A DNA stretch of 64,000 bases from Victivallales bacterium (GTDB taxonomy: Bacteria; Verrucomicrobiota; Lentisphaeria; Victivallales; GWF2-50-93). The stretch spans positions 3,301 through 67,300 of the forward strand of contig JBAQUG010000221.1 of assembly GCA_049297395.1 (NCBI GenBank), read 5' to 3'. Position numbers and translations under genes: made by a program. Positions 1-64,000 of this stretch are shown here, piece after piece; within the stretch, counting starts at the first letter, position 1, and the number at the start of each line of letters is the position of its first letter. A model generated the notes under the pieces. It saw nothing but the letters and a program-made list of their open reading frames with translations. It made no database searches and was not told the origin of the DNA.

Positions 1-1240
1 CTCATCCATAATGAAACTGGCGAACAGGGAAATGATTCCTGTGACACCGCGTGGTGCCGGTTCCGGACTTTCAGGCGGTGCCGTTCCAATCAAAGGGGGA
101 ATCCTCCTCTCCGTTGACAGGATGAACAGCATTCTCGAGATAGACCGGGAAAACCTAATGATAGTCGTCGAACCAGGTGTAATTGCAAATGAGATCAACG
201 AAGCTATCAGGGAGTTCGGGCTTTTCTATGCCGGATATCCCATGAGTCTTGAGACCTGTTTCATCGGGGGAAATGTTGCCGAGAACGCAGGTGGTGGCAA
301 AGCTGTAAAATATGGCGTTACTTCAAGGTATGTCCTCGGACTTGAAACCGTCATGCCGACAGGTGAAATAGTCGAATTCGGCGGAAAGCTTGTGAAGGAC
401 GTGACCGGTTATAACATGGTCCAGCTCATGATTGGTTCGGAAGGGACACTTGGTCTTTTCACCAAAATAGTTTTGAAGCTCGTACCACTTCCGAAAGCAC
501 AGGTGGATCTGCTATGCCTGTTCAAGAGTTCGGAAGAGGCAATTGCCGCAGTTCCGAAGATCATGACGACAGCTGGGATAACTCCAACATCCATCGAATA
601 CATGGACAAGGATTCAGTACAGGCGGCCTGCGAATATCTAAATGAGAACATTCCCTACAAGCAGGCCGGCGCAATGCTGCTTATCACAGTTGATGGATCC
701 GACAAGGAACAGGTCGAGAGGGATTACGAGCTTGTCGGGGAACTCTGCATCAGGGAAGGAGCAATTGAGGTTTATGTCGCCGACAATCCCACGACTTCTG
801 AAAGGATATGGAAGGTGAGGAGGAACATTCCCGAGGCGTTCAGCGTTTTTTCCAAGAGGCAGAGCGGCGAAGACATTGTCGTACCTCCTGCGTCGATCCC
901 TAAAATTGTCACCGAATTCAAAAAACTCTCTGAAAAGTTCGGGATTGTGATTCCATGTTATGGACATGCCGGAGATGGAAACCTGCACTCCAGGATATCC
1001 CCTCCTCCAGATTGGTCCGATAAGAAATGGAAGGAAACCCTCCCTCTGATTCTTGAAGAACTCTACAAAGTCACATCCAGCCTCGGCGGCAGGATTTCAG
1101 GTGAGCACGGGATAGGCCACAAGAGGAAGAAATACATGAGGACAGTCGTTTCTGAAGAATATATGAACGTGATAAAATCGATCAAGAAAGCCCTGGATCC
1201 GAATTGTATACTTAATCCGGGGAAGATCTTCGATCTATAA
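1..1240 (+). CDS. FAD-linked oxidase, GlcD / D-lactate dehydrogenase-like (5' end outside window)
   Basis: The frame is open from the window edge, with no in-frame stop before the Met at 11. The FAD-binding glycine motif PRGAGSGLSGGAVP lies only ~13 aa after that Met, but it normally sits tens of residues into these proteins, so the N-terminus is cut off. The C-terminal GEHGIGHKRKKY and LDPNCILNPGK motifs are typical of FAD-linked oxidase C-terminal domains. Confidence 0.8.
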   Translation, partial: SSIMKLANREMIPVTPRGAGSGLSGGAVPIKGGILLSVDRMNSILEIDRENLMIVVEPGVIANEINEAIREFGLFYAGYPMSLETCFIGGNVAENAGGGKAVKYGVTSRYVLGLETVMPTGEIVEFGGKLVKDVTGYNMVQLMIGSEGTLGLFTKIVLKLVPLPKAQVDLLCLFKSSEEAIAAVPKIMTTAGITPTSIEYMDKDSVQAACEYLNENIPYKQAGAMLLITVDGSDKEQVERDYELVGELCIREGAIEVYVADNPTTSERIWKVRRNIPEAFSVFSKRQSGEDIVVPPASIPKIVTEFKKLSEKFGIVIPCYGHAGDGNLHSRISPPPDWSDKKWKETLPLILEELYKVTSSLGGRISGEHGIGHKRKKYMRTVVSEEYMNVIKSIKKALDPNCILNPGKIFDL

Positions 1241-1264
1241 ATTTTTCCGGACGGAAAAATTTAT
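1237..1264 (+). terminator. AT-rich perfect palindrome overlapping the stop codon (possible bidirectional intrinsic terminator or attenuator)
   Basis: 13-nt arms ATAAATTTTTCCG / CGGAAAAATTTAT overlap the TAA stop at 1238-1240. It belongs to a sequence-related palindrome family also seen at 4739, 19544, 20677 and 29414. Confidence 0.4.
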
Positions 1265-1297
1265 TACCTTGGAAAAGTATAAATGGAGATATAGAAA

Positions 1298-2335
1298 ATG
1301 AAAGCAATGCAGTTAACTGGGATACGGCAGATGGAGATGAGGGAAGTTCCTGGCCCCGGGATAAAGAATCCGACGGATGTCCTCATAAGGATGAAGATTG
1401 TAGGAGTATGCGGATCTGATGTGCATTACTATGTCGGAGGAAAAATAGGAAGCCAGGTCGTCGAATATCCGTTTACTGTCGGACATGAAGGAGCAGGCAT
1501 CGTTGAAAAAACAGGGTCTGCCGTCAAAAATGTGAAACCCGGCGACAGGATAGCCATAGAGCCTGCCATGTCATGTTGGGTTTGTGATCAGTGCAAGGCT
1601 GGACGTCCTCACACATGCAGGAAGCTCCGTTTCCTTGGATGTCCGAAACAGGCCGATGGATGCCTTTCCGAATATCTTGTCATGCCAGCGGAATGCTGTT
1701 TCAAGATAAAGGAGTCGATGTCATTTGAGGAAGCAGCAATTTCAGAACCTCTGGCGATAGGGGTATATGCAGTCAGACAGTCAATTCCTATGAAAGGTGC
1801 GAAGATCGCAATTCTCGGTGCAGGTCCGATAGGGCTGAGCGTTCTTCTTCCGGCTAAGGCGCAAGGTGCCGAGAGAATCTATATGACAGACAAGATCGAC
1901 GGTAGGCTCCAGCTTGCGGAAAAGATGGGCGCGGACCGGACTGGTAATCCAGTCAAGGACGACATCGTAAAGACAATCACCAAGGAGGAACCTCTTCTCG
2001 TTGATGCTGTCTTTGAATGCTGTGGTCAGCAGGAGGCGTTAGAACAGGCCGTCGAAATCGTCAAGCCCGGCGGCAAGATCATGCTTATTGGCATACCCCC
2101 ATCTATGAAATACTGGTCCCTGAACGTCGATCTTGCGCGCAGGAAGGAAATCTGCATCCAGAACGTCAGACGCCAGAACCATTGCGTTCAACCGGCGCTT
2201 GACATGATAGACAGTAACTTGTTCGATGCCAATAAGATGGTGACACACAGGTTCAAGTTCGAGGACACCAAGAAAGCGTTTGATCTTGTAGCCGAGTACA
2301 AGGACGGCGTCGTAAAGGCCATGGTTGAAATATGA
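1298..2335 (+). CDS. Zn-dependent medium-chain dehydrogenase (sorbitol / L-threonine dehydrogenase-like)
   Basis: Motifs present: GVCGSDVHYY, the catalytic-Zn motif GHEGAGIVEKTG, the structural-Zn Cys cluster CWVCDQCKAGRPHTC, and the Rossmann motif GAGPIGL. Confidence 0.85.
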   Translation: MKAMQLTGIRQMEMREVPGPGIKNPTDVLIRMKIVGVCGSDVHYYVGGKIGSQVVEYPFTVGHEGAGIVEKTGSAVKNVKPGDRIAIEPAMSCWVCDQCKAGRPHTCRKLRFLGCPKQADGCLSEYLVMPAECCFKIKESMSFEEAAISEPLAIGVYAVRQSIPMKGAKIAILGAGPIGLSVLLPAKAQGAERIYMTDKIDGRLQLAEKMGADRTGNPVKDDIVKTITKEEPLLVDAVFECCGQQEALEQAVEIVKPGGKIMLIGIPPSMKYWSLNVDLARRKEICIQNVRRQNHCVQPALDMIDSNLFDANKMVTHRFKFEDTKKAFDLVAEYKDGVVKAMVEI

Positions 2336-3693
2336 AGGACATATTCAATCTTAAAGAAAAGCTGAACTCCTTCGACTTGAAGGAACGGCAGCAGGCGCTC
2401 CACCAGTTGGCGGGCATATGTTCGGGTCCGGAAAAGAAGTGCGATAATGTAAACATGCATGTTCACAGCTTCTTCTCATATAATGCAGAAGGCTGGTCCC
2501 CTGCCCGGATAGCCTGGGAGGCCTATGAAAAAGGTCTTTATGCCGCCGCCATCATAGATTTTGATGTTCTTGACGGCATGCTGGAGTTCTATGAAGCCGG
2601 AGAAGTTCTCGGCATCAGGACGAATGTTGGAATAGAAACTCGTGCTTACCTCAAGGAATATTCCGACAGGGAGATAGATTCTCCTGGAGAACCGGGTGTC
2701 AGCTATGTCGGCGGATCAGGATTCACAAGGGTGTTGCCGAAAACCTTCCTGCAGTCTGCGAAACTCGCAGAATACAGGAAGACCGCCAGGGACAGGAACA
2801 TCGCGCTCATATCCAGGATAAATCCGAATGTCCCCGAGATTGCAATTGACTATGAAAATGACGTTCTTCCGCTGAGTCCATCGGATTCAGCTACAGAACG
2901 CCATATCGTTTCCGCTTATCTCCGAAAAGCGGAAACTGTCTTCCAGGATAAACTCAGTCTAATAAATTTTCTGTCTCAAACCATAGGGAAATCTCAAAAA
3001 GAGACAGAAAATTTGCTCGCGACCAGAACTACCCTCGAAGAAGACCTCCGTGCGAAATTCGCAAAACGGGGAGGATTCGGATATGTGCAGCCTGCATCGA
3101 CGACCTTCCCAAAGGTGGAAGAATTCTTTGCATGGGTGAAATCCTGCGGCGCGATTCCGATGGAATCCTGGCTTGACGGTACAAGTGCAGGCGAATCCAA
3201 TCCGAAGGAACTTCTCGAACTTTCCGTGTCAAAGGGAGCCGCCGCATTGAACCTGATTCCCGACCGCAACTGGAACATCAAGGATCCGGAGACCAGGGAA
3301 AAGAAGATATCGAATCTCAGGGAGATCATAAAAGTCGCTGATTCAATGAATCTTCCATTGAACATCGGAACGGAAATGAACAAGAGAGGACAGCCATTCT
3401 GCGATGACTTGAACGGAACTGTCCTCAAGGAATTCAAGGGAACATTCCTAAAGGGTGCAAGGATATTGGTCGGACATTCAATCCTTGCGAGATTCGCAGA
3501 TTTCACTTATCTGGGAAGCAAGGCGGAAAATATTTTCGGAACTAGAACATCTGATAAAAACAAGTTCTTTGAATCTGTCGGGGGTCTTCCTCCGGTGACA
3601 AAATGTATCGCAGACAAGTTGAGGACTGCCGGAGAAGAAAAAGCCTACTCAATGATTTATGAGTCGTCTAGAAATGGGAAATGGATGATCTAA
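2332..3693 (+). CDS. PHP-domain-like metal-dependent phosphoesterase (weak call)
   Basis: ATGA start/stop overlap with the upstream gene. The N-terminal NMHVHSFFSYNAEGWSPARIAWEAYEKGLYAAAIIDFD resembles the HxH...D opening of PHP domains. The remaining ~380 aa are unassigned. Confidence 0.5.
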   Translation: MKDIFNLKEKLNSFDLKERQQALHQLAGICSGPEKKCDNVNMHVHSFFSYNAEGWSPARIAWEAYEKGLYAAAIIDFDVLDGMLEFYEAGEVLGIRTNVGIETRAYLKEYSDREIDSPGEPGVSYVGGSGFTRVLPKTFLQSAKLAEYRKTARDRNIALISRINPNVPEIAIDYENDVLPLSPSDSATERHIVSAYLRKAETVFQDKLSLINFLSQTIGKSQKETENLLATRTTLEEDLRAKFAKRGGFGYVQPASTTFPKVEEFFAWVKSCGAIPMESWLDGTSAGESNPKELLELSVSKGAAALNLIPDRNWNIKDPETREKKISNLREIIKVADSMNLPLNIGTEMNKRGQPFCDDLNGTVLKEFKGTFLKGARILVGHSILARFADFTYLGSKAENIFGTRTSDKNKFFESVGGLPPVTKCIADKLRTAGEEKAYSMIYESSRNGKWMI

Positions 3694-3703
3694 GGAGTTA
3701 TTA

Positions 3704-4765
3704 ATGAAAGCTGCTGTTATTAAAAAGCCGGGAATAATTGTTGTCGAAGACGTTGCGACTCCGAAGCCGGTTGACGGGGAAGTGTTGCTGAAGGTCGAGG
3801 CATGTGCTCTTTGCGGTACCGACCAGAGAGTTTTAAAAGGCGAAAAACATGTGGACGTTCCTATAGTCGGACATGAGATAACTGGAACAGTCGTTGAATC
3901 AGGCAAAGGTGTGAAAGGGATCAGGAATGGTGAGCGATATGCTGTTCAGACAGTGATCGGTTGCGGAGGATGCCCCCTTTGCAGGATTCATCAGGAAAAT
4001 CTCTGTGAAAAGGGATTCAAGGCGATAGGATACCAGTGGAACGGCGGGTTCGCTGAATACATGATCATGCCGAAGGTTGGAGTAGATCAGGGATGCCTCA
4101 TACCGATATCCAAGAAGATGTCTGCCGAAGCCGGAACCCTCATTGAACCGTTGAGCTGCTGTGTCAATGGAATGAGGTGCATACCTTTTGAGAACGGCGG
4201 ACACGTCGTCGTCTTCGGCGGTGGGATAATCGGAGTTCTGAATGCTCTCGTCGCGAAGGCTCGTGGAGCAAAGGAAGTCACAATCATGGACGTCTCGCAG
4301 GAGCGTCTGGAGCTCCACAGGAAGCTGAAGCTTCCATTCGACAATCTTGTGAATACCGCAAAGATAAATCCGGTCGAATGGGTAAAGCAGAAGACAGGCG
4401 GACGTGGAGTTGATGCTGTCGTTGTCGCGGCATCTGTGAAATCGATAGTTCCCCTCGGATTCAAGATTCTGTCAAGATCAGGGCATCTTTCGATCTTCGC
4501 AGGGATGCCGAAATCGGATCCCGTCGAACAGATAGATCTGAATCTCATCCATTATCTCGAACTGCATGTCCACGGGGCGAACAGTTCCGTACAGAAGGAT
4601 TATCTTGAAGCAAGAGATCTTATTGAATCCGGGAAAATCAATGCCGACGCGCTTGTCACTCACAAATTCGGGCTTGACGATTTCAACAAGGCTGTGGAAG
4701 TTCAGGGCAATCCTGCTTCTGGAGCCATGAAGGTAGTAATAAAATTTTCGGAGAAAATTTTATAA
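3704..4765 (+). CDS. Zn-dependent alcohol/polyol dehydrogenase (MDR family)
   Basis: An AAGGAG RBS lies just upstream. Motifs present: CALCGTDQRV, GHEITGTVVESG, the Cys cluster CGGCPLC, and the Rossmann motif GGGIIG. Confidence 0.85.
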   Translation: MKAAVIKKPGIIVVEDVATPKPVDGEVLLKVEACALCGTDQRVLKGEKHVDVPIVGHEITGTVVESGKGVKGIRNGERYAVQTVIGCGGCPLCRIHQENLCEKGFKAIGYQWNGGFAEYMIMPKVGVDQGCLIPISKKMSAEAGTLIEPLSCCVNGMRCIPFENGGHVVVFGGGIIGVLNALVAKARGAKEVTIMDVSQERLELHRKLKLPFDNLVNTAKINPVEWVKQKTGGRGVDAVVVAASVKSIVPLGFKILSRSGHLSIFAGMPKSDPVEQIDLNLIHYLELHVHGANSSVQKDYLEARDLIESGKINADALVTHKFGLDDFNKAVEVQGNPASGAMKVVIKFSEKIL

Positions 4766-4766
4766 A

Positions 4767-5477
4767 ATGAAACTATCAACGAAATACCAGAAGGAAGTGT
4801 CTTTGTTCGTAAAAGTCTGCGGAAGGCTTGCGAAGAACATGTATGTAACCGCGTTCGGTGGAAATCTCGCCTGGAAACTGGAGGATGATGTCATTCTCAT
4901 AACGCCGACACAGATGAACAAGGGCGATATAACAGATGAGGACGTTGTCTTCATAAACCGCAGGGGAGACACTATCGAGGGTAAAAGGAAGCCAACTGGT
5001 GAAAAACCGATGTACCTGAAATTTTTCGAGGACCGAACAGACATCGTGTCGGTCCTTCACTGTCATCCACCGTGTGTCTGCGCTTTTGCGATCATGAAGG
5101 GAAAGAACTATCTGATGCGGCCGTATTATCCGGAAACAACGACGGAAGTCGGTCCGGTACCGGTTGTCCCGTATGCAGAACCTCTTACCCAGCAGCTTGC
5201 CGCGAACTTCTCGCCGTTCCTGAAGAAGTACAATAGTTTCATCATGGAGAACCATGGGCTGGTGACAATGACAAGAGGAGACATCTACTGGACGCTTTTG
5301 ACGGTCGAACTTCTGGAAAGCTCGGCAAATTCCATGTTGAAAGGGATTTCCACCGGAAGTCTGAAGGAACTCGATAAGAAGGCGGTCAAAAACCTCGGGA
5401 ACGTGATGTGTACTAGGGATTTACCTCTCTTCGGCGCGCCTGGGATAAACAAATCCCTGGAGGGAATGTATTTCTGA
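4767..5477 (+). CDS. Class II aldolase/adducin-family protein (fuculose/ribulose-phosphate aldolase-like)
   Basis: Starts 1 nt after the upstream stop. Contains the HCHPP metal-His motif and the ENHGLVT motif characteristic of class II aldolases. Length of 236 aa fits the family. Confidence 0.8.
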   Translation: MKLSTKYQKEVSLFVKVCGRLAKNMYVTAFGGNLAWKLEDDVILITPTQMNKGDITDEDVVFINRRGDTIEGKRKPTGEKPMYLKFFEDRTDIVSVLHCHPPCVCAFAIMKGKNYLMRPYYPETTTEVGPVPVVPYAEPLTQQLAANFSPFLKKYNSFIMENHGLVTMTRGDIYWTLLTVELLESSANSMLKGISTGSLKELDKKAVKNLGNVMCTRDLPLFGAPGINKSLEGMYF

Positions 5478-5561
5478 TTGTGTGAACTATTCACGCAAAT
5501 CACAACAATAATGAACATCATAGTCCAAGAAGGAACCAATATATATTTTCCCAGCTCTTTG

Positions 5562-5584
5562 CCCAGACAGTGTCTGGGTTTTCT
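5562..5584 (+). terminator. Rho-independent terminator candidate for the 1298-5477 operon
   Basis: Stem CCCAGAC / GTCTGGG (5562-5568 / 5572-5578) with a 3-nt loop, followed by TTTTCT. Confidence 0.5.
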
Positions 5585-5682
5585 CCAGATGAACATTCGT
5601 TCGCATGGATACTTGATATAACGCTGCAATATTATAATAAAAAGTTAAATCATGAGTGTAAATCACTGTAATTATCTGTAAT

Positions 5683-5730
5683 TATGGTGCCAGACCCCAG
5701 GTGGGCACCCAGACCCCAGGTGGGCACCAT
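5683..5730. repeat. Left inverted-repeat arm plus a 2x 19-bp tandem repeat at the left edge of the R-M-like island
   Basis: TATGGTGCCAGACCC (5683-5697) is the exact reverse complement of 11855-11869. CAGACCCCAGGTGGGCACC is directly repeated at 5691-5709 and 5710-5728. The block opens with ATGGTGCC and closes with GGCACCAT. Confidence 0.7.
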
Positions 5731-5935
5731 GATGAGGGCATGGGAGAAACTAAGGGAGAAATAATCCGTCTCCTCCAGCAGAATCCATGGCAATGAAAAA
5801 TGAATAATCCATGAAACCCTCTTTTTTTTCTTGATAATCCCCAGCAACGCCCGTAATTTTCAAACGTGTTTGAGCGTTAAACAGAAAACCATTTAATAAT
5901 TTGCTCGCCCTCGGAAAAAAACAGATAAGGAACTG

Positions 5936-6619
5936 ATGGAAGTACAGGTTATATCGAAACAGCGGGTCGCCGATCATGGCGAGGTGTTGACCGGCAAGCG
6001 GGAAGTCAACGCCATGCTCGATTTGGTGAAGGCCCAAACTGAAGATTGGGATTCCACTTTTCTTGAACCAGCCTGCGGCACAGGCAATTTCCTTACGGAA
6101 ATCCTAACACGCAGATTGAAGCGTGTGGAGAATAAATACAAGAAAAGCCAGAGAGATTATGAACTATATGCCGTGCGTGCCGTGTCGTCCCTTTATGGGA
6201 TTGATATTCAGTCCGACAATGTTCAGGAGTGCCGTCAGCGACTTTTCGACATCTTTGATGGGTCATATACCCGCCTTTTCAAGACAAAAGCGAAAGACAA
6301 CTGCCGAGCCGCAATCAGATTCATTCTTGATCTGAATATCATCCACGGCGATGCACTTACACTCAAGACTAAAGGTGACAATCCGAAGCCAATCGTCTTT
6401 TCCCAGTGGAAACTTGTCAGCGGAAGCAAGTTCAAACGGCATGATTTTGCCTTTCACGATTTGACACCGCCTGAAGATGCGCAAGAAAACAACCTTTTTT
6501 CAGAGCAAAGAGGGATTGTTGATCGCGATGACGGGTGCAAAGGATTCATTCCTGTTTCATTAAAAGATGACTACCCCCTAACCGTCTTTTGGGAGATTGC
6601 AAATGCTTACAAGCGCTAA
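5936..6619 (+). CDS. SAM-methyltransferase-like protein with motif I only; no catalytic (N/D)PPY motif seen
   Basis: AAGGA RBS ~6 nt upstream. HGEVLT and LEPACGTGNFL (SAM-binding motif I) match gamma-class N6-adenine DNA methyltransferases. I found no NPPY/DPPY-type motif in the 227 aa. Overlaps the next ORF by 23 nt. Confidence 0.55.
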   Translation: MEVQVISKQRVADHGEVLTGKREVNAMLDLVKAQTEDWDSTFLEPACGTGNFLTEILTRRLKRVENKYKKSQRDYELYAVRAVSSLYGIDIQSDNVQECRQRLFDIFDGSYTRLFKTKAKDNCRAAIRFILDLNIIHGDALTLKTKGDNPKPIVFSQWKLVSGSKFKRHDFAFHDLTPPEDAQENNLFSEQRGIVDRDDGCKGFIPVSLKDDYPLTVFWEIANAYKR

Positions 6620-7920
6620 TTACAACCCGGACGTACTATCCTGCATTGCGAACCTGAGTAGTGACGAGGTGTTCACGCCGCCGCAACTGGTGAACCAGAT
6701 ACTGGATATGCTCCCCAAGGAAATCTGGAGCGATAAGAATGCACGGTTCCTCGATCCCGGCTGCAAGTCCGGCGTGTTCCTGCGCGAGATTGCCAAGCGC
6801 CTCGACACGGGACTGGAGAAGCAAATCCCCGACCGGCAGACGCGACTCAACCACATCTTCAAGAATCAACTGTTCGGGCTGGCCATCACGGAGTTGACCT
6901 CCCTGCTTTCACGCCGCTCTCTCTATTGCTCGAAAACCGCAAATGGGAAGTATTCAGCCTGCGAGGCCTTCGAAGATCCACAAGGCAATATTCGCTTCAA
7001 GCGGGTAGAACATACTTGGAAAAAAGGGCGATGCCTGTTTTGTGGAACAAGCCAAGAAACTCAATCCGCGTTATTTGTCCATGATCATACCATCGCGTTG
7101 GTTTGCCGGGGGTAAAGGGTTGGATGATTTTCGCGATGTGATGCTACATGACCACCATATATCCAATTTGGCTGATTATCCAATAGCCTCGGATGTTTTC
7201 CCAGGCGTCAAGGTCATTGGTGGTGTCTGTTTTTTTCTCTGGGAACGGGACTATCAGGGGCCATGTAGAGTAACGACACACATGAATGATATGGCCGACA
7301 CGATGACGCGACCTTTGGATCAGTTCGATACATTTGTGCGGTTCAACAAGGCCATTTCAATCTTGGAGAAGGTTGCTACTAGGAAATACCCCTCGATGAG
7401 TGGCCAAGTCTCCACTCAAAAACCTTTTGGATTACGAACGTTTGTTAGGCCAGAAAAGCAAGGGGACATAATGCTATTTGCGAATAAGGCTGTCGGGAAG
7501 ATCGCAAAGTCTTCCATCACCACCGGAATAGAGATGCTGAGCTTATGGAAGGTTCTGATCTCAATGGGTTATGGTGAAGGTGGCGAAGCTCGGGAATATC
7601 CAAGGATGATTACTGGGAAACCCATTGTCGCTCCCCCTCAAAGTGCATGTACGGAGACATATATTGTTATTGGGGCTTACGAAACCGAGACCGAAGCAAG
7701 ACACTTGGACGCCTATCTTCGAACAAGGTTTCTTCGCTTCTTAGTGGGACTCCGGAAGAATACTCAACACATCACAAAAGACCGTTTTTCCTTCGTTCCG
7801 GCTCTGCCCATGTCAAAAGCATGGACGGACGAGAAGCTGTACGCGCATTTTGAATTGACAAAAGACGAGATCGCCTTCATTGAAACCATAGTTCGCCCGA
7901 TGGAGGCCAGCGATGAGTAA
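6597..7920 (+). pseudogene. N6-adenine DNA methyltransferase (Mod-like), disrupted: split into two frames and missing the catalytic motif region
   Basis: The first frame (6597-7115) carries NYNPDVLSCIANLSSDEVFTPP and motif I FLDPGCKSGVFLREIAKRL and runs to ...KKGRCLFCG. At ~7041-7046 the reading continues only in another frame (7042-7920, GTG) as EQAKKLNPRYLSMIIPSRWFAGGKGLDDFR. Neither piece contains an NPPY/DPPY motif. Confidence 0.6.
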
Positions 7921-9193
7921 GGTGGCAAAGCGTAAAGTTGTAGAGGCTCCGGGTGCGCTGTTTGACCGTGTGGTCTCGATCCTGGAGCAGGCCAGGCAGA
8001 ATGTCGTTCGCGCGGTCAACACGAATATGGTGCTGACATATTGGCTGATTGGGCGTGAGATTGTGGAGGAGGTTCAGGGTGGCGAGGAGCGAGCGGAATA
8101 TGGAGAGAAGGTCATCGAAGACCTTTCGGCGCGACTGACGGAAAGGTATGGAAAGGGATTTTCCAGACCGGTCTTATGGAGTTTTAGGCAATTCTATCTG
8201 ACGTATTGCGACAGGGTTGAGATTCTCTTCCCGCCGGGAAGAGAATTAGCCAATATCGGAAAACTCTCCCCATTGGGAAGAGAATTAATCCATGGCCAAA
8301 TTCAGCACCCAGTGGGTACTAAATCATCACTCGCCCAAATTCCCCACCCAACGGGTGCGGAATTAGCACCCGTGCCAAAAAGTCACCCAGCGGGTGACGA
8401 ATTGACGCAGGGCTTTTCGCCCCAGCTCTCCTGGTCGCATTACCGTGCCCTGATGCGTGTGGAGAATCGAGATACGAGGGATTTCTACGAGCGAGAAGCC
8501 ATTGCGGGTAACTGGGACAAACGGACGCTGGAGCGGCAAATCCATTCGTACTACTACGAGCGCATTCTTAAGAGCCGGAAGCCGGAAAAGATGCTTTCCG
8601 AGGGGCGCAATCTGCCGGTTTCCGCCATTGCGGCTGTAGACGAACTGAAGAATCCTTATGTGCTGGAATTTCTTGGGTTGCCTGAGGTGGCCGCGCTTCG
8701 CGAGTCGGATTTAGAGCGTTGCATCATAACTCATTTACAGCGGTTCCTGCTCGAACTGGGAAATGGATTTGCCTTCGTTGCCCGACAGAAGCACATCCGC
8801 ATCGGAGATGACGATCGCTTTATTGATCTGGTCTTCTACCACTGCCGCCTGAAATTCTACCTGTTGATAGACTTGAAGGTGGGCGAGCTGACCCATGCGG
8901 ATGTGGGGCAGATGGATGGTTATGTTCGGATGTATGACGACCTTTTCGTTGCACCGGATGACAATCCGACCATCGGGCTGATCCTTTGCACGGAGAAAAA
9001 TGAAACGGTTGCCCGATACTCGGTGCTGAAGGATCGCAAGCAGATTTTCGCCTCCAAATACATGCTCTGCCTGCCGACGGAGGAGCAGCTTCGCATGGAA
9101 ATCGAAAAAGAGCGTAAGCTGATCGACGCGGCCTCAGAGGAAGATCATCCGCAGGGTAGCGCAGATAAAATCGAAAAAAACATCTGCGGATAA
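7913..9193 (+). CDS. YhcG/DUF1016-family PD-(D/E)xK nuclease-like protein
   Basis: Overlaps the upstream ORF by 8 nt. N-terminal LFDRVVSILEQARQNVVRAVNTNMVLTYWLIGREIVE and LSWSHYRALMRV, plus the C-terminal core FAFVARQKHIRIGDDDRFIDLVFYH...LIDLKVGELTHADVGQMDGYV, fit the DUF1016 family as I remember it. Confidence 0.75.
   Translation: MSKVAKRKVVEAPGALFDRVVSILEQARQNVVRAVNTNMVLTYWLIGREIVEEVQGGEERAEYGEKVIEDLSARLTERYGKGFSRPVLWSFRQFYLTYCDRVEILFPPGRELANIGKLSPLGRELIHGQIQHPVGTKSSLAQIPHPTGAELAPVPKSHPAGDELTQGFSPQLSWSHYRALMRVENRDTRDFYEREAIAGNWDKRTLERQIHSYYYERILKSRKPEKMLSEGRNLPVSAIAAVDELKNPYVLEFLGLPEVAALRESDLERCIITHLQRFLLELGNGFAFVARQKHIRIGDDDRFIDLVFYHCRLKFYLLIDLKVGELTHADVGQMDGYVRMYDDLFVAPDDNPTIGLILCTEKNETVARYSVLKDRKQIFASKYMLCLPTEEQLRMEIEKERKLIDAASEEDHPQGSADKIEKNICG
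8228..8422 (+). repeat. Five degenerate in-frame 39-bp (13-codon) tandem repeats inside the DUF1016 gene
   Basis: Repeat units start at 8228, 8267, 8306, 8345 and 8384. GGGAAGAGAATTA occurs at 8236 and 8275. CACCCANNGGGT occurs at 8306, 8345 and 8384, always 39 nt apart. The encoded peptides are FPPGRELANIGKL / SPLGRELIHGQIQ / HPVGTKSSLAQIP / HPTGAELAPVPKS / HPAGDELTQGFSP. Confidence 0.7.
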
Positions 9194-9205
9194 AAAGGAA
9201 ATACG

Positions 9206-11785
9206 ATGAGCACAGATAAGTTTTTCCCACTGCGACCAAGATCGAGCCCTACGATTTACGCCTACGATGACACCAACCCGCAGTATGCCGGGTTGCTAAA
9301 GATCGGCTATACCACGGCGGATGCGCAATCCCGTGTGGCTCAGCAATACCCCACGTTGAAACCCGGCAAACCGCCATACCGGATCGTCCTGGAAGAATCG
9401 GCCATGTGCGGAGACGGGTCGGGCTTCACGGATCATGATGTGCATCGTTACTTGCGGATGATTGGCGTCAAGAATCCGGACGGCGAGTGGTTCTGTTGTA
9501 AGGCGGAACAGGTCAAGGCTGCGGTGATTGCGGTACGGACCGGGCAACTGAACGAAGAAAACCGATCACTTGATTTCAAGATGCGGCCGGAACAGGAAGC
9601 GGCGGTTGAAAAGACCATCGTCTATTTCAAGAGTTCCCGCAGAGAGAACAAGAGCAAGCCGCCACACTTCCTTTGGAACGCCAAGATGCGGTTTGGCAAG
9701 ACTTTTGCCGCCTATCAGTTGGCAAAGAAAATGGGTTGGCGCAAAGTGATGGTGCTGACATTCAAGCCGGCGGTGCAAAATGCGTGGAATGATGACTTGA
9801 ATCAGCATGTCGATTTCAAGGGCTGGCAGTTCATCTCCTCGCGCGATTTGCCTCCTGAAGGTGCGCCTCACGCAAAGCCGCCGTTCGTATGCTTCGGCTC
9901 ATTTCAGGACTATCTCGGCAGGAATACAAGTACAGGCGGAATCAAGACCAAGAACGAATGGGTACATGCGACCAACTGGGATTGCGTGATTCTTGACGAG
10001 TATCACTATGGAGCGTGGCGCGAGAACTCCAAGGAGCTGTTTGAGGCGGAGGACGAGAAAGAAGTAGAGTTCGGCGAAGGGGAAGGCATCGAGGTCTTTG
10101 ACGAAGAGATCATGCCGATCACGACTGGCGGTTATCTCTACCTGTCCGGCACACCGTTCCGGGCTATTGCGACGGGCGAGTTTATTGAGGAACAGATATT
10201 CAACTGGACTTACTCAGATGAACAGCGGTTCAAGCAGGACTGGAAAGGGGCAAACAATCCCTACGCCGCACTGCCGCGAATGGTCATGTTAACCTATCAA
10301 ATGCCGGATGCGATTCGGGAAATCGCCAGGCAGGGCGAGTTCGACGAGTTCGACCTGAACGTCTTCTTTTCAGCAGAAGGCTTGGGCGACAAGGCGAAGT
10401 TCAAGTACGAGGAGGAAGTTCAAAAGTGGCTGGACCTGATCCGGGGTTCGTTCATGCCGACTAGCGTGGATAACCTGAAGCTCGGCGCGCAGAAACCGCC
10501 GATGCCGTTTTCGGATGTGCGGTTGCTGAACGTGCTTTCTCACACCTTCTGGTTCCTGCCCAGTGTCGCTTCGTGTTATGCCATGCGCAACCTACTGAAG
10601 AAAAAGCATAACCGCTTCTATCACGATTACAAGGTGATTGTGGCGGCCGGAAGCGCCGCTGGCATCGGGGTTGCGGCACTGCCGCCCGTGCTGGAGGGTA
10701 TGGACGAGCCGCTAAAGACCAAGACGATCACCCTGTCATGCGGGAAGCTGACAACAGGCGTAACAGTCAGGCCGTGGACCGGTATTCTCATGCTGCGTAA
10801 TTCCTCCTCACCTGAAACCTACTTCCAGGCTGCCTTCCGGGTGCAGTCCCCTTGGACAGTCAGAAATCCCGACGGCGCTTCGCCGAATCAGGAGCAGATC
10901 ATCAAGGAGGAGTGCTACGTCTTTGACTTCGCGCCTGACCGGGCATTGCGGCAGATCGCCGATTACAGTTGCCGTCTGAATGTCAACGAGTCCAATCCCG
11001 AGAAGAAAGTTGAGGAGTTCATCAGTTTCCTGCCCGTCCTAGCCTATGACGGCAGTTCCATGAAACAGATTGACGCCGCCGGTATTTTGGATATGGCCAT
11101 GAGCGGCACAACCGCCACACTGCTTGCGCGGCGCTGGGAGAGTGCATTGCTGGTGAATGTGGACAATGACACGCTCAGACGCCTCATGGACAATCCCAAA
11201 GCCATGGAAGCCCTTAGGAGCATCGAGGGATTCCGGAATCTGAACCAGGACATCGAGACCATCATCAACAAGTCCGAAGCGGTAAAGAAGGCGCGGAAGG
11301 AAGCCAATGACGAAGAACTTTCCGCCAAGGAAAAGAAGGAACTGACCGAGGAAGAGAAAGAGTACAAGGGCAAGAGAAGGGAGATTCAGGAGAAGCTCAT
11401 CAAGTTTGCCACGCGGATACCAATCTTCATGTACCTGACCGACTACCGCGAGCGATGCTTGAAAGATGTTATCACGCAATTGGAGCCGAAGTTATTCAAG
11501 AAAGTCACCGGATTGACCATGAAGGACTGTGAGTTGCTCTTGAGTATTAACGTCTTCAATAGCGGAAAGATGAATGAGGCGGTATTAGGGTTTAAACGGT
11601 ACGAGGATGCCAGTTTGAGTTACACCGGCATCAACAAGCACGAGGGCGAAGACATCGGGCTTTATGACACGGTATTGACCCGCAGGGATGCGCAAATGGT
11701 GTTTGAGAATGCCACCGCCGAAGAAGTATATGGAGCTATGAAAGGAAAGGGCCAACAAAACGTTCGAAAAACGATAGAGGGATAG
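9206..11785 (+). CDS. GIY-YIG/T5orf172-like nuclease domain fused to an SF2 (DEAH-like) helicase; Res-like restriction subunit
   Basis: The N-terminal ~110 aa (IYAYDD...GLLKIGYT...DGEWF) follow the pattern of GIY-YIG-superfamily T5orf172-type domains. Helicase motifs follow: MRFGKT (I), VILDEYHYG (II), LSGTP (III) and QAAFRVQSP (VI-like). The 859-aa frame is intact. AAAGGA RBS upstream. Confidence 0.7.
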   Translation: MSTDKFFPLRPRSSPTIYAYDDTNPQYAGLLKIGYTTADAQSRVAQQYPTLKPGKPPYRIVLEESAMCGDGSGFTDHDVHRYLRMIGVKNPDGEWFCCKAEQVKAAVIAVRTGQLNEENRSLDFKMRPEQEAAVEKTIVYFKSSRRENKSKPPHFLWNAKMRFGKTFAAYQLAKKMGWRKVMVLTFKPAVQNAWNDDLNQHVDFKGWQFISSRDLPPEGAPHAKPPFVCFGSFQDYLGRNTSTGGIKTKNEWVHATNWDCVILDEYHYGAWRENSKELFEAEDEKEVEFGEGEGIEVFDEEIMPITTGGYLYLSGTPFRAIATGEFIEEQIFNWTYSDEQRFKQDWKGANNPYAALPRMVMLTYQMPDAIREIARQGEFDEFDLNVFFSAEGLGDKAKFKYEEEVQKWLDLIRGSFMPTSVDNLKLGAQKPPMPFSDVRLLNVLSHTFWFLPSVASCYAMRNLLKKKHNRFYHDYKVIVAAGSAAGIGVAALPPVLEGMDEPLKTKTITLSCGKLTTGVTVRPWTGILMLRNSSSPETYFQAAFRVQSPWTVRNPDGASPNQEQIIKEECYVFDFAPDRALRQIADYSCRLNVNESNPEKKVEEFISFLPVLAYDGSSMKQIDAAGILDMAMSGTTATLLARRWESALLVNVDNDTLRRLMDNPKAMEALRSIEGFRNLNQDIETIINKSEAVKKARKEANDEELSAKEKKELTEEEKEYKGKRREIQEKLIKFATRIPIFMYLTDYRERCLKDVITQLEPKLFKKVTGLTMKDCELLLSINVFNSGKMNEAVLGFKRYEDASLSYTGINKHEGEDIGLYDTVLTRRDAQMVFENATAEEVYGAMKGKGQQNVRKTIEG

Positions 11786-11854
11786 CGTGAGCAATTCAGA
11801 CCTTGATAAATATCTTACTGCTTTTTGTTCGCTTCATCTCAATAGTCGACATTC

Positions 11855-11869
11855 GGGTCTGGCACCATA
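11855..11869. repeat. Right inverted-repeat arm of the R-M-like island
   Basis: GGGTCTGGCACCATA is the exact reverse complement of 5683-5697. Confidence 0.7.
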
Positions 11870-12048
11870 TTCATTCATATTCATTATATTATACACTTAC
11901 TGCCGTCCCATGGATGAATGGATTGCCGGATGGTTGCGTATCAAAGACATAAGAATAGAACAATCCTGTAACAAATTCGCAAAATGACTTTTCCGTTTTT
12001 TGCATACAGGATAGCCCTTTTAGATTTTCTTTGAACTCAAACCCATTC

Positions 12049-12090
12049 ATCCAACAATCCATCCATCCGTCATCCTGTGGGATGACTCTG
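12049..12090. repeat. 42-nt repeat containing a 7-bp-stem hairpin; second copy (inverted) at 46194-46235
   Basis: ATCCAACAATCCATCCATCCGTCATCCTGTGGGATGACTCTG matches the reverse complement of 46194-46235 at 39 of 42 positions by hand alignment. Internal hairpin GTCATCC-TGTG-GGATGAC. Confidence 0.65.
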
Positions 12091-12160
12091 GAATAAGGTC
12101 GTATACATGTGACGCCGTGGCATCCAACTTCCTTGGACAGTCAACTGAGAACTCCTTCCT

Positions 12161-13321
12161 TCATCCTCCGAGCTCGATGCAGCGTTTCCTATAATGGAGA
12201 TAATTCTCATAGGGTGTTTCTTCCGGAACCCCGTGATCTATTGTCGGAATATATCCGCCGCGTTCCCGTAGAGGTGGAATGATTCTCTCCACCATCTCGT
12301 CTATATCCTTCTTGCTTTTTGCGAGAATCCGTTTGTCCATGCCTCCGCTCATGACAAGATTCGGGTATTCCCTGCCTGTCCTGACGACATCGCATCCCGA
12401 TGCTACTTCGAACGGACTCATCACATCCATTCTAATTTTTTCCGTATAAACGGGAATGACAGGATCTGCAAATCCATCCGTGTCAATCTGGACGTACAGG
12501 TGGCGCTCATTGTCGATCTGCCTTTTTTTGAGGTTGGAAACGAGCTGCTGATAATATGGAGTCAGGAATTCCTTCATCATGTCCGGGGAGACCAGCGGGC
12601 CATGGTTGTAGCAGATGTCCTCGGCAAAATAAATTTCATCGATGGTAACATGCTTCTGGTGCCTAGCAATGACTGAATCCGCCAGGTTGAACCATGTCTT
12701 CATGCAGTCATGGATGAGATCTGGCGTGTCGTAGAACATGAAAAGCAATTCACCGGGACCGATAAGGCTTCTCAGGAACATAAAGCCTCCGATGAGATTC
12801 TGCGTAATGATATATCCTTCCTTTGCCGCACCTATTGCCTTTGGAATTGAATCTGCTATTGCCTTGATGCGCTCGGGGGTGTCCGGCGTGAGCCTCCATT
12901 TCACATTCTGCTCCCAGGTCTTCCAATCTTTCACAGGGTGGTCTATGTATTCCGGCATATATCCTGAACGCCTTCCCTTGAAGAAGAGGACATGGCGGCC
13001 TGCGTAATCCTGCACAACCTCGCATTCACCCCGGTCCTCAATTACCTTATCTTCGAAGATAGGGAAGAACTGGGCTTCACACCAGCCGAGCTGGCCAAGT
13101 CCGCGATTACCCTGTGGATCATATGAGAATAGCTTTTCCAGGGGGACATCCTGCGGCATTCCCTGCTCCTTCCAGCGTTCCAGGCAGTAGAATCCGAATT
13201 CACGCCTGAGCAGCGGAGCTCCCGGAACCATATTGTAGGCGGCGCGCAGCTTCTTCGCGCCGGGTACTGTTTTTTCCTCGGGAAGAAGCCCATGTATTCC
13301 ATCCAAAATCTTATTCTTCAT
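12161..13321 (-). CDS. Uroporphyrinogen decarboxylase (URO-D)-family protein, MtaA/CmuA-like TIM barrel
   Basis: The C-terminal pattern DTDGFADPVIPVYTEKIRMDVMSPFEVASGCD...GGMDKRILAKSKKDIDEMVERIIPPLRERGGYIPTIDHGVPEE is typical of URO-D-family proteins found in sugar loci. The start is placed at Met 13321 (MKNKILDG) because GGAGGA lies 7 nt upstream; the ORF track start is 13336. Confidence 0.6.
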   Translation of the reverse strand: MKNKILDGIHGLLPEEKTVPGAKKLRAAYNMVPGAPLLRREFGFYCLERWKEQGMPQDVPLEKLFSYDPQGNRGLGQLGWCEAQFFPIFEDKVIEDRGECEVVQDYAGRHVLFFKGRRSGYMPEYIDHPVKDWKTWEQNVKWRLTPDTPERIKAIADSIPKAIGAAKEGYIITQNLIGGFMFLRSLIGPGELLFMFYDTPDLIHDCMKTWFNLADSVIARHQKHVTIDEIYFAEDICYNHGPLVSPDMMKEFLTPYYQQLVSNLKKRQIDNERHLYVQIDTDGFADPVIPVYTEKIRMDVMSPFEVASGCDVVRTGREYPNLVMSGGMDKRILAKSKKDIDEMVERIIPPLRERGGYIPTIDHGVPEETPYENYLHYRKRCIELGG

Positions 13322-13448
13322 ATAAATATCCTCCATTGTTAAAGAGTTTAAAGATATGCCTGCCCCTTGTGTCAGCCACGAAAATAATCATTTATGCATT
13401 AAAATGGAATAGACAAAACGGCATAAAGAATATATAATTCGGCATATT

Positions 13449-14297
13449 ATGAAAAAGCCATCATTGCCCACAGGAAACAACGAATGTTCAATGGCGCCGG
13501 GTCCCGCAGGGATAAGCGCAATGAACCTCAAGTGCGTATGGAAGGTCGATGAAGGTCCGTCCTATGACTGCTCCTGCGACAAGGGAAGCCAGAGGGAGCT
13601 TATCGCGATAAGGACGCTTGAAGGCGCTGGCAGGATATATATAAAGGACTCGGGCATCATCGATATGCCGTCAACTTCTCTGCTTGTCGTGGAGGCGAAC
13701 AAAATCAAGCGCTATCATTGCGCCGCAGAAAGATGGCGCTTCTGGTGGTTTGAATTTACAGTTTCCGGTTCCCTTCCCTTTCCTCTTTATTCCTTGATGC
13801 ATGTAAAGGAAGAATCAGACGAGGAAAAGAAATTAAGGGGACTTTTCCTGAACCTGCTGCATAAGAGTTATATGCTTAGATGCAGGGCTTCGGCTCTTTT
13901 CACAGGCATCGTCTATGAATGGATCGGAACTTGGAACAGGGACAGGAAAACCACGCCAGCACAAGAGGCTCTTGAACGTGTGATCGCTCTCATGCACCAG
14001 AGGATACGGAAAGGATTTCCAGTAAGGGAAATGGCGAAGATCGCATGTCTGAGCGAGAGAGGTTTCCGTCAGACATTCACCGCTGAGACCGGATTATCAC
14101 CGAAAAAATATTTTGACAGGATCCGTCTTGAACAGGCCCGCAGCCTTCTTGATCTCGGAGTCTATTCCGTTTCAGAAGTGTCGGAAAGGCTTGGTTATGC
14201 CAATCCATTTCATCTCAGCAGGGCATTCAAGGATTATTACGGGGTGGCTCCTTCAAAGGTTTCCAGAAAGGACATAGCCACCTTGAAACTATTATGA
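13449..14297 (+). CDS. AraC-family transcriptional regulator
   Basis: C-terminal double HTH: MAKIACLSERGFRQTFTAETGLSPKKYFDRIRLEQARSLL...VSERLGYANPFHLSRAFKDYYGVAPSK. Confidence 0.85.
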   Translation: MKKPSLPTGNNECSMAPGPAGISAMNLKCVWKVDEGPSYDCSCDKGSQRELIAIRTLEGAGRIYIKDSGIIDMPSTSLLVVEANKIKRYHCAAERWRFWWFEFTVSGSLPFPLYSLMHVKEESDEEKKLRGLFLNLLHKSYMLRCRASALFTGIVYEWIGTWNRDRKTTPAQEALERVIALMHQRIRKGFPVREMAKIACLSERGFRQTFTAETGLSPKKYFDRIRLEQARSLLDLGVYSVSEVSERLGYANPFHLSRAFKDYYGVAPSKVSRKDIATLKLL

Positions 14298-14407
14298 GAC
14301 GATTAGCAGTGGTTATGCCTGTCAGAGGTTTCCATCCTTGACTTTACCTGCTTGCATGGTTAGTTTTCCTTGTGTTGTTTTTATGATATCGGGCAATTTT
14401 AACGGCA

Positions 14408-14839
14408 GTGTTTATTATGAGCGAATGCATAATTGAGAAGAAAGCGATTACCGATAATATTGAAGAATTGAGCACGCTTTCCGATCTGGCCTTGCAGAAA
14501 TTCAATATTCCGGAGAACAAGCGCCAGGAACTGATGATGGCACTGGATGAGGCCATCACAAATATCGTACTTCACGGATACTCCGGCAAAGATGGCGATA
14601 TAAAAATCGTGATAGCCCGGAAGAATGAGTATGTGACGGTGGAACTGGTGGACAGCGGGAGGGTATTTGATCCCACCGCCTTTCCCGAACCCGACTTGAA
14701 TGTCCCTATCGAGGAAAGAAAGATCGGAGGAATGGGTGTTCCACTCATCAGGAAATTCACGGACGGCATGGAATATTATCACAGCAATGGAATCAATCAT
14801 TTTATTCTAACAAAAAAAACAGGGGTGGCAAATGGCTGA
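14408..14839 (+). CDS. Anti-sigma-factor-type serine kinase (RsbW/SpoIIAB-like GHKL ATPase)
   Basis: 143 aa. N-box-like LDEAITNIVLHGY and G-box-like GGMGVPLIRKF. Overlaps a STAS gene by 8 nt. The track start is a GTG; Met at 14417 is an alternative start. Confidence 0.75.
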   Translation: MFIMSECIIEKKAITDNIEELSTLSDLALQKFNIPENKRQELMMALDEAITNIVLHGYSGKDGDIKIVIARKNEYVTVELVDSGRVFDPTAFPEPDLNVPIEERKIGGMGVPLIRKFTDGMEYYHSNGINHFILTKKTGVANG

Positions 14840-15182
14840 AAGACTTCAGATAATAGAGGAAAAGCGAAAAGGCGTCAATATCCTGCGAATCAGGAATACG
14901 GTGCTGCTTGAACCGCAGGCTGCCGATGAAATGACGAAAATCCTTTCTGATGCATTTGATTCAGGATCGCTGAAAGTCATTATAAACATCGCAAACGTGA
15001 CAAGGATGTCAAGCCTGTTTTTCCGGTCCTTCATCATCGCCGGGAAAAAAGCCAAGGAGAAAAATGCCGTCATGATCTTCTGCAATGTTTCTCCGACAAT
15101 CAAAGCCGGTTTTGACATGATGGGGCTCGGAGCCTACTTCAAGATCTACCCTGAAGAGTCAAATGCCCTTGATAACATTTAG
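14832..15182 (+). CDS. STAS-domain anti-sigma-factor antagonist-like protein (RsbV/SpoIIAA-like)
   Basis: 116 aa and translationally coupled to the kinase gene. The call rests on size, context and a Ser-containing segment (NVTRMSSLFF) at the expected position. Confidence 0.6.
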   Translation: MAERLQIIEEKRKGVNILRIRNTVLLEPQAADEMTKILSDAFDSGSLKVIINIANVTRMSSLFFRSFIIAGKKAKEKNAVMIFCNVSPTIKAGFDMMGLGAYFKIYPEESNALDNI

Positions 15183-15510
15183 GGTCCGCTAAAAAATAAC
15201 TTGGGTATTTGCTGGCGAAGATTTCGGATGGATTATCATGGTGCGAAAGAGGAACATATCTAAAGATATTTGACGATTGAGCAACGTGATAAGCGGCCGG
15301 AAGAACGCCAGCCCCTTGGGACGTGAATCCATGCATTGTACGTATTCAGTAAACTACTCTTGTTTACTGAATCCGTACTCCAAATAAAATATGAGGAACT
15401 GTTCATTTCGCGTTTTATTAGATGTAAAGATTCACTGAACGAACATGGTTCAGTGAATCTTTACCGCCTGTATCTCCCGTCAAATGCCCAAGTTATTTTT
15501 TAGCGGGCCC
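15182..15510. mobile_element. MITE-like element: 30-bp terminal inverted repeats enclosing two hairpin modules
   Basis: GGGTCCGCTAAAAAATAACTTGGGTATTTG (15182-15211) matches the reverse complement of 15481-15510 at 28 of 30 positions. Inside are a B-type hairpin (15338-15378) and an A-type hairpin (15424-15464), both also found at 40227-40316. No ORF. Confidence 0.5.
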
Positions 15511-15524
15511 TTAGTTCATGACAA

Positions 15525-16090
15525 TCAATATCTTGCAATGGTTTCTAGGATTAGATCGTATGTTCTTTCCGTCTGGGACAGCATGAACTTGTAATACTTC
15601 TTTTCATTGCCCTGGACTGTCTTAGGCACAGGATCAGGCATAACCTGCTGGAAATTGCTACGGTAGCCATGGCAGCTGCTGTAGTCCATCTTATATTTCG
15701 AATTCATCCATTGCTCGGTCAGGATTTTTTTCGAAAGGTCTTCGCGTGAGGCCTTGTTGCCAGGAAGCTCCATGGGACAGGATCACGTCGTATTTCGAGC
15801 TGCTGACCGGCTTGATGGAAAGATCATACCTTTTGTTCTGGGAATCCAAGGCATAGCACTTGCTCATGTCGAAATGGGGGGCCGGTGAAACCCTCGAAAT
15901 AGAAACCATGCAGGCTGAAGCCCTGGGGATTGATTGCAACCTGGTAGACGACGGTCGCCTTGCCGTCGGGCTGCGGTGAAAGCGACACCTCGGCGAACTC
16001 CCAGTCTATCGCCATGGATGCCACGGCTGTGGACACCAAAAGCAGGAACGACAGCAATATTTTACCGATGATTGGAAATTTTGAATTCAT
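15525..16090 (-). pseudogene. Secreted hypothetical protein gene interrupted by two frameshifts
   Basis: Three consecutive minus-strand ORFs in different frames read as one protein. They are the signal-peptide part at 15824-16090 (MNSKFPIIGKILLSFLLLVSTAVA), 15691-15939 and 15525-15773. The first shift coincides with a C6 run on the coding strand (G6 at 15876-15881). Removing one C joins ...FEGFTGP to PHFDMSKCYALDSQ... Confidence 0.5.
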
Positions 16091-16127
16091 AGCTTAAAGA
16101 TAAGACGTTATCAATTGAAAGTCAAAA

Positions 16128-16436
16128 TCATAGTTTTGAAGTCGCCGATATTTCACCCATGTCTATTTTCATTTTGAAATTCCTGACGGTCAGAATTTCG
16201 ATCCCCTTGTCGGCAATCTGATAAATGATCCTGTAATTTCCATGTATTATTTCCCGGATTGCGGAATTATTGATTTCAGGAACAATCCGTCCGCTTTCCG
16301 GAAAAGCTTCAAGCCGTTTGACGGAGTTGAAAATCTTCCTGACCCACTTTACGGCCTCGGCGCTGCTGTCCTGAGAAATATATGAAGCTGTCTCAGCTAC
16401 TCTGTCAATTGCCAGTGGAGACCAGGTTATCTTCAT
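16128..16436 (-). CDS. Type II toxin, RelE/ParE family
   Basis: 102 aa. The pattern ...RLEAFPESGRIVPE...IREIIHGNYRIIYQI...IEILTVRNF is classic ParE/RelE. Overlaps the upstream antitoxin gene by 4 nt. Confidence 0.85.
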   Translation of the reverse strand: MKITWSPLAIDRVAETASYISQDSSAEAVKWVRKIFNSVKRLEAFPESGRIVPEINNSAIREIIHGNYRIIYQIADKGIEILTVRNFKMKIDMGEISATSKL

Positions 16437-16741
16437 GACACGATCTTATCCATGACGGTCTTTAACGCGGATTCATGGGACATCCCCTTTCCGTCTGCAA
16501 ACTGTTTTCTCGCTGTTCCAATATCATCCACGAGTTCAAGATGTTCGATGAGATCCTCGTATTCGTCAACCCCGAGAAGGACAGCAGCTGACTTTCCGTG
16601 CTGTGTCACTACAATCGGACGCCTTGTCATTTTGACTTTGTTTATCAGTCCGGTTGCATTGGCCCTGAACTTAGACAAGGGATAGACATCCTCATTTAAA
16701 AGTATCCTGTTCATAAGATTTTTCTCGCTTATATCGTACAA
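16433..16741 (-). CDS. Type II antitoxin, Phd/YefM family
   Basis: 102 aa. The pattern ...LSKFRANATGLINKVKMTRRPIVVTQHGKSAAVLLGVDEYEDL matches the Phd/YefM N-terminal fold signature. Confidence 0.85.
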   Translation of the reverse strand: MYDISEKNLMNRILLNEDVYPLSKFRANATGLINKVKMTRRPIVVTQHGKSAAVLLGVDEYEDLIEHLELVDDIGTARKQFADGKGMSHESALKTVMDKIVS

Positions 16742-16827
16742 TTATTTGTACATAATATTGCACCAAATAAAGATTTTTCAAAAAAATAATAAAATTTTCT
16801 TTTCCCGGCTTGCATCGCCGTGTTATA

Positions 16828-16851
16828 TGTGTATTATTACACTAATACACA
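16828..16851 (+). promoter_or_regulatory. Perfect 9-bp inverted repeat abutting the GntR start codon (candidate YtrA-type operator)
   Basis: TGTGTATTA-N6-TAATACACA ends 1 nt before the ATG at 16852. A possible -35 TTGCAT (16810-16815) and -10 TATTAT (16832-16837) would leave almost no 5' leader. Confidence 0.45.
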
Positions 16852-17244
16852 ATGATTATAACAATTGACACGCACAGTGGAATGCCTATTTTCCGGCAGA
16901 TATTAGACCAGATAAGCCGGCAGATCCTGACTGGACAGCTCAAAACCGGCGAACAGCTGCCTCCTATCAGGGAATTCTCCGCCGAACTCAAGATAAATCC
17001 CATGACCCTCAGCAAGACCTACTCCATACTGGAATCGGAAGGCTACCTCGAAAGACGAAGAGGAATAGGACTTTTTGTGAAGAAGATGGAAACTTCAGAA
17101 AGTTCATCGGTCAAAACAGAACTCGCGGAGGAAATCCTCAAGACTGCGGCTGTCAATATTTCCCAGCTTGGAATCAATGAGGATACCGCCTTGAAGATTT
17201 TCTCCAGACACTACAGGAAATATAAAAGCAAAATGGAGGAGTGA
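16852..17244 (+). CDS. GntR-family (YtrA-like, short) transcriptional regulator
   Basis: The winged HTH LPPIREFSAELKINPMTLSKTYSILESEGYLERRRGIGLFV, a 130-aa length, and a following ABC ATPase match YtrA-type operons. Confidence 0.85.
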   Translation: MIITIDTHSGMPIFRQILDQISRQILTGQLKTGEQLPPIREFSAELKINPMTLSKTYSILESEGYLERRRGIGLFVKKMETSESSSVKTELAEEILKTAAVNISQLGINEDTALKIFSRHYRKYKSKMEE

Positions 17245-17248
17245 TATC

Positions 17249-18154
17249 ATGACATCTCAGCCCATCGTGAAAATATCCGACCTTACTAAGAAATTCGGCA
17301 AAGTTGAAGCGTTGAAAAAAATAAACTTGGATATCCAGCCGGGAAGGATAATCGGACTGCTTGGAGAAAACGGAAGCGGCAAAAGTACACTCCTGCGCAA
17401 TATTGTCGGTCTTTATCTCCCCGACAGCGGCAGATGTGAGACGCTGGGGCAGTCCGCAAAGGATCTCGATGCGGAAACTCTTTCCAGGATAGGATATGTC
17501 CACCAGGACGGTGATCTCATCTCTTGGTTGAAGGTGTCAAATCTTATCGATTATGTGTCAAGCTATTACAAGAACTGGAACAAGGATCTGGTGGCTAAGT
17601 TTGTCAAGGACTTTGAAATACCCATGGACAGGAGAATCGGCGGACTGTCACCGGGGGAAAAGCAGAGGATTTCCATCCTGATTGCAATAGCATACGAGCC
17701 TGAACTCCTAATCCTCGACGAGCCTGCGGCGGCCCTTGATCCTCTTGCGAGAATGAAATTTCTTGATACCCTGATGGAATTCATACAGACCCCGAACAGG
17801 ACAATCATTATTTCCTCCCATATTCTCACTGATGTCGAGAAGATAATCGACCATGTCGTCCTGATGCACAGGGGCGGAATTATCCGCGACTGTGGGTTTG
17901 ATGAGCTCAAAGAGGAATTCATTAAACTGACATTATCTTCAACTTCACCAGAGTCTGGGCTGCCGGATGAAATTCCACTTGAAGGCGTTGTCTCATGCAA
18001 AAAGGACAAAAAACGGGCGGTTCTGACAGTAAAAAATATCGGCTCAGCCAAAATCCGCGAACTTGAGGATTCCCTGTCCTGCAAAATAGAATTGCGGCAT
18101 CTTTCCCTTGAAGAAATCTACAAGATAATAATGACTTTGGCCAAGGGGAAATGA
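17249..18154 (+). CDS. ABC transporter ATP-binding protein
   Basis: Walker A GENGSGKST, signature LSPGEKQR, Walker B LLILDEP, and an H-loop (SSHIL). Confidence 0.9.
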   Translation: MTSQPIVKISDLTKKFGKVEALKKINLDIQPGRIIGLLGENGSGKSTLLRNIVGLYLPDSGRCETLGQSAKDLDAETLSRIGYVHQDGDLISWLKVSNLIDYVSSYYKNWNKDLVAKFVKDFEIPMDRRIGGLSPGEKQRISILIAIAYEPELLILDEPAAALDPLARMKFLDTLMEFIQTPNRTIIISSHILTDVEKIIDHVVLMHRGGIIRDCGFDELKEEFIKLTLSSTSPESGLPDEIPLEGVVSCKKDKKRAVLTVKNIGSAKIRELEDSLSCKIELRHLSLEEIYKIIMTLAKGK

Positions 18155-19542
18155 CCATGAAACCGCTGATTAGAAATTTCAAACTGATTTTAAGCTCTTG
18201 GTTTGGATGGATGTATATAATTCTGTTTTTATTTGTAGCAGGATCACAATGTTCAATTTCTATTTTTCATGGTAAAACATCTGTTGGGGATTTGACATTC
18301 GCTATTTTAATAACGAATATCTGGGCAGGCATGTTCTTGTTTGTGCCCATAGTGGAATTGTTAAAGAAGCCTTTCACTTTCATGTTGCCGTCATTTATGA
18401 AGGAATCAAGGAAGTTCATTTTCACATCCGCCATAGTTTTCAACATTCTCTTTATGTTCCTAATTGTCTCCATTGTTCTAATCAGGGGAAGCATGACTGT
18501 CGGAGAACTTGCAAATGCCTGGATTCTCCTACCTACAGGGATTATGTTGCTTGTTGCCGTAGGCCACATGTTTTATAGAAGTTTTAAAATAGTAATGATC
18601 CCGTCTTTATTGTTCCTGATTTTCCCCCGCGAAGCCGCAAATATTTTAACGGTGTTTTATAATATTTCCATTGTTCGGTTTCCATTGTTGACGTTCCTGA
18701 TCGAACTTGCCTTTCTTTTTCTGCTTTGGGAAGCTTTTGATAAAAGAGATTTCCTGCGTAACGCCTATTTGTTCCTCAATAAGAAAAAGTCAGGATTTTA
18801 TAAAGAAGCCGAAAACTGTGAAGTTGAGCAATACTTTTTAAGTTGCCTCCAGAAATGTAGTATCTCTCGTATTAGAAATTCTCTTGGCGTGATATACGAA
18901 CTCCCTTTTTTCATCGGGATATCGTCAACGAAGAACATTGGAATATTTTTTGTCCTGTTGCCATTGCTGCTTTTTCCATTATTGGGATATCTCATGGAAA
19001 ATAAAAAGAATGATGACTATTTCTTTCCTATCATAATTCTTGCAGGCGTCGTATGCGGAGCTTGTACCCATCATCTGTTTAAATACAAATGTTTTTCAAC
19101 CTGTGCCAGAAAGGACAGAGCAGTATTAGTTCTTTCTGCAAGCCTTATGATAAGTGCGTTTTTATGTATTTACATTTTTGGACTTACGTATTTCATGTTT
19201 GCAATTTCCCCATATCTGCCGGAGATAAGGTATCAAGTGTATCTGTTTAGGTTTTCATGCCCGCTGAATTATACGATAGCCCTCTTTCCATTGTTCCTAT
19301 ATCCGCTTTTCGGGATATTGTCGCTGATTGCGAGAATAATCAGCCCTCAAAGTCAAATTGTTATAGAAGTGATGGCGTTATTCCTGTGTTTTATTGGTTT
19401 TTCCTTTTTTCAATTTAAATTTCCAGACGTAAAACAATTCGTCTATCTGTCTCCTGTGCTCTGGATTTTCTTCCTTATTCTACTGAATGCATATTATGCC
19501 TCTTCAGACCTTGCAGTCCAGGGCGAAGAAAAACTCCAGTAA
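18151..19542 (+). CDS. Polytopic membrane protein, possible permease partner of the ABC ATPase
   Basis: ATGA overlap with the ATPase gene. More than 10 hydrophobic helix-length segments. No recognisable family motif. Confidence 0.55.
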   Translation: MTMKPLIRNFKLILSSWFGWMYIILFLFVAGSQCSISIFHGKTSVGDLTFAILITNIWAGMFLFVPIVELLKKPFTFMLPSFMKESRKFIFTSAIVFNILFMFLIVSIVLIRGSMTVGELANAWILLPTGIMLLVAVGHMFYRSFKIVMIPSLLFLIFPREAANILTVFYNISIVRFPLLTFLIELAFLFLLWEAFDKRDFLRNAYLFLNKKKSGFYKEAENCEVEQYFLSCLQKCSISRIRNSLGVIYELPFFIGISSTKNIGIFFVLLPLLLFPLLGYLMENKKNDDYFFPIIILAGVVCGACTHHLFKYKCFSTCARKDRAVLVLSASLMISAFLCIYIFGLTYFMFAISPYLPEIRYQVYLFRFSCPLNYTIALFPLFLYPLFGILSLIARIISPQSQIVIEVMALFLCFIGFSFFQFKFPDVKQFVYLSPVLWIFFLILLNAYYASSDLAVQGEEKLQ

Positions 19543-19543
19543 A

Positions 19544-19571
19544 ATAAATTTTTCGAATACGAAAAATTTAT
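19544..19571 (+). terminator. AT-rich perfect palindrome 2 nt after the stop (terminator candidate)
   Basis: ATAAATTTTTCG-AATA-CGAAAAATTTAT, with 12-nt arms. Confidence 0.5.
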
Positions 19572-19613
19572 CATTCTTGCAATTCCATAGTTGACAATTA
19601 TATTTACTCTCCA

Positions 19614-19632
19614 TTGACAATAGGTTGACAAT
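19614..19632 (+). promoter_or_regulatory. 19-bp TTGACAAT doublet overlapping the start of the HTH-GHKL-STAS gene; sister copy at 20660-20678
   Basis: TTGACAATAGGTTGACAAT here versus TTGACGATAGATTGACAAT at the gene end (17 of 19 identical). Further copies: TTGACAAT at 19591-19598 and TTGCAAT at 19577-19583. Confidence 0.45.
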
Positions 19633-20674
19633 GGATATTAAAAGACAAATTATAAACAGGCTAAATGAGGCTGAATACCTGACAGGGCTTGAGCTTTGCA
19701 GGATTTTCAGCTTTTCAAGACAAGCATTGAACAAGCATGTCAAAGCCCTTGTTGAGGCGGGCAGTATCGTCAAGCAGGGAAGAACGAGAGGGGTCGTCTA
19801 TCAGATCAATTCCAAAGCAAAAAGAAGTTCAGCTGAAAAGCTTCAAAGGGTAATAAGTCTCCAGGGTACTCATGAAGACCAGGTGTTTGGAGAAATAAAC
19901 GCTGTCTTGAATGTCAAAAGGGCGGTCGACAAGAACATCTATGACATGCTCTATTATTCCTTCACTGAAATGCTCAACAATGCCATAGACCATTCCAACT
20001 CTGAAAAATGCCGGATATTCATATCCTTGGACAGATATAAGATAAAGTTCACCATCAGGGATTATGGAATTGGAATATTCAGTTCCATATATAAGAATCT
20101 CGGACTTCCGGATGAAAATTCGGCCATTGGAGAACTGATAAAGGGGAAGACGACGACAATGAAGGAACGTCATACTGGCGAGGGGATATTTTTTACATCG
20201 AAGCTGGGTGATATTGTTTCATTCAGATCTCATGGATTGAGTCTTGTCTTTGATAATATCAGACAGGATGTGTTCATTCAGAAAAAAAGGTTTACCGAAG
20301 GGACCGAGGTTAATTTTGAAATGAGCAGATTCACCAAGAAGAAGATTGATGAATGCTTCCGCCAATTTGCTCCTGAAGAATTTGACTACAAATTTGACAG
20401 GACTAGGATTCTGGTGAAGCTTTTCCATAAGGATTATGTATCCAGATCTGAGGCTAAAAGACTTATCTCCGGGCTTGACAAGTTCAAGGAGCTGGTTCTT
20501 GATTTCAAGGACGTAAATTCAATCGGACAGGGCTTCGCCGACGAGCTGTTCAGGGTCTTTATGACAGCCAATCCCGATATCAGGATGCACATCACGAATG
20601 CAGGAGAACCGGTCAGGATACTCCTCAGTCATGTGGTTGACAATAAGATTAACGGCAGGTTGACGATAGATTGA
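19625..20674 (+). CDS. Fusion protein: winged-HTH + GHKL (RsbW-like) ATPase + C-terminal STAS-like (DUF4325-type) domain
   Basis: HTH segment IINRLNEAEYLTGLELCRIFSFSRQALNKHVKALVEAGSIVKQGRTRGVVY. GHKL motifs: N-box FTEMLNNAIDHS, G1 RDYGIGI, G2 GEGIFF. The C-terminal LDFKDVNSIGQGFADELFRVF matches the DUF4325/STAS-like pattern as I remember it. The track start is TTG 19625; the first ATG is at 19631. Confidence 0.6.
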   Translation: MTMDIKRQIINRLNEAEYLTGLELCRIFSFSRQALNKHVKALVEAGSIVKQGRTRGVVYQINSKAKRSSAEKLQRVISLQGTHEDQVFGEINAVLNVKRAVDKNIYDMLYYSFTEMLNNAIDHSNSEKCRIFISLDRYKIKFTIRDYGIGIFSSIYKNLGLPDENSAIGELIKGKTTTMKERHTGEGIFFTSKLGDIVSFRSHGLSLVFDNIRQDVFIQKKRFTEGTEVNFEMSRFTKKKIDECFRQFAPEEFDYKFDRTRILVKLFHKDYVSRSEAKRLISGLDKFKELVLDFKDVNSIGQGFADELFRVFMTANPDIRMHITNAGEPVRILLSHVVDNKINGRLTID

Positions 20675-20678
20675 CAAT
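20660..20678 (+). promoter_or_regulatory. Second copy of the 19-bp TTGACRAT doublet, overlapping the stop codon of the same gene
   Basis: TTGACGATAGATTGACAAT. The TGA stop (20672-20674) lies inside the second TTGACAAT. Confidence 0.45.
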
Positions 20679-20703
20679 AAAAATTCCGGAACGGAATTTT
20701 TAT
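20677..20703 (+). terminator. AT-rich perfect palindrome (terminator candidate)
   Basis: ATAAAAATTCCG-GAA-CGGAATTTTTAT, with 12-nt arms. Confidence 0.5.
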
Positions 20704-20794
20704 AGAAGATGTTTTTCCGCATTTTTCAGGATTGATTCCAATGAGTGGCGGACATCATCGGGATATCCGGACGTGAAATCGGAACCTGTTTTAT

Positions 20795-21889
20795 TTACCC
20801 ATTGTCAAATTCTCTTGAAACCTTAACCGCTTTTCCTGTACGGATGGATTCCCAGCAGGCGGCGCATGTGGCAACGATCTGAGCACCGTCGCGCACACCC
20901 ACCAGAGGTTTGCGATCGTTCAGGATGCAGTCCGCAAAATGCCGTGTGAATGACAGCACTTCGCCCGCATGGTCGGCGCTATTGCCGGCCGGGAGGATTT
21001 TTTCTTCCACCGGCGGCTTTCCGGTACCGTAATAATCGTAGACAATTCTATCGTTAAAAAGCGATGCCTTTGTGCCGTACAATCCGATGCCCACGCCGTG
21101 GAATGATCCAAGCCGCCACAGGTTCGGCGCATGCACCAGGTCAAAGGCCGCCATTATCCTGGCGGTAATCCCGCTGCGGTAGCGCAACGATATGATGAAG
21201 TTGTCCGGCTTGTCTTCGGGGTAGCGCGTTTCCAGTCCGCCGTGACTTCCATAAGCAAAGACCTCGTCGACCTCGCCGAGGCACCAGCGCAACAAATCCG
21301 CCGGATGGCAGGCGCCGCCATAGATATAGTCCTGCGGCATCTGATAGCGCCACGGCGATACATCGAGCACCGGACGCATGTCGTGTACATAATATGCTTC
21401 GGCAAGCATGACGCGTCCGATTTTGCCCGATGCCACCAGGTCGTGAATGGCAACGAACATTCCGTTCCAGCGCATGCTTTGCGCCACCAGAAGCTTCAGT
21501 CCGGTCTGGTCCACCAGCCGGACGATCTCCCTCGCTTCTTCGATCGACACGACCATCGGCTTGGTGACCATGACATGTTTTCCTGCGAGCAACGCAGCCC
21601 TGATCTGTTCGAAATGGTTCGGACAGGGCGAAAATATTCCGATGCAGTCGATATCCTTTCGTGCGAGCAGCGCCGCGTAGTCGCCGGTGATATATTCCAC
21701 CTTGTATTCCGCCGCCAGTTCCTTGAGCGGTTTCCCAACGGCGTAGCGATGATGACCTCGTTGAAAATCCGTGTCATAAATACCGTTCACGCGAATGTTG
21801 GTATCCGGATCGAGATTGACCTGCATCACCAGCGATCCCATCCCCGTACCCACGAGTCCTAGCCCGATCTTTTTGTCATTCCGTTTCAT
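20795..21889 (-). CDS. Gfo/Idh/MocA-family oxidoreductase
   Basis: N-terminal Rossmann IGLGLVGTGMGS, the KHVMVTKPM segment at the EKP-motif position, and a 364-aa length. Confidence 0.85.
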   Translation of the reverse strand: MKRNDKKIGLGLVGTGMGSLVMQVNLDPDTNIRVNGIYDTDFQRGHHRYAVGKPLKELAAEYKVEYITGDYAALLARKDIDCIGIFSPCPNHFEQIRAALLAGKHVMVTKPMVVSIEEAREIVRLVDQTGLKLLVAQSMRWNGMFVAIHDLVASGKIGRVMLAEAYYVHDMRPVLDVSPWRYQMPQDYIYGGACHPADLLRWCLGEVDEVFAYGSHGGLETRYPEDKPDNFIISLRYRSGITARIMAAFDLVHAPNLWRLGSFHGVGIGLYGTKASLFNDRIVYDYYGTGKPPVEEKILPAGNSADHAGEVLSFTRHFADCILNDRKPLVGVRDGAQIVATCAACWESIRTGKAVKVSREFDNG

Positions 21890-21931
21890 TGCAAAACTCC
21901 TTTCTGTTTTATTTTGAGCGTTTATTCTCCA

Positions 21932-23140
21932 TTAATTCTGATGCGCATCTCCGAAATCTGGTACTGGCATCAGTTCTCCGCCCCGGACGGCTGACTCGTG
22001 CGCCACGAGTCCGGGGATGAGATATCTGGCGGCCTGCCAGACATTATTCGGCGGAATTGCACCGGTCACGCATGAAGAGATGAAATCATGTACCAGAAAC
22101 TGATGCGATCCGCTATGTCCGTTCCCAAGGCCGACAAATTCTTCTGGCAACAAATGGATTGGATGCACTTCGGACACCCCTTTGTGGGTGCCGTCTGAAG
22201 ATTGCACCTTCGCCATCAGTCCCTGGTCGCTACCGGCTGGAATATCTCTGCAGGAGAGCTGCTGCGAGACATCCCTGCAGGCCGCGCGATCCTTGGTCAC
22301 CCACATCTGGCCTCCTACCTGCTCTTCATAGCTCGCTTCGGTTCCATACATGCTCATGCCAACGGTTCCCGGATGTCCGATCCGGCGGAATTCGCTGATA
22401 CGCGCCATGCTGCCGTCCGACATCCGGCATAGCATGGTCTCGTTGCTGAACGGATTTTTCCAGACATTGTCCGTCCGTGCGTATAGGTTGTCAGGATGGC
22501 GGTCCACAAACCCCATGCCGGACACATGGGTGGCGTGCGCTCCCGTAACCGAGACGATCATGCTTGTCGAATGCGTCGGATAAAACATCGGCGGCATGCC
22601 GAAATACTTCTCCCAGTCTTTTCCATGCCTCCACTTCGCCACGTCATACATGCCGTGTACGTAGTCATGATAGTATTCCCCCTCGGCGTAGACAATGTGT
22701 CCAAAATCCCCCTTCCTGAACCGTTCCCGGCAGTAGATCGCACATGGATAGTAATAGCTGGTCTCAGCGATCATGTAGATCTTTCCGGTCGATTCCACTG
22801 TCTTTACCAGCGCCGTGATCTCCTCAAGCGAAATCGCCGATGGAACCGCCGAGTAGACATGCTTGCCCGCCTTGAGCGCCTGCACGGCCTGCGGTCCATG
22901 CAGGTGATGCTGGGTGATGATGGCAATCGCGTCGACATCCATTGCACAGAGCTTGTCAAGAGAGGGGCAGGTGTCGGAAATGGCGTGCTTCTTTGAATTC
23001 TCATCGAGTTTTTTCCGATCAAGATCGCACAGCACGACGTTTTCAACAAGCGGGTGCGCCTTGAAAAGAGGTATGAAACATTGTGCAAAAGCACCAACCC
23101 CCGCTATTCCAACTCGAATTTTATTGTTTTTTTTATTCAT
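21932..23140 (-). CDS. Gfo/Idh/MocA-family oxidoreductase
   Basis: Rossmann IRVGIAGVGAFAQ and the GKHVYSAVP segment. The start is placed at Met 23140 (MNKKNNKIRVG), which is preceded by AAGGAAAG. The track start at 23176 is a TTG directly after the upstream stop. Confidence 0.85.
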   Translation of the reverse strand: MNKKNNKIRVGIAGVGAFAQCFIPLFKAHPLVENVVLCDLDRKKLDENSKKHAISDTCPSLDKLCAMDVDAIAIITQHHLHGPQAVQALKAGKHVYSAVPSAISLEEITALVKTVESTGKIYMIAETSYYYPCAIYCRERFRKGDFGHIVYAEGEYYHDYVHGMYDVAKWRHGKDWEKYFGMPPMFYPTHSTSMIVSVTGAHATHVSGMGFVDRHPDNLYARTDNVWKNPFSNETMLCRMSDGSMARISEFRRIGHPGTVGMSMYGTEASYEEQVGGQMWVTKDRAACRDVSQQLSCRDIPAGSDQGLMAKVQSSDGTHKGVSEVHPIHLLPEEFVGLGNGHSGSHQFLVHDFISSCVTGAIPPNNVWQAARYLIPGLVAHESAVRGGELMPVPDFGDAHQN

Positions 23141-23176
23141 AGACTTTCCTTTCTTTGAATTGTTTACATTTCTCAA

Positions 23177-23566
23177 TCAAACCTTCAATTTATTTTTTCT
23201 GACAGCTCCAGTCCATTCACGGGAATCCGGAACCGGCAGCCACGCGCCGCCCATGGCAATGGATTCCTGGCTGATCAGCACGTGAAGATTACGTTCCAGC
23301 GCCGCTATTGCCTGCGGGACATGGAAATGCATCGGAGTTCCTATAATCACGGCGTCCAGCTCGGATTTTTCCAACATTTCTTCGTAATTGGCATACTGTT
23401 CGCGTGCGCCAAGACGTTCACGTGCGGCTGGCAGATCTTTTTCGTTTATGTCGCAAACCGCATGGATGGATACATTCTTCTTAAGCGCATCACAGGCCGA
23501 TTTGAAACTGGCGCCGCGTCCGCAGGCGCCGACGATGACAAGATTCAGTTTTGTCATTGTCTTCAT
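23177..23566 (-). pseudogene. Truncated Gfo/Idh/MocA gene (Rossmann domain only)
   Basis: 129 aa. A normal N-terminal NAD(P)-binding domain (LNLVIVGACGRGASF ... DAVIIGTPMHFHVPQAIAALERNLHVL) is followed by unrelated residues and a stop. The whole C-terminal catalytic/dimerisation domain, expected to be about 200 aa, is absent. Confidence 0.5.
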
Positions 23567-23584
23567 AAGTTTTCCTATTGGGTT

Positions 23585-24670
23585 TTATGTTCGGTCTACC
23601 GACCAGAGCTCTATATTCCTAAGCAGTTCGCGCGCCTCCGATTCGGTCCTGCACCGTGTACAGATCATCAAACCTCGTGCAGATAGAAGCTCCAATGCCA
23701 GTCTGACCTCTTCGGGCGGAATCGAGATGTGCAGGTTCTTACCGGAGGATTGCACCTTTTTAAGCACAGCCAGATAATGCAACGGGCTGGGTTTGCCGGC
23801 ACCGGGCAGAATCTGCAGCGCATGGAGCCTGGGCAGTTCACAGAGCGCATCCACATGTTTGAACGCATCGACTCCGTCCACGTGATAGATGGAATAGTCA
23901 AGAAACTCCGTCTGCTTCTTGATGGCCGGGAGAAAGAGAGACTGGAACATTTGCGGGGAAATATTGTATGAGAAATCATTGGAGACAGCGTAGGTCCTGC
24001 CGGGCGCCCACACGCCAATCCAGCACAGGGAGCCTTCTGCGGCATTGCGGATCACGGAGTAACTTTCATCATAGAAGTCACACCACATGTCCATGAGATA
24101 CATCTCCGCGTCGCGCACCGCCTCCGGGCGCTCGATGCAATCGAACAGAAGCTGCTCGGTGCCGCGCAGGGCCGCCAATGTGTCACCGCCATGGTAGAAG
24201 GCGCCGAGGGAGGGCAGTGATTTGCCGGCCGCTTCGCGAACTCCGCGCTTCAATACACTCATGTGGTACCGATAAGCCGGATGCTCCTTGTCGATGTGGA
24301 GCGCGCGGACATCAAATCCGTCGGTATAGGTCAGCATGGGGTCGTGCCATCCCGTCTCCATGTCGAGCTCGAAAGGGCAGCCGAGAATAGTTGGTATGGA
24401 GGCGATGCCGGGATGACCCGGATACCATACGGGGAGCGCTTCGCCGCCGTAGAATGTCCGGCTCATTCCATAGTCGATCCGTTTGCTGATGGCATCCAGA
24501 TCGTACCACTTTTCCTGAATGTTTGTCGCTTCGGACGGTTCCGGCCTGTCAGGTGGATTGTCCAGCGGTGCGTACACGTGAATTGCGCAGCGCCCGAAAT
24601 ATTCATGCGCCCACCAGACGCGGTAGCGTTGTTTTGTCTCTTCCCAGTCCGGTTTGTATTGCAGTTGCAT
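23585..24670 (-). CDS. Hypothetical protein, possibly a distant URO-D-like TIM barrel
   Basis: The start is set at Met 24670 (MQLQYKPDWEE) with AAGGAT upstream, 15 nt after the upstream stop; the longer track ORF would overlap the preceding gene by 94 nt. The C-terminal HVDGVDAFKHVDALCELPRLHALQILPGAGKPS...GKNLHISIP loosely recalls URO-D-family barrels. Confidence 0.4.
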   Translation of the reverse strand: MQLQYKPDWEETKQRYRVWWAHEYFGRCAIHVYAPLDNPPDRPEPSEATNIQEKWYDLDAISKRIDYGMSRTFYGGEALPVWYPGHPGIASIPTILGCPFELDMETGWHDPMLTYTDGFDVRALHIDKEHPAYRYHMSVLKRGVREAAGKSLPSLGAFYHGGDTLAALRGTEQLLFDCIERPEAVRDAEMYLMDMWCDFYDESYSVIRNAAEGSLCWIGVWAPGRTYAVSNDFSYNISPQMFQSLFLPAIKKQTEFLDYSIYHVDGVDAFKHVDALCELPRLHALQILPGAGKPSPLHYLAVLKKVQSSGKNLHISIPPEEVRLALELLSARGLMICTRCRTESEARELLRNIELWSVDRT

Positions 24671-24684
24671 GATGTCGTATCCTT

Positions 24685-27498
24685 TCAGTTGCGTCCATGT
24701 TTTCGGTAGTGAGCAAGCCCTTCGATCAAAGTCTTTATGTTTTCCAGTGGTACGCCGGGTGCGATGGAACTGCTGCATCCGAGCATCAGTCCGACTTTCG
24801 GGCCTTTCTCAACAATCCAATCCATCTGGCTCCTGACGTCCGCAGGCTTGCCGTGGGGCAAAGTGGTAGTAACTGATACACCGCCGATGATGAACAGGTC
24901 GTCGCCGTCCCTGGTCTTCATCCTGCAGATCTTCTCGTAATCCATGCCATCCTCATACTGGAACCCCTGGAAACCACCGAGGCCGACATCAAGCAGGCGT
25001 GGCACCATCTGCATCAGATTACCGTCGCAATGCCAGATGAGCCGGATGCCAGCGTCGAGAAACGGCTGGATCGAACGGGCGAAGTGCGGAAACCATATCT
25101 TGTCGAGGGTCTTCACGTCAACAAGAGTACCGCGCGAATCTGCCATGTCATGATCCAGACGAAGCAACCGCGGTAGGCCGCCCTCGATTATGGCGCGTGC
25201 GGAGATGCGGTTGAATGCCTCTGCTGCATCGGCGTGGAGCTTGAAACCCCGCTCGATAATCTCCGGATAGAGCGCATAGGCCATGAAGTAGTTGGCGTAG
25301 CCGTAGTGTCCATATAGAAAACCCGGGAAGGTAAAGAAGCCGCCATACGGTCCCTTCAGCATGTTCATGCCGAAAAGTTCCTGTATCTTGACTTCGCCGG
25401 CAATCAAATCGCGGGCACGCCCGTTTTCGTTCACTTCGAGGTCGCGCTTCCACTTCTCCCATTGTGGGAAGAGGACTTTCTCCATGTGTTCAATGGCGGC
25501 CTCGGGCGAATCTATCAGCATTCCGTCACGGATGATCTCCTCGGCACCGGTGGTGGCGCCGCGCTGGGTGTTCTCGCCGTAACCATGATCCTTCATGGTC
25601 AGGGGGTTCTCGGCCAGCCATTGGTCGATGAAACAGGCTCCGGCCTCCAGCTGGAATTCACGGTAGACCCGGATAGGTTCCTTCTCGTAGCTGCCAGGCG
25701 GATTGCCGGAGAGCGTTTCCAGATGAGACCACTGCATGTCGTTCAGAAGCCAAGCGGGAATCCCTTTCGTCGGCCTCATGGCGATGGTGTCAAGCGCCAA
25801 CAGGGCATTTGCTTGCCACTTGTCTTCGAATGCGCTGAATCCGATATTGAATCCATTGTTATCTTCCAGCGCGGAGAAAACTAGGGTCTTATTCGGATAT
25901 TTGACTGAGGAAATGCGCATCCTGTCCGGCAGCAGGGCCGAACCCGTGAACTTCTGCAGGATGGAAGATCCTCCCCCGAACTTCCTCCGGAGCGCGGACA
26001 CGTCCTTTTTGAGAGCGGGCAGGAAGCCGGCAGACAGCACCTTCTTTTCTTTTCCCACTTCCAGCATTTCAGACAGCACCCGCGCACCATCCGACTTCGG
26101 ATACGCATTCACAATCGAGCGTGCATCCTTGTAGGACGCAACCAGCTTGCCATAGCTGTCCAGCAGCTTTTCAGCCACCGGCAGGAATTCTTCCGGACGC
26201 GCCATGGACGGCAGCACCTTCTTCCAATCCGCATAGGCGCGATAGATGGGCGCGTAGAAAACCATGTCTTTCATGATAGTGGTGAAGTTGGAGGCCTTCT
26301 CGTTGAGAGAGACACCTCTGAAGACGCCGCGTTTGACATCGTAGCGCTCCAATTGCCAATCGTCGGAACGGTAGCGGTCGCGGTCGGTTTTTTTTCGGAA
26401 ATCGGGCACTTCCATGGGCTTGCCGCCTTCGCGCGAACTTCGCAGCGCCTGGATGCCGGGGATGGTGACATCGCAGCCGCCGTAGATGTCGAAAGGCCCC
26501 TTTTCGCCGGTGAATATCTCGCGGGCGAAATAGTAGAGCGTCCAGAAGTCTCCACCACCGTGGCCGGTAGTGGCCGCGAGTTCGCCCAATCCTTCCCATT
26601 TGGGATTAACCTGCATCTTTGGTGAGCTACCGGACGCACCGAGGCGCAGATTAACTCCGTCGTGACCGCTCTCAAAAGCACCGAGCGTCCCCCATATGCG
26701 CTGATTATGGGTGTCGTTTGTTGTGGCACCCATGAGGTTGCGGACTACTCCCCCATTGCTCATGCTGATTAGAGAAGGAGTCATCGTTCCATTTCCTTCG
26801 CCGTTCCTCCCCAGATATCCGGCAATCTGCTGTCGGACGGGGAAGGCCTCCACCATCGTCGGACGTGTGCCGGTGATGACCATGACTGGTCCAAGTGAGT
26901 GAGTGCAGTAATAATGGAAGTTGAACCAGCTCCGCCAATTGTGGACATTGTGTCCGGGTTTGACGGGAATGCCGTCGATATAGGTGTAGGCCAGCATCCG
27001 GCATTCGTGGACATATTCGTATTCGGCATACATGAGTTCGCCGAACAATCCTTCCCGCCAGCGGTTTGCCGCCCACATGTTGGCGGCTGTGAATGGATAG
27101 TTTTCCGCAAGATTATAGACAAGCTTCCGTTTCTCAACCTCCTCAACCAATTTTACTCCCTCGGCCATCGTAAAGAACGATGTTACTTCCGAAAGCACGT
27201 GCTTGCCTGCCTGAAGGCATTTGATGGCGTCGCCGGCGTGGGAGGGGCAGAACGTGGCGAGCAGCACGGCATCAAAGTCCTGCTTCAGGAACTCGTCCGC
27301 ATCTGCCGTGGCGAAGGCTCCGGGGTTTACGTTCAGGAAATTGTCGCGCATGTGCTGGTTGTAGTCGCAGCCGGCAACGACATCCATGTTGAGGAACTTG
27401 CAGGTGTTGTAGAAGCTCATTCCCCTGCCAAGACCCCATATGCCAAGCCGGATGCGCTTGTCCGTGTCGAATACTTTCTCCGCCTTATCACTCTTCAT
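24685..27498 (-). CDS. Fusion of a Gfo/Idh/MocA oxidoreductase (N-terminal ~400 aa) with a URO-D-family domain (C-terminal ~400 aa)
   Basis: N-terminal part: IRLGIWGLGRGMSF Rossmann and GKHVLSEV. C-terminal part: IWHCDGNLMQMVPRLLDVGLGGFQGFQ ... LFIIGGVSVTTTLPHGKPADVRSQMDWIVE...GLMLGCSSSIAPGVPLENIKTLIE, the usual URO-D/MtaA-like C-terminal pattern. It is one uninterrupted 937-aa frame. Confidence 0.65.
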   Translation of the reverse strand: MKSDKAEKVFDTDKRIRLGIWGLGRGMSFYNTCKFLNMDVVAGCDYNQHMRDNFLNVNPGAFATADADEFLKQDFDAVLLATFCPSHAGDAIKCLQAGKHVLSEVTSFFTMAEGVKLVEEVEKRKLVYNLAENYPFTAANMWAANRWREGLFGELMYAEYEYVHECRMLAYTYIDGIPVKPGHNVHNWRSWFNFHYYCTHSLGPVMVITGTRPTMVEAFPVRQQIAGYLGRNGEGNGTMTPSLISMSNGGVVRNLMGATTNDTHNQRIWGTLGAFESGHDGVNLRLGASGSSPKMQVNPKWEGLGELAATTGHGGGDFWTLYYFAREIFTGEKGPFDIYGGCDVTIPGIQALRSSREGGKPMEVPDFRKKTDRDRYRSDDWQLERYDVKRGVFRGVSLNEKASNFTTIMKDMVFYAPIYRAYADWKKVLPSMARPEEFLPVAEKLLDSYGKLVASYKDARSIVNAYPKSDGARVLSEMLEVGKEKKVLSAGFLPALKKDVSALRRKFGGGSSILQKFTGSALLPDRMRISSVKYPNKTLVFSALEDNNGFNIGFSAFEDKWQANALLALDTIAMRPTKGIPAWLLNDMQWSHLETLSGNPPGSYEKEPIRVYREFQLEAGACFIDQWLAENPLTMKDHGYGENTQRGATTGAEEIIRDGMLIDSPEAAIEHMEKVLFPQWEKWKRDLEVNENGRARDLIAGEVKIQELFGMNMLKGPYGGFFTFPGFLYGHYGYANYFMAYALYPEIIERGFKLHADAAEAFNRISARAIIEGGLPRLLRLDHDMADSRGTLVDVKTLDKIWFPHFARSIQPFLDAGIRLIWHCDGNLMQMVPRLLDVGLGGFQGFQYEDGMDYEKICRMKTRDGDDLFIIGGVSVTTTLPHGKPADVRSQMDWIVEKGPKVGLMLGCSSSIAPGVPLENIKTLIEGLAHYRKHGRN

Positions 27499-27538
27499 AT
27501 GACAACTCCTTGTTTAAAACCATTATTTTTTACCATGG

Positions 27539-28465
27539 TCAAACTGAAATCAATATTATTCCAAGCAGGCTCATGAGAATTCCAGCAATCCCGGAAATAC
27601 CGAATTCCTCCTTGAGTTTAAAGGCGCTGTAGCCCACCACCATCATTATGCATGCTCCTACTGCCAGCGGATAGACAAGCGATGATATTTTGGCGACTGC
27701 CATTATGTCAAGGGATTTATACAGGACAACTTGGCCGGACAGTACCAGGAAAGCATAAATCAATGAATATAGTAAAGTTCCTTTCAATGGAACCTTACCG
27801 CCTTTCAGTAAATGATATCCCGTCCAGAAAATGAAAGTGAATCCGGACATTAGCGGCACTCTCAGCGCCCCCTTGTCCGACCAGTCGCCCCAGTGTGAAG
27901 GCAGAATGCTGAAGATCTGGGAGGTTCCGATCAGCAGGAAAGCGGATATCGAAAATAAAATCCAGGTCAATCCGGTTCCCGGACTTCCGCATTTTAAATT
28001 AATTGTTTTCATCGGACGCCTGATCTCCTTCAGGGAAAGCAATGCGAAACTTGTCAAGATTAAAAGAACACCGGCAATTCTTGAGATTTCAGCCTTCTCC
28101 TTCCAGAACAACAGTGCAAATATGAAAGGAAGGATCATTGCCGACTGTGCAATTGCCCAAGCAAATCCATGATGTCCGCACTGCATCGCATCCCGCATTT
28201 TCAGAAAGCCGATATTGGCTGTGACAGCGACTGCAAGCATCACGAAGAGGAGTTCGAAAAACCTGGAATTTGCATCTCCCGACATGATAGCCGTGTAATC
28301 CGGGATAATGACCAGGGAGGATATTAAAATAAGGCCTGACGCCAGAAGCATGAATGAGGAAAAATCCATGTTTCTTTTGATCACCAGGCTGAAAACTATA
28401 CCAACTCCGCCCCAGATGAGGCCTGTTATCAGAGTCAAAATAAAACCTTGCAACGCAGGATACAT
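27539..28465 (-). CDS. DMT-superfamily (RhaT/EamA-like) membrane transporter
   Basis: About 10 hydrophobic helices in about 308 aa. The start is placed at Met 28465 (MYPALQGF), preceded by AGGAA; the track start is 28552. Confidence 0.55.
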   Translation of the reverse strand: MYPALQGFILTLITGLIWGGVGIVFSLVIKRNMDFSSFMLLASGLILISSLVIIPDYTAIMSGDANSRFFELLFVMLAVAVTANIGFLKMRDAMQCGHHGFAWAIAQSAMILPFIFALLFWKEKAEISRIAGVLLILTSFALLSLKEIRRPMKTINLKCGSPGTGLTWILFSISAFLLIGTSQIFSILPSHWGDWSDKGALRVPLMSGFTFIFWTGYHLLKGGKVPLKGTLLYSLIYAFLVLSGQVVLYKSLDIMAVAKISSLVYPLAVGACIMMVVGYSAFKLKEEFGISGIAGILMSLLGIILISV

Positions 28466-28576
28466 TGGTATTCCTGTTAAATAATTATATATTAACACCG
28501 GATTATACCACCGCATATTTGTGTCTGGCAACGACGTAAAAGATAGAAACATTATAAATATCAGAGATAATTGGAT

Positions 28577-29410
28577 ATGCTGGATTTTTTAATTGCACAT
28601 GTCGGAGTTTACGGTAAGGCAGAAAGATTCATGCAGATTGTCCAATGCCCATGGATCAGCTTTTATGTAAGCGGTTTGAAATACAGCAGGGACTATCTTC
28701 CTGATGGCAGGCTGATAAGAAATGCGGGTTCTGATGAAAAGCCTTGCTTTGCCGTGAAAATTCCCGGGATGAAAATAGACTTTGAATTTGGGGATGGACG
28801 CGAGAACTGGGTGATGATGCTTGAAAATGTCCCGATTCGATCGTCATCCGATGGTAAATCCGCTGAAATAAAGGAAGGATCCGAATGGCTCAGGATTCCT
28901 TTTTACGTCGAGGTTCCTGATGAACGGGTTGAAGGGTGGCGGATGGAAATGCGCCGCATCCAGGACGCATGGCTCAGCCCGACGCCGCTGAACTCCTTCC
29001 GGGCCCGGCTTGGGATAACAAACATATTGCGCTTCATGGTGGACAGGCTGCCTGACACTCTGGGCTTCTCGCCGGAAGAAAAACTTAAACGTCTGATTGA
29101 TGAGGATTCCACGTTTTCCAGATCCATCCAGGAACTGAGCCGTTCCTGCGGAATGTCTCCGGATCATATGAGGGTGCTGTTCCAGAAAAGATTCCATATC
29201 TCCCCGCTCGCCTACAGGAACCAGAAACGCGGCACATATATGATGGAGCTTATCGCGAACAGTCCGTTGTCCGTGAAGGAAATTTCATACCGCACAGGAT
29301 TCAGGCATGTATCCCATTTCTGCATGGAACACAGGAAACTCTATGGAATCACGCCGCTGGAAGGTATAAGGAAATTCCGCAATATCCGGGACATGCACAA
29401 TTCACTGTAA
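28577..29410 (+). CDS. AraC-family transcriptional regulator (divergent from the oxidoreductase/transporter cluster)
   Basis: C-terminal HTH pair: IQELSRSCGMSPDHMRVLFQKRFHISPLAYRNQKR...VKEISYRTGFRHVSHFCMEHRKLYGITPLE. First ATG at 28577; the track start is TTG at 28571. Confidence 0.8.
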   Translation: MLDFLIAHVGVYGKAERFMQIVQCPWISFYVSGLKYSRDYLPDGRLIRNAGSDEKPCFAVKIPGMKIDFEFGDGRENWVMMLENVPIRSSSDGKSAEIKEGSEWLRIPFYVEVPDERVEGWRMEMRRIQDAWLSPTPLNSFRARLGITNILRFMVDRLPDTLGFSPEEKLKRLIDEDSTFSRSIQELSRSCGMSPDHMRVLFQKRFHISPLAYRNQKRGTYMMELIANSPLSVKEISYRTGFRHVSHFCMEHRKLYGITPLEGIRKFRNIRDMHNSL

Positions 29411-29413
29411 ATT

Positions 29414-29439
29414 ATAAATTTTTAGTCCAAAAAATTTAT
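29414..29439. terminator. AT-rich palindrome between convergent genes (bidirectional terminator candidate)
   Basis: ATAAATTTTT-loop-AAAAATTTAT. It begins 4 nt after the AraC stop and overlaps the stop codon of the HD-domain gene at 29436-29438. Confidence 0.45.
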
Positions 29440-30086
29440 CCGTAGACTTCGCGGTTGATCTGCTTGAAGAACTCGTGCATGAAGTCGGAACGCTGTTTTG
29501 CAACTTTGCGGCCGGTCTTCGTTAAGAGTTTGCCATGGATGTGGCGGAGTTTGACGAGATATTCGCGGTAAGCTGAATCTTCCGAGCTATATGAATCGGA
29601 TGCTAATGCTTCTTCTTCGGTATTATGGAGTTTCGCGCCGATCCTGCCGGCGAAATGGAAGGCACGCCCAACTCCGACTGCTCCGATCGAATCCAATTTA
29701 TCCGCATCATAGACAATTTTTTCTTCTATAAGTAACGGACTTCGTCCGCCGCCGCGGTACCTATGGGTTTTAACGCAGTTGCAGACCTTCCTGATGAACT
29801 CCTCGTTGCGGAATTCGCAGTCCCGGAGGAATTTATCGGAGATCTCGGAACCGATGACGGCATGGCATACCTTGCCTTTGCTTTTAAGTTCCTCGGGGCG
29901 GGCGATATCATGCAGGACGGCAGCGGTCTCGACGACCTGGATGTCCGCGTTCTTTTCGCCTGCGGCTATGATCTGGGCGTTATGGAGCACGCGGCGGGTG
30001 TGTTCCCAGTCGTGGCAGCCCGGTGCAGATTCCAGGCGTTTCCGTACCGCATCAGAAAGCTTCTTGAATTTTTCAGAATATTTCAT
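29436..30086 (-). CDS. HD-domain phosphohydrolase
   Basis: H...HD signature: CHDWEHTRRVLHNAQIIA ... AAVLHDIARPEE ... YDADKLD. Confidence 0.85.
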   Translation of the reverse strand: MKYSEKFKKLSDAVRKRLESAPGCHDWEHTRRVLHNAQIIAAGEKNADIQVVETAAVLHDIARPEELKSKGKVCHAVIGSEISDKFLRDCEFRNEEFIRKVCNCVKTHRYRGGGRSPLLIEEKIVYDADKLDSIGAVGVGRAFHFAGRIGAKLHNTEEEALASDSYSSEDSAYREYLVKLRHIHGKLLTKTGRKVAKQRSDFMHEFFKQINREVYG

Positions 30087-30161
30087 AGGTCAGAATATAT
30101 CACCATGAAACAGATCCTCCTATGCTAGAACTACGGAGTACAGGACAAATATCCGAAAAAG

Positions 30162-31136
30162 TTGAATCTTGAATTTGAAACTATGAAGATGTATCATTGG
30201 AGAACACAATCAGTTTTTTGGTGTTCGAAAATGCCTACAAATTTAAAAGTTATTTCGTGGAAAGTTCCGCTGGCCAGGAAATACTGTTTCAACGAACTGT
30301 TCATGGGGGAAAGGAAGTCCCTGGTCATAGTCCAGAGGGTAGACCAGACCGATACACTCATACACAGCCATGATTTCACCGAACTCGTATTCATCCTCAG
30401 CGGCTCGGCGGTGCATGAAGTCGGAAAGATGAGATATGAGATGAGACCCGGAGATTTCTTCCTCATAGACAACAGGACAAGGCATGCATACAAAAACTGC
30501 CGGACCCTTAAACTCGTGAATGTGCTTGTCCAGGAAAGATTCCTCGACCACATGAAAAAAATGCTTTCAAGCATCAAGGGGTTCGACATTCTTTTCCCGC
30601 ATGATAAATCCGGTTCGTTTGTCCGGCCTCCCAATCTTGGAGCATCAAGGCTGGAAGAATGCCTCATTCTTGTAAACAAGATCGAAAGAGAACTGTTCGA
30701 ATCCGGGCCGGCCTCCAATGAGATGCAGTCCCTCCTGACTACCGAACTCCTGATAACGGCCTGCAGGTTTGCAGAATTGAAGGAAGTGGAAAACGGAAGC
30801 CTCTGGCCCAACATGGAAAAAGCGCTATCTTATGTCCAAGGGCACTTCAACGAGGAAATCAATGTCGACAAGCTCTGCGCGCTGGCAAGCATGTCCAAAA
30901 GATCCTTCATGCGATATTTCATGAGGACGACAGGATACTCGCCGATACAGTACCTCCTTAAAATCAGGGTTTTAAAGGCGTGCCAGTTCCTCCGCGAAAC
31001 CGACAAGCCGCTCTCTGAGATCTCCTCCTCCTGCGGATTTGATGATACTAATTATTTCTCCCGCATCTTCAGGAAAAGCACCGGCCTTCCACCGAACACA
31101 TTCAGGAAAAAGACAAACTTCGGGATCCAGCCTTAA
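30162..31136 (+). CDS. AraC-family regulator (cupin-type sensor + HTH); start uncertain
   Basis: Cupin-like segment HSHDFTELVFILSGSAVHEV...GDFFLIDNRTRHAY. C-terminal HTH LCALASMSKRSFMRYFMRTTGYSPIQYLLKIRVLKACQFL...SSCGFDDTNYFSRIFRKSTGLPP. The track start is TTG at 30162. Confidence 0.8.
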   Translation: MNLEFETMKMYHWRTQSVFWCSKMPTNLKVISWKVPLARKYCFNELFMGERKSLVIVQRVDQTDTLIHSHDFTELVFILSGSAVHEVGKMRYEMRPGDFFLIDNRTRHAYKNCRTLKLVNVLVQERFLDHMKKMLSSIKGFDILFPHDKSGSFVRPPNLGASRLEECLILVNKIERELFESGPASNEMQSLLTTELLITACRFAELKEVENGSLWPNMEKALSYVQGHFNEEINVDKLCALASMSKRSFMRYFMRTTGYSPIQYLLKIRVLKACQFLRETDKPLSEISSSCGFDDTNYFSRIFRKSTGLPPNTFRKKTNFGIQP

Positions 31137-31139
31137 GCC

Positions 31140-31443
31140 CTGTCTACTATACGCATATTTGCGGTATCATGCCTACAGTGGTTTTTCTGGACATTCCCCG
31201 TCCCCTGCCAGCTTGCCTGGCAGGAGCGGGAGATTATCCAGGCTATAAGTGGAGAATCGCACTGCCGTCCCGTCTTCGCATCCGGTGGTTGCACCGCCGG
31301 ATGCGAAGGCGAGGGATGGTGTTGGTCAGTCAAACGCAATATAGCTGGCAATCTTTATTTCCTGCCAGTCAAGCTGGCAGGGGATTGTAAGCCCTCTGCT
31401 GACGGCGGATGTCGATTGTACAGAAAATGCGTATAGTAGACAG
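31140..31443. mobile_element. 304-bp foldback MITE with perfect 17-bp TIRs and a 10-bp target-site duplication
   Basis: TIRs are CTGTCTACTATACGCAT (31140-31156) and ATGCGTATAGTAGACAG (31427-31443). They are flanked by direct repeats GCCTTAAGCC at 31130-31139 and 31444-31453. The two halves are degenerate mirror images with conserved islands: CCCCTGCCAGCTTG.CTGGCAGGA, AGATT..CCA.GCTATA and CTTCGCATCCGG.GG. No ORF. Confidence 0.6.
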
Positions 31444-31570
31444 GCCTTAAGCCAGCTCCCCAAACTCGAAATCCGAATTTTGGCAGCAATGTGCTATTTA
31501 TTGGCCTTTTTGTGAAGGATATTTTATCCGCGGACGGATATGATTATCTCACAAAGAAAGGATTTCACAC

Positions 31571-33226
31571 ATGAAAAAAATAAGAAGGACAGAATATAGG
31601 AAGAAGGTGCTGGGCTGCTGGCTCGGCAAGGCGGCAGGAGGAACATTGGGAATGCCCCACGAGGGCAAGGACGGGCCGCTGGATCTTGAATATTACAGCC
31701 CGGTTCCGACGACGATGCTTCCGAACGACGATCTGGATCTCCAGGTGCTATGGGCGTGTGTCATGGACAAAATGAAGGAGCCGAAGGTCGACAAGGACAT
31801 AATGGGAGAAGCATGGCTTAAACATGTTGAATTCCCCTGGGATGAATATGGTGTGTGCATACGCAACCTGAAAAATGGAATCAGGCCACCCTTTTCCGGA
31901 ATCTGCGACAACTGGTTCTACAATGGAATGGGAGCGGCGATAAGAAGCGAAATATGGGCCTGTCTCGCCCCTGGCAATCCTTCACGGGCCGCCTATTACG
32001 CATACGAAGATGCCTGCACCGATCATTCCGGCGACGGGATATGGGCGGAGATATTCTTTTCGGTGATGGAATCCCTCTGTTTCCGGGAAAGAGATCTTGA
32101 ACTGATAATCGTCAAATCCGCATCATATCTTCCGCTGGATTCCAAAGTCAGGAATGTCGCCATAGACACGTTGGAATGGTGGAATCTATTAGGAGACTGG
32201 CTAAAAGTCAGGTCAATGATCCTTGACAAATACGGGCATCATAATTTCACAGACACCATTCAGAATATAGGATTCACAATACTCGGGCTCCTTGCCGGCG
32301 GCGGTGATTTCGGAAAAACCGTCTGTGTAGCTGTAAACTGCGGGAAAGACACCGACTGCACCGGAGCGACAGCGGGCGCAGTCTTTGGCATCCTGTATCC
32401 GGACCGGATAGGGGAGAAGTGGCTCAAACCGATCGGCAGGAATCTTGTGCTCAACAAGCAGATTACCGGCATCATACATCCACCCACGCTGGACGGATTC
32501 ACGGATTTGATCCTCGATCTCGGAAAAAAACTTGATTCCCCAAAACAATCCAAATATGGCGCCGAACCTCCTCTTGTGAACGCCAGGATATGCTATGTCG
32601 ACGCCGGAAGAACTCCCTGCTGCCTGGAAAACTGCACGAAAGAGATTCTTGACAGCATTTCGAGCGAAATGAAGACCGTCGTCTTTCCCGGCAATTATGC
32701 CTATGTCCCGAAAGAGGTGCATAAAGGAAGGATGATCGCGGTAAGATACGGAATCAGCGCTGAAACGAAATTCAAGGCGAGAATAATGTTGAGCACGGGT
32801 TTGGATGGGGCTCTTTTCCTTGATGCGAAGTGTCTCTTTGGAGGGGACGGATGGATGATCCCGTCTTTCCACAGGGCTGGAGACGGACACTTCAAGGATG
32901 TCGAACTTAAAGCCGGAAGCCATGAGATAGTGGCGTTGATGAGGACAAAAGCCCCTGTGGACGCCAGTTGGATTTTCGGTGTCGGGGATGCACGAACCTG
33001 CATGTGGATGAACTTGTTTTCTGTCGATGGTATGAATATAGCATTCTCTGAATCCCGTTCTTCAGAGGTAATTGTAAAACTCCAATTTCCGGTCGGACCT
33101 GCCTTCGCCCAAGGGCTACGGCAAGGAGCGCAAGTCCGACCCACCGCGCCCGAAGCGGGCGTAAAAATGGAGGGACGCGCTTGCCGCGTCCGGAGTTGTG
33201 CAATTACCTCTGAAGTAAGTGACTGA
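31571..33226 (+). CDS. ADP-ribosylglycohydrolase-family protein with an extra C-terminal domain
   Basis: N-terminal VLGCWLGKAAGGTLGMPHEGK, and CGKDTDCTGATAGAVFG (metal-binding D-T-D region), are typical of the ARH family. About 200 further residues are unassigned. The last ~55 codons are encoded by repeat elements (see findings). Confidence 0.75.
   Translation: MKKIRRTEYRKKVLGCWLGKAAGGTLGMPHEGKDGPLDLEYYSPVPTTMLPNDDLDLQVLWACVMDKMKEPKVDKDIMGEAWLKHVEFPWDEYGVCIRNLKNGIRPPFSGICDNWFYNGMGAAIRSEIWACLAPGNPSRAAYYAYEDACTDHSGDGIWAEIFFSVMESLCFRERDLELIIVKSASYLPLDSKVRNVAIDTLEWWNLLGDWLKVRSMILDKYGHHNFTDTIQNIGFTILGLLAGGGDFGKTVCVAVNCGKDTDCTGATAGAVFGILYPDRIGEKWLKPIGRNLVLNKQITGIIHPPTLDGFTDLILDLGKKLDSPKQSKYGAEPPLVNARICYVDAGRTPCCLENCTKEILDSISSEMKTVVFPGNYAYVPKEVHKGRMIAVRYGISAETKFKARIMLSTGLDGALFLDAKCLFGGDGWMIPSFHRAGDGHFKDVELKAGSHEIVALMRTKAPVDASWIFGVGDARTCMWMNLFSVDGMNIAFSESRSSEVIVKLQFPVGPAFAQGLRQGAQVRPTAPEAGVKMEGRACRVRSCAITSEVSD
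33060..33215. repeat. Inverted-repeat element nested in a repeat unit at the 3' end of the ARH gene
   Basis: The arms are 33060-33083 CTTCAGAGGTAATTGTAAAACTCC and 33192-33215 GGAGTTGTGCAATTACCTCTGAAG (22 of 24 complementary). The interior holds GC hairpins GCGCCCGAAGCGGGCG and GGACGCGCTTGCCGCGTCC. Confidence 0.5.
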
Positions 33227-33313
33227 TGATTTTGGCAACAAAATGCTAATAACTGGCAGTTTTGTGAAGGATATTGTATTCGTGGACGAATACAATATGC
33301 CATGATAAGAGAT

Positions 33314-33354
33314 GTAAATATTCACTGAACCCCGTCCTTCTAGTGAATATTTAC
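33314..33354. repeat. A-type hairpin repeat, variant loop
   Basis: GTAAATATTCACT...AGTGAATATTTAC. Same arms as 33654, 40227 and 15424, but with a 15-nt loop. Confidence 0.6.
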
Positions 33355-33375
33355 TTTTTCACAAAGGAAAAATAA

Positions 33376-33657
33376 TTGACGCAGGGACTGAAAAATCTGA
33401 GCAGGAAAATTGACGCCATATATGACATGCTCTGCAATTCCGGTTCAACCGGCACCGCTGCGCAGAGGGGAATTCCAGGTGGCGGCCGGGAGGCCGGACT
33501 TGAAAGGGCGATCGAAAAGGCGGTAGAGGTCCGGGAGGCCGAGCTTGAGAGGGCGATCGGAAAGGCGGTAGAGGACTTGGAAAGGACAAAGAGCAGTTTC
33601 AAGTCGAAGCAGATAATGGAGATAAAGAAGGAACTATCGAGGGCAATCGGGAGGTAA
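33376..33657 (+). CDS. Small hypothetical coiled-coil-like protein (93 aa, TTG start); coding status uncertain
   Basis: AAGGA lies ~7 nt before the TTG. The in-frame 15-aa repeats (REAGLERAIEKAVEV / REAELERAIGKAVED) come from a 45-bp tandem repeat. The ORF sits exactly between two A-type hairpins. Confidence 0.3.
   Translation: MTQGLKNLSRKIDAIYDMLCNSGSTGTAAQRGIPGGGREAGLERAIEKAVEVREAELERAIGKAVEDLERTKSSFKSKQIMEIKKELSRAIGR
33487..33576 (+). repeat. 2 x 45-bp tandem repeat
   Basis: Unit 33487-33531 versus 33532-33576 shows 5 mismatches by hand count. Confidence 0.8.
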
Positions 33658-33694
33658 ATATTCACTGAACGAACATAGTTCAGTGAATATTTAC
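33654..33694. repeat. A-type hairpin repeat (17-bp stem, 7-nt loop)
   Basis: GTAAATATTCACTGAAC-GAACATA-GTTCAGTGAATATTTAC. Confidence 0.7.
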
Positions 33695-33819
33695 AAGGGA
33701 AGAACCTTTCCTTAAAAGGTTTTCACCTCCCCGCATTCAGAGTTATGAAATCAGCTCAGTTTACTTAATTCGAACATTCAGGGGCGATTCGCGGGTCCGC
33801 CACGGGCGGACAAGTGGAA

Positions 33820-33886
33820 GGCGCAACGTGGTGGGATGTCTGTGGAAATCACGGACAACTCGTCTTGTTGCGCCTTTTTTGTTTTT
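33820..33886 (+). terminator. Stem plus T-tract (terminator-like; what it would terminate is unclear)
   Basis: GGCGCAAC (33820-33827) pairs with GTTGCGCC (33867-33874) and is followed by TTTTTTGTTTTT. The 39-nt interior contains a small GTG-GAAAT-CAC hairpin. Confidence 0.3.
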
Positions 33887-33893
33887 ACGAATA

Positions 33894-34199
33894 AATTTAC
33901 GTATAGGAATTTCAAAGTTTATGAATATCCAGCATTCAGTTTTTGAACTTCATCTTCTGCGAATTGTGAAATTCGTACATGGAGTGCGGCAATTCATTGC
34001 CGCCTTTAATGACGGAATTTATTCCGTCCTATCTAAATGCCGCGAAATAAATTTCGCGAAACAAGGCGGTAACAAGTTACCGCACTCCACGGAGCGTTGT
34101 CACGCTCGTAAATCAAAAATCCACTCCACTGCATGTTCAGATTATTTTCCCTTCGTCATTCGACTGTTCGATATTCAGAGTTGCGGCTCTTTGGCCGCC
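33894..34199 (-). repeat. Repeat element with conserved ends, copy 1 (inverted relative to copy 2 at 41210-41407)
   Basis: The ends AATTTACGTATAGGAATTTCAAAGTTTA (33894-33921) and AGAGTTGCGGCTCTTTGGCCGCC (34177-34199) are reverse complements of 41380-41407 and 41210-41232. The interiors differ. Confidence 0.55.
33960..34107. other. Phased array of six different perfect palindromes/hairpins
   Basis: The six palindromes are:
- CGAATT-GTGA-AATTCG (33960-33975)
- GCGGCAA-TTCA-TTGCCGC (33986-34003)
- GACGGAA-TTTA-TTCCGTC (34011-34028)
- CGCGAAAT-AA-ATTTCGCG (34041-34058)
- GCGGTAAC-AA-GTTACCGC (34066-34083)
- GAGCGT-TGTC-ACGCTC (34092-34107)
Their start positions are spaced 26, 25, 30, 25 and 26 nt apart. 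Confidence 0.6.
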
Positions 34200-34380
34200 C
34201 AATTGATACAAACACAATGGAAAGTCAGCTGCGGAATTCTAAAAAAATGGAGTCTTGCAATTGGCTCCTAAAGTAAAGGAGGGCAGTATTTAACTGAAGT
34301 CTGTGTTGGAGTGCCACAACCCCGCCGGGACGGCATCAGAAACAAAGTCTTAAAAAAGTATCCATGGAAAGGAAAGATGT

Positions 34381-37300
34381 ATGAGTAAGCAATTGCTGAC
34401 AGCACTTCTAATTAAATTGTATTTTAAGCCCACAGGCAATCCGCCGCGGCGGACTGTGTTACATTTACCATTACTGGCATCACTTCTCCTCAGCGTGGCT
34501 TTCACCTGCGCCAGCGTCGGGGCGACAACTATAAATTGCGATGTAAGCGCTGAAGTACATCCGGTGAGCCCTTATATCTATGGCTCAAATCTGACGAGCG
34601 GCGATCCTCAATGGAACAAGGATGTTTTATCATCGCAGGATATGGCCAACGCCAAGATGATGAGGTATTATCCAAAAGCACATTGGACAGATCCATCCCT
34701 GCAGAACATAGACTATTTCCTCAAATTCTGCGAACAGATTGGCACTGCTCCAAGTCTTGTCCCGACTCTTACTACGGATACGGCAAAGGAGGCGGCGGCA
34801 TGGGTTGCATATTGCAATGGCAATCCGGCGAATACACAAGTGATTGGCGTGGATGAAAACGGCTATGACTGGCAGACGGTGGGATATTGGGCTGGCAAAA
34901 GGGCAAATGGCGGATTGGATGGATCATGCGGACATCCCGCGCCGTACAATGTATTATATTGGGAAATGGGGAATGAATTATATGCAAACTCCCAGATTGG
35001 CGGAGCGGCCGGTTATGTCGCGCGGGTAAATAGTTATTCAGCCGCAATGAAGGCGGTTGATCCGAACATAAAGATTGGAGCGGGTCTGGTAGATGCAACG
35101 ACTTGTTGGAAAACAGGCGGGTATGATCAATGGAATAAGACGGTTCTAACCGACTCAAAGGATTATATTGATTTTGCCATGATAAGACCTTACGGCTATA
35201 AAATGATCTATGCGGATGGCAGCACGCATATGATGGCGCAAATGATATATCCATATTTTTGGGCTGAAAAATATGCTTCCGTCGAGTATATCCGCAACCT
35301 GATCACACAATATGCGCCAGGGAAAAGCATATCAATAAGCGCGACCGAGTATGGACTTGACTGTGCAGCAACTGTGCTGCCATATCTCTACAGCGGGATT
35401 GGCGTAGCTGAAATGGCTGGTGTTTCCGCAAAGCATGGCATGCATGCGAGTCTTTTATGGAAAATGTTCGACCCGGTATATGGTGCCAAGGATAGCCCGG
35501 CGAAAGACGCGGTCAGAAACCCGGCCTATCACGCCCTCGACCTGGTGGGGAACCATTCTGGTTCCACGTATATCCAGACAACCGTTGCTGATTCGCCAAT
35601 TTTCCATCTCAATCCGGTGATTGCTTCCTGGAACTGGGGTGGAAATGTCGGAAATGTATTTGCGGGAGACTATCCGCTTTTGACAGCGTATGCGACAAAG
35701 TCAACGGACGGGAACACGGTCTATATCCTGGTGATAAACAAAAGCATGACCCATGGCGACATCGCCTGCGCCCAGGACATATCCGCCAATATAGCACTAT
35801 CCGGATTTACACCAGGCCAGAATTCCACTGCATGGACGCTAAACGGATCTGACATCATCTCTGACAATAAAAGACAGGAGAACGTATGCATTAAAAAGAG
35901 AGTCTTTGCAACCACGGGATCCACTTTTTCATACACATTCCCCGCGCATTCAGCCACGGTACTGGAGATAAGAAGCTCTGCCTCTTCCATGCCCATAGCT
36001 GTGGCAAATTCGTCCACGAAAATTTCGAGAGTGGGCAAATCCATATCTTTTGACGGATCCGCGTCAATGGCATCATCCGGCGCAACGGTGGCATCGTATG
36101 CCTGGGCTTTCGGCGATGGCGCCACAAGCAGTCAAAAGACGGTCAATTACGCCTATGCTACACCTGGGTTTTATGATGTGGTGCTTACGGTCAGTGATTC
36201 AGAGGGAAAGATCAGCAAGGACACGCTCAGGATTGAGGTGAGGATGCTTGAGAATGCGTCTTTCGAGGATGACGCGGATCACAATACCATAGCGGATGGA
36301 TGGGCAATCACCGGGGTGAGCATGAAGACACTGTCAAGTGACGCCAAAGAAGGAAGCCGTTCGCAGCAATTTCAAACAACCGGGTACGGGAACGGGTTAA
36401 GCCAGGAATGGATAAGCGTCCTGCCGTCCACAACCTACACATTGTCGGCTTGGGTTAAGGTGGTGCAGGGGCAGGTCAGCATGCATGACTATGAAACAAA
36501 CGACAGTTGGCAGGTAATCGGCACAAAAGGCAGCAAGTTTATCGGTCCCTCGGATTGGACATACCATTCCATCACATTTACAACCGCTCCCAATGCCACA
36601 AAGGCAAGCGTAAGATTCTTCGGCTGGACAAGCGGCACGACGCTTGCCTATGTCGATGATGTAAGTTTTACGCGATGCAATGTCCAGAATCCATCATTTG
36701 AGATCTGGTCCAATAATATACCGCAGAACTGGCAGGTGCAGACCGGCACGGCAACCCCGTCAAATGATGCAAAAGACGGCGTATATTCCATAAAATATTC
36801 TGCGAACAGGCAGAATTATGCAGGATTGGTCCAGGAATGGATCAAGGTGAAACCATTTACTTCATATGTCCTTTCGGCCTGGGTGAAGGTAGAGCAGGGC
36901 CACCTTGAAATATTGGACGGTGAATGTACAAGCAACTGGGGGAGGTTCATTGGCAGCAGGGCGTATAAAAAAATAGGCGTCTCCGGCTGGACAAGGCACA
37001 TGATACCATTTACAACCGACAAGAACTGCACTTTGCTAAGCGTAAGGCTCTTTGGAGGATTGTCGGAAAGCACGGTTGCGTATATTGATGATGTGAAACT
37101 GGAGGAGGGCATGATTTCAAACTCCTCATTTGAAGTTGATGTGGGAAATGACGGGATTGCAGATGGTTGGCCCGTAATGGGGACTCCGCAGTGCAGCAGG
37201 TCGTCGGATGCCGTGGAAGGTTCGTATTCGCAACTGTTCCAGGCCCAAGGTATTAACGTGGACGGTATAGCCTCGAACGTCTTTGGGGTGCGGCCAAATA

Positions 37301-39999
37301 CGACCTACGAGATGACATTCTACGCAAAGGTGTCAAGCGGCGCGCTGGGTGTCTGGGACGGGGAGACGGGTTCGAGCGGAAACTGGCTGGGCTCGTGCTT
37401 CTACGAAGAGATCGGCGCATCTAATTGGAGCAGGCACTATATAACATTTACAACAAACCCCAAGGCGCAGCATCTCAACCTGCGGTTTACGGGAGCGGCG
37501 GATGGAACCGTTGCCCTGATAGACAATGTGACCATTGAAATGACCGGAGCTATTTCGTTGATTGCGCATGCCGGAGACGACCAAACGGTAAGCCGGGATC
37601 AGCCGGTCGCATTTGATGCCTCGCATTCATACAGCAGCAACACGATTACGTCCTATGCCTGGGACTTTGGCGATGGAACAAAAGGGACCGGCGTGTCGGC
37701 GAGCCATATTTATACCAATGGAGGAACCTATCCGGTGGCATTATGCGTGACGGATAATCTCGGGCATAAAAGTTTTGATACTGTAAATATAACCGTTGAT
37801 TATCCATTGATTGTCAATGCGGGCGCAGATAAGACAGTCCATGTGAGCGATATTGTGACATTCGATGGATCCGGCACAACGGATTCGGGCGGCAACATCG
37901 TTTCTTATGCCTGGGATTTTGCTGATGGAACACAGGGCAGTGGCGCAAAACCAACGCATGCGTATGCCGGCCCAGGGAAATATACGGCAAAACTCACTGT
38001 GACAGATGACAATGGGCATAGCGGGTTCGACACCGTAATAGTTACTGTCCAGGCTTATGCGTTCGTCGCAAATGCCGGGGTCGACCAGACGGCCAAGGTC
38101 GGTACCAGCATGACCCTAGACGGATCGAAATCCTACGACGGTGTCCCTGGACATACCATTGCTTCATACACATGGGATTTTGGAGATGGAACTCCGGACG
38201 GGAGTGGTTCCATAGTTACACACACCTATAATTCAGTTGGAACATATACAGCAAAACTGACCGTCGTGAATTCGGTTGGAGCGACGGCAACCGATACCGC
38301 CAGCATCAAAGTGAGGGCTCTTACTGCGGATGCGGGGCCGGATCGAAGTGCTGCGCCGGGGGATATTGTTGCTTTTGACGGGTCCAATTCATTCGGAGGC
38401 ATCGTTTCATATACATGGAACTTTGGAGATGGAACGACGGCAACCGGAGTGAAACCAACCCACTCCTATGCGAGTCCGAAAACATACACGGTCACCCTGA
38501 CAGTCCAGGATGCCGGGGGCGGCATTGCTACAGACACATTGAGCATGCTGGTGAATCCGGTCAGAAACTATTCCTTTGAAATTGATGCCGACAATAACAA
38601 CATAGCTGACAACTGGGCAATCACCGGGGCGAGCATGAAGACACTGTCAAGTGATGCCAAGGAAGGAAGCCGTTCGCAGCAATTTCAAACAACCGGGTAC
38701 GGGAACGGGTTAAGGCAGGAATGGATAATCGTCCAGCCATCCACAACCTACACATTATCGGCATGGGTCAAGGTGACGCAGGGGCAGCTGTGCATGCATG
38801 ATTATGAAACAAATAATAGTTGGCAGGCAATCGGCACAAAAGGGAGCAAGCTTATTGGTTCCTCGGATTGGACATATCATACCATTACATTTACAACAGC
38901 TCCCAATGCCACCAAGGTCAGCGTGCGATTCTTCGGCTGGATAAACGGCACAACGGCTGCCTATGTGGACAGCGTAAAACTTGAATTTCTGTCAGGTGCC
39001 GGAAACTCGCCGGCACAGGTGAAATCTGCGGCAGCCAGCATCACCGCCAACCGCGCGCCTACGGCCAGCACACAAAGCATGGCGGCCAACGGCGCACCGT
39101 TCGTCACGGTAACCGCAAGCACCTACGAGATAGACCTGTCACAGGCGAAGCAGGTCACGGTGACCGCGACGGCTATAGGTATGGACAAAAAGCCTCTGGC
39201 ATACTCCTGGAGCAAGGTCTCCGGACCGGGCTCCGCGAAGTTCGCAGTCCCAAATGCAAAGTCCAGCGAGGTCTCCTTCCTTACATCGGGCACATATGTG
39301 CTGAAGGTGAAGGTGAGCGACGGGAAGCTTTCGTCCTCGGGACTTGTCGAAATCAAGGTCGGCGATGAAGGCCTTGTCGCATGGTACGACTTCGAGAATA
39401 TCGGGAGTTCCACGGTTCCGGACGTGTCCGGCAACGCGCTTAACGGAACAATCAGCGGCGGAGTCATTCCGAACGCCGCGGGAGTCAGGGGCGGAAAGGC
39501 GCTCGAATTCAACGGCATGTCCGGAATGGTCACGGTCGCCGACAACGCGGCGCTCGACCTGACGACGGAGATGACGCTCGAAGCGTGGGTCTGCCCCGCC
39601 GGGCAGATGGACTTGGGAAGCACCGTGCTTGTGAAAGATGACGGCGCAGACAGCTCCGTGTACTGCCTGTACGCGAACGAGGACTCGAAACTTCCTGTCA
39701 TCGGCGCACGGACTGACAGCGAATACCAGGTGGCGACGGGGACTGTGCAGCTGATGGCAAACCGGTGGACGCATCTGGCGGGAACCTATGACGGCCAGAA
39801 CATACGGCTCTACGTCGACGGCGAGCTTGTGGCGACGGAGGCGCAGTCCGGTTCCATTCCGGTCTCAGGCGGACCACTCCGCATTGGCGGCAATGCCCTC
39901 CTTGGAGAGTACTTCGGCGGGCTGATGGACGAGGTGCGTGTCTACAGCCGCGTGCTTTCCGCAGAGGAGATCGCGGATGTTGCGGATCAGGCGAACTGA
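34381..39999 (+). CDS. Giant secreted multidomain glycan-active protein: clan GH-A-like catalytic domain, 4 CBM4/9-like modules, ~6 PKD domains, an Ig-like domain and a C-terminal LamG/ConA-like domain
   Basis: N-terminal hydrophobic signal-like segment LLASLLLSVAFTCASVGA. YWEMGNELY (acid/base GNE motif) and ISATEYG (candidate nucleophile) match clan-A glycosidases. PKD signatures YAWxFGDGT...Y...G.Y.V.LTV.D recur about 6 times. Four ~140-aa modules begin N(A/Y)SFE..., as in CBM4/9-type domains. The C-terminus LVAWYDFE...ALEFNG...MTLEAWV...WTHLAGTYDG..IRLYVDGELV...DEVRVYSRVLS is LamG-like. Confidence 0.8.
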   Translation: MSKQLLTALLIKLYFKPTGNPPRRTVLHLPLLASLLLSVAFTCASVGATTINCDVSAEVHPVSPYIYGSNLTSGDPQWNKDVLSSQDMANAKMMRYYPKAHWTDPSLQNIDYFLKFCEQIGTAPSLVPTLTTDTAKEAAAWVAYCNGNPANTQVIGVDENGYDWQTVGYWAGKRANGGLDGSCGHPAPYNVLYWEMGNELYANSQIGGAAGYVARVNSYSAAMKAVDPNIKIGAGLVDATTCWKTGGYDQWNKTVLTDSKDYIDFAMIRPYGYKMIYADGSTHMMAQMIYPYFWAEKYASVEYIRNLITQYAPGKSISISATEYGLDCAATVLPYLYSGIGVAEMAGVSAKHGMHASLLWKMFDPVYGAKDSPAKDAVRNPAYHALDLVGNHSGSTYIQTTVADSPIFHLNPVIASWNWGGNVGNVFAGDYPLLTAYATKSTDGNTVYILVINKSMTHGDIACAQDISANIALSGFTPGQNSTAWTLNGSDIISDNKRQENVCIKKRVFATTGSTFSYTFPAHSATVLEIRSSASSMPIAVANSSTKISRVGKSISFDGSASMASSGATVASYAWAFGDGATSSQKTVNYAYATPGFYDVVLTVSDSEGKISKDTLRIEVRMLENASFEDDADHNTIADGWAITGVSMKTLSSDAKEGSRSQQFQTTGYGNGLSQEWISVLPSTTYTLSAWVKVVQGQVSMHDYETNDSWQVIGTKGSKFIGPSDWTYHSITFTTAPNATKASVRFFGWTSGTTLAYVDDVSFTRCNVQNPSFEIWSNNIPQNWQVQTGTATPSNDAKDGVYSIKYSANRQNYAGLVQEWIKVKPFTSYVLSAWVKVEQGHLEILDGECTSNWGRFIGSRAYKKIGVSGWTRHMIPFTTDKNCTLLSVRLFGGLSESTVAYIDDVKLEEGMISNSSFEVDVGNDGIADGWPVMGTPQCSRSSDAVEGSYSQLFQAQGINVDGIASNVFGVRPNTTYEMTFYAKVSSGALGVWDGETGSSGNWLGSCFYEEIGASNWSRHYITFTTNPKAQHLNLRFTGAADGTVALIDNVTIEMTGAISLIAHAGDDQTVSRDQPVAFDASHSYSSNTITSYAWDFGDGTKGTGVSASHIYTNGGTYPVALCVTDNLGHKSFDTVNITVDYPLIVNAGADKTVHVSDIVTFDGSGTTDSGGNIVSYAWDFADGTQGSGAKPTHAYAGPGKYTAKLTVTDDNGHSGFDTVIVTVQAYAFVANAGVDQTAKVGTSMTLDGSKSYDGVPGHTIASYTWDFGDGTPDGSGSIVTHTYNSVGTYTAKLTVVNSVGATATDTASIKVRALTADAGPDRSAAPGDIVAFDGSNSFGGIVSYTWNFGDGTTATGVKPTHSYASPKTYTVTLTVQDAGGGIATDTLSMLVNPVRNYSFEIDADNNNIADNWAITGASMKTLSSDAKEGSRSQQFQTTGYGNGLRQEWIIVQPSTTYTLSAWVKVTQGQLCMHDYETNNSWQAIGTKGSKLIGSSDWTYHTITFTTAPNATKVSVRFFGWINGTTAAYVDSVKLEFLSGAGNSPAQVKSAAASITANRAPTASTQSMAANGAPFVTVTASTYEIDLSQAKQVTVTATAIGMDKKPLAYSWSKVSGPGSAKFAVPNAKSSEVSFLTSGTYVLKVKVSDGKLSSSGLVEIKVGDEGLVAWYDFENIGSSTVPDVSGNALNGTISGGVIPNAAGVRGGKALEFNGMSGMVTVADNAALDLTTEMTLEAWVCPAGQMDLGSTVLVKDDGADSSVYCLYANEDSKLPVIGARTDSEYQVATGTVQLMANRWTHLAGTYDGQNIRLYVDGELVATEAQSGSIPVSGGPLRIGGNALLGEYFGGLMDEVRVYSRVLSAEEIADVADQAN

Positions 40000-40226
40000 T
40001 CCTTCCACAGCACCAGTTGCCCTGTGGAGGTAAATATATCGTATAGAAAATTGTATTTTACGTGTCTTGGGTAGGGACGGCTCTCCGTAGCCGTCCGTTC
40101 TTAAGCGGCGCGTTACGGAGAACGCGCCCTACCTTAGACGCTTCGCGTCAAATCAAGTCCCGGCAAAGCCGGTTAAGTTCTCACTGAATACGTACCTGTG
40201 GGGCGACTGGTGCTGAGATGCGGAGG

Positions 40227-40267
40227 GTAAATATTCACTGAACTATGTTCGTTCAGTGAATATTTAC
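40227..40267. repeat. A-type hairpin repeat
   Basis: GTAAATATTCACTGAAC-TATGTTC-GTTCAGTGAATATTTAC. The loop is the reverse complement of the loop at 33654. Confidence 0.7.
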
Positions 40268-40276
40268 ATCTTTTTA

Positions 40277-40316
40277 GTACGGATTAAGTAAACGACATAG
40301 TTTACTGAATACATAC
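40277..40316. repeat. B-type hairpin repeat
   Basis: GTACGGATTAAGTAAAC-GACATA-GTTTACTGAATACATAC. It is homologous, in reverse orientation, to 15338-15378. Confidence 0.65.
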
Positions 40317-40378
40317 CGTTCTTCAGTGAGTGCCTGATGATATTGGCAACAATGTCTAGAATTATGGCTGTTTTGTGC

Positions 40379-40407
40379 TTTCACACAACTGTTATCAGAG
40401 GTATAAT
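40379..40407 (+). promoter_or_regulatory. Candidate promoter of prepilin-like module A (TTTCAC-N17-TATAAT)
   Basis: -10 TATAAT at 40402-40407 and a weak -35 TTTCAC at 40379-40384. The same arrangement is conserved at 46274-46302. Confidence 0.3.
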
Positions 40408-40433
40408 AACAGCAAAACAGGAGGGAGGTCAGC

Positions 40434-41210
40434 ATGGAAAATGAAAAACGCCCGATTGATATTTCCTTTCCGCAGGAAAGTAAATATATGTCCATACCGC
40501 ACAGCTTGACAGATAACATGGCCTTCACTCTCGTTGAACTCCTCGTGGTGATAGCGATCATCGCAATTCTCGCGGCCATGCTGCTTCCGGCTCTGAAGAA
40601 CGCTAAAAGCAGCGCGAAATCCATCAGCTGCATCGGAAACCTGCGGCAGATCGGCCTGGCCGGACAGAGCTATTCCATGGACAGCGGAGACTACATTTGT
40701 CCGTGTTTTACCAATCCGTGGCTGGGAGCGCAATTCCCCAACAACTGGACTGGACTGCTCGCCGGCTATATGGGACACTCCGGTACAAGCAACTTCCAGT
40801 CCGCGCAGGAGATGCCGGTGTACATCTGTCCAGAAATACCAACGCGTTTCGGATATGGTCACAACTATTTTTATTTGGGCTGGAATAGTGCATTGTGGGT
40901 CAAGTCAGGCAAAGTACGGAAACCTGAAGCAACTCTCTTTATTGTGGATCAAACCAAGGCAGTCGACTCAAGCGATCTCACTTTTTTAGGATCTACAGAT
41001 CCAAGTTATGACAGCAATTGGCTCGCATGGAATCCCCAGGTGCGTCCTCCTCCTTGGAGCCCAGGATGGGGAGCATTGGAAGATTATCGGGTTGACTTTC
41101 GCCACCCTGGACGGACGACTGACGTACTCTGGTTGGATGGACACGCCAACTCTGAATTCAGAGATCCGCTGGTGCGATCGAGCAGTGCTGCCTATTGGGA
41201 TTTAAATTAG
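40434..41210 (+). CDS. Prepilin-type N-terminal methylation-domain protein with a C-terminal H-X9-DG-type motif (pseudopilin-like), module A
   Basis: [40 protein letters not shown] is the type IV pilin/pseudopilin N-terminal helix. C-terminal [16 protein letters not shown] (H-x10-DG). Has an unusual 29-residue N-terminal extension, [29 protein letters not shown] plus one residue, before FTL. Confidence 0.85.
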
Positions 41211-41407
41211 GCGGCCAAAGAGCCGCAACTCTTATAGAATAGTTACAGAGGAGCAAAGGCATCCCGATGTCCAAAAGAGAATCGGGATAAACTCCGGCAC
41301 AAAGTTTTGAAAAATGCCAAATATCTAACATGTTGGAGTTCAGAACTTTAGTTGTGTCTTGATTTTTATTGATAATCATTAAACTTTGAAATTCCTATAC
41401 GTTAAAT
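41210..41407 (+). repeat. Repeat element with conserved ends, copy 2; begins on the last base of the prepilin-A stop codon
   Basis: GGCGGCCAAAGAGCCGCAACTCT (41210-41232) and TAAACTTTGAAATTCCTATACGT (41380-41402) match the ends of 33894-34199 in inverted orientation. This element is absent from the paralogous intergenic region at 47154-47210. Confidence 0.55.
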
Positions 41408-41591
41408 TAAGGCGGGCTCTGCCCGCAACCCAAACTCGAAATCCGAAACAAATTCGAAATTAATTAAATTTCAAATGTTTCAAACATTGTTTTGAAAATT
41501 AAGATTTTCTTTTTTCTCGAGCTTGTTTCGGATTTTATATACGCCTAAGACATAGAACTGTGAAATAAAGACACTAAGGGAGACTGAAAAA

Positions 41592-42572
41592 ATGAAGATG
41601 AGAGCCTTTTTACCGTCAGTCGTATTGTTTCTGCTCGCATCTGGAACTTATGCCGCGCCCGGGAGTGACAATCTGATCCCCAATCCTTCATTCGAGGATC
41701 CGGGGCAAGGCAATGTTTCTGGCTGGGTCTTTGTTACGATGGTCGCAAAAGATCAAAAGTCATCCAGAGGGGTATATTTGAATGACGAAGCCACCGGCCA
41801 AAAGCAGGCGCATACGGGGAAATGCTGTGTGATGATCGAGGGCGGCACGGGCGCATGGCTCAGCCCTTCTTCCATCGAAGGCAAGGGGAATACGGCCTAC
41901 AAACTGACAGCATGGGCGAAAGGGGAAGGAAGCGCGTCTGTCACGGTGCAAACATTCGATGCTGCCGGCAAAGTCAAAGTAGGTCCTGTAGGCATGCAGT
42001 TTCGCCTGTCGTCCGAATGGCAGCAAGTCGAAATGGGGTTCGTCTCGGAACCGGATGCGGCCAAATTCAGGATTGACCTCAATTCCAGCAGTCCAGGAAA
42101 GGTGTGCTTTGATGACGTCAGCCTGCTGGAGGATGCCGAAGGCAAATCATTGCCCAAGGTAAATGTCTGGAACTTCCAATTTGAGGGAGAGAAGTCGATG
42201 GAAGGTTGGGCCAGGACCCAGGGGGCGACTGTGACGCCATCGGGAGATCATCTCCAGATTCAGGGGGCGGACTGGGATTCTAAAATTTATCGCTTCATCA
42301 ATCTCCGTGCCGGCAAGTACCGCTTGTCGGGAAGCGGTGCGGGTGAATTGATGGTTTATGCCGCCAAAGACTGGTCCGGGAAACGGATGACGATGGTCAA
42401 TCTTTCCGGCAAAGATTTCCGTCCGGACGAGCAGACCTTTGATTTCCCTGGAGGGCAGCTCCTGCTTGTGGTACAGGCTTGGGGAGAAAAAGCTCTTGTC
42501 AAAGTCCAATGGGTTGAGATTGCGCTGGAAACGCTCGCAGCAGCACCGTCGCCTGCAAGTGAAAAACGTTAA
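41592..42572 (+). CDS. Secreted CBM4/9-like two-domain protein, module A
   Basis: Signal peptide MKMRAFLPSVVLFLLASGTYA. NLIPNPSFEDPGQGNVSGW is the usual opening of CBM4/9-type beta-sandwich modules. Roughly four-fifths identical by eye to 47211-48191. Confidence 0.65.
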   Translation: MKMRAFLPSVVLFLLASGTYAAPGSDNLIPNPSFEDPGQGNVSGWVFVTMVAKDQKSSRGVYLNDEATGQKQAHTGKCCVMIEGGTGAWLSPSSIEGKGNTAYKLTAWAKGEGSASVTVQTFDAAGKVKVGPVGMQFRLSSEWQQVEMGFVSEPDAAKFRIDLNSSSPGKVCFDDVSLLEDAEGKSLPKVNVWNFQFEGEKSMEGWARTQGATVTPSGDHLQIQGADWDSKIYRFINLRAGKYRLSGSGAGELMVYAAKDWSGKRMTMVNLSGKDFRPDEQTFDFPGGQLLLVVQAWGEKALVKVQWVEIALETLAAAPSPASEKR

Positions 42573-42597
42573 AACAATTGAAATAGGAGGATATGAT

Positions 42598-45500
42598 ATG
42601 CCTGTTCGACTTTTAAAAATGTTGACTCTCGTGACTGCGCTTTCATGCATCATCGTTGTCGGATGTGCGCAGGATCAAAAGGCCATCGACAAGAAAAATG
42701 CGTCAGAAGTTGGATCTGCCGGGTTGAACGGAGCCGTCCCCGTCGCTGTGGATCGGACAACGACCGTCAAGTCAATCGCCGAGGTAACTCAGCGGTACGA
42801 GGCACTGAAGAAACTGGAAGGGACAACTCCAGCACCCGCCGGAAAGGCTTTGGAACGAGGAGCGGCTCTTATGAAATCGAACGCAGTGATACCGATCCTG
42901 TATCCTGTTAAAATAGAGATTGACGGCGACACCAGGGACTGGGAAAGCATACCATTTACCGGAACGCTCTCGGTCAATTGCGAGAGCTTCCCGCCGCCGA
43001 CCAGCGCCGCTGACGCCCGTGTCACATTCAAAATTGCCGCCACCGACAAGATGCTGGCGCTGCTCATTCTGGTCCATGACGACAAGCTGGTATTCGGAGC
43101 TTCGTCCGCTGTTTATCAGAATGACGCGATCGAGGTTTTCCTCGACCCGCTGTTTAGCCGGTCCGACAGGCATGATGACACGTCCATGCAGCTTTTCATC
43201 ACGTACAAGGATCAGACTATGAAGGATATTGTCGCCAGCGGACGCATACCGCTCATCGCCAAACCGGTTGCCGTGGAAGGCGGATGGGGGGTTGAGGTTG
43301 GCATTCCTCTGGATAATAGAATCTTCCAACTCCACCCCTTCGACGGTCTGCCCATCGGGATCAATATTTCCTACAATGACAACGACACGGGTAAAGGCCG
43401 TGAAAAAAAGATCACATGGAGCGCACTTGACTCTGGCGATTTTTCGTGGATGCGCACCGACGTTTTCGGCGCGGGCGTTTTTGTGGGCGACATTGCGATG
43501 CCCGTAGTGCCGCCGACACCTTCTGAAGCGGTGATGAAGGCCAAGCGCCTGCGCGCTCCAGTTGAATCGTTCACCGATGTCGCGGTGCTGGAGCGGGAAC
43601 GTCCCAATCCGTCCGTCGTACGCGGTTTCCAGTCCGGGGGATGTTCGCCGGAGCTTTTTTCCGAGATGAAGAAATGGGGGGCGAATGTCGTGCGAGTCCA
43701 GATGCAGGGTCTGAAAAGCTACAGTTCGCTCAAAGACAAGTCTGAACTCATGAAAGAGGAAAACATGAAGGCGTATCTCGACGAACTGGAGGGGATCGTC
43801 AAGGATGCGCGGACGGCCGGCATGAAGCTTCTGCTCGCCAACCACGGGGTGGTGCGTCCACCCAACATCACCGGGAACATTGCCGACTCAGCCAACAACA
43901 TCAATCAGAAGATGTACGAATTCTGGGATCATCCGGAGCTCGAAAAAATGTTCTGTTTCTTCTGGAAGAGCGTCGCCGAGCGGCTTTTGCCTTATCGGGA
44001 CACGGTCTGGGCGTATGATCTCATGAACGAGCCCTACGACCCAAACCAAATGCCATATGGCCCGAAACAGTGGCCGCCCCTGGCAGTGAAGGGGATCAAG
44101 GCAATCAGGAGCGTTGACAAGGACGTGTGGATTGACTACGAGGTAGGCCCCGGGGGGATGCCGTCGGGGTTCAGGGATCTGATGCCCCTCCCGGATCCGC
44201 ACATCATCTATGACTTTCATATGTACATGCCGCACGCATTCACCCATCAGGGACTTCAGGGTTACGGGGATGAAGGCTATGGAAGCGAGGAAAAGAAGGT
44301 TCGCTATCCGGGCATGATCGGTGGTATTCCGTTCGACAAGGATTATCTCAGGAAATGCATGCAGCCGGCGATTGATTTTCAGAAAAAATGGAGGGCACCG
44401 ATCAATATCGGCGAATTCAGCGCCATCGCCTGGGCGCCTCCGGAAAGCACATCGGCCTACCTTGCCGATATAATTTCCATCTTTGAAGAGAACGGTTGGT
44501 CATGGGAGTATCACGCATACGCTGAATTCCAAGGCTGGAGCCTGCTCCATGAAGATGGTTTTTACTGGAGACATTGGAAAAACGAGCAGCCCAGACCGGC
44601 GAAGAAGGAAACGCTGAGGGGGAAGGTGATCCGGGAGGCGCTAAAGAAGAATTCGGCCGGGGCGGCGGACATGCCGGATCCCGGCAAATCCATCCCTTCC
44701 GAAGCGAAAGCAGGTACTGCTGGATGGAGCAGCGCCGATGAGGACGTGTGGGAAAAACGGATCATGGCGGCTGGCGGCGTGATGCCGTCGTCACAGGAGA
44801 AGATATCCAATGAGAAGATGCGCATAAGCTCCGAGGCGCCGAATGCGTGGGGCGCGAAGACAAGATTGAAGGGGATGAAACGCCTGGCTCCTGGTTCACT
44901 CGAACCCGACAGCGTGGAAATACGGTTCGGCGGACGTAATTTCGCCATCGGCACCGATGTGCTGCTCGACCTGGTATGGGGCGGACTCGGACTCGCTCCT
45001 GGCGGAGTTCTCAATCCACAGGATGAGGTTGAAGTCTCCTACCGGCTCAGTTCCCGCCGGGTCGATGCGCTGGTGCGCGACCGCGAAGGAAGGGAGCGCG
45101 TGCGCCCCGGAACACCGCATCTCATCAATCCTCCATTGCCCTCAATATGTGATGGAGACACCCTTCTCGCCCGCGTATTCGTAGACTATCACAGCGACGG
45201 CAGCGTCTTCGATGTGCTGCCGCTCATGGCCGACGCCTCCAAGGCGCCGACGTCCACCACCGGACCGGAGAAGATCCCGGCGACCGTGAAAAAGATGACG
45301 GATGGAAAGGCCGTGAAGATCATCTGCTGGGGCGACAGCGTCACCGAGGGCGGAGATGTGGGGCCGGGCGAGCGTTACGGCGACCAGCTCGCGGCACGGC
45401 TCAAGGCGAAATACCCGGCGGCGACCGTACAGGTCATGGCGGTGGGGGGAAGCCAGTCGCTGCAGTGGCTCCCCGACCCGTCGCCTGCGCAACCGCATCA

Positions 45501-45921
45501 CCGCAGGGATGAGACGCGCTTCCAGCGCATTCTTGATGCGAAACCCGACCTGGTGGTGGTGGAGTTCGTCAACGACCAGTGGCTGTCGAAAGCCGCCGCG
45601 CTCCTGCATTACCGCACAAAAATCATCGCCCCGCTGCGCGCCATCGGGACGGAAGTGCTTCTGCTGACTCCGCAGCGCAACTGGGAGCGCAAGGGTTCGT
45701 TCCGCGATCCGGATACCCGAGAGTACGTCGCAGCATTGCGCGAAATTGGGCGCAACGACGAAGGCGTTGGTGTTGCGGACATGGCAGGCCGATGGGAGCA
45801 CCTATGGTGCGAGGGCATCCCGTTTCCGGTCTATCTTGCCAACGGGTTCAACCATCCGGATGTGCGCGGGCATCTCCTGTTCACCGAGGAAATCTGCCGG
45901 GCGCTGGGAATGGACAAATGA
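42598..45921 (+). CDS. Lipoprotein: CBM9-like domain + GH5 glycoside hydrolase + linker domain + SGNH/GDSL esterase
   Basis: AGGAGG RBS. Lipobox in MPVRLLKMLTLVTALSCIIVVGC. CBM9-like DGDTRDWESIPF...NDAIEVFLDP. GH5 motifs WAYDLMNEP (acid/base), FHMYMPHAFTHQG, and INIGEFS (nucleophile). C-terminal IICWGDSVTEGG ... NHPDVRGH is an SGNH-type Ser block plus a DxxH block. The start is set at ATG 42598; the longer track ORF overlaps the upstream gene. Confidence 0.8.
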   Translation: MPVRLLKMLTLVTALSCIIVVGCAQDQKAIDKKNASEVGSAGLNGAVPVAVDRTTTVKSIAEVTQRYEALKKLEGTTPAPAGKALERGAALMKSNAVIPILYPVKIEIDGDTRDWESIPFTGTLSVNCESFPPPTSAADARVTFKIAATDKMLALLILVHDDKLVFGASSAVYQNDAIEVFLDPLFSRSDRHDDTSMQLFITYKDQTMKDIVASGRIPLIAKPVAVEGGWGVEVGIPLDNRIFQLHPFDGLPIGINISYNDNDTGKGREKKITWSALDSGDFSWMRTDVFGAGVFVGDIAMPVVPPTPSEAVMKAKRLRAPVESFTDVAVLERERPNPSVVRGFQSGGCSPELFSEMKKWGANVVRVQMQGLKSYSSLKDKSELMKEENMKAYLDELEGIVKDARTAGMKLLLANHGVVRPPNITGNIADSANNINQKMYEFWDHPELEKMFCFFWKSVAERLLPYRDTVWAYDLMNEPYDPNQMPYGPKQWPPLAVKGIKAIRSVDKDVWIDYEVGPGGMPSGFRDLMPLPDPHIIYDFHMYMPHAFTHQGLQGYGDEGYGSEEKKVRYPGMIGGIPFDKDYLRKCMQPAIDFQKKWRAPINIGEFSAIAWAPPESTSAYLADIISIFEENGWSWEYHAYAEFQGWSLLHEDGFYWRHWKNEQPRPAKKETLRGKVIREALKKNSAGAADMPDPGKSIPSEAKAGTAGWSSADEDVWEKRIMAAGGVMPSSQEKISNEKMRISSEAPNAWGAKTRLKGMKRLAPGSLEPDSVEIRFGGRNFAIGTDVLLDLVWGGLGLAPGGVLNPQDEVEVSYRLSSRRVDALVRDREGRERVRPGTPHLINPPLPSICDGDTLLARVFVDYHSDGSVFDVLPLMADASKAPTSTTGPEKIPATVKKMTDGKAVKIICWGDSVTEGGDVGPGERYGDQLAARLKAKYPAATVQVMAVGGSQSLQWLPDPSPAQPHHRRDETRFQRILDAKPDLVVVEFVNDQWLSKAAALLHYRTKIIAPLRAIGTEVLLLTPQRNWERKGSFRDPDTREYVAALREIGRNDEGVGVADMAGRWEHLWCEGIPFPVYLANGFNHPDVRGHLLFTEEICRALGMDK

Positions 45922-46193
45922 CAAATCGTAAAAGATCCAATTCGAAGACGTTGACTACAGGTGGGCAGGCGAAGCATACCAGGATTTTTGATATTTATAA
46001 ACTTTTTAACGTGAAACTAAGGGACTCCAGCCGTGAATCAGAACTCCATTGCAGCAGTTGTTAATTTCAACAATACCATCAAGAATTTGGATCACGCCTG
46101 GGAAAAGGTGATATTCAGGGAGTGGTAAATCTGCAACTCTCAATCAAGCCGGGAAGCGTAGTCTTCTATAAGATAAAAAAAGGGACTTGCAAG

Positions 46194-46235
46194 CAGAGTC
46201 ATCCCACAGGATGACGGATGAGTGGATTCTTGGAT
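46194..46235. repeat. Inverted copy of the 42-nt repeat at 12049-12090
   Basis: CAGAGTCATCCCACAGGATGACGGATGAGTGGATTCTTGGAT. 39 of 42 positions match the reverse complement of 12049-12090. Confidence 0.65.
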
Positions 46236-46273
46236 CTTTGGCTGCAATGTCCAGGATTTTGGCTGTTTTGTGC

Positions 46274-46302
46274 TTTCATACAACATTTATCCGAGGTATA
46301 AT
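46274..46302 (+). promoter_or_regulatory. Candidate promoter of prepilin-like module B (TTTCAT-N17-TATAAT)
   Basis: -10 TATAAT at 46297-46302 and -35 TTTCAT at 46274-46279. Positionally conserved with 40379-40407. Confidence 0.3.
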
Positions 46303-46328
46303 TGCAGTAACAGAGGAGGGAGGTCAGC

Positions 46329-47153
46329 ATGAAAAATGAAGGATGCCCGATTGATATTTCCTTTCCCCCGGAAAGTAAATATAAGTCCATACCGCGCCGT
46401 TTGACAGGTAACATGCCGTTTACATTGATTGAATTGCTCATCGTGATTGCGATCATCGCAATCCTCGCGGCCATGCTCCTTCCGGCCCTGAAGAACGCGA
46501 AGGATACGGCGAAATCCATCGTCTGCATCGGCAATCTTGGCAGTCAGGGCAAGGCTTTTGCCTTCTACAGTTCCGACCATAACGACTGGAATGTCCCGCC
46601 GGAAGGTACCAATGCTGCGGGAGCCGGCACCGGGGGCCAGGGTTGGATAAGTCAGACATTGCCTTATCTCATGGCGTCTCCTTATTCTGTTTTAAAGCAG
46701 CAAAACTCCGTTTTCGCCGATCCTGCGGTCGACAAAGGGAAATTGTATTCAGGTGGTTCATCGGTCGACAATCAGTACTGGATTCACTATGGAATATGTG
46801 TCACCCCGCAGATTGTGCTATGCATGAAAAGGGGACTGGATCCTTTCACCACTTACAATTACTGGCGGTTCCACTATAAAATGAACCAAATAGCCAAGCC
46901 GGATCAGGCGGCGGCGGTTGCCGATACCATCAACGGAGGCTCCGCTGCCATCTACGACTATGAAAATTCGGCATGGTGTTTCTGGGCATGGACGGCCGGA
47001 ACTAATATTACTTATCTTGACTGGTATCGGCATTCCGCCAAAAGCAACTGGCTGTATCTGGACGGCCATGTGGAATCCTATCGCAAAGGAGATTTCTGGA
47101 CGGACAGCACAGTAATGTATGGGGCCAGACTGGGCAAGGCCTTTGGGAAATGA
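46329..47153 (+). CDS. Prepilin-type N-terminal methylation-domain protein with H-X9-DG motif, module B
   Basis: GGAGGGAGG RBS. Leader [30 protein letters not shown], then [29 protein letters not shown]-terminal [15 protein letters not shown] (H-x9-DG). Confidence 0.85.
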
Positions 47154-47210
47154 AAGTTTGAAGAGATGTTTGCCGGCAATTGCCTAACAAAAAAAAGAAA
47201 GATCTGAAAA

Positions 47211-48191
47211 ATGAAAAAGAGAAACTTTTTACAGTCAGTCGTATTATTTTTACTTGCGTTCGGAGCTTATGCCGCGCCCGGGAGTGAAAATCTGATACCC
47301 AATCCTTCGTTCGAGGATCCGGGACAGGGCAATGTTTCGGGCTGGGTCTTTTCTCCGGTCACCGCAAAAGATCAAAAGCCATCAAAGGGGGTGTATTTGA
47401 ACGACGAAGTCACCGGCCAGAAGCAGGCGCATACGGGGAAATGCTGCGTGATGATCGAGGGAGGCTCGGGCGCATGGCTCAGCCCTTCTTCCATCGAAGC
47501 CAAGGGGAATACGGCCTACAAACTGACGGCATGGGCGAAAGGGGAAGGCAACGCTTCCATCACGGTGCAGACATTCGATGCCGCCGGCAAAGTGGGTTCT
47601 CCTGGCGGTCTTTCGATCCACCTGTCACCCGACTGGCAGCAGTTTGAAATTGGGTTCGTCTCGGAACCGGATGCGGCCAAATTCAGGATTGACCTCAACG
47701 GTTCGGGAAAGGTGTGCTTTGATGACATCAGCTTGCTGGAGGATGCTGAAGGCAAATCGTTGCCCAAGGTAAACACCTACCGTTTCTCATTCGAGGGAGA
47801 TAATGCGATGGAAGGATGGGCCAAGACCCAGGGGGCGACCGTGACGCCATCCGGGGATCATCTCCAGATTCAGGGGGCGGACTGGAACTCTGAGATTTAC
47901 CGCTCTCTCAATCTCCGCGCCGGCAAGTACCGCTTGTCGGGAAGCGGCGCAGGTACAGTACTTGTATTTGTCGCCAAAGATTTTGATTGGTTGAAGAAGG
48001 GGGGGATATTTACGCGTGTCAATCTCTCCGGCAAAGACTTCCGCTCGGACGAGCAGGCCTTTGATTTTCCTGGAGGGCAGCTTCTGCTTGTGGTAAAAGC
48101 GGAAGGAGCCAAAGCTCTTGCCAAAGTCCAATGGGTGGAAATTGCGCTGGAATCGCTCGCGCCGCCGCCGCCTGCAAGTGAAAAACGTTAA
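47211..48191 (+). CDS. Secreted CBM4/9-like two-domain protein, module B
   Basis: Signal peptide MKKRNFLQSVVLFLLAFGAYA and NLIPNPSFEDPGQGNVSGW. Paralogue of 41592-42572. Confidence 0.65.
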   Translation: MKKRNFLQSVVLFLLAFGAYAAPGSENLIPNPSFEDPGQGNVSGWVFSPVTAKDQKPSKGVYLNDEVTGQKQAHTGKCCVMIEGGSGAWLSPSSIEAKGNTAYKLTAWAKGEGNASITVQTFDAAGKVGSPGGLSIHLSPDWQQFEIGFVSEPDAAKFRIDLNGSGKVCFDDISLLEDAEGKSLPKVNTYRFSFEGDNAMEGWAKTQGATVTPSGDHLQIQGADWNSEIYRSLNLRAGKYRLSGSGAGTVLVFVAKDFDWLKKGGIFTRVNLSGKDFRSDEQAFDFPGGQLLLVVKAEGAKALAKVQWVEIALESLAPPPPASEKR

Positions 48192-48216
48192 AACAATTGA
48201 AATAGGAGGATATTAT

Positions 48217-51018
48217 ATGACTGTTCGACTTTTAAAAATGTTATCGCTCGTGACTGCGCTTGCATGCATCATCGTTGTCGGATGTGCGCAGGAGCAAAAG
48301 GCCATCGACAAGAAAAATGCGTCAGAACTTGGACCCGCCGGGTCGAACGGAGCCGTCTCCGTTGCTGTGGATCGGGCAACGGCCGTCAAGTCAATCTCCG
48401 ATGTAGCTCAGCGGTACGAGGAGCTGAAGAAATTGGAAGGGACAACTCCAGCGCCCGCCGGAACAGCTTCGGAACGAGGGGCGGCTCTTATGAAACCGAA
48501 CGCAGTGATACCGATCCTGTATCCTGTTAGAATAGAGATTGACGGCAACACAAATGACTGGAATGACGTGCCATTCACCGGAACGCTTGCAGTCAACTGC
48601 GAAAGTTTTTCGCCGCCGACCAATGCTGCTGATGCCGGTGTCACATTCAAAATGTCCGCCACTGACAGGATGCTGGCGCTGCTAATTCTGGCCCATGACG
48701 ACAAGCTGGTGTTCAGCAATTCCTCCGGTGTCTGCTGGAACGACACGATCGAGGTTTTCCTCGACCCTCTGTTCACCCGGGCCGACAGGCATGATGACAC
48801 ATCCATGCAGGTTTTCATCACGTACAAGGATCAAACGATGAAGGAGCTTGTGGTCAAGGGACGCCTTCCGCTCATTGCCAAGCCAGTGGCGGTGGAAGGC
48901 GGCTGGGGGGTAGAAGTCGGCATCCCCTTGGATAATACAATATTTCAAATTCACCCCTTTGACGGCCTGCCCATCGGGATCAACATCATCTACAGCGACA
49001 ATGATGCGGGCAAAGGGTGTGAGAAAAAGATCACGTGGAGTGCACTTGACACGGGTAATTTCTCATGGATGCGGGCCGACGTCTTCGGTGCGGGCGTTTT
49101 TGTGGGCGATGTTGCGATGCCCGTCGTGTCGCCGACACCCTCGGAAGCGGTGATGAAGACCAAGCGCATGCGCTCTCCAGTTGAATCATTCACCGATGTC
49201 GCCGTGCTGGCGCGCGAACGCCCCAATCCGCCCATAGTCCGCGGTTTCACTGCCAGCGGGGGCCGATTATCTGCAATGAAACAGGAATGGGGCGCGAATG
49301 TCGCACGATACCTAATGGTTACAAAAAGCTACCAATCGCTCAAAGACAAGTCCGATCTCGTGAAACCGGAAAACATGAAGGTGTATCTTGACGAACTTGA
49401 GGAGATCGTAAAGAACGCCCAGAAGTCCGGCGTAAAGCTTCTGCTCCTGAACGGCGGGGTGGTGCGTCCACCCAACATCACGGGAAACATCGCGGACTCA
49501 GCCAACAATATCAACCAGAAGATGTACGAATTCTGGGATCATCCGGAGCTTGAAAAAATGCTCTGTTTTTTCTGGAAGAGCGTCGCCGAGCGGCTTCTGC
49601 CCTACCGGGACACAATCTGGGCGTATGATCTCATGAACGAGCCCTACGATCCGAACCAGATGCCATTTGGACCAAAACAGTGGCCGCCCCTGGCTGTGAA
49701 GGCGATCAAGGCGATCAGGAGCGTTGATAAGGACACATGGATTGTCTATGAGCCTGGGCCCGGAGCCGATCCAAGCGGGTTCAGGGACTTGATGCCTCTT
49801 CCCGATTCGCACATCATCTACGAGTTTCACATGTATAGTCCGCACGCATTTACTCATCAAGGACTTCAAGGTTATGGGGACGAAGGTTACGGCCCCGAAG
49901 AAAAAAAGATTCACTATCCAGGCGTGATCGGTGGCATTCCATTCAATAAGGACTATCTCCAGAAGTGCATGCAGCCGGTGCTTGATTTCCAGAAAAAGTG
50001 GAAGGCTCCGATCAATGTCGGCGAATTCAGTGTCATCTCCTGGGCGCCTCCGGAAAGTGCGGCGGCCTATCTTACCGATGTCATTTCCATTTTTGAAGAG
50101 AACGGCTGGTCCTGGGATTATCACTCCTACGCGGATTTCCAAGGCTGGTGCCTGCCTTACGAAGATGGTTTTTACTGGAGACATTGGAAAGGCGAGCAAC
50201 CCAAACTGGCGAAAACGGAAACGCTGAGGGGGAAGGTGATCCGCGAGGCGCTAAAGAAGAACTCGACGGATTTCTATAAACCGGAATTCCCGGCTTACAG
50301 TGATCCCAATGCCGCTGTCAGTCCGGATTCCTTTAAAATCCTGATTGTGGGAAACAGCATCAGCAGGAGCGGCTTTAATGCCGATACCATCCGGGATCTG
50401 AAATGGGATCATACCGCCGGTATGGCGGCCACCAGCGAGGACAAGGACTACGTCCATATCCTGGCGCAAATGATCCAGAAAACACTTCCCGACAAAAAGC
50501 TGGCATTGTTTTTCACCGGCTTTACCTACAAGGGTACGCCGGATGAGCGGCTTGCGCAGCTCAAACGATTTGCGGAAAAGAAATACGACCTCGTCATCAT
50601 CCAGCATGGAGAGCACGAGAACCCGGCAATCGGTGGTGTGAAAGGCTGGAGGGCGACCCTTGGAAGACTTCTGGGGCTGTTCGGTCAGGATCCAGAAAAA
50701 CCATTCATCATTTGCGCCGGGGTATGGTCGGCAAACCATGGAGATGACGGCCTCATGCCTGGTGTGATGGACGGGTTCTGGAAAGAGATTCCGGATATAA
50801 TGGCGGAGCTCAGCAAGGAACACGGGGTTCCCTTCGTCCCGCTCATGGATCTTGCGGCGGATCCGGCCAATCGCGGATGGGAGCCGAAACCCGGCATCCC
50901 GTTGCCGCCGCCCCCTGTCCAGTGGCATCCGAACGACCGGGGACATCGACTGATTGCGGAGAAAATCTTCAAGGCGTTCACGGAGGAGGCCGCCAAACGC
51001 GGATTGAAAATGCAATGA
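48217..51018 (+). CDS. Lipoprotein: CBM9-like domain + GH5 glycoside hydrolase + a different SGNH-like C-terminal domain
   Basis: AGGAGG RBS. Lipobox in MTVRLLKMLSLVTALACIIVVGC. The CBM9-like and GH5 motifs match 42598-45921 (WAYDLMNEP, INVGEFS). The C-terminus ILIVGNSISRSG ... WHPNDRGH is SGNH-like, with GNS in place of GDS. Confidence 0.8.
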   Translation: MTVRLLKMLSLVTALACIIVVGCAQEQKAIDKKNASELGPAGSNGAVSVAVDRATAVKSISDVAQRYEELKKLEGTTPAPAGTASERGAALMKPNAVIPILYPVRIEIDGNTNDWNDVPFTGTLAVNCESFSPPTNAADAGVTFKMSATDRMLALLILAHDDKLVFSNSSGVCWNDTIEVFLDPLFTRADRHDDTSMQVFITYKDQTMKELVVKGRLPLIAKPVAVEGGWGVEVGIPLDNTIFQIHPFDGLPIGINIIYSDNDAGKGCEKKITWSALDTGNFSWMRADVFGAGVFVGDVAMPVVSPTPSEAVMKTKRMRSPVESFTDVAVLARERPNPPIVRGFTASGGRLSAMKQEWGANVARYLMVTKSYQSLKDKSDLVKPENMKVYLDELEEIVKNAQKSGVKLLLLNGGVVRPPNITGNIADSANNINQKMYEFWDHPELEKMLCFFWKSVAERLLPYRDTIWAYDLMNEPYDPNQMPFGPKQWPPLAVKAIKAIRSVDKDTWIVYEPGPGADPSGFRDLMPLPDSHIIYEFHMYSPHAFTHQGLQGYGDEGYGPEEKKIHYPGVIGGIPFNKDYLQKCMQPVLDFQKKWKAPINVGEFSVISWAPPESAAAYLTDVISIFEENGWSWDYHSYADFQGWCLPYEDGFYWRHWKGEQPKLAKTETLRGKVIREALKKNSTDFYKPEFPAYSDPNAAVSPDSFKILIVGNSISRSGFNADTIRDLKWDHTAGMAATSEDKDYVHILAQMIQKTLPDKKLALFFTGFTYKGTPDERLAQLKRFAEKKYDLVIIQHGEHENPAIGGVKGWRATLGRLLGLFGQDPEKPFIICAGVWSANHGDDGLMPGVMDGFWKEIPDIMAELSKEHGVPFVPLMDLAADPANRGWEPKPGIPLPPPPVQWHPNDRGHRLIAEKIFKAFTEEAAKRGLKMQ

Positions 51019-51114
51019 TTATGACTAAAATATAGTTGTATTTGCTATTTATACGACTAAATTACAGTTATTAAAACCAATTGCAGAGCTCAAAGCCGAT
51101 GAAAGATCAATGTC

Positions 51115-52434
51115 ATGTTTGAAGATGAAATCCAAAGGAAAATAGCTGACTTCAAGGAACTCGGGATACCTGCATATACTCCGAGGGAAAACAGAGTCCC
51201 GTTTGTCAACGAAATGATAACTGCCATAATCGGAGCCAGAAGGACGGGAAAAAGCTATAGGGCTCTTCAGGCAGCCGATGAATTCATCAAGTCGGGATTC
51301 ATCAAGTCCGCCGCCAATATCTGCCGGATTGATTTCGACAATCCGGTTCTGTCGCAGATGAAATCTTCCGACTTGTCGCTCATCCAGAAGATTTTCCTTA
51401 AAGTGAATCCGGAATTTGATCTGAAGACAAAGCTGATATTCGTCCTGGATGAAATCCACAGGATAAGCGGATGGGAGGAATATGCCATAGAGCTTTCAAG
51501 GAATCAAAATTGGAAAGTCATCATTACCGGTTCATCATCGGAAATGCTCAGGGATAAAATCGCGTCTTCGCTGAGAGGGAAATCCCTCTCCTCCGTTGTC
51601 TACCCCCTCTCCTTCAGCGAGTATTTGAACTTCCGTGGCTTTTCATTGGACAGGGAATCTACAAAAGGACAGGCCGAACTAAGACGGCATTTTGACGAAT
51701 ATCTTAAATGGGGCGCATATCCCGCAATCGCGAATCTTGACGAGTTTTCGAAGGAATCTGTCATCCGGGAATACTTCGACACCATGCTTCTTAAGGACAT
51801 AATCCAGCGTTTCAATGTCAGCCGCCCGAAGCAGTGCATCATGCTTTACTCATACCTGCTGTCAAATATGGCAGGGCCATACACTTTGCAGGCCGCCTAT
51901 AAGTTCCTTGTTTCGTCCGGATATAAGACCAGCAAGGACAATCTCAGGAACTATGTTCATTGGGCCGAGGACGCCTGGCTTTTATTTACTGTCCCGGTAA
52001 TGTCATCTTCACGGAAGGAACAGGAAAGGAACTACAAGAAGGTATATTGCATTGACTGGGCGCTTTCCATGAGGAACAGCACCGTGTGGGATGGCTCATG
52101 CTCGCGTGCCCTTGAGAATATGATCTATCTCCATCTCAGGAGAAACTTCTCCAGGGTATTTTTCTATCTCACCAAAACCGGAAGGAAGGAGATTGATTTC
52201 ATTCCGCTTGACAGCTCCGGCAAACCCCGCTCGTGCATCCAAGTCTGCCAGGACCTAAGCTCCACGGAAACTCTTGAAAGAGAGCTTGAACCTCTTTTTG
52301 CGACTGCGAAATATTTCGGGACTTCAGAAAATTATATCATTACCTTGAATCAGGAAAAGGAATTCAGCGACGGGAAAGTCAAAGTCCATGCTGTTCCGGC
52401 ATTCAAATGGCTGTTGGCAAATCAGGAAGTATGA
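51115..52434 (+). CDS. AAA-type ATPase with a DUF4143-like C-terminal region (orphan ATP-binding protein)
   Basis: Walker A IIGARRTGKSY and Walker B-like IFVLDEIH. Length and architecture fit the AAA_14 + DUF4143 family. Confidence 0.75.
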   Translation: MFEDEIQRKIADFKELGIPAYTPRENRVPFVNEMITAIIGARRTGKSYRALQAADEFIKSGFIKSAANICRIDFDNPVLSQMKSSDLSLIQKIFLKVNPEFDLKTKLIFVLDEIHRISGWEEYAIELSRNQNWKVIITGSSSEMLRDKIASSLRGKSLSSVVYPLSFSEYLNFRGFSLDRESTKGQAELRRHFDEYLKWGAYPAIANLDEFSKESVIREYFDTMLLKDIIQRFNVSRPKQCIMLYSYLLSNMAGPYTLQAAYKFLVSSGYKTSKDNLRNYVHWAEDAWLLFTVPVMSSSRKEQERNYKKVYCIDWALSMRNSTVWDGSCSRALENMIYLHLRRNFSRVFFYLTKTGRKEIDFIPLDSSGKPRSCIQVCQDLSSTETLERELEPLFATAKYFGTSENYIITLNQEKEFSDGKVKVHAVPAFKWLLANQEV

Positions 52435-52438
52435 TTAA

Positions 52439-52474
52439 GGAGCCGTAAAGAAATAATTATTTCTGTACGGCTCC
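52439..52474 (+). terminator. Long near-perfect hairpin 5 nt after the ATPase stop
   Basis: GGAGCCGTA.AGAAATA-AT-TATTTCT.TACGGCTCC: 16 paired positions with one internal mismatch. No T-tract follows. Confidence 0.4.
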
Positions 52475-52511
52475 TAGAATAGGGACGAAAACAAACGAGG
52501 ATAAAGTTGCT

Positions 52512-53519
52512 ATGAAAAAACATGAAGGAATACCTGGAAAAGTTGACAACCCTGTAGATGAAACTGCCGATATGGCCTACATCCGGGCGAACACGGACTG
52601 GCTGGCGAAATGCCGGTACGGCATCAGTGTGCATTGGACGGCCAGAAGCATGCCGCGGCATGGCGCGGCAGTGGATTTCCAGGAAGCCGTTCGACAATTC
52701 AATGTGGATGCTTTCCTGGAGCAGATGCTGGAGAGCGGCGCGGACTACCTCATCTTCACAGTCACGCACGCGCTTCAAATGATTCCCGCGCCAAATCCAG
52801 TGGTGGACCGGATACTGCCCGGACGCACCTGCGACCGGGATCTGCTCATGGAACTCGCTGATCGTCTTGCCCGACATGGGAAACACCTGATCCTGTACTA
52901 CAACCACTCCTGCAACCAGAAGGGAGATGCCGAGTGGGAACAGGCGGTCGGCTATCACGATGCCGACAAGAGCCGTTTCGCGGCCAATCTTCAGGAAATT
53001 GTCGCGTGGATGGGGCGAAGATACGGTGAAAAGGTCAGGGCGTGGTGGTTCGACAGTTCATATTCCGTGGATCCGCGAGGTCCGCACAATTCAGTGACGA
53101 CCGACCTGCATGGCTTCCAGTTTCCGTGGGAATCATACAGCCAGTCGGCCAAGGCGGGATATCCACAGCGGCTGGTGACGTTCAACGCCGGTGTCAACGA
53201 AACCTTCCTCTATACCTCCCACCAGGACTACTGGTCGGGGGAGCTGGTGGATCTCAATAACCCGCCGGCGGTGCGATATATGGCCAATGGGCTGCAATGG
53301 CATGGCTGGACGTGCCTGGATGACCGCGACTGGGTTCACGCGAAAGCCGATACCGAAGCCGGCGGTCCGCTTTATTCCGACGAGGAACTCCATCGTTTTA
53401 TGGACATCTGCCGGCGGCACTCGGCCCCCATGACCTTTAATGTTATCATCTATCAGGACGGCACAATGTCACCCGGATCCATCCAGCAACTCCAACGGAC
53501 GGGCAGACATCTGGGTTGA
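52512..53519 (+). CDS. Glycoside-hydrolase-like TIM-barrel protein, distantly GH29 (alpha-L-fucosidase)-like; weak call
   Basis: The pattern WLAKCRYGISVHWT ... FNVDAFLEQMLESGADYLIFTVTH ... DLLMELADRLARHGKHLILYYN parallels the N-terminal half of GH29 enzymes, but the usual KHHDGF block is not conserved. Confidence 0.35.
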   Translation: MKKHEGIPGKVDNPVDETADMAYIRANTDWLAKCRYGISVHWTARSMPRHGAAVDFQEAVRQFNVDAFLEQMLESGADYLIFTVTHALQMIPAPNPVVDRILPGRTCDRDLLMELADRLARHGKHLILYYNHSCNQKGDAEWEQAVGYHDADKSRFAANLQEIVAWMGRRYGEKVRAWWFDSSYSVDPRGPHNSVTTDLHGFQFPWESYSQSAKAGYPQRLVTFNAGVNETFLYTSHQDYWSGELVDLNNPPAVRYMANGLQWHGWTCLDDRDWVHAKADTEAGGPLYSDEELHRFMDICRRHSAPMTFNVIIYQDGTMSPGSIQQLQRTGRHLG

Positions 53520-53934
53520 TCCTAACCCGGCGTAGCCGGAAACAAAGTATCAGGGTGTCAAAGCATCAAAGTTTTTCTCTGACACTCTGACACTGTGATT
53601 TTAGGAAGGAAAATCAATAAACCTGCCCCAAATCATTGCGGATGATTTATCCTGGACTTTAAAAAGTCTTCAAGATAAGATTATGCCGGGCAATGCCACC
53701 GCCGAATTACGGCTTGAACTGCTTGACCAGATAAGAACTTTTTTTGTCTTATCCTAAAGCCTGTCCGCAGGAACAGCCTTGTTGTAGACCTTTGTTGCGA
53801 TCTGGGAATTTATTATTGGGTGATGAATTCCTATGACAAGCTTTTTGATCTGGTCATCAATAACGATTATAAGATCGCATCCGAGGCTTTCGGCTACGCC
53901 TGACAAAGTATTTCTACTTTTTTCATGAAACCGC

Positions 53935-53963
53935 TTGACAATATTCAAGAAAATAGATATAAT
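53935..53963 (+). promoter_or_regulatory. Consensus sigma70-type promoter upstream of the LacI-family gene
   Basis: TTGACA (53935-53940), a 17-nt spacer, then TATAAT (53958-53963). Confidence 0.6.
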
Positions 53964-53970
53964 GTCTCAG

Positions 53971-53988
53971 TGTTCAACCGGTTTAACA
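53971..53988 (+). promoter_or_regulatory. Candidate LacI-family operator
   Basis: TGTTCAACCGGTTTAACA is palindromic at 16 of 18 positions, with a central CCGG. It lies ~8 nt downstream of the -10 box. Confidence 0.45.
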
Positions 53989-54011
53989 GATAATTGACAG
54001 GATATGGCAAT

Positions 54012-55040
54012 ATGCGGCACGGCAGAACAACAATTTCAGACATAGCAAGAGAGGCTGGCGTAGATAAGTCAACGGTTTCGCTGGTACTAAACCGCAAACC
54101 TCTTGCAAGCCGAATCAGGAAAGACACCCAGCGGCGAATATTTGCAATTGTGAAAAGGTTAAATTACCAGCCGTCGTTTGTCGCAAAATCCCTGTTCACC
54201 GGAAAAACTATGATGCTGGGGCTGCTTGTCGGCGGGATCGAGACACCATTCTTTGCGGAACTGACGAATACCGCATTGGAGGCTGCCGACGAACGAGGCT
54301 ATTACATGCTGGTGTCCGCCACCAGGTGGGATTTAGAAAGGGAGCGCAAGGCACTTCGGCTATTGTTGCAGCGACAAGTTGACGGGATAATCTGCGCAGT
54401 GGGCGGATTGTGCCCCCTGGGCGGACAGCATGAACTTTATAAATTTATAATAGAGCAACATTATCCGATGGTGCTTTTGGGCTATCAGGCGGACGGGCTT
54501 TCTTCTGTATGTCCAGATTACAGCACCGGCATGGATGAAGCGGTAAGGCTGCTGGCGGAAAATGGACATACCCGGATTGGATACTGCTTCCATGGCATCC
54601 AATGGAACGACAAGGAGGAATCTTTCTTATCCGTCTGCGGCAGACACAATATTGAAGCGGTAAGATACCTGCAGGAAGCGGGCCCGTGCGGAATGAATAA
54701 AATTGCCGGTGAAATTATCAAGTCCGGCCATCCGAAAGCGTTTCTGGTGTTTGACGACAGCTCCGCCATGGAAATGATTGCTGCCCTCAAGGATATCGGC
54801 GGATCTGTACCGGATGATTTCGACATTATCGGCATCGACGGCATTGCCTGGGGGGCGAGTTATCGTCCAAAATTGACTACCATAAAGCAGGATTTGACGC
54901 AGTTGATGAATTCAGCGGTGAATCTGCTGGTGGAGATGATCGGAAATCCAGAATGGGAAGCGAAAAATATTTCTGTCCCGACACGTCTGCTTATAAAAGA
55001 GACGGTAAATTTAAAAAAAGGAGGGCGGCATGAAAAATGA
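54012..55040 (+). CDS. LacI-family transcriptional regulator
   Basis: The [27 protein letters not shown] is followed by a periplasmic-binding-protein-like sugar-binding fold of the right length. First ATG at 54012; the track start is TTG at 53994. Confidence 0.85.
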
Positions 55041-55761
55041 AAAACAACCGATTGATATTTACTTTCCACAGGAAAGTAAATGTAAGTCCATACCGTACCG
55101 TTTGACAGGTAACATGCCATTCACACTTATCGAGCTACTCGTGGTGATTGCGATTATCGCAATTCTCGCGGCCATGCTCCTGCCTGCGCTGAAGGCCGCC
55201 AAGGATCAGGCCAATAGAATTTTATGCACAAGCAATATCAGGCAATGCGGAACAGGCCTGTTGTCCTACGCCGACGACTACAATAATTACCTTCCCATGT
55301 ATGACGGGATGACATCGGTCAAACCGGTCTACGCCAAGTGGCAGGACATGATTTTCTGCTACGTCTATCCGGGACAGAATGTAACGGTCAACAATTATTA
55401 CTTGGAAGGAGGCATCCTTCCAAAGGGGGTCTTCCGTTGTCCAGCTCAGACCGAGATTTCCTCGGCCACCAGGTTCTGGCATTACGGTATCAATATATAT
55501 GTGTCTGACTGGATGCCGGAGTGCCGCTATATTGCAAGGGTTAAAAACCCCGATGGCAGGCTACTGCTAATCGACGCCAATCCCACCGTATACAGCGATC
55601 CAGTTGTCAGAAACGACTGGCGCGACATCGGGTTCCGCCATTCCCGCGCCGCCAACAATCTTTTTCTCGACAACCATGTCGAACTACGCAAGGGCAGCGA
55701 CATCAGCCTTGACCCTGTGAATGCTCCTGGACGCAACTATTGGGGGCAGTACAATGACTGA
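55030..55761 (+). CDS. Prepilin-type N-terminal methylation-domain protein with a degenerate H-X9-D(N) motif, module C
   Basis: Overlaps the lacI-family stop by 11 nt. Leader [30 protein letters not shown], then [29 protein letters not shown]-terminal [15 protein letters not shown]. Confidence 0.85.
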
Positions 55762-55803
55762 TAAGATAAAAACGAAGAATTAACAAAATGGAAGGAGATA
55801 CAC

Positions 55804-58800
55804 ATGACTGCTAGGCAAAATTTTTCTGGAAGTCATCTTTTAAGAGACTCCAAACTATTGCAGTTGGTGCTCGGGACGGGCGTAGTTGCGGTTGCGCTGA
55901 CAGCAGGCTCCATCCTGGGAATGGCTGGTGACGCAATGCCACCTGTATCATTCCCTGAGAACGGCGTTGTCTCCATCTCTCCTTCCGGAAACTACCTGCT
56001 GGACGGCAGACCGCGCTTCCTAATCGGAGCGCAGATACCAGAATACCTGAAACCGGGGATTGCCCCCACTGAAGGCTACCCGAAGGAACAGGCCTGGCTC
56101 TACGAGGAAGTATTGAACTACCGGAACGCCCAGCGCATCGGCTTCGACTCCGTCGGCTACTTCACCGTCGAGGACTGGATGTTCCAGCCCGACGGCAAGC
56201 AGGTCAATCCGGCCTGGTCCAAAAAGGACATCGGAGACTTCATCGCGGACATCCACCTTCCGCTCTACGTTGACTTCACCTGCTTCCCATGGTCGCACGG
56301 CAAGCTCGCCGGGATGAAGCTGGTTCCTCCTGCGGCCTTGAACGAGGGCGGCTCCAGCAGCGAGGGCAACCACTGGGTTCCCTACAGCGTCAGCTCGCCG
56401 GAGGGGCGCGCCATCTACGAGAAGCTTTGGCTCTCCGGCGCCAAACACATCAAGGAGTCCGGCGGCAAGGCTCTCTTCTACGAGCTCTTCAACGAGCCGG
56501 CCTACAACGACCGCAGTCCGTACAACCGCAAGCTTTTCGCGGATCTCATGAAGGGGCGCTACGGCTCCATCGAAAGTCTCAACGCCGACTGGCATTCAAA
56601 CTACGCAGACTTCGAAGCCGTCGGACAGTTCAAGTCCCAGGGCGAGAACGCGGCACTTTTCGTCGAATGGTGCAAGTTCATGGAGGACTCCTTCGCGGAT
56701 CTCTGCAAGTTTGGAGTGGAGACGGTCGGAAAAATTGATCCGTCGGCCCACTGCTGCGTCCAGGCGCTCGGAGGGGCTTCTCTGTCCATCCCCCGAACCA
56801 ATATCAACCTCTACAAGATCGGACTGCATTGTGACACGGTATCGACACCTACCGGCGGCAGTATAGGCTTCACACGCGGACTGGACGCGCCGGCCACGCA
56901 TGCCATCGACACAGCTCCCTTGCAGTCGGTGCCGTCCGGACTTCTCGAACGGCGTTTCTACCTCTCCCTCGCAAAAGGCAAGCCCCTTCACGACGGCGAG
57001 ATGTATTCCGGCACCACACGCGAGTCGTTGATGTCCACCCTCTGGCTTGAGGCCATACGCGGCCTCGACGCCTCCTACTTTTTCGTATGGACTCGCCGTT
57101 CCTGGGATCACGGCTGGCAGCCGGCCGGCTCCGAAAAGGGCGGGCGCAAAGTCGCCGAGAAGTTCGGCTACCTCATGCTGAATCCCTATGCGGTGGAACC
57201 GGATGCCATGCCGGGAATAATGGAGTTCAAGCGGGAGTATCTCCTGATCGACGATCTCTTCCAGCCCAGGGAGAACCGCGTCAGGCCGCAGATCTCCCTG
57301 CTCATCAGCTTCCCGACCATGCGCTACTCCATAGCCACAGGTGGTGCCAACCACAAGATTCCGCAGAACTACTCCGCCGCATTGGACTTCAGCCACCAGC
57401 CCTATGACGTCATCCTGGAGGAGCAGCTGCCGGAAGGCCGCCTTGATGGCTGCAAAGTCCTTCTGGTCCCGGGTGTCTCCAACATCCTCCCTGAGACAGC
57501 CAAATATGTGGGCGATTTCGTAAGAAGGGGAGGAGTGCTTGTCCTCGGTGCCGCGACAATGTCCTGCGACGAACACGGCAATCCACTCGAAAACTGGGAG
57601 GAGGAGCTTGACCTCAGTATTGGGAAATCCATAGGCGCGGAAGTCTCCACTCTCTCGCTGGACTTTCCACAGCCGCCGGAACTGCCCGGACAACTCAAAT
57701 GCAAAATTGAAAGTGAAATCAATGCCGGCAGCGCCTGGCAGAAGATAGGCAGCGTCGGACGGGCGCCCGCCCTTCTGAAACGTGAGTTCGGCAAGGGGCG
57801 CATCTACTTCGTCGGCGCGAAGATGCCTGACTACTCGCTGGCAGGTGCGCTTGGAGGAATCCTCCTCAAGGAGGGTGTATTCAAACCCTGTCTCCTGATG
57901 GACGCCAACAGCGGCGAACTTGAGCCCAACGTCGAAATGCACGTGGCTCAGCGCGGCAGCAGGACCGGTGTCTTCCTCTACAACTGGGATTCCTATCCTA
58001 AACTCGCCAAATTGAAGCTCAATTCGTGCAAGAATGCCTTCATTGCGATCGATCCGTTCGCGAAGGATATGCTGCCGCAAACTGACGGAACGATCTCCCT
58101 TCTGCTGCCTCCGCACAAGCGAGTCGTGACGGTCTGCGGCCCGGCAGAGGAAATGTCAAATATCTATGGCGGGACAAAACACGTCTCCGTCGGGGAATTG
58201 CGCGAGCGCCTCGCTCAGACGCCGCACCTGCCCAAGCCAAAGGCTCTGGAGGACGACAATTTCAGTTTCAAGGCGGATCTCTCCAAGACCAGGATCCTCG
58301 ACCTGCGGAGCTTCGTCAACCGGCATTTCGAGGACTCTGTCCCGGGCGACGGCAAGGGAGGCTGGACGGACCAGGGCCGTGAAAACAGCCTTTTCGGAGT
58401 CCCCTGGGGCATCACGACGCTCTGCGGAGTTCCCTTCGACCTCATCCGCTTCGATCAGAATGAAAACAGGACCTGCCTTGTGCTGGCTTCCCAGAACATC
58501 AAAGGAGTGCCGTTGAAAGTAGAAGGAATCCCGGTCGACGACAAGGTCAAGGCCATCTACTTCCTGCACGCCACAGCCTGGGAAGGCGACAAGAACGAGT
58601 CCTTCCGCTACATAGTCGAATATGCCGACGGCGGCAAGGATGTCGTCCCAATCCGCAACAACATCGAGATCTCCGACTGGTGGTTTGGCAAAACTCCCAA
58701 TCAGCTGGAGGCTAAAAAAGCCTGGCATAACTCCGATAACAGGGGCCTCTACGCCTACAAATGGACTAGTCCGCACCCGGAGAAGACCGTGCAAAGCATC

Positions 58801-58866
58801 TCGGTCGAATCCGCAAACGGGCCGAGCATCCCTCTTATAGTTGCAATAACCATTGAAACACCTTGA
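55804..58866 (+). CDS. Large clan GH-A glycoside hydrolase with GH42-like (beta-galactosidase-type) architecture
   Basis: N-terminal membrane anchor LLQLVLGTGVVAVALTAGSILG. FYELFNEPAYN carries the acid/base NEP motif. The middle segment CKVLLVPGVSNILPETAKYVGDFVRRGGVLVLGAATMSCDEHGN resembles the GH42 trimerisation (glutamine-amidotransferase-like) domain. There is about 300 aa of additional C-terminal sequence. Confidence 0.5.
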   Translation: MTARQNFSGSHLLRDSKLLQLVLGTGVVAVALTAGSILGMAGDAMPPVSFPENGVVSISPSGNYLLDGRPRFLIGAQIPEYLKPGIAPTEGYPKEQAWLYEEVLNYRNAQRIGFDSVGYFTVEDWMFQPDGKQVNPAWSKKDIGDFIADIHLPLYVDFTCFPWSHGKLAGMKLVPPAALNEGGSSSEGNHWVPYSVSSPEGRAIYEKLWLSGAKHIKESGGKALFYELFNEPAYNDRSPYNRKLFADLMKGRYGSIESLNADWHSNYADFEAVGQFKSQGENAALFVEWCKFMEDSFADLCKFGVETVGKIDPSAHCCVQALGGASLSIPRTNINLYKIGLHCDTVSTPTGGSIGFTRGLDAPATHAIDTAPLQSVPSGLLERRFYLSLAKGKPLHDGEMYSGTTRESLMSTLWLEAIRGLDASYFFVWTRRSWDHGWQPAGSEKGGRKVAEKFGYLMLNPYAVEPDAMPGIMEFKREYLLIDDLFQPRENRVRPQISLLISFPTMRYSIATGGANHKIPQNYSAALDFSHQPYDVILEEQLPEGRLDGCKVLLVPGVSNILPETAKYVGDFVRRGGVLVLGAATMSCDEHGNPLENWEEELDLSIGKSIGAEVSTLSLDFPQPPELPGQLKCKIESEINAGSAWQKIGSVGRAPALLKREFGKGRIYFVGAKMPDYSLAGALGGILLKEGVFKPCLLMDANSGELEPNVEMHVAQRGSRTGVFLYNWDSYPKLAKLKLNSCKNAFIAIDPFAKDMLPQTDGTISLLLPPHKRVVTVCGPAEEMSNIYGGTKHVSVGELRERLAQTPHLPKPKALEDDNFSFKADLSKTRILDLRSFVNRHFEDSVPGDGKGGWTDQGRENSLFGVPWGITTLCGVPFDLIRFDQNENRTCLVLASQNIKGVPLKVEGIPVDDKVKAIYFLHATAWEGDKNESFRYIVEYADGGKDVVPIRNNIEISDWWFGKTPNQLEAKKAWHNSDNRGLYAYKWTSPHPEKTVQSISVESANGPSIPLIVAITIETP

Positions 58867-58881
58867 TAAAGGAGAACAGAA

Positions 58882-59484
58882 ATGAAATCAGCACTCGCAG
58901 CAACCATTCTCGTCGTCGGCCTGATGGCTGTCGCGGCAGTCCAGGATATCGTCCTCTTCGACGGCTCTGTCAAGGACGGCTGGACTTTCGCCAACTGGTT
59001 CGGAGCCACGCTTTCGGCCATCGACGACCCATCGAACCAGGGGAGGAAAATCCTCAAGTTCACCGCCTCGAAGGAAGCTAAGGCATGGGCGGGCTCGCAT
59101 TTCACGACCATGATGGGTTCAATACCCGGTGGCAACGCACCGGCTCTGCCCAAGGAGTTAGCCGAGTCTGGAAAGCTTACATTTTTAATCAACGGATCCG
59201 ATGACGAATTTGGGTTCCATCACGGGGAGCAGAACATTCAGGTCTGCCTTGGCAAACGCGTCTCGGAGCAGGGCGAATGGAAGACTGGCCCATATCTAGC
59301 CATAGCCCCCTTTATCGAGGGCAAGGCTGTCGACTCCAACAAGGAGAGCTGGCAGAAGGCATCGATCCCCCTGAGTTCCCTCCTGAAAGCTGTCGATCTC
59401 GACTGCATCGGAAGCATCGGCTTCCAGTTCGTGGACGCCACGCCGTCCGCAGGAGTCCTGATCGACAAAATAAGAATCGAATGA
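58882..59484 (+). CDS. Small secreted hypothetical protein (beta-sandwich / CBM-like guess)
   Basis: Signal peptide MKSALAATILVVGLMAVAAVQ. 200 aa. An AGGAGAA RBS-like sequence lies upstream. No family motif recognised. Confidence 0.5.
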   Translation: MKSALAATILVVGLMAVAAVQDIVLFDGSVKDGWTFANWFGATLSAIDDPSNQGRKILKFTASKEAKAWAGSHFTTMMGSIPGGNAPALPKELAESGKLTFLINGSDDEFGFHHGEQNIQVCLGKRVSEQGEWKTGPYLAIAPFIEGKAVDSNKESWQKASIPLSSLLKAVDLDCIGSIGFQFVDATPSAGVLIDKIRIE

Positions 59485-59491
59485 GGAATTT

Positions 59492-60436
59492 ATGAATATC
59501 GGAATTATATTGAGGAGGAAACCTTTTTCCAGGGGAATCAACTTTTTAGGACTGAATGCGGTCTTCTCGTTTACCGCTGCGATCATCTGCTTTTGTGGCA
59601 TGCAGTGGTTTGCCTGCGGGGAGGACTTAAAAAAGGAGGAGTCGGTGGTAAAACCTTCAAAGAAGCTGCCAGTCGCAGGAGAAGTCTTCAGTGTGAATGG
59701 CTGTACAGCATTTATAATTCTGCCAGGACAAGTTCCTGTCGGTAACATGACACCATGGGTATGGTACGCCCCGACACTTCCAGCTCTGCCGGGTCCGGAG
59801 GAGAAGTGGATGTTTCAGAAGTTCGTGGATGCCGGCATTGCGGTCGCCGGGATCGATGTAGGTGAATCGTTTGGCAGTCCGAACGGCAGAGCTCTCTTTT
59901 CCTCCTTCTACAAGGAACTTGTCCTGAAGCGCGGACTCTCGAAGACGCCCTGCCTGCTGGCGAGAAGCCGCGGCGGGCTGATGCTCTATAACTGGGCGGC
60001 GGAGAATCCCGAGTCCTTGGCCTGCATAGCCGGCATCTATCCGGTCTGCAACCTCAGCAGCTATCCTGGACTCAAGACCGCCTGCGGCGCATACGGCATG
60101 ACTGAAGAGCAGCTCGGTGCCAATCTGGCTGAGCACAATCCTATTGATCGCCTGGCTCCACTGGCAAAAGCAAAGGTGCCCATCTTTCACATCCATGGAG
60201 ATGTCGATACAACGGTTCCTCTGGAAAAGAACTCGGGCGAACTGGAGAAGAGGTACACCGCGCAGGGCGGAAACATGACGCTCAAGGTGGTCAATGGCCA
60301 GGGTCACAACTATTGGTCCGGCTGGTTCCAGTGCCAGGAACTGGTCGATTTCGTGATCGCCCACGCCAAAAAAGAAAAACCGGACAAGAAGCCGGAGACT
60401 GCCGGCACGGAAGCCGCTCCACAGTCCAAGCGCTGA
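59492..60436 (+). CDS. Alpha/beta-hydrolase-fold esterase (dienelactone hydrolase / prolyl oligopeptidase-like)
   Basis: N-terminal hydrophobic anchor. Nucleophile-elbow-like LLARSRGGLML and FHIHGDVDTTVP (His-region pattern). Lys/Glu-rich C-terminal tail. Confidence 0.65.
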   Translation: MNIGIILRRKPFSRGINFLGLNAVFSFTAAIICFCGMQWFACGEDLKKEESVVKPSKKLPVAGEVFSVNGCTAFIILPGQVPVGNMTPWVWYAPTLPALPGPEEKWMFQKFVDAGIAVAGIDVGESFGSPNGRALFSSFYKELVLKRGLSKTPCLLARSRGGLMLYNWAAENPESLACIAGIYPVCNLSSYPGLKTACGAYGMTEEQLGANLAEHNPIDRLAPLAKAKVPIFHIHGDVDTTVPLEKNSGELEKRYTAQGGNMTLKVVNGQGHNYWSGWFQCQELVDFVIAHAKKEKPDKKPETAGTEAAPQSKR

Positions 60437-60480
60437 CATCGGACAGTTTTTCAATTGATTTAAAAAACATCTGTGAAGAC

Positions 60481-61833
60481 ATGACCGGAACAACATATTA
60501 CGTTGACCCGCAGGATGGAAATGATACACATTCCGGGGCAGCGCCTTCAGAACCGCTCAAGACATCCGCGTGTCGGCAGTTCCTCCCAGGCGACACAGTA
60601 CTTTTCAAACGAGGCAGCGTGATCCGCGACATGCTGCACACATGTGACGGGTCGGACAAAAAGCCGATCACCTATGGAGCCTACGGCACTGGTGGAAAAC
60701 CGGTTTTTCTCGGCTCAATGACGGCAAGTCTACCTACGGACTGGGCTGAAGAAAAACCTTCCGTCTGGCGGTTCACCGGCGCCTTTCCCAGCGAAGTGTG
60801 CAATCTGGTTTTCAATGGGGGTGAAATGTGCGGGAACCTCCGCTGGCAGATTGATGATCTGAAAAAACAGGGGGAATGGCACTACACCCTTATCGGAAAA
60901 ACCACCGGCAAATCACAATGTGAGACATCAGGAGCCGGAGGCATCCTCTATATCTTTTCCGACGGCAATCCGGGCAGTTGCTATTCCAGTATTGAATGCT
61001 CGCTCTGGGGCAATCGTAAACTGGCCGGCGGCAGTCATGATATTGTAATTGAAAATCTGGTCTTCCGGAATTCCGGCGTCCATGGATTTCATGCCGTCGG
61101 AGCTGAGAATATCACTCTCCGGCAATGCGAATTCCATTGCATCGGCGGTGCGGTCTGGAACAGGGAACGACGTATCCGCTTCGGCAATGCCATCGAGTTC
61201 TGGGAAGGAGGGAGGAATCTCCTTGTGGAAAAGTGTGTGTTCAAGGACATCTATGATTCCGGGGTGACCCATCAGGGCGGACCTCCCGCAGTTATTCCGG
61301 AACAGATCTTTTTCACAGGCAATCTTTTCATCAATTGCGGCATGGCCGCCTACGAATGCCGGGAACCGGCGGCAAAGGAAGTCTATTTTGAACAGAATAC
61401 CTGCATCAACGCAGGCGGTGGATTCAGTATGCAGGGGGAAGCCCCTCCGCGCCAGTCTGAAATCCATCCGCAGCCGATGGGGCATCATGTCTTCATCTGG
61501 CGGATTGTTAAAAACAGCCAGAGGGGCCATGTCTATATCCGCAACAATATTTTCCATGAGGCGCCCTGTGGGGCAGCCATCTATTCGATCATCGACCCGG
61601 CCGATGAACAGCAGTTCGTCATAGACAGCAACTGTTACTGGCAGACAACAGGCAGAGTGCTGGTCCATATCAACGGTAAAGACTACGCACCGACAGAGTT
61701 TAAACTCTACCAGTCAGAAACCGGCAAGGATCATGGGAGCATGCTTGCAGACCCGCTGTTTCTCGACCCGGAAAAAGGAAATTTCCGCTTGCAGGAAAAA
61801 TCGCCATGCCCCGGATGGGGAATCATTGAATAA
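60481..61833 (+). CDS. Right-handed parallel beta-helix (pectate-lyase-fold) protein
   Basis: Starts MTGTTYYVDPQDGNDTHSG, the usual opening of such proteins. PbH1-like repeat turns follow: VIENLVFRNSGVHGFH, AENITLRQCEFHCIGG and LLVEKCVFKDIYDSGV. The start is set at ATG 60481; the longer track ORF overlaps the esterase gene. Confidence 0.6.
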   Translation: MTGTTYYVDPQDGNDTHSGAAPSEPLKTSACRQFLPGDTVLFKRGSVIRDMLHTCDGSDKKPITYGAYGTGGKPVFLGSMTASLPTDWAEEKPSVWRFTGAFPSEVCNLVFNGGEMCGNLRWQIDDLKKQGEWHYTLIGKTTGKSQCETSGAGGILYIFSDGNPGSCYSSIECSLWGNRKLAGGSHDIVIENLVFRNSGVHGFHAVGAENITLRQCEFHCIGGAVWNRERRIRFGNAIEFWEGGRNLLVEKCVFKDIYDSGVTHQGGPPAVIPEQIFFTGNLFINCGMAAYECREPAAKEVYFEQNTCINAGGGFSMQGEAPPRQSEIHPQPMGHHVFIWRIVKNSQRGHVYIRNNIFHEAPCGAAIYSIIDPADEQQFVIDSNCYWQTTGRVLVHINGKDYAPTEFKLYQSETGKDHGSMLADPLFLDPEKGNFRLQEKSPCPGWGIIE

Positions 61834-61837
61834 ATTT

Positions 61838-63595
61838 ATGGAGACTACTGTTATGAAAAATGTATCAATCGTGCAGTCGCCCGCCTGGGTCAAAGATCTG
61901 ATTATCTACGAGATTGCGACCAAGGGGTTCACTTCTCCCAATGGCCCGGAAAGCGGCACGTTCAATTCGCTCCGGGAGAAAATGGAATATCTCAGGGAAC
62001 TCGGGATAACGTGTGTCTGGCTCACCGGCAGCCAATGGAGCCAGCCGGATCATTTTTACGGCATATGGAACCAGTATGCCTGCATCAGGCCCGACATGCT
62101 GGATCCGAGCCTTGGAACTCGTGATGATTTCAAAGGGATGATAGACGAGGCGCATCGCTGCGGAATCCGGATTGTCCTGGATGTGATCACGCACGGCGTC
62201 ATGAACGAAAGCCCTCTAATCCGCGAGAAGCCCCATTGGTTCAAGGGCGGCAGCTGGGGGATGACGGATTACGACTGGTGCGGCGGACACGGAGACCTCG
62301 ACGAATGGTGGGTGGATACCTGGGTCGGACTTGTCAGGGATTTTCATGTCGACGGGTTCCGGCTGGATGTGGCGATCGGTCGGTTCGACCTGTGGAGTCT
62401 GATTCGCAAAAAGGCTTTGGAGCTTGGACATGAGATCGTGGTGTTTCCTGAATTTGCCCCCGCCACTGCCGGCGTTACGGACTTTACGCAGGACGGATGC
62501 AGGTTGAGCAGAGGAGGAAGGCTGTCCGATGACGTTGCCGGTTTTATCGGCGATGCGGTAGCCAGGAGAAATCTCCTGAATATGTATAAGGTGAAGATAA
62601 CCTATGCGGATGGATCAGTGGCGGAAAGCCATACGGGGGATTTGAATGCGCTTGCCGTGGCCTATGAGGGCGAGTATAAGGAACTGAAGCAGTGCAAGGA
62701 ATCGGCATATGTCGAGCATGGCGGAATCCTGCGTGTCGACAACGTCGGCATCGATAAGAAGATTTCGCATATCGTCGTCTATGACGGCGAAAGATACGGC
62801 TGGGAACTTGGCATGACAGGCGACAGGTCGCTCAGGGCCAAAGGGAAGGCACCGACGCTCCGGCTAAATTTTCCGCTTCGGAAACAGGATGGACAATATT
62901 TGTCAATCATGCTGAGCAGCCATGACTACGGCTGGGAAGGTTTCCCTGCCGGTCAGAATCCCTATTTCGCGCAAGGCAGCCGGTGTTTGTTCGGGTACGC
63001 TTTCCTGTTCGCCCCGGCGATACCGATCTTCATGTCGGGGGAGGAATTCAACGCCGATTTTGTCCCTCTGCCGAAACTTACCCCGAAACTTTACGGCGGC
63101 CTTGATCATGGCAAAGGCACCTGGCTGTATGGCAGTTGGATCCAATGGGATCAGCTTGCCGCCATGGAAAAGCAGGAGATGCTAACGGATGTGAAAAAAA
63201 TGATAGGCATCCGTAGACGGGCAGCCTCGCTCATTCGTCCTTTCCGGATGGGCGAAGAGGCTATGACGCTGTTGCATGTTGATTGCGAATCCGACAGGCC
63301 CATTCCTGTCCCATATATGTATTATGATAAGAACCGGATGCTTATTGTCGCAGGAAACGCCGACGAGTATGCTGGCGTGGAGGTAAAATTCAAGATGCCA
63401 GTCCCTGTGGTGGAAAATCTTCCGTCGGGGAGCTTGTTCAAGGTTTCCGACCTGTGGAACGGTAAGGAGGCCGGCATGGCGACGGCGGCGGAATTTGAAG
63501 ACATGACGTGGACAATTTCAAAGGATCGGTCAGCGGGAGGCGGGCTGCTGGTTCTGGAACTCAAGAGCGAAGGGATGCCGGCATGCCGGCGCTGA
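61838..63595 (+). CDS. Alpha-amylase-family (GH13) protein
   Basis: Region I-like VLDVITHG. Region II GFRLDVA (nucleophile Asp). Region III-like VVFPEF. Region IV-like LSSHD. An alternative start is ATG 61853. Confidence 0.75.
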   Translation: METTVMKNVSIVQSPAWVKDLIIYEIATKGFTSPNGPESGTFNSLREKMEYLRELGITCVWLTGSQWSQPDHFYGIWNQYACIRPDMLDPSLGTRDDFKGMIDEAHRCGIRIVLDVITHGVMNESPLIREKPHWFKGGSWGMTDYDWCGGHGDLDEWWVDTWVGLVRDFHVDGFRLDVAIGRFDLWSLIRKKALELGHEIVVFPEFAPATAGVTDFTQDGCRLSRGGRLSDDVAGFIGDAVARRNLLNMYKVKITYADGSVAESHTGDLNALAVAYEGEYKELKQCKESAYVEHGGILRVDNVGIDKKISHIVVYDGERYGWELGMTGDRSLRAKGKAPTLRLNFPLRKQDGQYLSIMLSSHDYGWEGFPAGQNPYFAQGSRCLFGYAFLFAPAIPIFMSGEEFNADFVPLPKLTPKLYGGLDHGKGTWLYGSWIQWDQLAAMEKQEMLTDVKKMIGIRRRAASLIRPFRMGEEAMTLLHVDCESDRPIPVPYMYYDKNRMLIVAGNADEYAGVEVKFKMPVPVVENLPSGSLFKVSDLWNGKEAGMATAAEFEDMTWTISKDRSAGGGLLVLELKSEGMPACRR

Positions 63596-63772
63596 TGGAA
63601 ATATTTTTTGGATGCAAAAAACATATAAATGTTTGAATTAAACCATATATCGGCTAGATTTTCCCGCTTTGCCCATGAAAGGGCGGAAGCATAGAAACTG
63701 GAAAACTAGGTTCCATAAATAAGCTTGACACCTGTTTTCCGCAAGCAAAAAACAAAAAAGGAAAAGGAACTC

Positions 63773-64000
63773 ATGCAAGATCGAGCCAAACACAAACTTT
63801 GCCGACGCCTAGGTGCATGCATCTGGGGAAAAGCCAAATGCCCGAGCGCGAGAAGGCCGTATCCGGCCGGACAGCACGGGAAAACTTCCAAGAACAAACT
63901 TTCCACATTCGGAGAGCTCCTCCTGCAGAAACAGAGACTTAAGGTCTACTACGGACTTAGCGAGAAACAGCTGCATCTCACGTTCGTAGATGCCAAAAAG
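63773..64000 (+). CDS. rpsD: 30S ribosomal protein S4 (3' end outside window)
   Basis: This gene is not in the ORF track because there is no stop in the window. Hand translation gives MQDRAKHKLCRRLGACIWGKAKCPSARRPYPAGQHGKTSKNKLSTFGELLLQKQRLKVYYGLSEKQLHLTFVDAKK. It shows the S4 hallmarks CRR.G, PGQHG-type AGQHG, LS.(Y/F)G..L..KQ and YYG..E.Q. AAGGAA RBS upstream. Confidence 0.85.
   Translation, partial: MQDRAKHKLCRRLGACIWGKAKCPSARRPYPAGQHGKTSKNKLSTFGELLLQKQRLKVYYGLSEKQLHLTFVDAKK

Follow-up and report, generated by a model that had tools for sequence, protein, structure and literature searches.

Pilin-like genes lie ahead of secreted glycan enzymes in three putative utilization modules of a Victivallales bacterium

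RESULTS

Gene content of three modules

The window, the whole 64-kb stretch of Victivallales (Lentisphaerota) DNA that we analyzed, contains exactly three open reading frames (ORFs) with the pilin N-terminus FTL(I/V)ELL. All three, here called pilA, pilB, and pilC, are on the + strand, and each lies ahead of genes for secreted or lipoprotein glycan enzymes, as a sequence-only reading of this DNA had proposed. The features of the three modules are as follows.

Module A
40227-40267, + strand: terminator-like hairpin and T-run after the gene for a 1,872-aa enzyme; upstream boundary of the module
40380-40407, + strand: promoter-like site, TTCACA-16-TATAAT, homologous to the pilB promoter region
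40434-41210, + strand: pilA, pilin-like, 258 aa; FTLVELL helix, H-X10-DG near the C-terminus
41592-42572, + strand: CBM4_9-like secreted protein, 326 aa (Pfam; Sec signal peptide)
42598-45921, + strand: lipoprotein with CBM9-like, GH5, and GDSL/SGNH esterase domains (Pfam; lipobox VVGC)

Module B
46275-46302, + strand: promoter-like site, TTCATA-16-TATAAT
46329-47153, + strand: pilB, pilin-like, 274 aa; H-X9-DG
47211-48191, + strand: CBM4_9-like protein with a Sec signal and 81% identity to the paralogue in module A (Pfam, N-terminus)
48217-51018, + strand: lipoprotein with CBM9-like, GH5, and GDSL domains; lipobox VVGC (Pfam, N-terminus)

Module C
53935-53963, + strand: sigma-70 promoter of the lacI-pilC operon, a perfect TTGACA-17-TATAAT
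53971-53988, + strand: palindrome TGTTCAACCGGTTTAACA, resembling a LacI operator; no other perfect match occurs in the window
54012-55040, + strand: LacI-family regulator gene; its last 11 nt are shared with the start of pilC
55030-55761, + strand: pilC, pilin-like, 243 aa; H-X9-DN
55804-58866, + strand: GH42-like protein, 1,020 aa; hydrophobic signal or anchor at the N-terminus (Pfam)
58882-59484, + strand: 200-aa secreted protein with a signal peptide and a weak SGBP_B_XBD (surface glycan-binding) match
59492-60436, + strand: alpha/beta-hydrolase esterase with a hydrophobic N-terminus (Pfam)
60481-61833, + strand: right-handed beta-helix protein without a signal peptide
61853-63595, + strand: GH13 alpha-amylase-family protein without a signal peptide

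The start of the module A lipoprotein gene was set at an ATG preceded by an SD, and a gap of 381 nt lies between pilA and its CBM gene. Pfam searches and the N-termini upheld the CBM-like protein and the CBM9-like/GH5/esterase lipoprotein described for both A and B, and Pfam likewise upheld the gene content described for module C, where the lacI-pilC overlap, the consensus promoter, and the operator-like palindrome were also found as claimed. The idea that all neighbors are exported holds for most of them but fails for the beta-helix and GH13 proteins. A further glycan gene of the window, for a 1,872-aa secreted enzyme (34381-39999), has no pilin-like gene ahead of it, and a GH29-like protein (52512-53519) has no signal peptide.

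Pilin features of the PilA, PilB, and PilC products

The three products passed TIGR02532 with 20.8 to 21.6 bits (cutoff, 16.3 bits), while the Pfam N_methyl score was at the cutoff or slightly below it. The first ~60 mature residues gave partial matches to GspG, ComGC, and PilA; DUF1559 (PF07596) was matched below threshold by pilA only, and TIGR04294 below threshold by pilB only. The alpha1 region resembles both type IV pilins and GspG in sequence. The C-terminal H-X9-D(G/N) block ascribed to all three is present in pilB (DG) and pilC (DN), but pilA has H-X10-DG instead. An AF2 model of the pilC product (pLDDT 88) shows a 50-residue helix and a head with a four-stranded beta-sheet, and a Foldseek search with the pilin-like head gave no significant structural match. 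Domain searches of every sizeable ORF of the 64-kb window detected no T2SS or type IV pilus (T4P) ATPase, platform, secretin, or peptidase domain, in line with the reported absence of assembly genes.

Regulator, pilin-like gene, and secreted enzyme recur in other PVC genomes

We surveyed the neighbors of pilin-like genes at 80 PVC loci, using genes of the same loci at least three genes away as controls. The -1 gene encoded a Peripla_BP_3 protein (LacI/GntR-type sugar regulator) in 13 of 70 cases versus 3 of 149 controls (Fisher P = 3.7e-5); at 18.6% versus 2%, such regulators were about nine times as frequent as in controls. Nine of these 13 carried a GntR and three a LacI helix-turn-helix, and four further -1 neighbors were AraC proteins. 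Co-oriented +1 genes encoded longer products (median, 558 versus 308 aa) and were more often signal-peptide-like (23/42, 55%, versus 114/560, 20%; P = 2.8e-6). The link between H-X9-DG genes and glycan-enzyme genes thus extends beyond this window. Glycan-related domains occurred in 7 of 10 downstream proteins from Lentisphaerota (heparinase II/III, GHL6/10, DUF4838 with GH2_N, pectate-lyase-like, beta-helix, and CBM).

Close and distant relatives whose contexts we examined with Pfam annotation had glycan-related surroundings in every case: GntR-PBP, two LamG, pilin, and GH2; LacI, ADP-ribosylglycohydrolase, and pilin; two GntR, a 500-aa protein, pilin, BNR, FG-GAP, and GH10; pilin, GH5, and AXE1 esterase; and a LacI gene overlapping a pilin gene. 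The order of a cytoplasmic, sugar-responsive regulator (LacI, GntR-PBP, or AraC), a DUF1559/H-X9-DG pilin-like gene, and one or more large secreted or lipoprotein enzymes is recurrent in Lentisphaerota and other PVC bacteria; we found no published account of this arrangement in the literature. The pilin-like gene, described as the first of its set, does precede the enzymes of each module here but is not always first in the operons of relatives. Relatives of pilC (52 to 55% identical overall, 48 to 50% in the head) lie directly or one gene upstream of a gene for a GH42-like protein of 1,355 to 1,361 aa in three otherwise different neighborhoods. Across genomes, the pilC-type head keeps a GH42-like enzyme as its partner.

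Adjacency to glycan genes could in principle reflect genome composition, or a general envelope protein hitch-hiking on promoters and regulators. The family is huge (at least 7,973 of 8,000 scored candidates in a saturated search; 1,024 head clusters at 50% identity), CAZymes and regulators abound in Lentisphaerota genomes, the downstream genes outside Lentisphaerota are heterogeneous and many of them not glycan related, and the 1,872-aa enzyme lacks a pilin-like gene. The low frequencies of regulators and signal peptides in same-loci controls, the pilC-type/GH42-like pair that persists in changing neighborhoods, and the overlap of regulator and pilin genes in two unrelated loci make such a lack of any specific link very improbable.

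The prepilin cleavage site is mostly noncanonical in Lentisphaerota

A canonical prepilin peptidase needs G or A at position -1 and is not expected to cut the window proteins, in which this residue is P, P, and A. G or A was present in only 2 of 36 Lentisphaerota loci (24 of 120 among the best matches) but in 34 of 34 from Verrucomicrobiota and Planctomycetota. The Lentisphaerota family might have turned into an uncleaved periplasmic protein rather than a filament subunit, with a short basic N-terminus in the cytoplasm, a single transmembrane helix that anchors it in the inner membrane, and a periplasmic head that binds oligosaccharides or escorts enzymes. Besides the lost -1 residue, K or R falls within four residues ahead of the helix in 84% of homologues, as in an N-in signal anchor; assembly machinery is absent nearby, a T2SS gene being the -1 neighbor in only 1 of 70 cases; and DUF1559, whose Pfam identifier is SBP_bac_10, has been called a solute-binding protein in planctomycete genome papers (PMC4807772). 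We nevertheless regard this reading as unlikely. F1 and E5 are invariant in 87 homologues, which is hard to reconcile with a role as a simple membrane anchor; most modules lack transporter genes; and the sequence and the AF2 model are otherwise pilin-like.

Enzyme sets and pilin heads of modules A and B are not strictly matched

The enzyme genes of modules A and B share ~84% DNA identity, and their lipoproteins are 71% identical over the whole alignment, with a closely similar CBM9 plus GH5 part and different C-terminal regions. The heads of pilA and pilB, in contrast, have no DNA similarity and only 32% amino acid identity, so a given head does not go strictly with a given enzyme set. The pilin-like proteins had been suggested to be interchangeable, substrate-specific subunits. 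Near-identical enzymes beside unrelated heads fit the first term but argue against a simple rule of one head per substrate or per enzyme. The only homologue of the CBM-like protein found outside the window adjoins an upstream gene for a PEP-CTERM protein, not a pilin.

The same comparison bears on whether the proteins are operon-specific pseudopilins of a T2SS pseudopilus that recruit or push out the co-encoded enzymes, serving export rather than glycan capture. Their downstream partners are mostly large and carry signal peptides or lipoboxes, and such proteins need an outer-membrane route, which counts in favor of an export role. GspG, the T2SS major pseudopilin, is the best NCBIfam partial match and appears among the PDB sequence matches. 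A planctomycete digesting fucoidan externally induces T2SS-related proteins (PMC11685898). A conserved cargo-recognition interface is disfavored, however, because conservation of heads and enzymes does not run in parallel: heads diverge where enzymes are similar in A and B, whereas the GH42-like partners of pilC relatives are only 23 to 24% identical to the window enzyme although the pilins themselves are 52 to 55% identical. The noncanonical -1 residue also speaks against assembly, and some modules include cytoplasmic enzymes. We give a secretion adaptor rather little credence.

The three pilin-like genes share an 87-nt leader with a predicted hairpin

As noted in the sequence-only reading, the three genes begin with a conserved leader, which was not found outside pilA, pilB, and pilC.

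40434-40520, + strand: pilA leader, 87 nt, with a strong SD, AGGAGGGAGG, ahead; RNA hairpin at 40454-40492
46329-46415, + strand: pilB leader copy; hairpin at 46349-46387
55030-55116, + strand: pilC leader copy; hairpin at 55050-55088 with an uninterrupted 13-bp stem

Each of the three copies gives a predicted hairpin (z = -4.2 to -6.4), whose conservation is based on three sequences only. Differences between leader copies number 3 to 4, 5 to 6, and 2 to 3 at the first, second, and third codon positions (6 to 8 nonsynonymous codons versus 1 synonymous), compared with 3 to 5, 0 to 1, and 10 to 12 in the adjacent helix (8 to 11 synonymous versus 2 to 3 nonsynonymous). Judged by this pattern, the leader evolves unlike coding sequence and behaves as a nucleotide-level element.

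The leader could instead simply be translated as a long (type-IVb-like) class III signal peptide, with copies that are alike through recent gene conversion and an incidental hairpin. The strong SD lies 6 to 7 nt before ATG1 while the internal ATG has only a weak AGG, no copy has its frame interrupted, the leader is part of the gene in NCBI and Logan calls, and long leaders occur sporadically among homologues. The third-position bias of the adjoining helix is nevertheless missing from the leader, and divergence is 12.6% in the leader versus 37 to 44% at helix third positions. The hairpin has four variable columns, and every one of them lies in the loop, lies at the mismatch position, or gives a G.U pair; by hand count, 27 of 87 possible substitutions are hairpin compatible (P ~ 0.01). 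The similarity of pilC to pilA and pilB begins at the SD, which for pilC lies within the 3' end of lacI. Each copy is equally distant from the other two, and a pilA-like ORF of a related strain is intact without the leader. We consider this alternative somewhat unlikely, and the leader is probably not a conserved signal peptide; most likely it is an mRNA element that forms a conserved, stable hairpin shortly after the ORF begins. Given the strong SD at ATG1, it may well be translated too. The hairpin could provide common posttranscriptional control for modules A, B, and C.

DISCUSSION

Our observations lend partial support to the interpretation first drawn from this DNA. We tentatively view the region as three glycan-utilization modules, each a PVC-type polysaccharide-utilization operon whose module-specific pilin-like envelope protein would act together with its enzymes. 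The conserved order of regulator, pilin-like gene, and enzyme suggests that a very large family of unknown function takes part in glycan use.

Filament-based glycan capture is the mechanism that we propose as most likely, although it is unproven. The pilin-like protein would be co-produced with the rest of its module in response to the cognate sugar, and its class-III-type N-terminal helix would insert it into the inner membrane, leaving the highly variable head exposed. It might then join a shared type IV filament machine (T2SS or T4P-like), with genes at another site of the genome, and there capture or retain glycan at the envelope for the enzymes expressed with it. In Planctomycetes, dextran is bound to pili-like fibers by still unknown molecular players (PMC5394234, PMC12673574). 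On fucoidan, a planctomycete induces 28 secretion-system-related proteins (PMC11685898). The role proposed here for the pilin-like proteins would resemble that of SusD and SGBP proteins, built on a pilin scaffold.

Identity of the pilin-like genes

The sequence-only reading had placed three pilin-like genes at the heads of glycan modules A, B and C. A six-frame scan of the 64 kb, which come from a member of the Lentisphaerota (PVC superphylum), agreed, returning exactly three FTL(I/V)ELL N-termini, and the same three genes were also present in Logan assemblies.

40434-41210, + strand: pilA, pilin-like gene of module A, FTL(I/V)ELL N-terminus
46329-47153, + strand: pilB, pilin-like gene of module B, FTL(I/V)ELL N-terminus
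55030-55761, + strand: pilC, pilin-like gene of module C, FTL(I/V)ELL N-terminus

All three proteins passed the TIGR02532 cutoff and had partial matches to GspG, ComGC, and PilA at their N-termini. Phe at +1 and Glu at +5 of the mature numbering (F31 and E35) were invariant across 87 homologues. The C-terminal H-X9-D(G/N) block ascribed to all three was found in pilB (H-X9-DG) and pilC (H-X9-DN), while pilA carries H-X10-DG. The sole TIGR04294 score was a sub-threshold one for pilB (17.9 bits versus a cutoff of 19); for PF07596, with a gathering score of 23.3, pilA reached 18.3 bits and pilB and pilC had no match. Since the nearest homologues (P0002 to P0006 of the best 120 pilC homologues) have precomputed PF07596 matches, the window genes are divergent relatives of the DUF1559/H-X9-DG family. 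This family is very large, comprising at least 7973 of 8000 scored candidates and, in a search with the head only (the variable part past the N-terminal alpha1 helix), at least 1024 clusters at 50% identity.

For pilC, an AF2 model (pLDDT 88) predicts a 50-residue helix (33-83) and a four-stranded sheet, with the RH...DN-H block on the sheet and the leader disordered. Sequence matches in the PDB were confined to the alpha1 helix (Thermus PilA, E = 4e-17; geopilin; PilE; GspG, E = 2e-7). A Foldseek comparison of the model with the PDB gave no significant head match; the top matches were pilins, helix-driven and with E values of at least 0.15. As judged from sequence, the alpha1 helix places the window proteins in the type IV pilin superfamily, but their cleavage sites do not.

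Prepilin cleavage site

The prepilin junctions lie as follows.

40518-40523: prepilin junction of pilA
46413-46418: prepilin junction of pilB
55114-55119: prepilin junction of pilC

A short basic leader with Gly (rarely Ala) at -1 was found in none of the window genes; the leader is 30 residues long, and residue -1 is A in pilA and P in pilB and pilC. Among relatives, all 26 Verrucomicrobiota and all 8 Planctomycetota loci (34/34 together) had G/A at -1, as did 24 of pilC's 120 best matches; in the Lentisphaerota just 2 of 36 loci did, the usual residues being R, S, K, P, I, and T. The Lentisphaerota depart from the canonical prepilin peptidase site as a phylum, and the loss of the cleavage residue there poses a separate question of pilin processing. 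Loss of G/A at -1, together with the basic residues that precede the helix, would fit uncleaved proteins anchored in the inner membrane as periplasmic binders, but the invariance of F1 and E5 argues against such an anchor, and we consider it unlikely.

Composition and control of the window modules

Pfam searches and inspection of N-termini returned the module neighbours as first described. In each of modules A and B, a CBM4_9-like protein with a Sec signal is accompanied by a lipoprotein that has CBM9, GH5, and GDSL domains. Module C comprises LacI, pilC, a GH42-like protein, a 200-amino-acid secreted protein with a weak SGBP_B_XBD match, an esterase, a beta-helix protein, and a GH13. Export had been claimed for the last two as well, but neither has a signal peptide. 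The 11-nt overlap of lacI and pilC, the sigma-70 promoter of module C (53935-53963, 12/12 consensus positions), and the operator-like palindrome downstream of it (TGTTCAACCGGTTTAACA) were all recovered, the palindrome having no second perfect match in the window. A LacI operator was sought near pilA and pilB and not found; the operator search gave no evidence that LacI controls modules A and B. Promoter-like sites of their own precede pilA and pilB, a terminator-like hairpin lies upstream of module A, and 381 nt separate pilA from the next gene.

As also first described, the 64-kb window encodes no pilus or type II secretion system (T2SS) machinery (GspE/PilB ATPase, GspF/PilC platform, GspD/PilQ secretin, or PilD peptidase). 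No Pfam domain of a SusC-like TonB-dependent transporter or a SusD-like lipoprotein was found in the region's ORFs.

Several other loci of the window were recorded. Beside module A, a glycan module without a pilin-like gene (30162-39999) contains an AraC regulator, an ADP-ribosylglycohydrolase (31571-33226), and a 1872-amino-acid secreted enzyme with five PKD, four CBM4_9, LamG, and alpha-L-AF_C domains, which has no pilin-like gene of its own. An ADP-ribosylglycohydrolase gene also stands between LacI and the pilin-like gene in a relative's locus (L094: LacI, ADP-ribosylglycohydrolase, pilin). Between modules B and C (51115-53519) lie genes for an AAA_14/DUF4143 ATPase and a GH29-like protein without a signal peptide, which do not obviously belong to either module. 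A probable defense or mobile island at 5936-11785 contains MmeI/Eco57I-type methylase ORFs that look fragmented, together with genes for a DUF1016/YhcG nuclease and a T5orf172/ResIII helicase, and a ParE toxin/Phd-YefM antitoxin pair is encoded at 16128-16741 on the - strand.

Excess of sugar regulators and secreted enzymes beside pilin-like genes in other genomes

Using a family alignment, we collected 80 PVC loci, in which ORF calling yielded 78 pilin-like genes; genes at least three genes away in the same loci served as controls. A regulator with the sugar-binding Peripla_BP_3 domain lay immediately upstream of the pilin-like gene in 13 of 70 cases (GntR HTH in 9, LacI HTH in 3), compared to 3 of 149 control genes (Fisher p = 3.7e-5). 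Four further cases among the 70 had an AraC-type regulator upstream, and only 1 of the 70 neighbours was a T2SS F protein (T2SSF domain). Co-oriented downstream genes had a median length of 558 amino acids versus 308 for other genes, and the median gap to them was 54 nt. The proposed link to exported proteins extended to this sample, with signal-peptide-like genes downstream in 23/42 cases versus 114/560 controls (p = 2.8e-6). When 10 Lentisphaerota downstream proteins were scanned singly, 7 had glycan-related domains, 1 was a solute symporter, and 2 had no match; outside the Lentisphaerota, downstream genes were more mixed. These controls weaken the alternative that pilin-like genes have no specific link to glycan genes, which we regard as very unlikely.

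Individual loci repeated the arrangement. Annotated contexts included GntR-PBP, two LamG, pilin, and GH2 genes in one case and two GntR, a 500-amino-acid protein, pilin, BNR, DUF4380, FG-GAP, and GH10 genes in another. In Lentisphaerae bacterium ADurb.Bin242, a pilin, GH5, and AXE1 esterase series mirrors modules A and B, and on the same contig a LacI gene overlaps a pilin-like gene. LacI homologues directly precede pilin-like genes in further relatives' loci (L003/L004, L010 [twice], L030, L045, and L084). The proposal that the pilin-like gene heads its module holds in part: it is usually early, just before the largest secreted enzyme, and not always first. The pilin-like genes are part of glycan-enzyme modules under sugar regulation, an arrangement that is conserved and statistically enriched.

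Relatives of pilC with 52-55% identity overall and 48-50% in the head occur in three different neighbourhoods, each with a GH42-like gene of 1355-1361 amino acids immediately downstream or one small gene further on. These GH42-like partners have diverged to 23-24% identity from the window enzyme. Partner proteins are secreted, and fucoidan induces T2SS-related proteins (PMC11685898), as might be expected if the pilin-like proteins were T2SS cargo adaptors; the mismatch between the divergence of heads and that of enzymes makes this improbable to us.

Two of the contigs bearing a pilC relative carry a second pilin-like instance (L007:2176-5805 and L008:1856-5476), in the order GntR, pilin-like gene, 948- to 963-amino-acid FG-GAP protein, and MFS transporter. 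A search of 5.8 billion proteins turned up just three homologues of the CBM-like protein. One of them lies outside the lineage (L090:1-621, 63% identity), and the gene in front of it encodes a repeat protein with a PEP-CTERM tail rather than a pilin-like protein.

Modules A and B are a mosaic

Modules A and B share two blocks of DNA, 40343-40642 with 46238-46537 (83% identity) and 41588-44655 with 47207-50265 (83.7% identity). In the intervening pilin head and 3′ spacer (40643-41587 versus 46538-47206), DNA similarity was undetectable. The CBM-like proteins of the two modules are 81% identical in amino acids, while the pilA and pilB heads are 32% identical, about as distant from each other as either is from pilC. 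One and the same enzyme pair thus occurs with unrelated heads, and the head region looks like the product of cassette replacement or of extreme diversification of the head. Simple co-duplication of pilin and enzymes was ruled out for the head region by the nonhomologous head between two blocks of ~83-84% identity.

A conserved leader element in the three pilin-like genes

The conserved leader noted at the start of pilA, pilB, and pilC was borne out: 87 nt long, it is 87.4% identical in all three pairs. Among the best 120 homologues it is confined to the three window genes, and a scan of JGI metagenomes for its hairpin gave one match, the same organism's pilB. Leader differences at codon positions 1, 2, and 3 number 3-4, 5-6, and 2-3, with 6-8 nonsynonymous codons versus 1 synonymous; in the adjoining helix DNA they number 3-5, 0-1, and 10-12, with 8-11 synonymous versus 2-3 nonsynonymous. 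The spread over codon positions and the nonsynonymous excess in the leader point to constraint on nucleotides rather than on protein.

A 13-bp hairpin is predicted in every leader copy (40454-40492 and equivalent positions in pilB and pilC; z = -4.2 to -6.4). Variation within it is limited to four columns, which lie in the loop, coincide with the single mismatch (replaced by an A-U pair in pilC), or give G·U. Counted by hand, 27 of 87 conceivable substitutions are compatible with the stem, so that the hairpin-preserving pattern has p ~0.01, from three sequences only. A strong Shine-Dalgarno (SD) sequence precedes ATG1 of the leader, and the element may therefore sit within the translated region. 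Rfam 15 gave no gathering-threshold match anywhere in the window, nor did the region 40350-40620 yield one at E ≤ 1. We rejected the idea that the leader is a mobile or repeat element, since copies occur only at the three gene starts and in frame. In a related strain (L091:608-1760; ENA ERZ27249449 k141_410593), an IS110-family transposase lies directly upstream of the pilA-like gene of module A. The pilA-like ORF is intact, and of the leader only the final ~20 nt are homologous to the window; the IS110-family element takes the place of everything farther upstream, so that the SD, ATG1, and hairpin are absent there.

Proposed role of the pilin-like proteins

We tentatively favour the reading that these proteins are module-specific envelope components. 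The pilin-type helix would anchor the protein in the membrane with its highly variable head exposed, and glycan would be captured or retained on a shared type-IV-filament machine encoded elsewhere. We prefer glycan capture because head type tracks enzyme family across genomes despite the low identity of the enzymes, because the proteins vary and are regulated module by module much as SusD/SGBP-type binders are, because F1 and E5 are invariant, and because dextran binds pili-like fibres in Planctomycetes (PMC5394234, PMC12673574).

A more far-reaching version is rather unlikely as a whole. PVC H-X9-DG/DUF1559 paralogues might be exchangeable, sugar-induced lectin subunits of the shared machine, whose filament would bind a specific polysaccharide and deliver it by retraction or tethering to the co-expressed enzymes or an enlarged periplasm. 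Such SusC/D-independent capture and uptake could lie behind fibre-bound dextran and "selfish" polysaccharide uptake in PVC bacteria, with noncanonical prepilin processing in the Lentisphaerota and a common mRNA hairpin coordinating several modules.

Comparison with known systems

The window genes are like PVC DUF1559 (PF07596)/TIGR04294 paralogues in the FTLIELL methylation-type helix and, with the variants seen in pilA and pilC, the C-terminal RH-x9-DGH block; they differ in sub-cutoff scores, the 30-residue leader, and the lack of G at -1. The literature assigns no function to this huge family (PMC10632474, PMC4807772), which ranks among the largest paralogue families of PVC bacteria and is the biggest paralogue group of Planctopirus limnophila, with 68 genes (PMC10632474). 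None of the family descriptions found gives a regulator/pilin/enzyme operon context, and in the literature on DUF1559/H-X9-DG proteins or pilins in PVC bacteria we found no paper tying these genes to CAZyme operons. With a sugar regulator before the pilin-like gene and a secreted glycan enzyme after it, the conserved arrangement offers a genetically testable hypothesis on the function of the family.

T2SS pseudopilins (GspG-K) and type IV pilins resemble the window-type proteins in alpha1 sequence, invariant F1/E5, and, as far as the pilC model predicts, a helix plus beta-sheet. Unlike them, the window-type genes are not encoded with assembly genes and form a family whose hundreds of paralogues differ strongly in their heads; no solved structure matched the head significantly, and Lentisphaerota members mostly lack G/A at the cleavage site.

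Pilin-family proteins have reportedly been implicated in binding of insoluble glycans, namely, the pilin-like cellulose binders CbpC/GP25 of Ruminococcus albus and pilin-linked adhesion in Fibrobacter. These are single proteins of Firmicutes and Fibrobacteres and are not known to occur as one paralogue per enzyme operon. In planctomycete crateriform structures, microscopy shows pili-like fibres binding dextran that is later internalized, with no genes assigned (PMC5394234), and a 2025 review still lists the fibre components as unidentified (PMC12673574). These fibres are also from PVC bacteria, but from Planctomycetota, and their tie to H-X9-DG genes is our suggestion. For polysaccharide binding and uptake by PVC bacteria in the absence of SusC/D (PMC5394234, PMC12673574), the gene order described here likewise provides a testable hypothesis.

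Like Bacteroidota polysaccharide utilization loci (PULs), the pilin-headed modules are co-oriented sets of a substrate-responsive regulator, a noncatalytic envelope protein, and CAZymes that are secreted or are lipoproteins, and each genome has many variants of them. They are not Bacteroidota PULs because SusC and SusD are absent; they differ further in their cytoplasmic LacI/GntR/AraC regulators and pilin-like signature protein. In the Lentisphaerota, where Pfam/CAZy-type annotation misses many of the enzymes because of their divergence, the pilin-like gene can serve as a marker for PUL-like loci. The modules are best read as PVC-type polysaccharide-utilization operons, marked by a pilin-like gene and PUL-like in their working.
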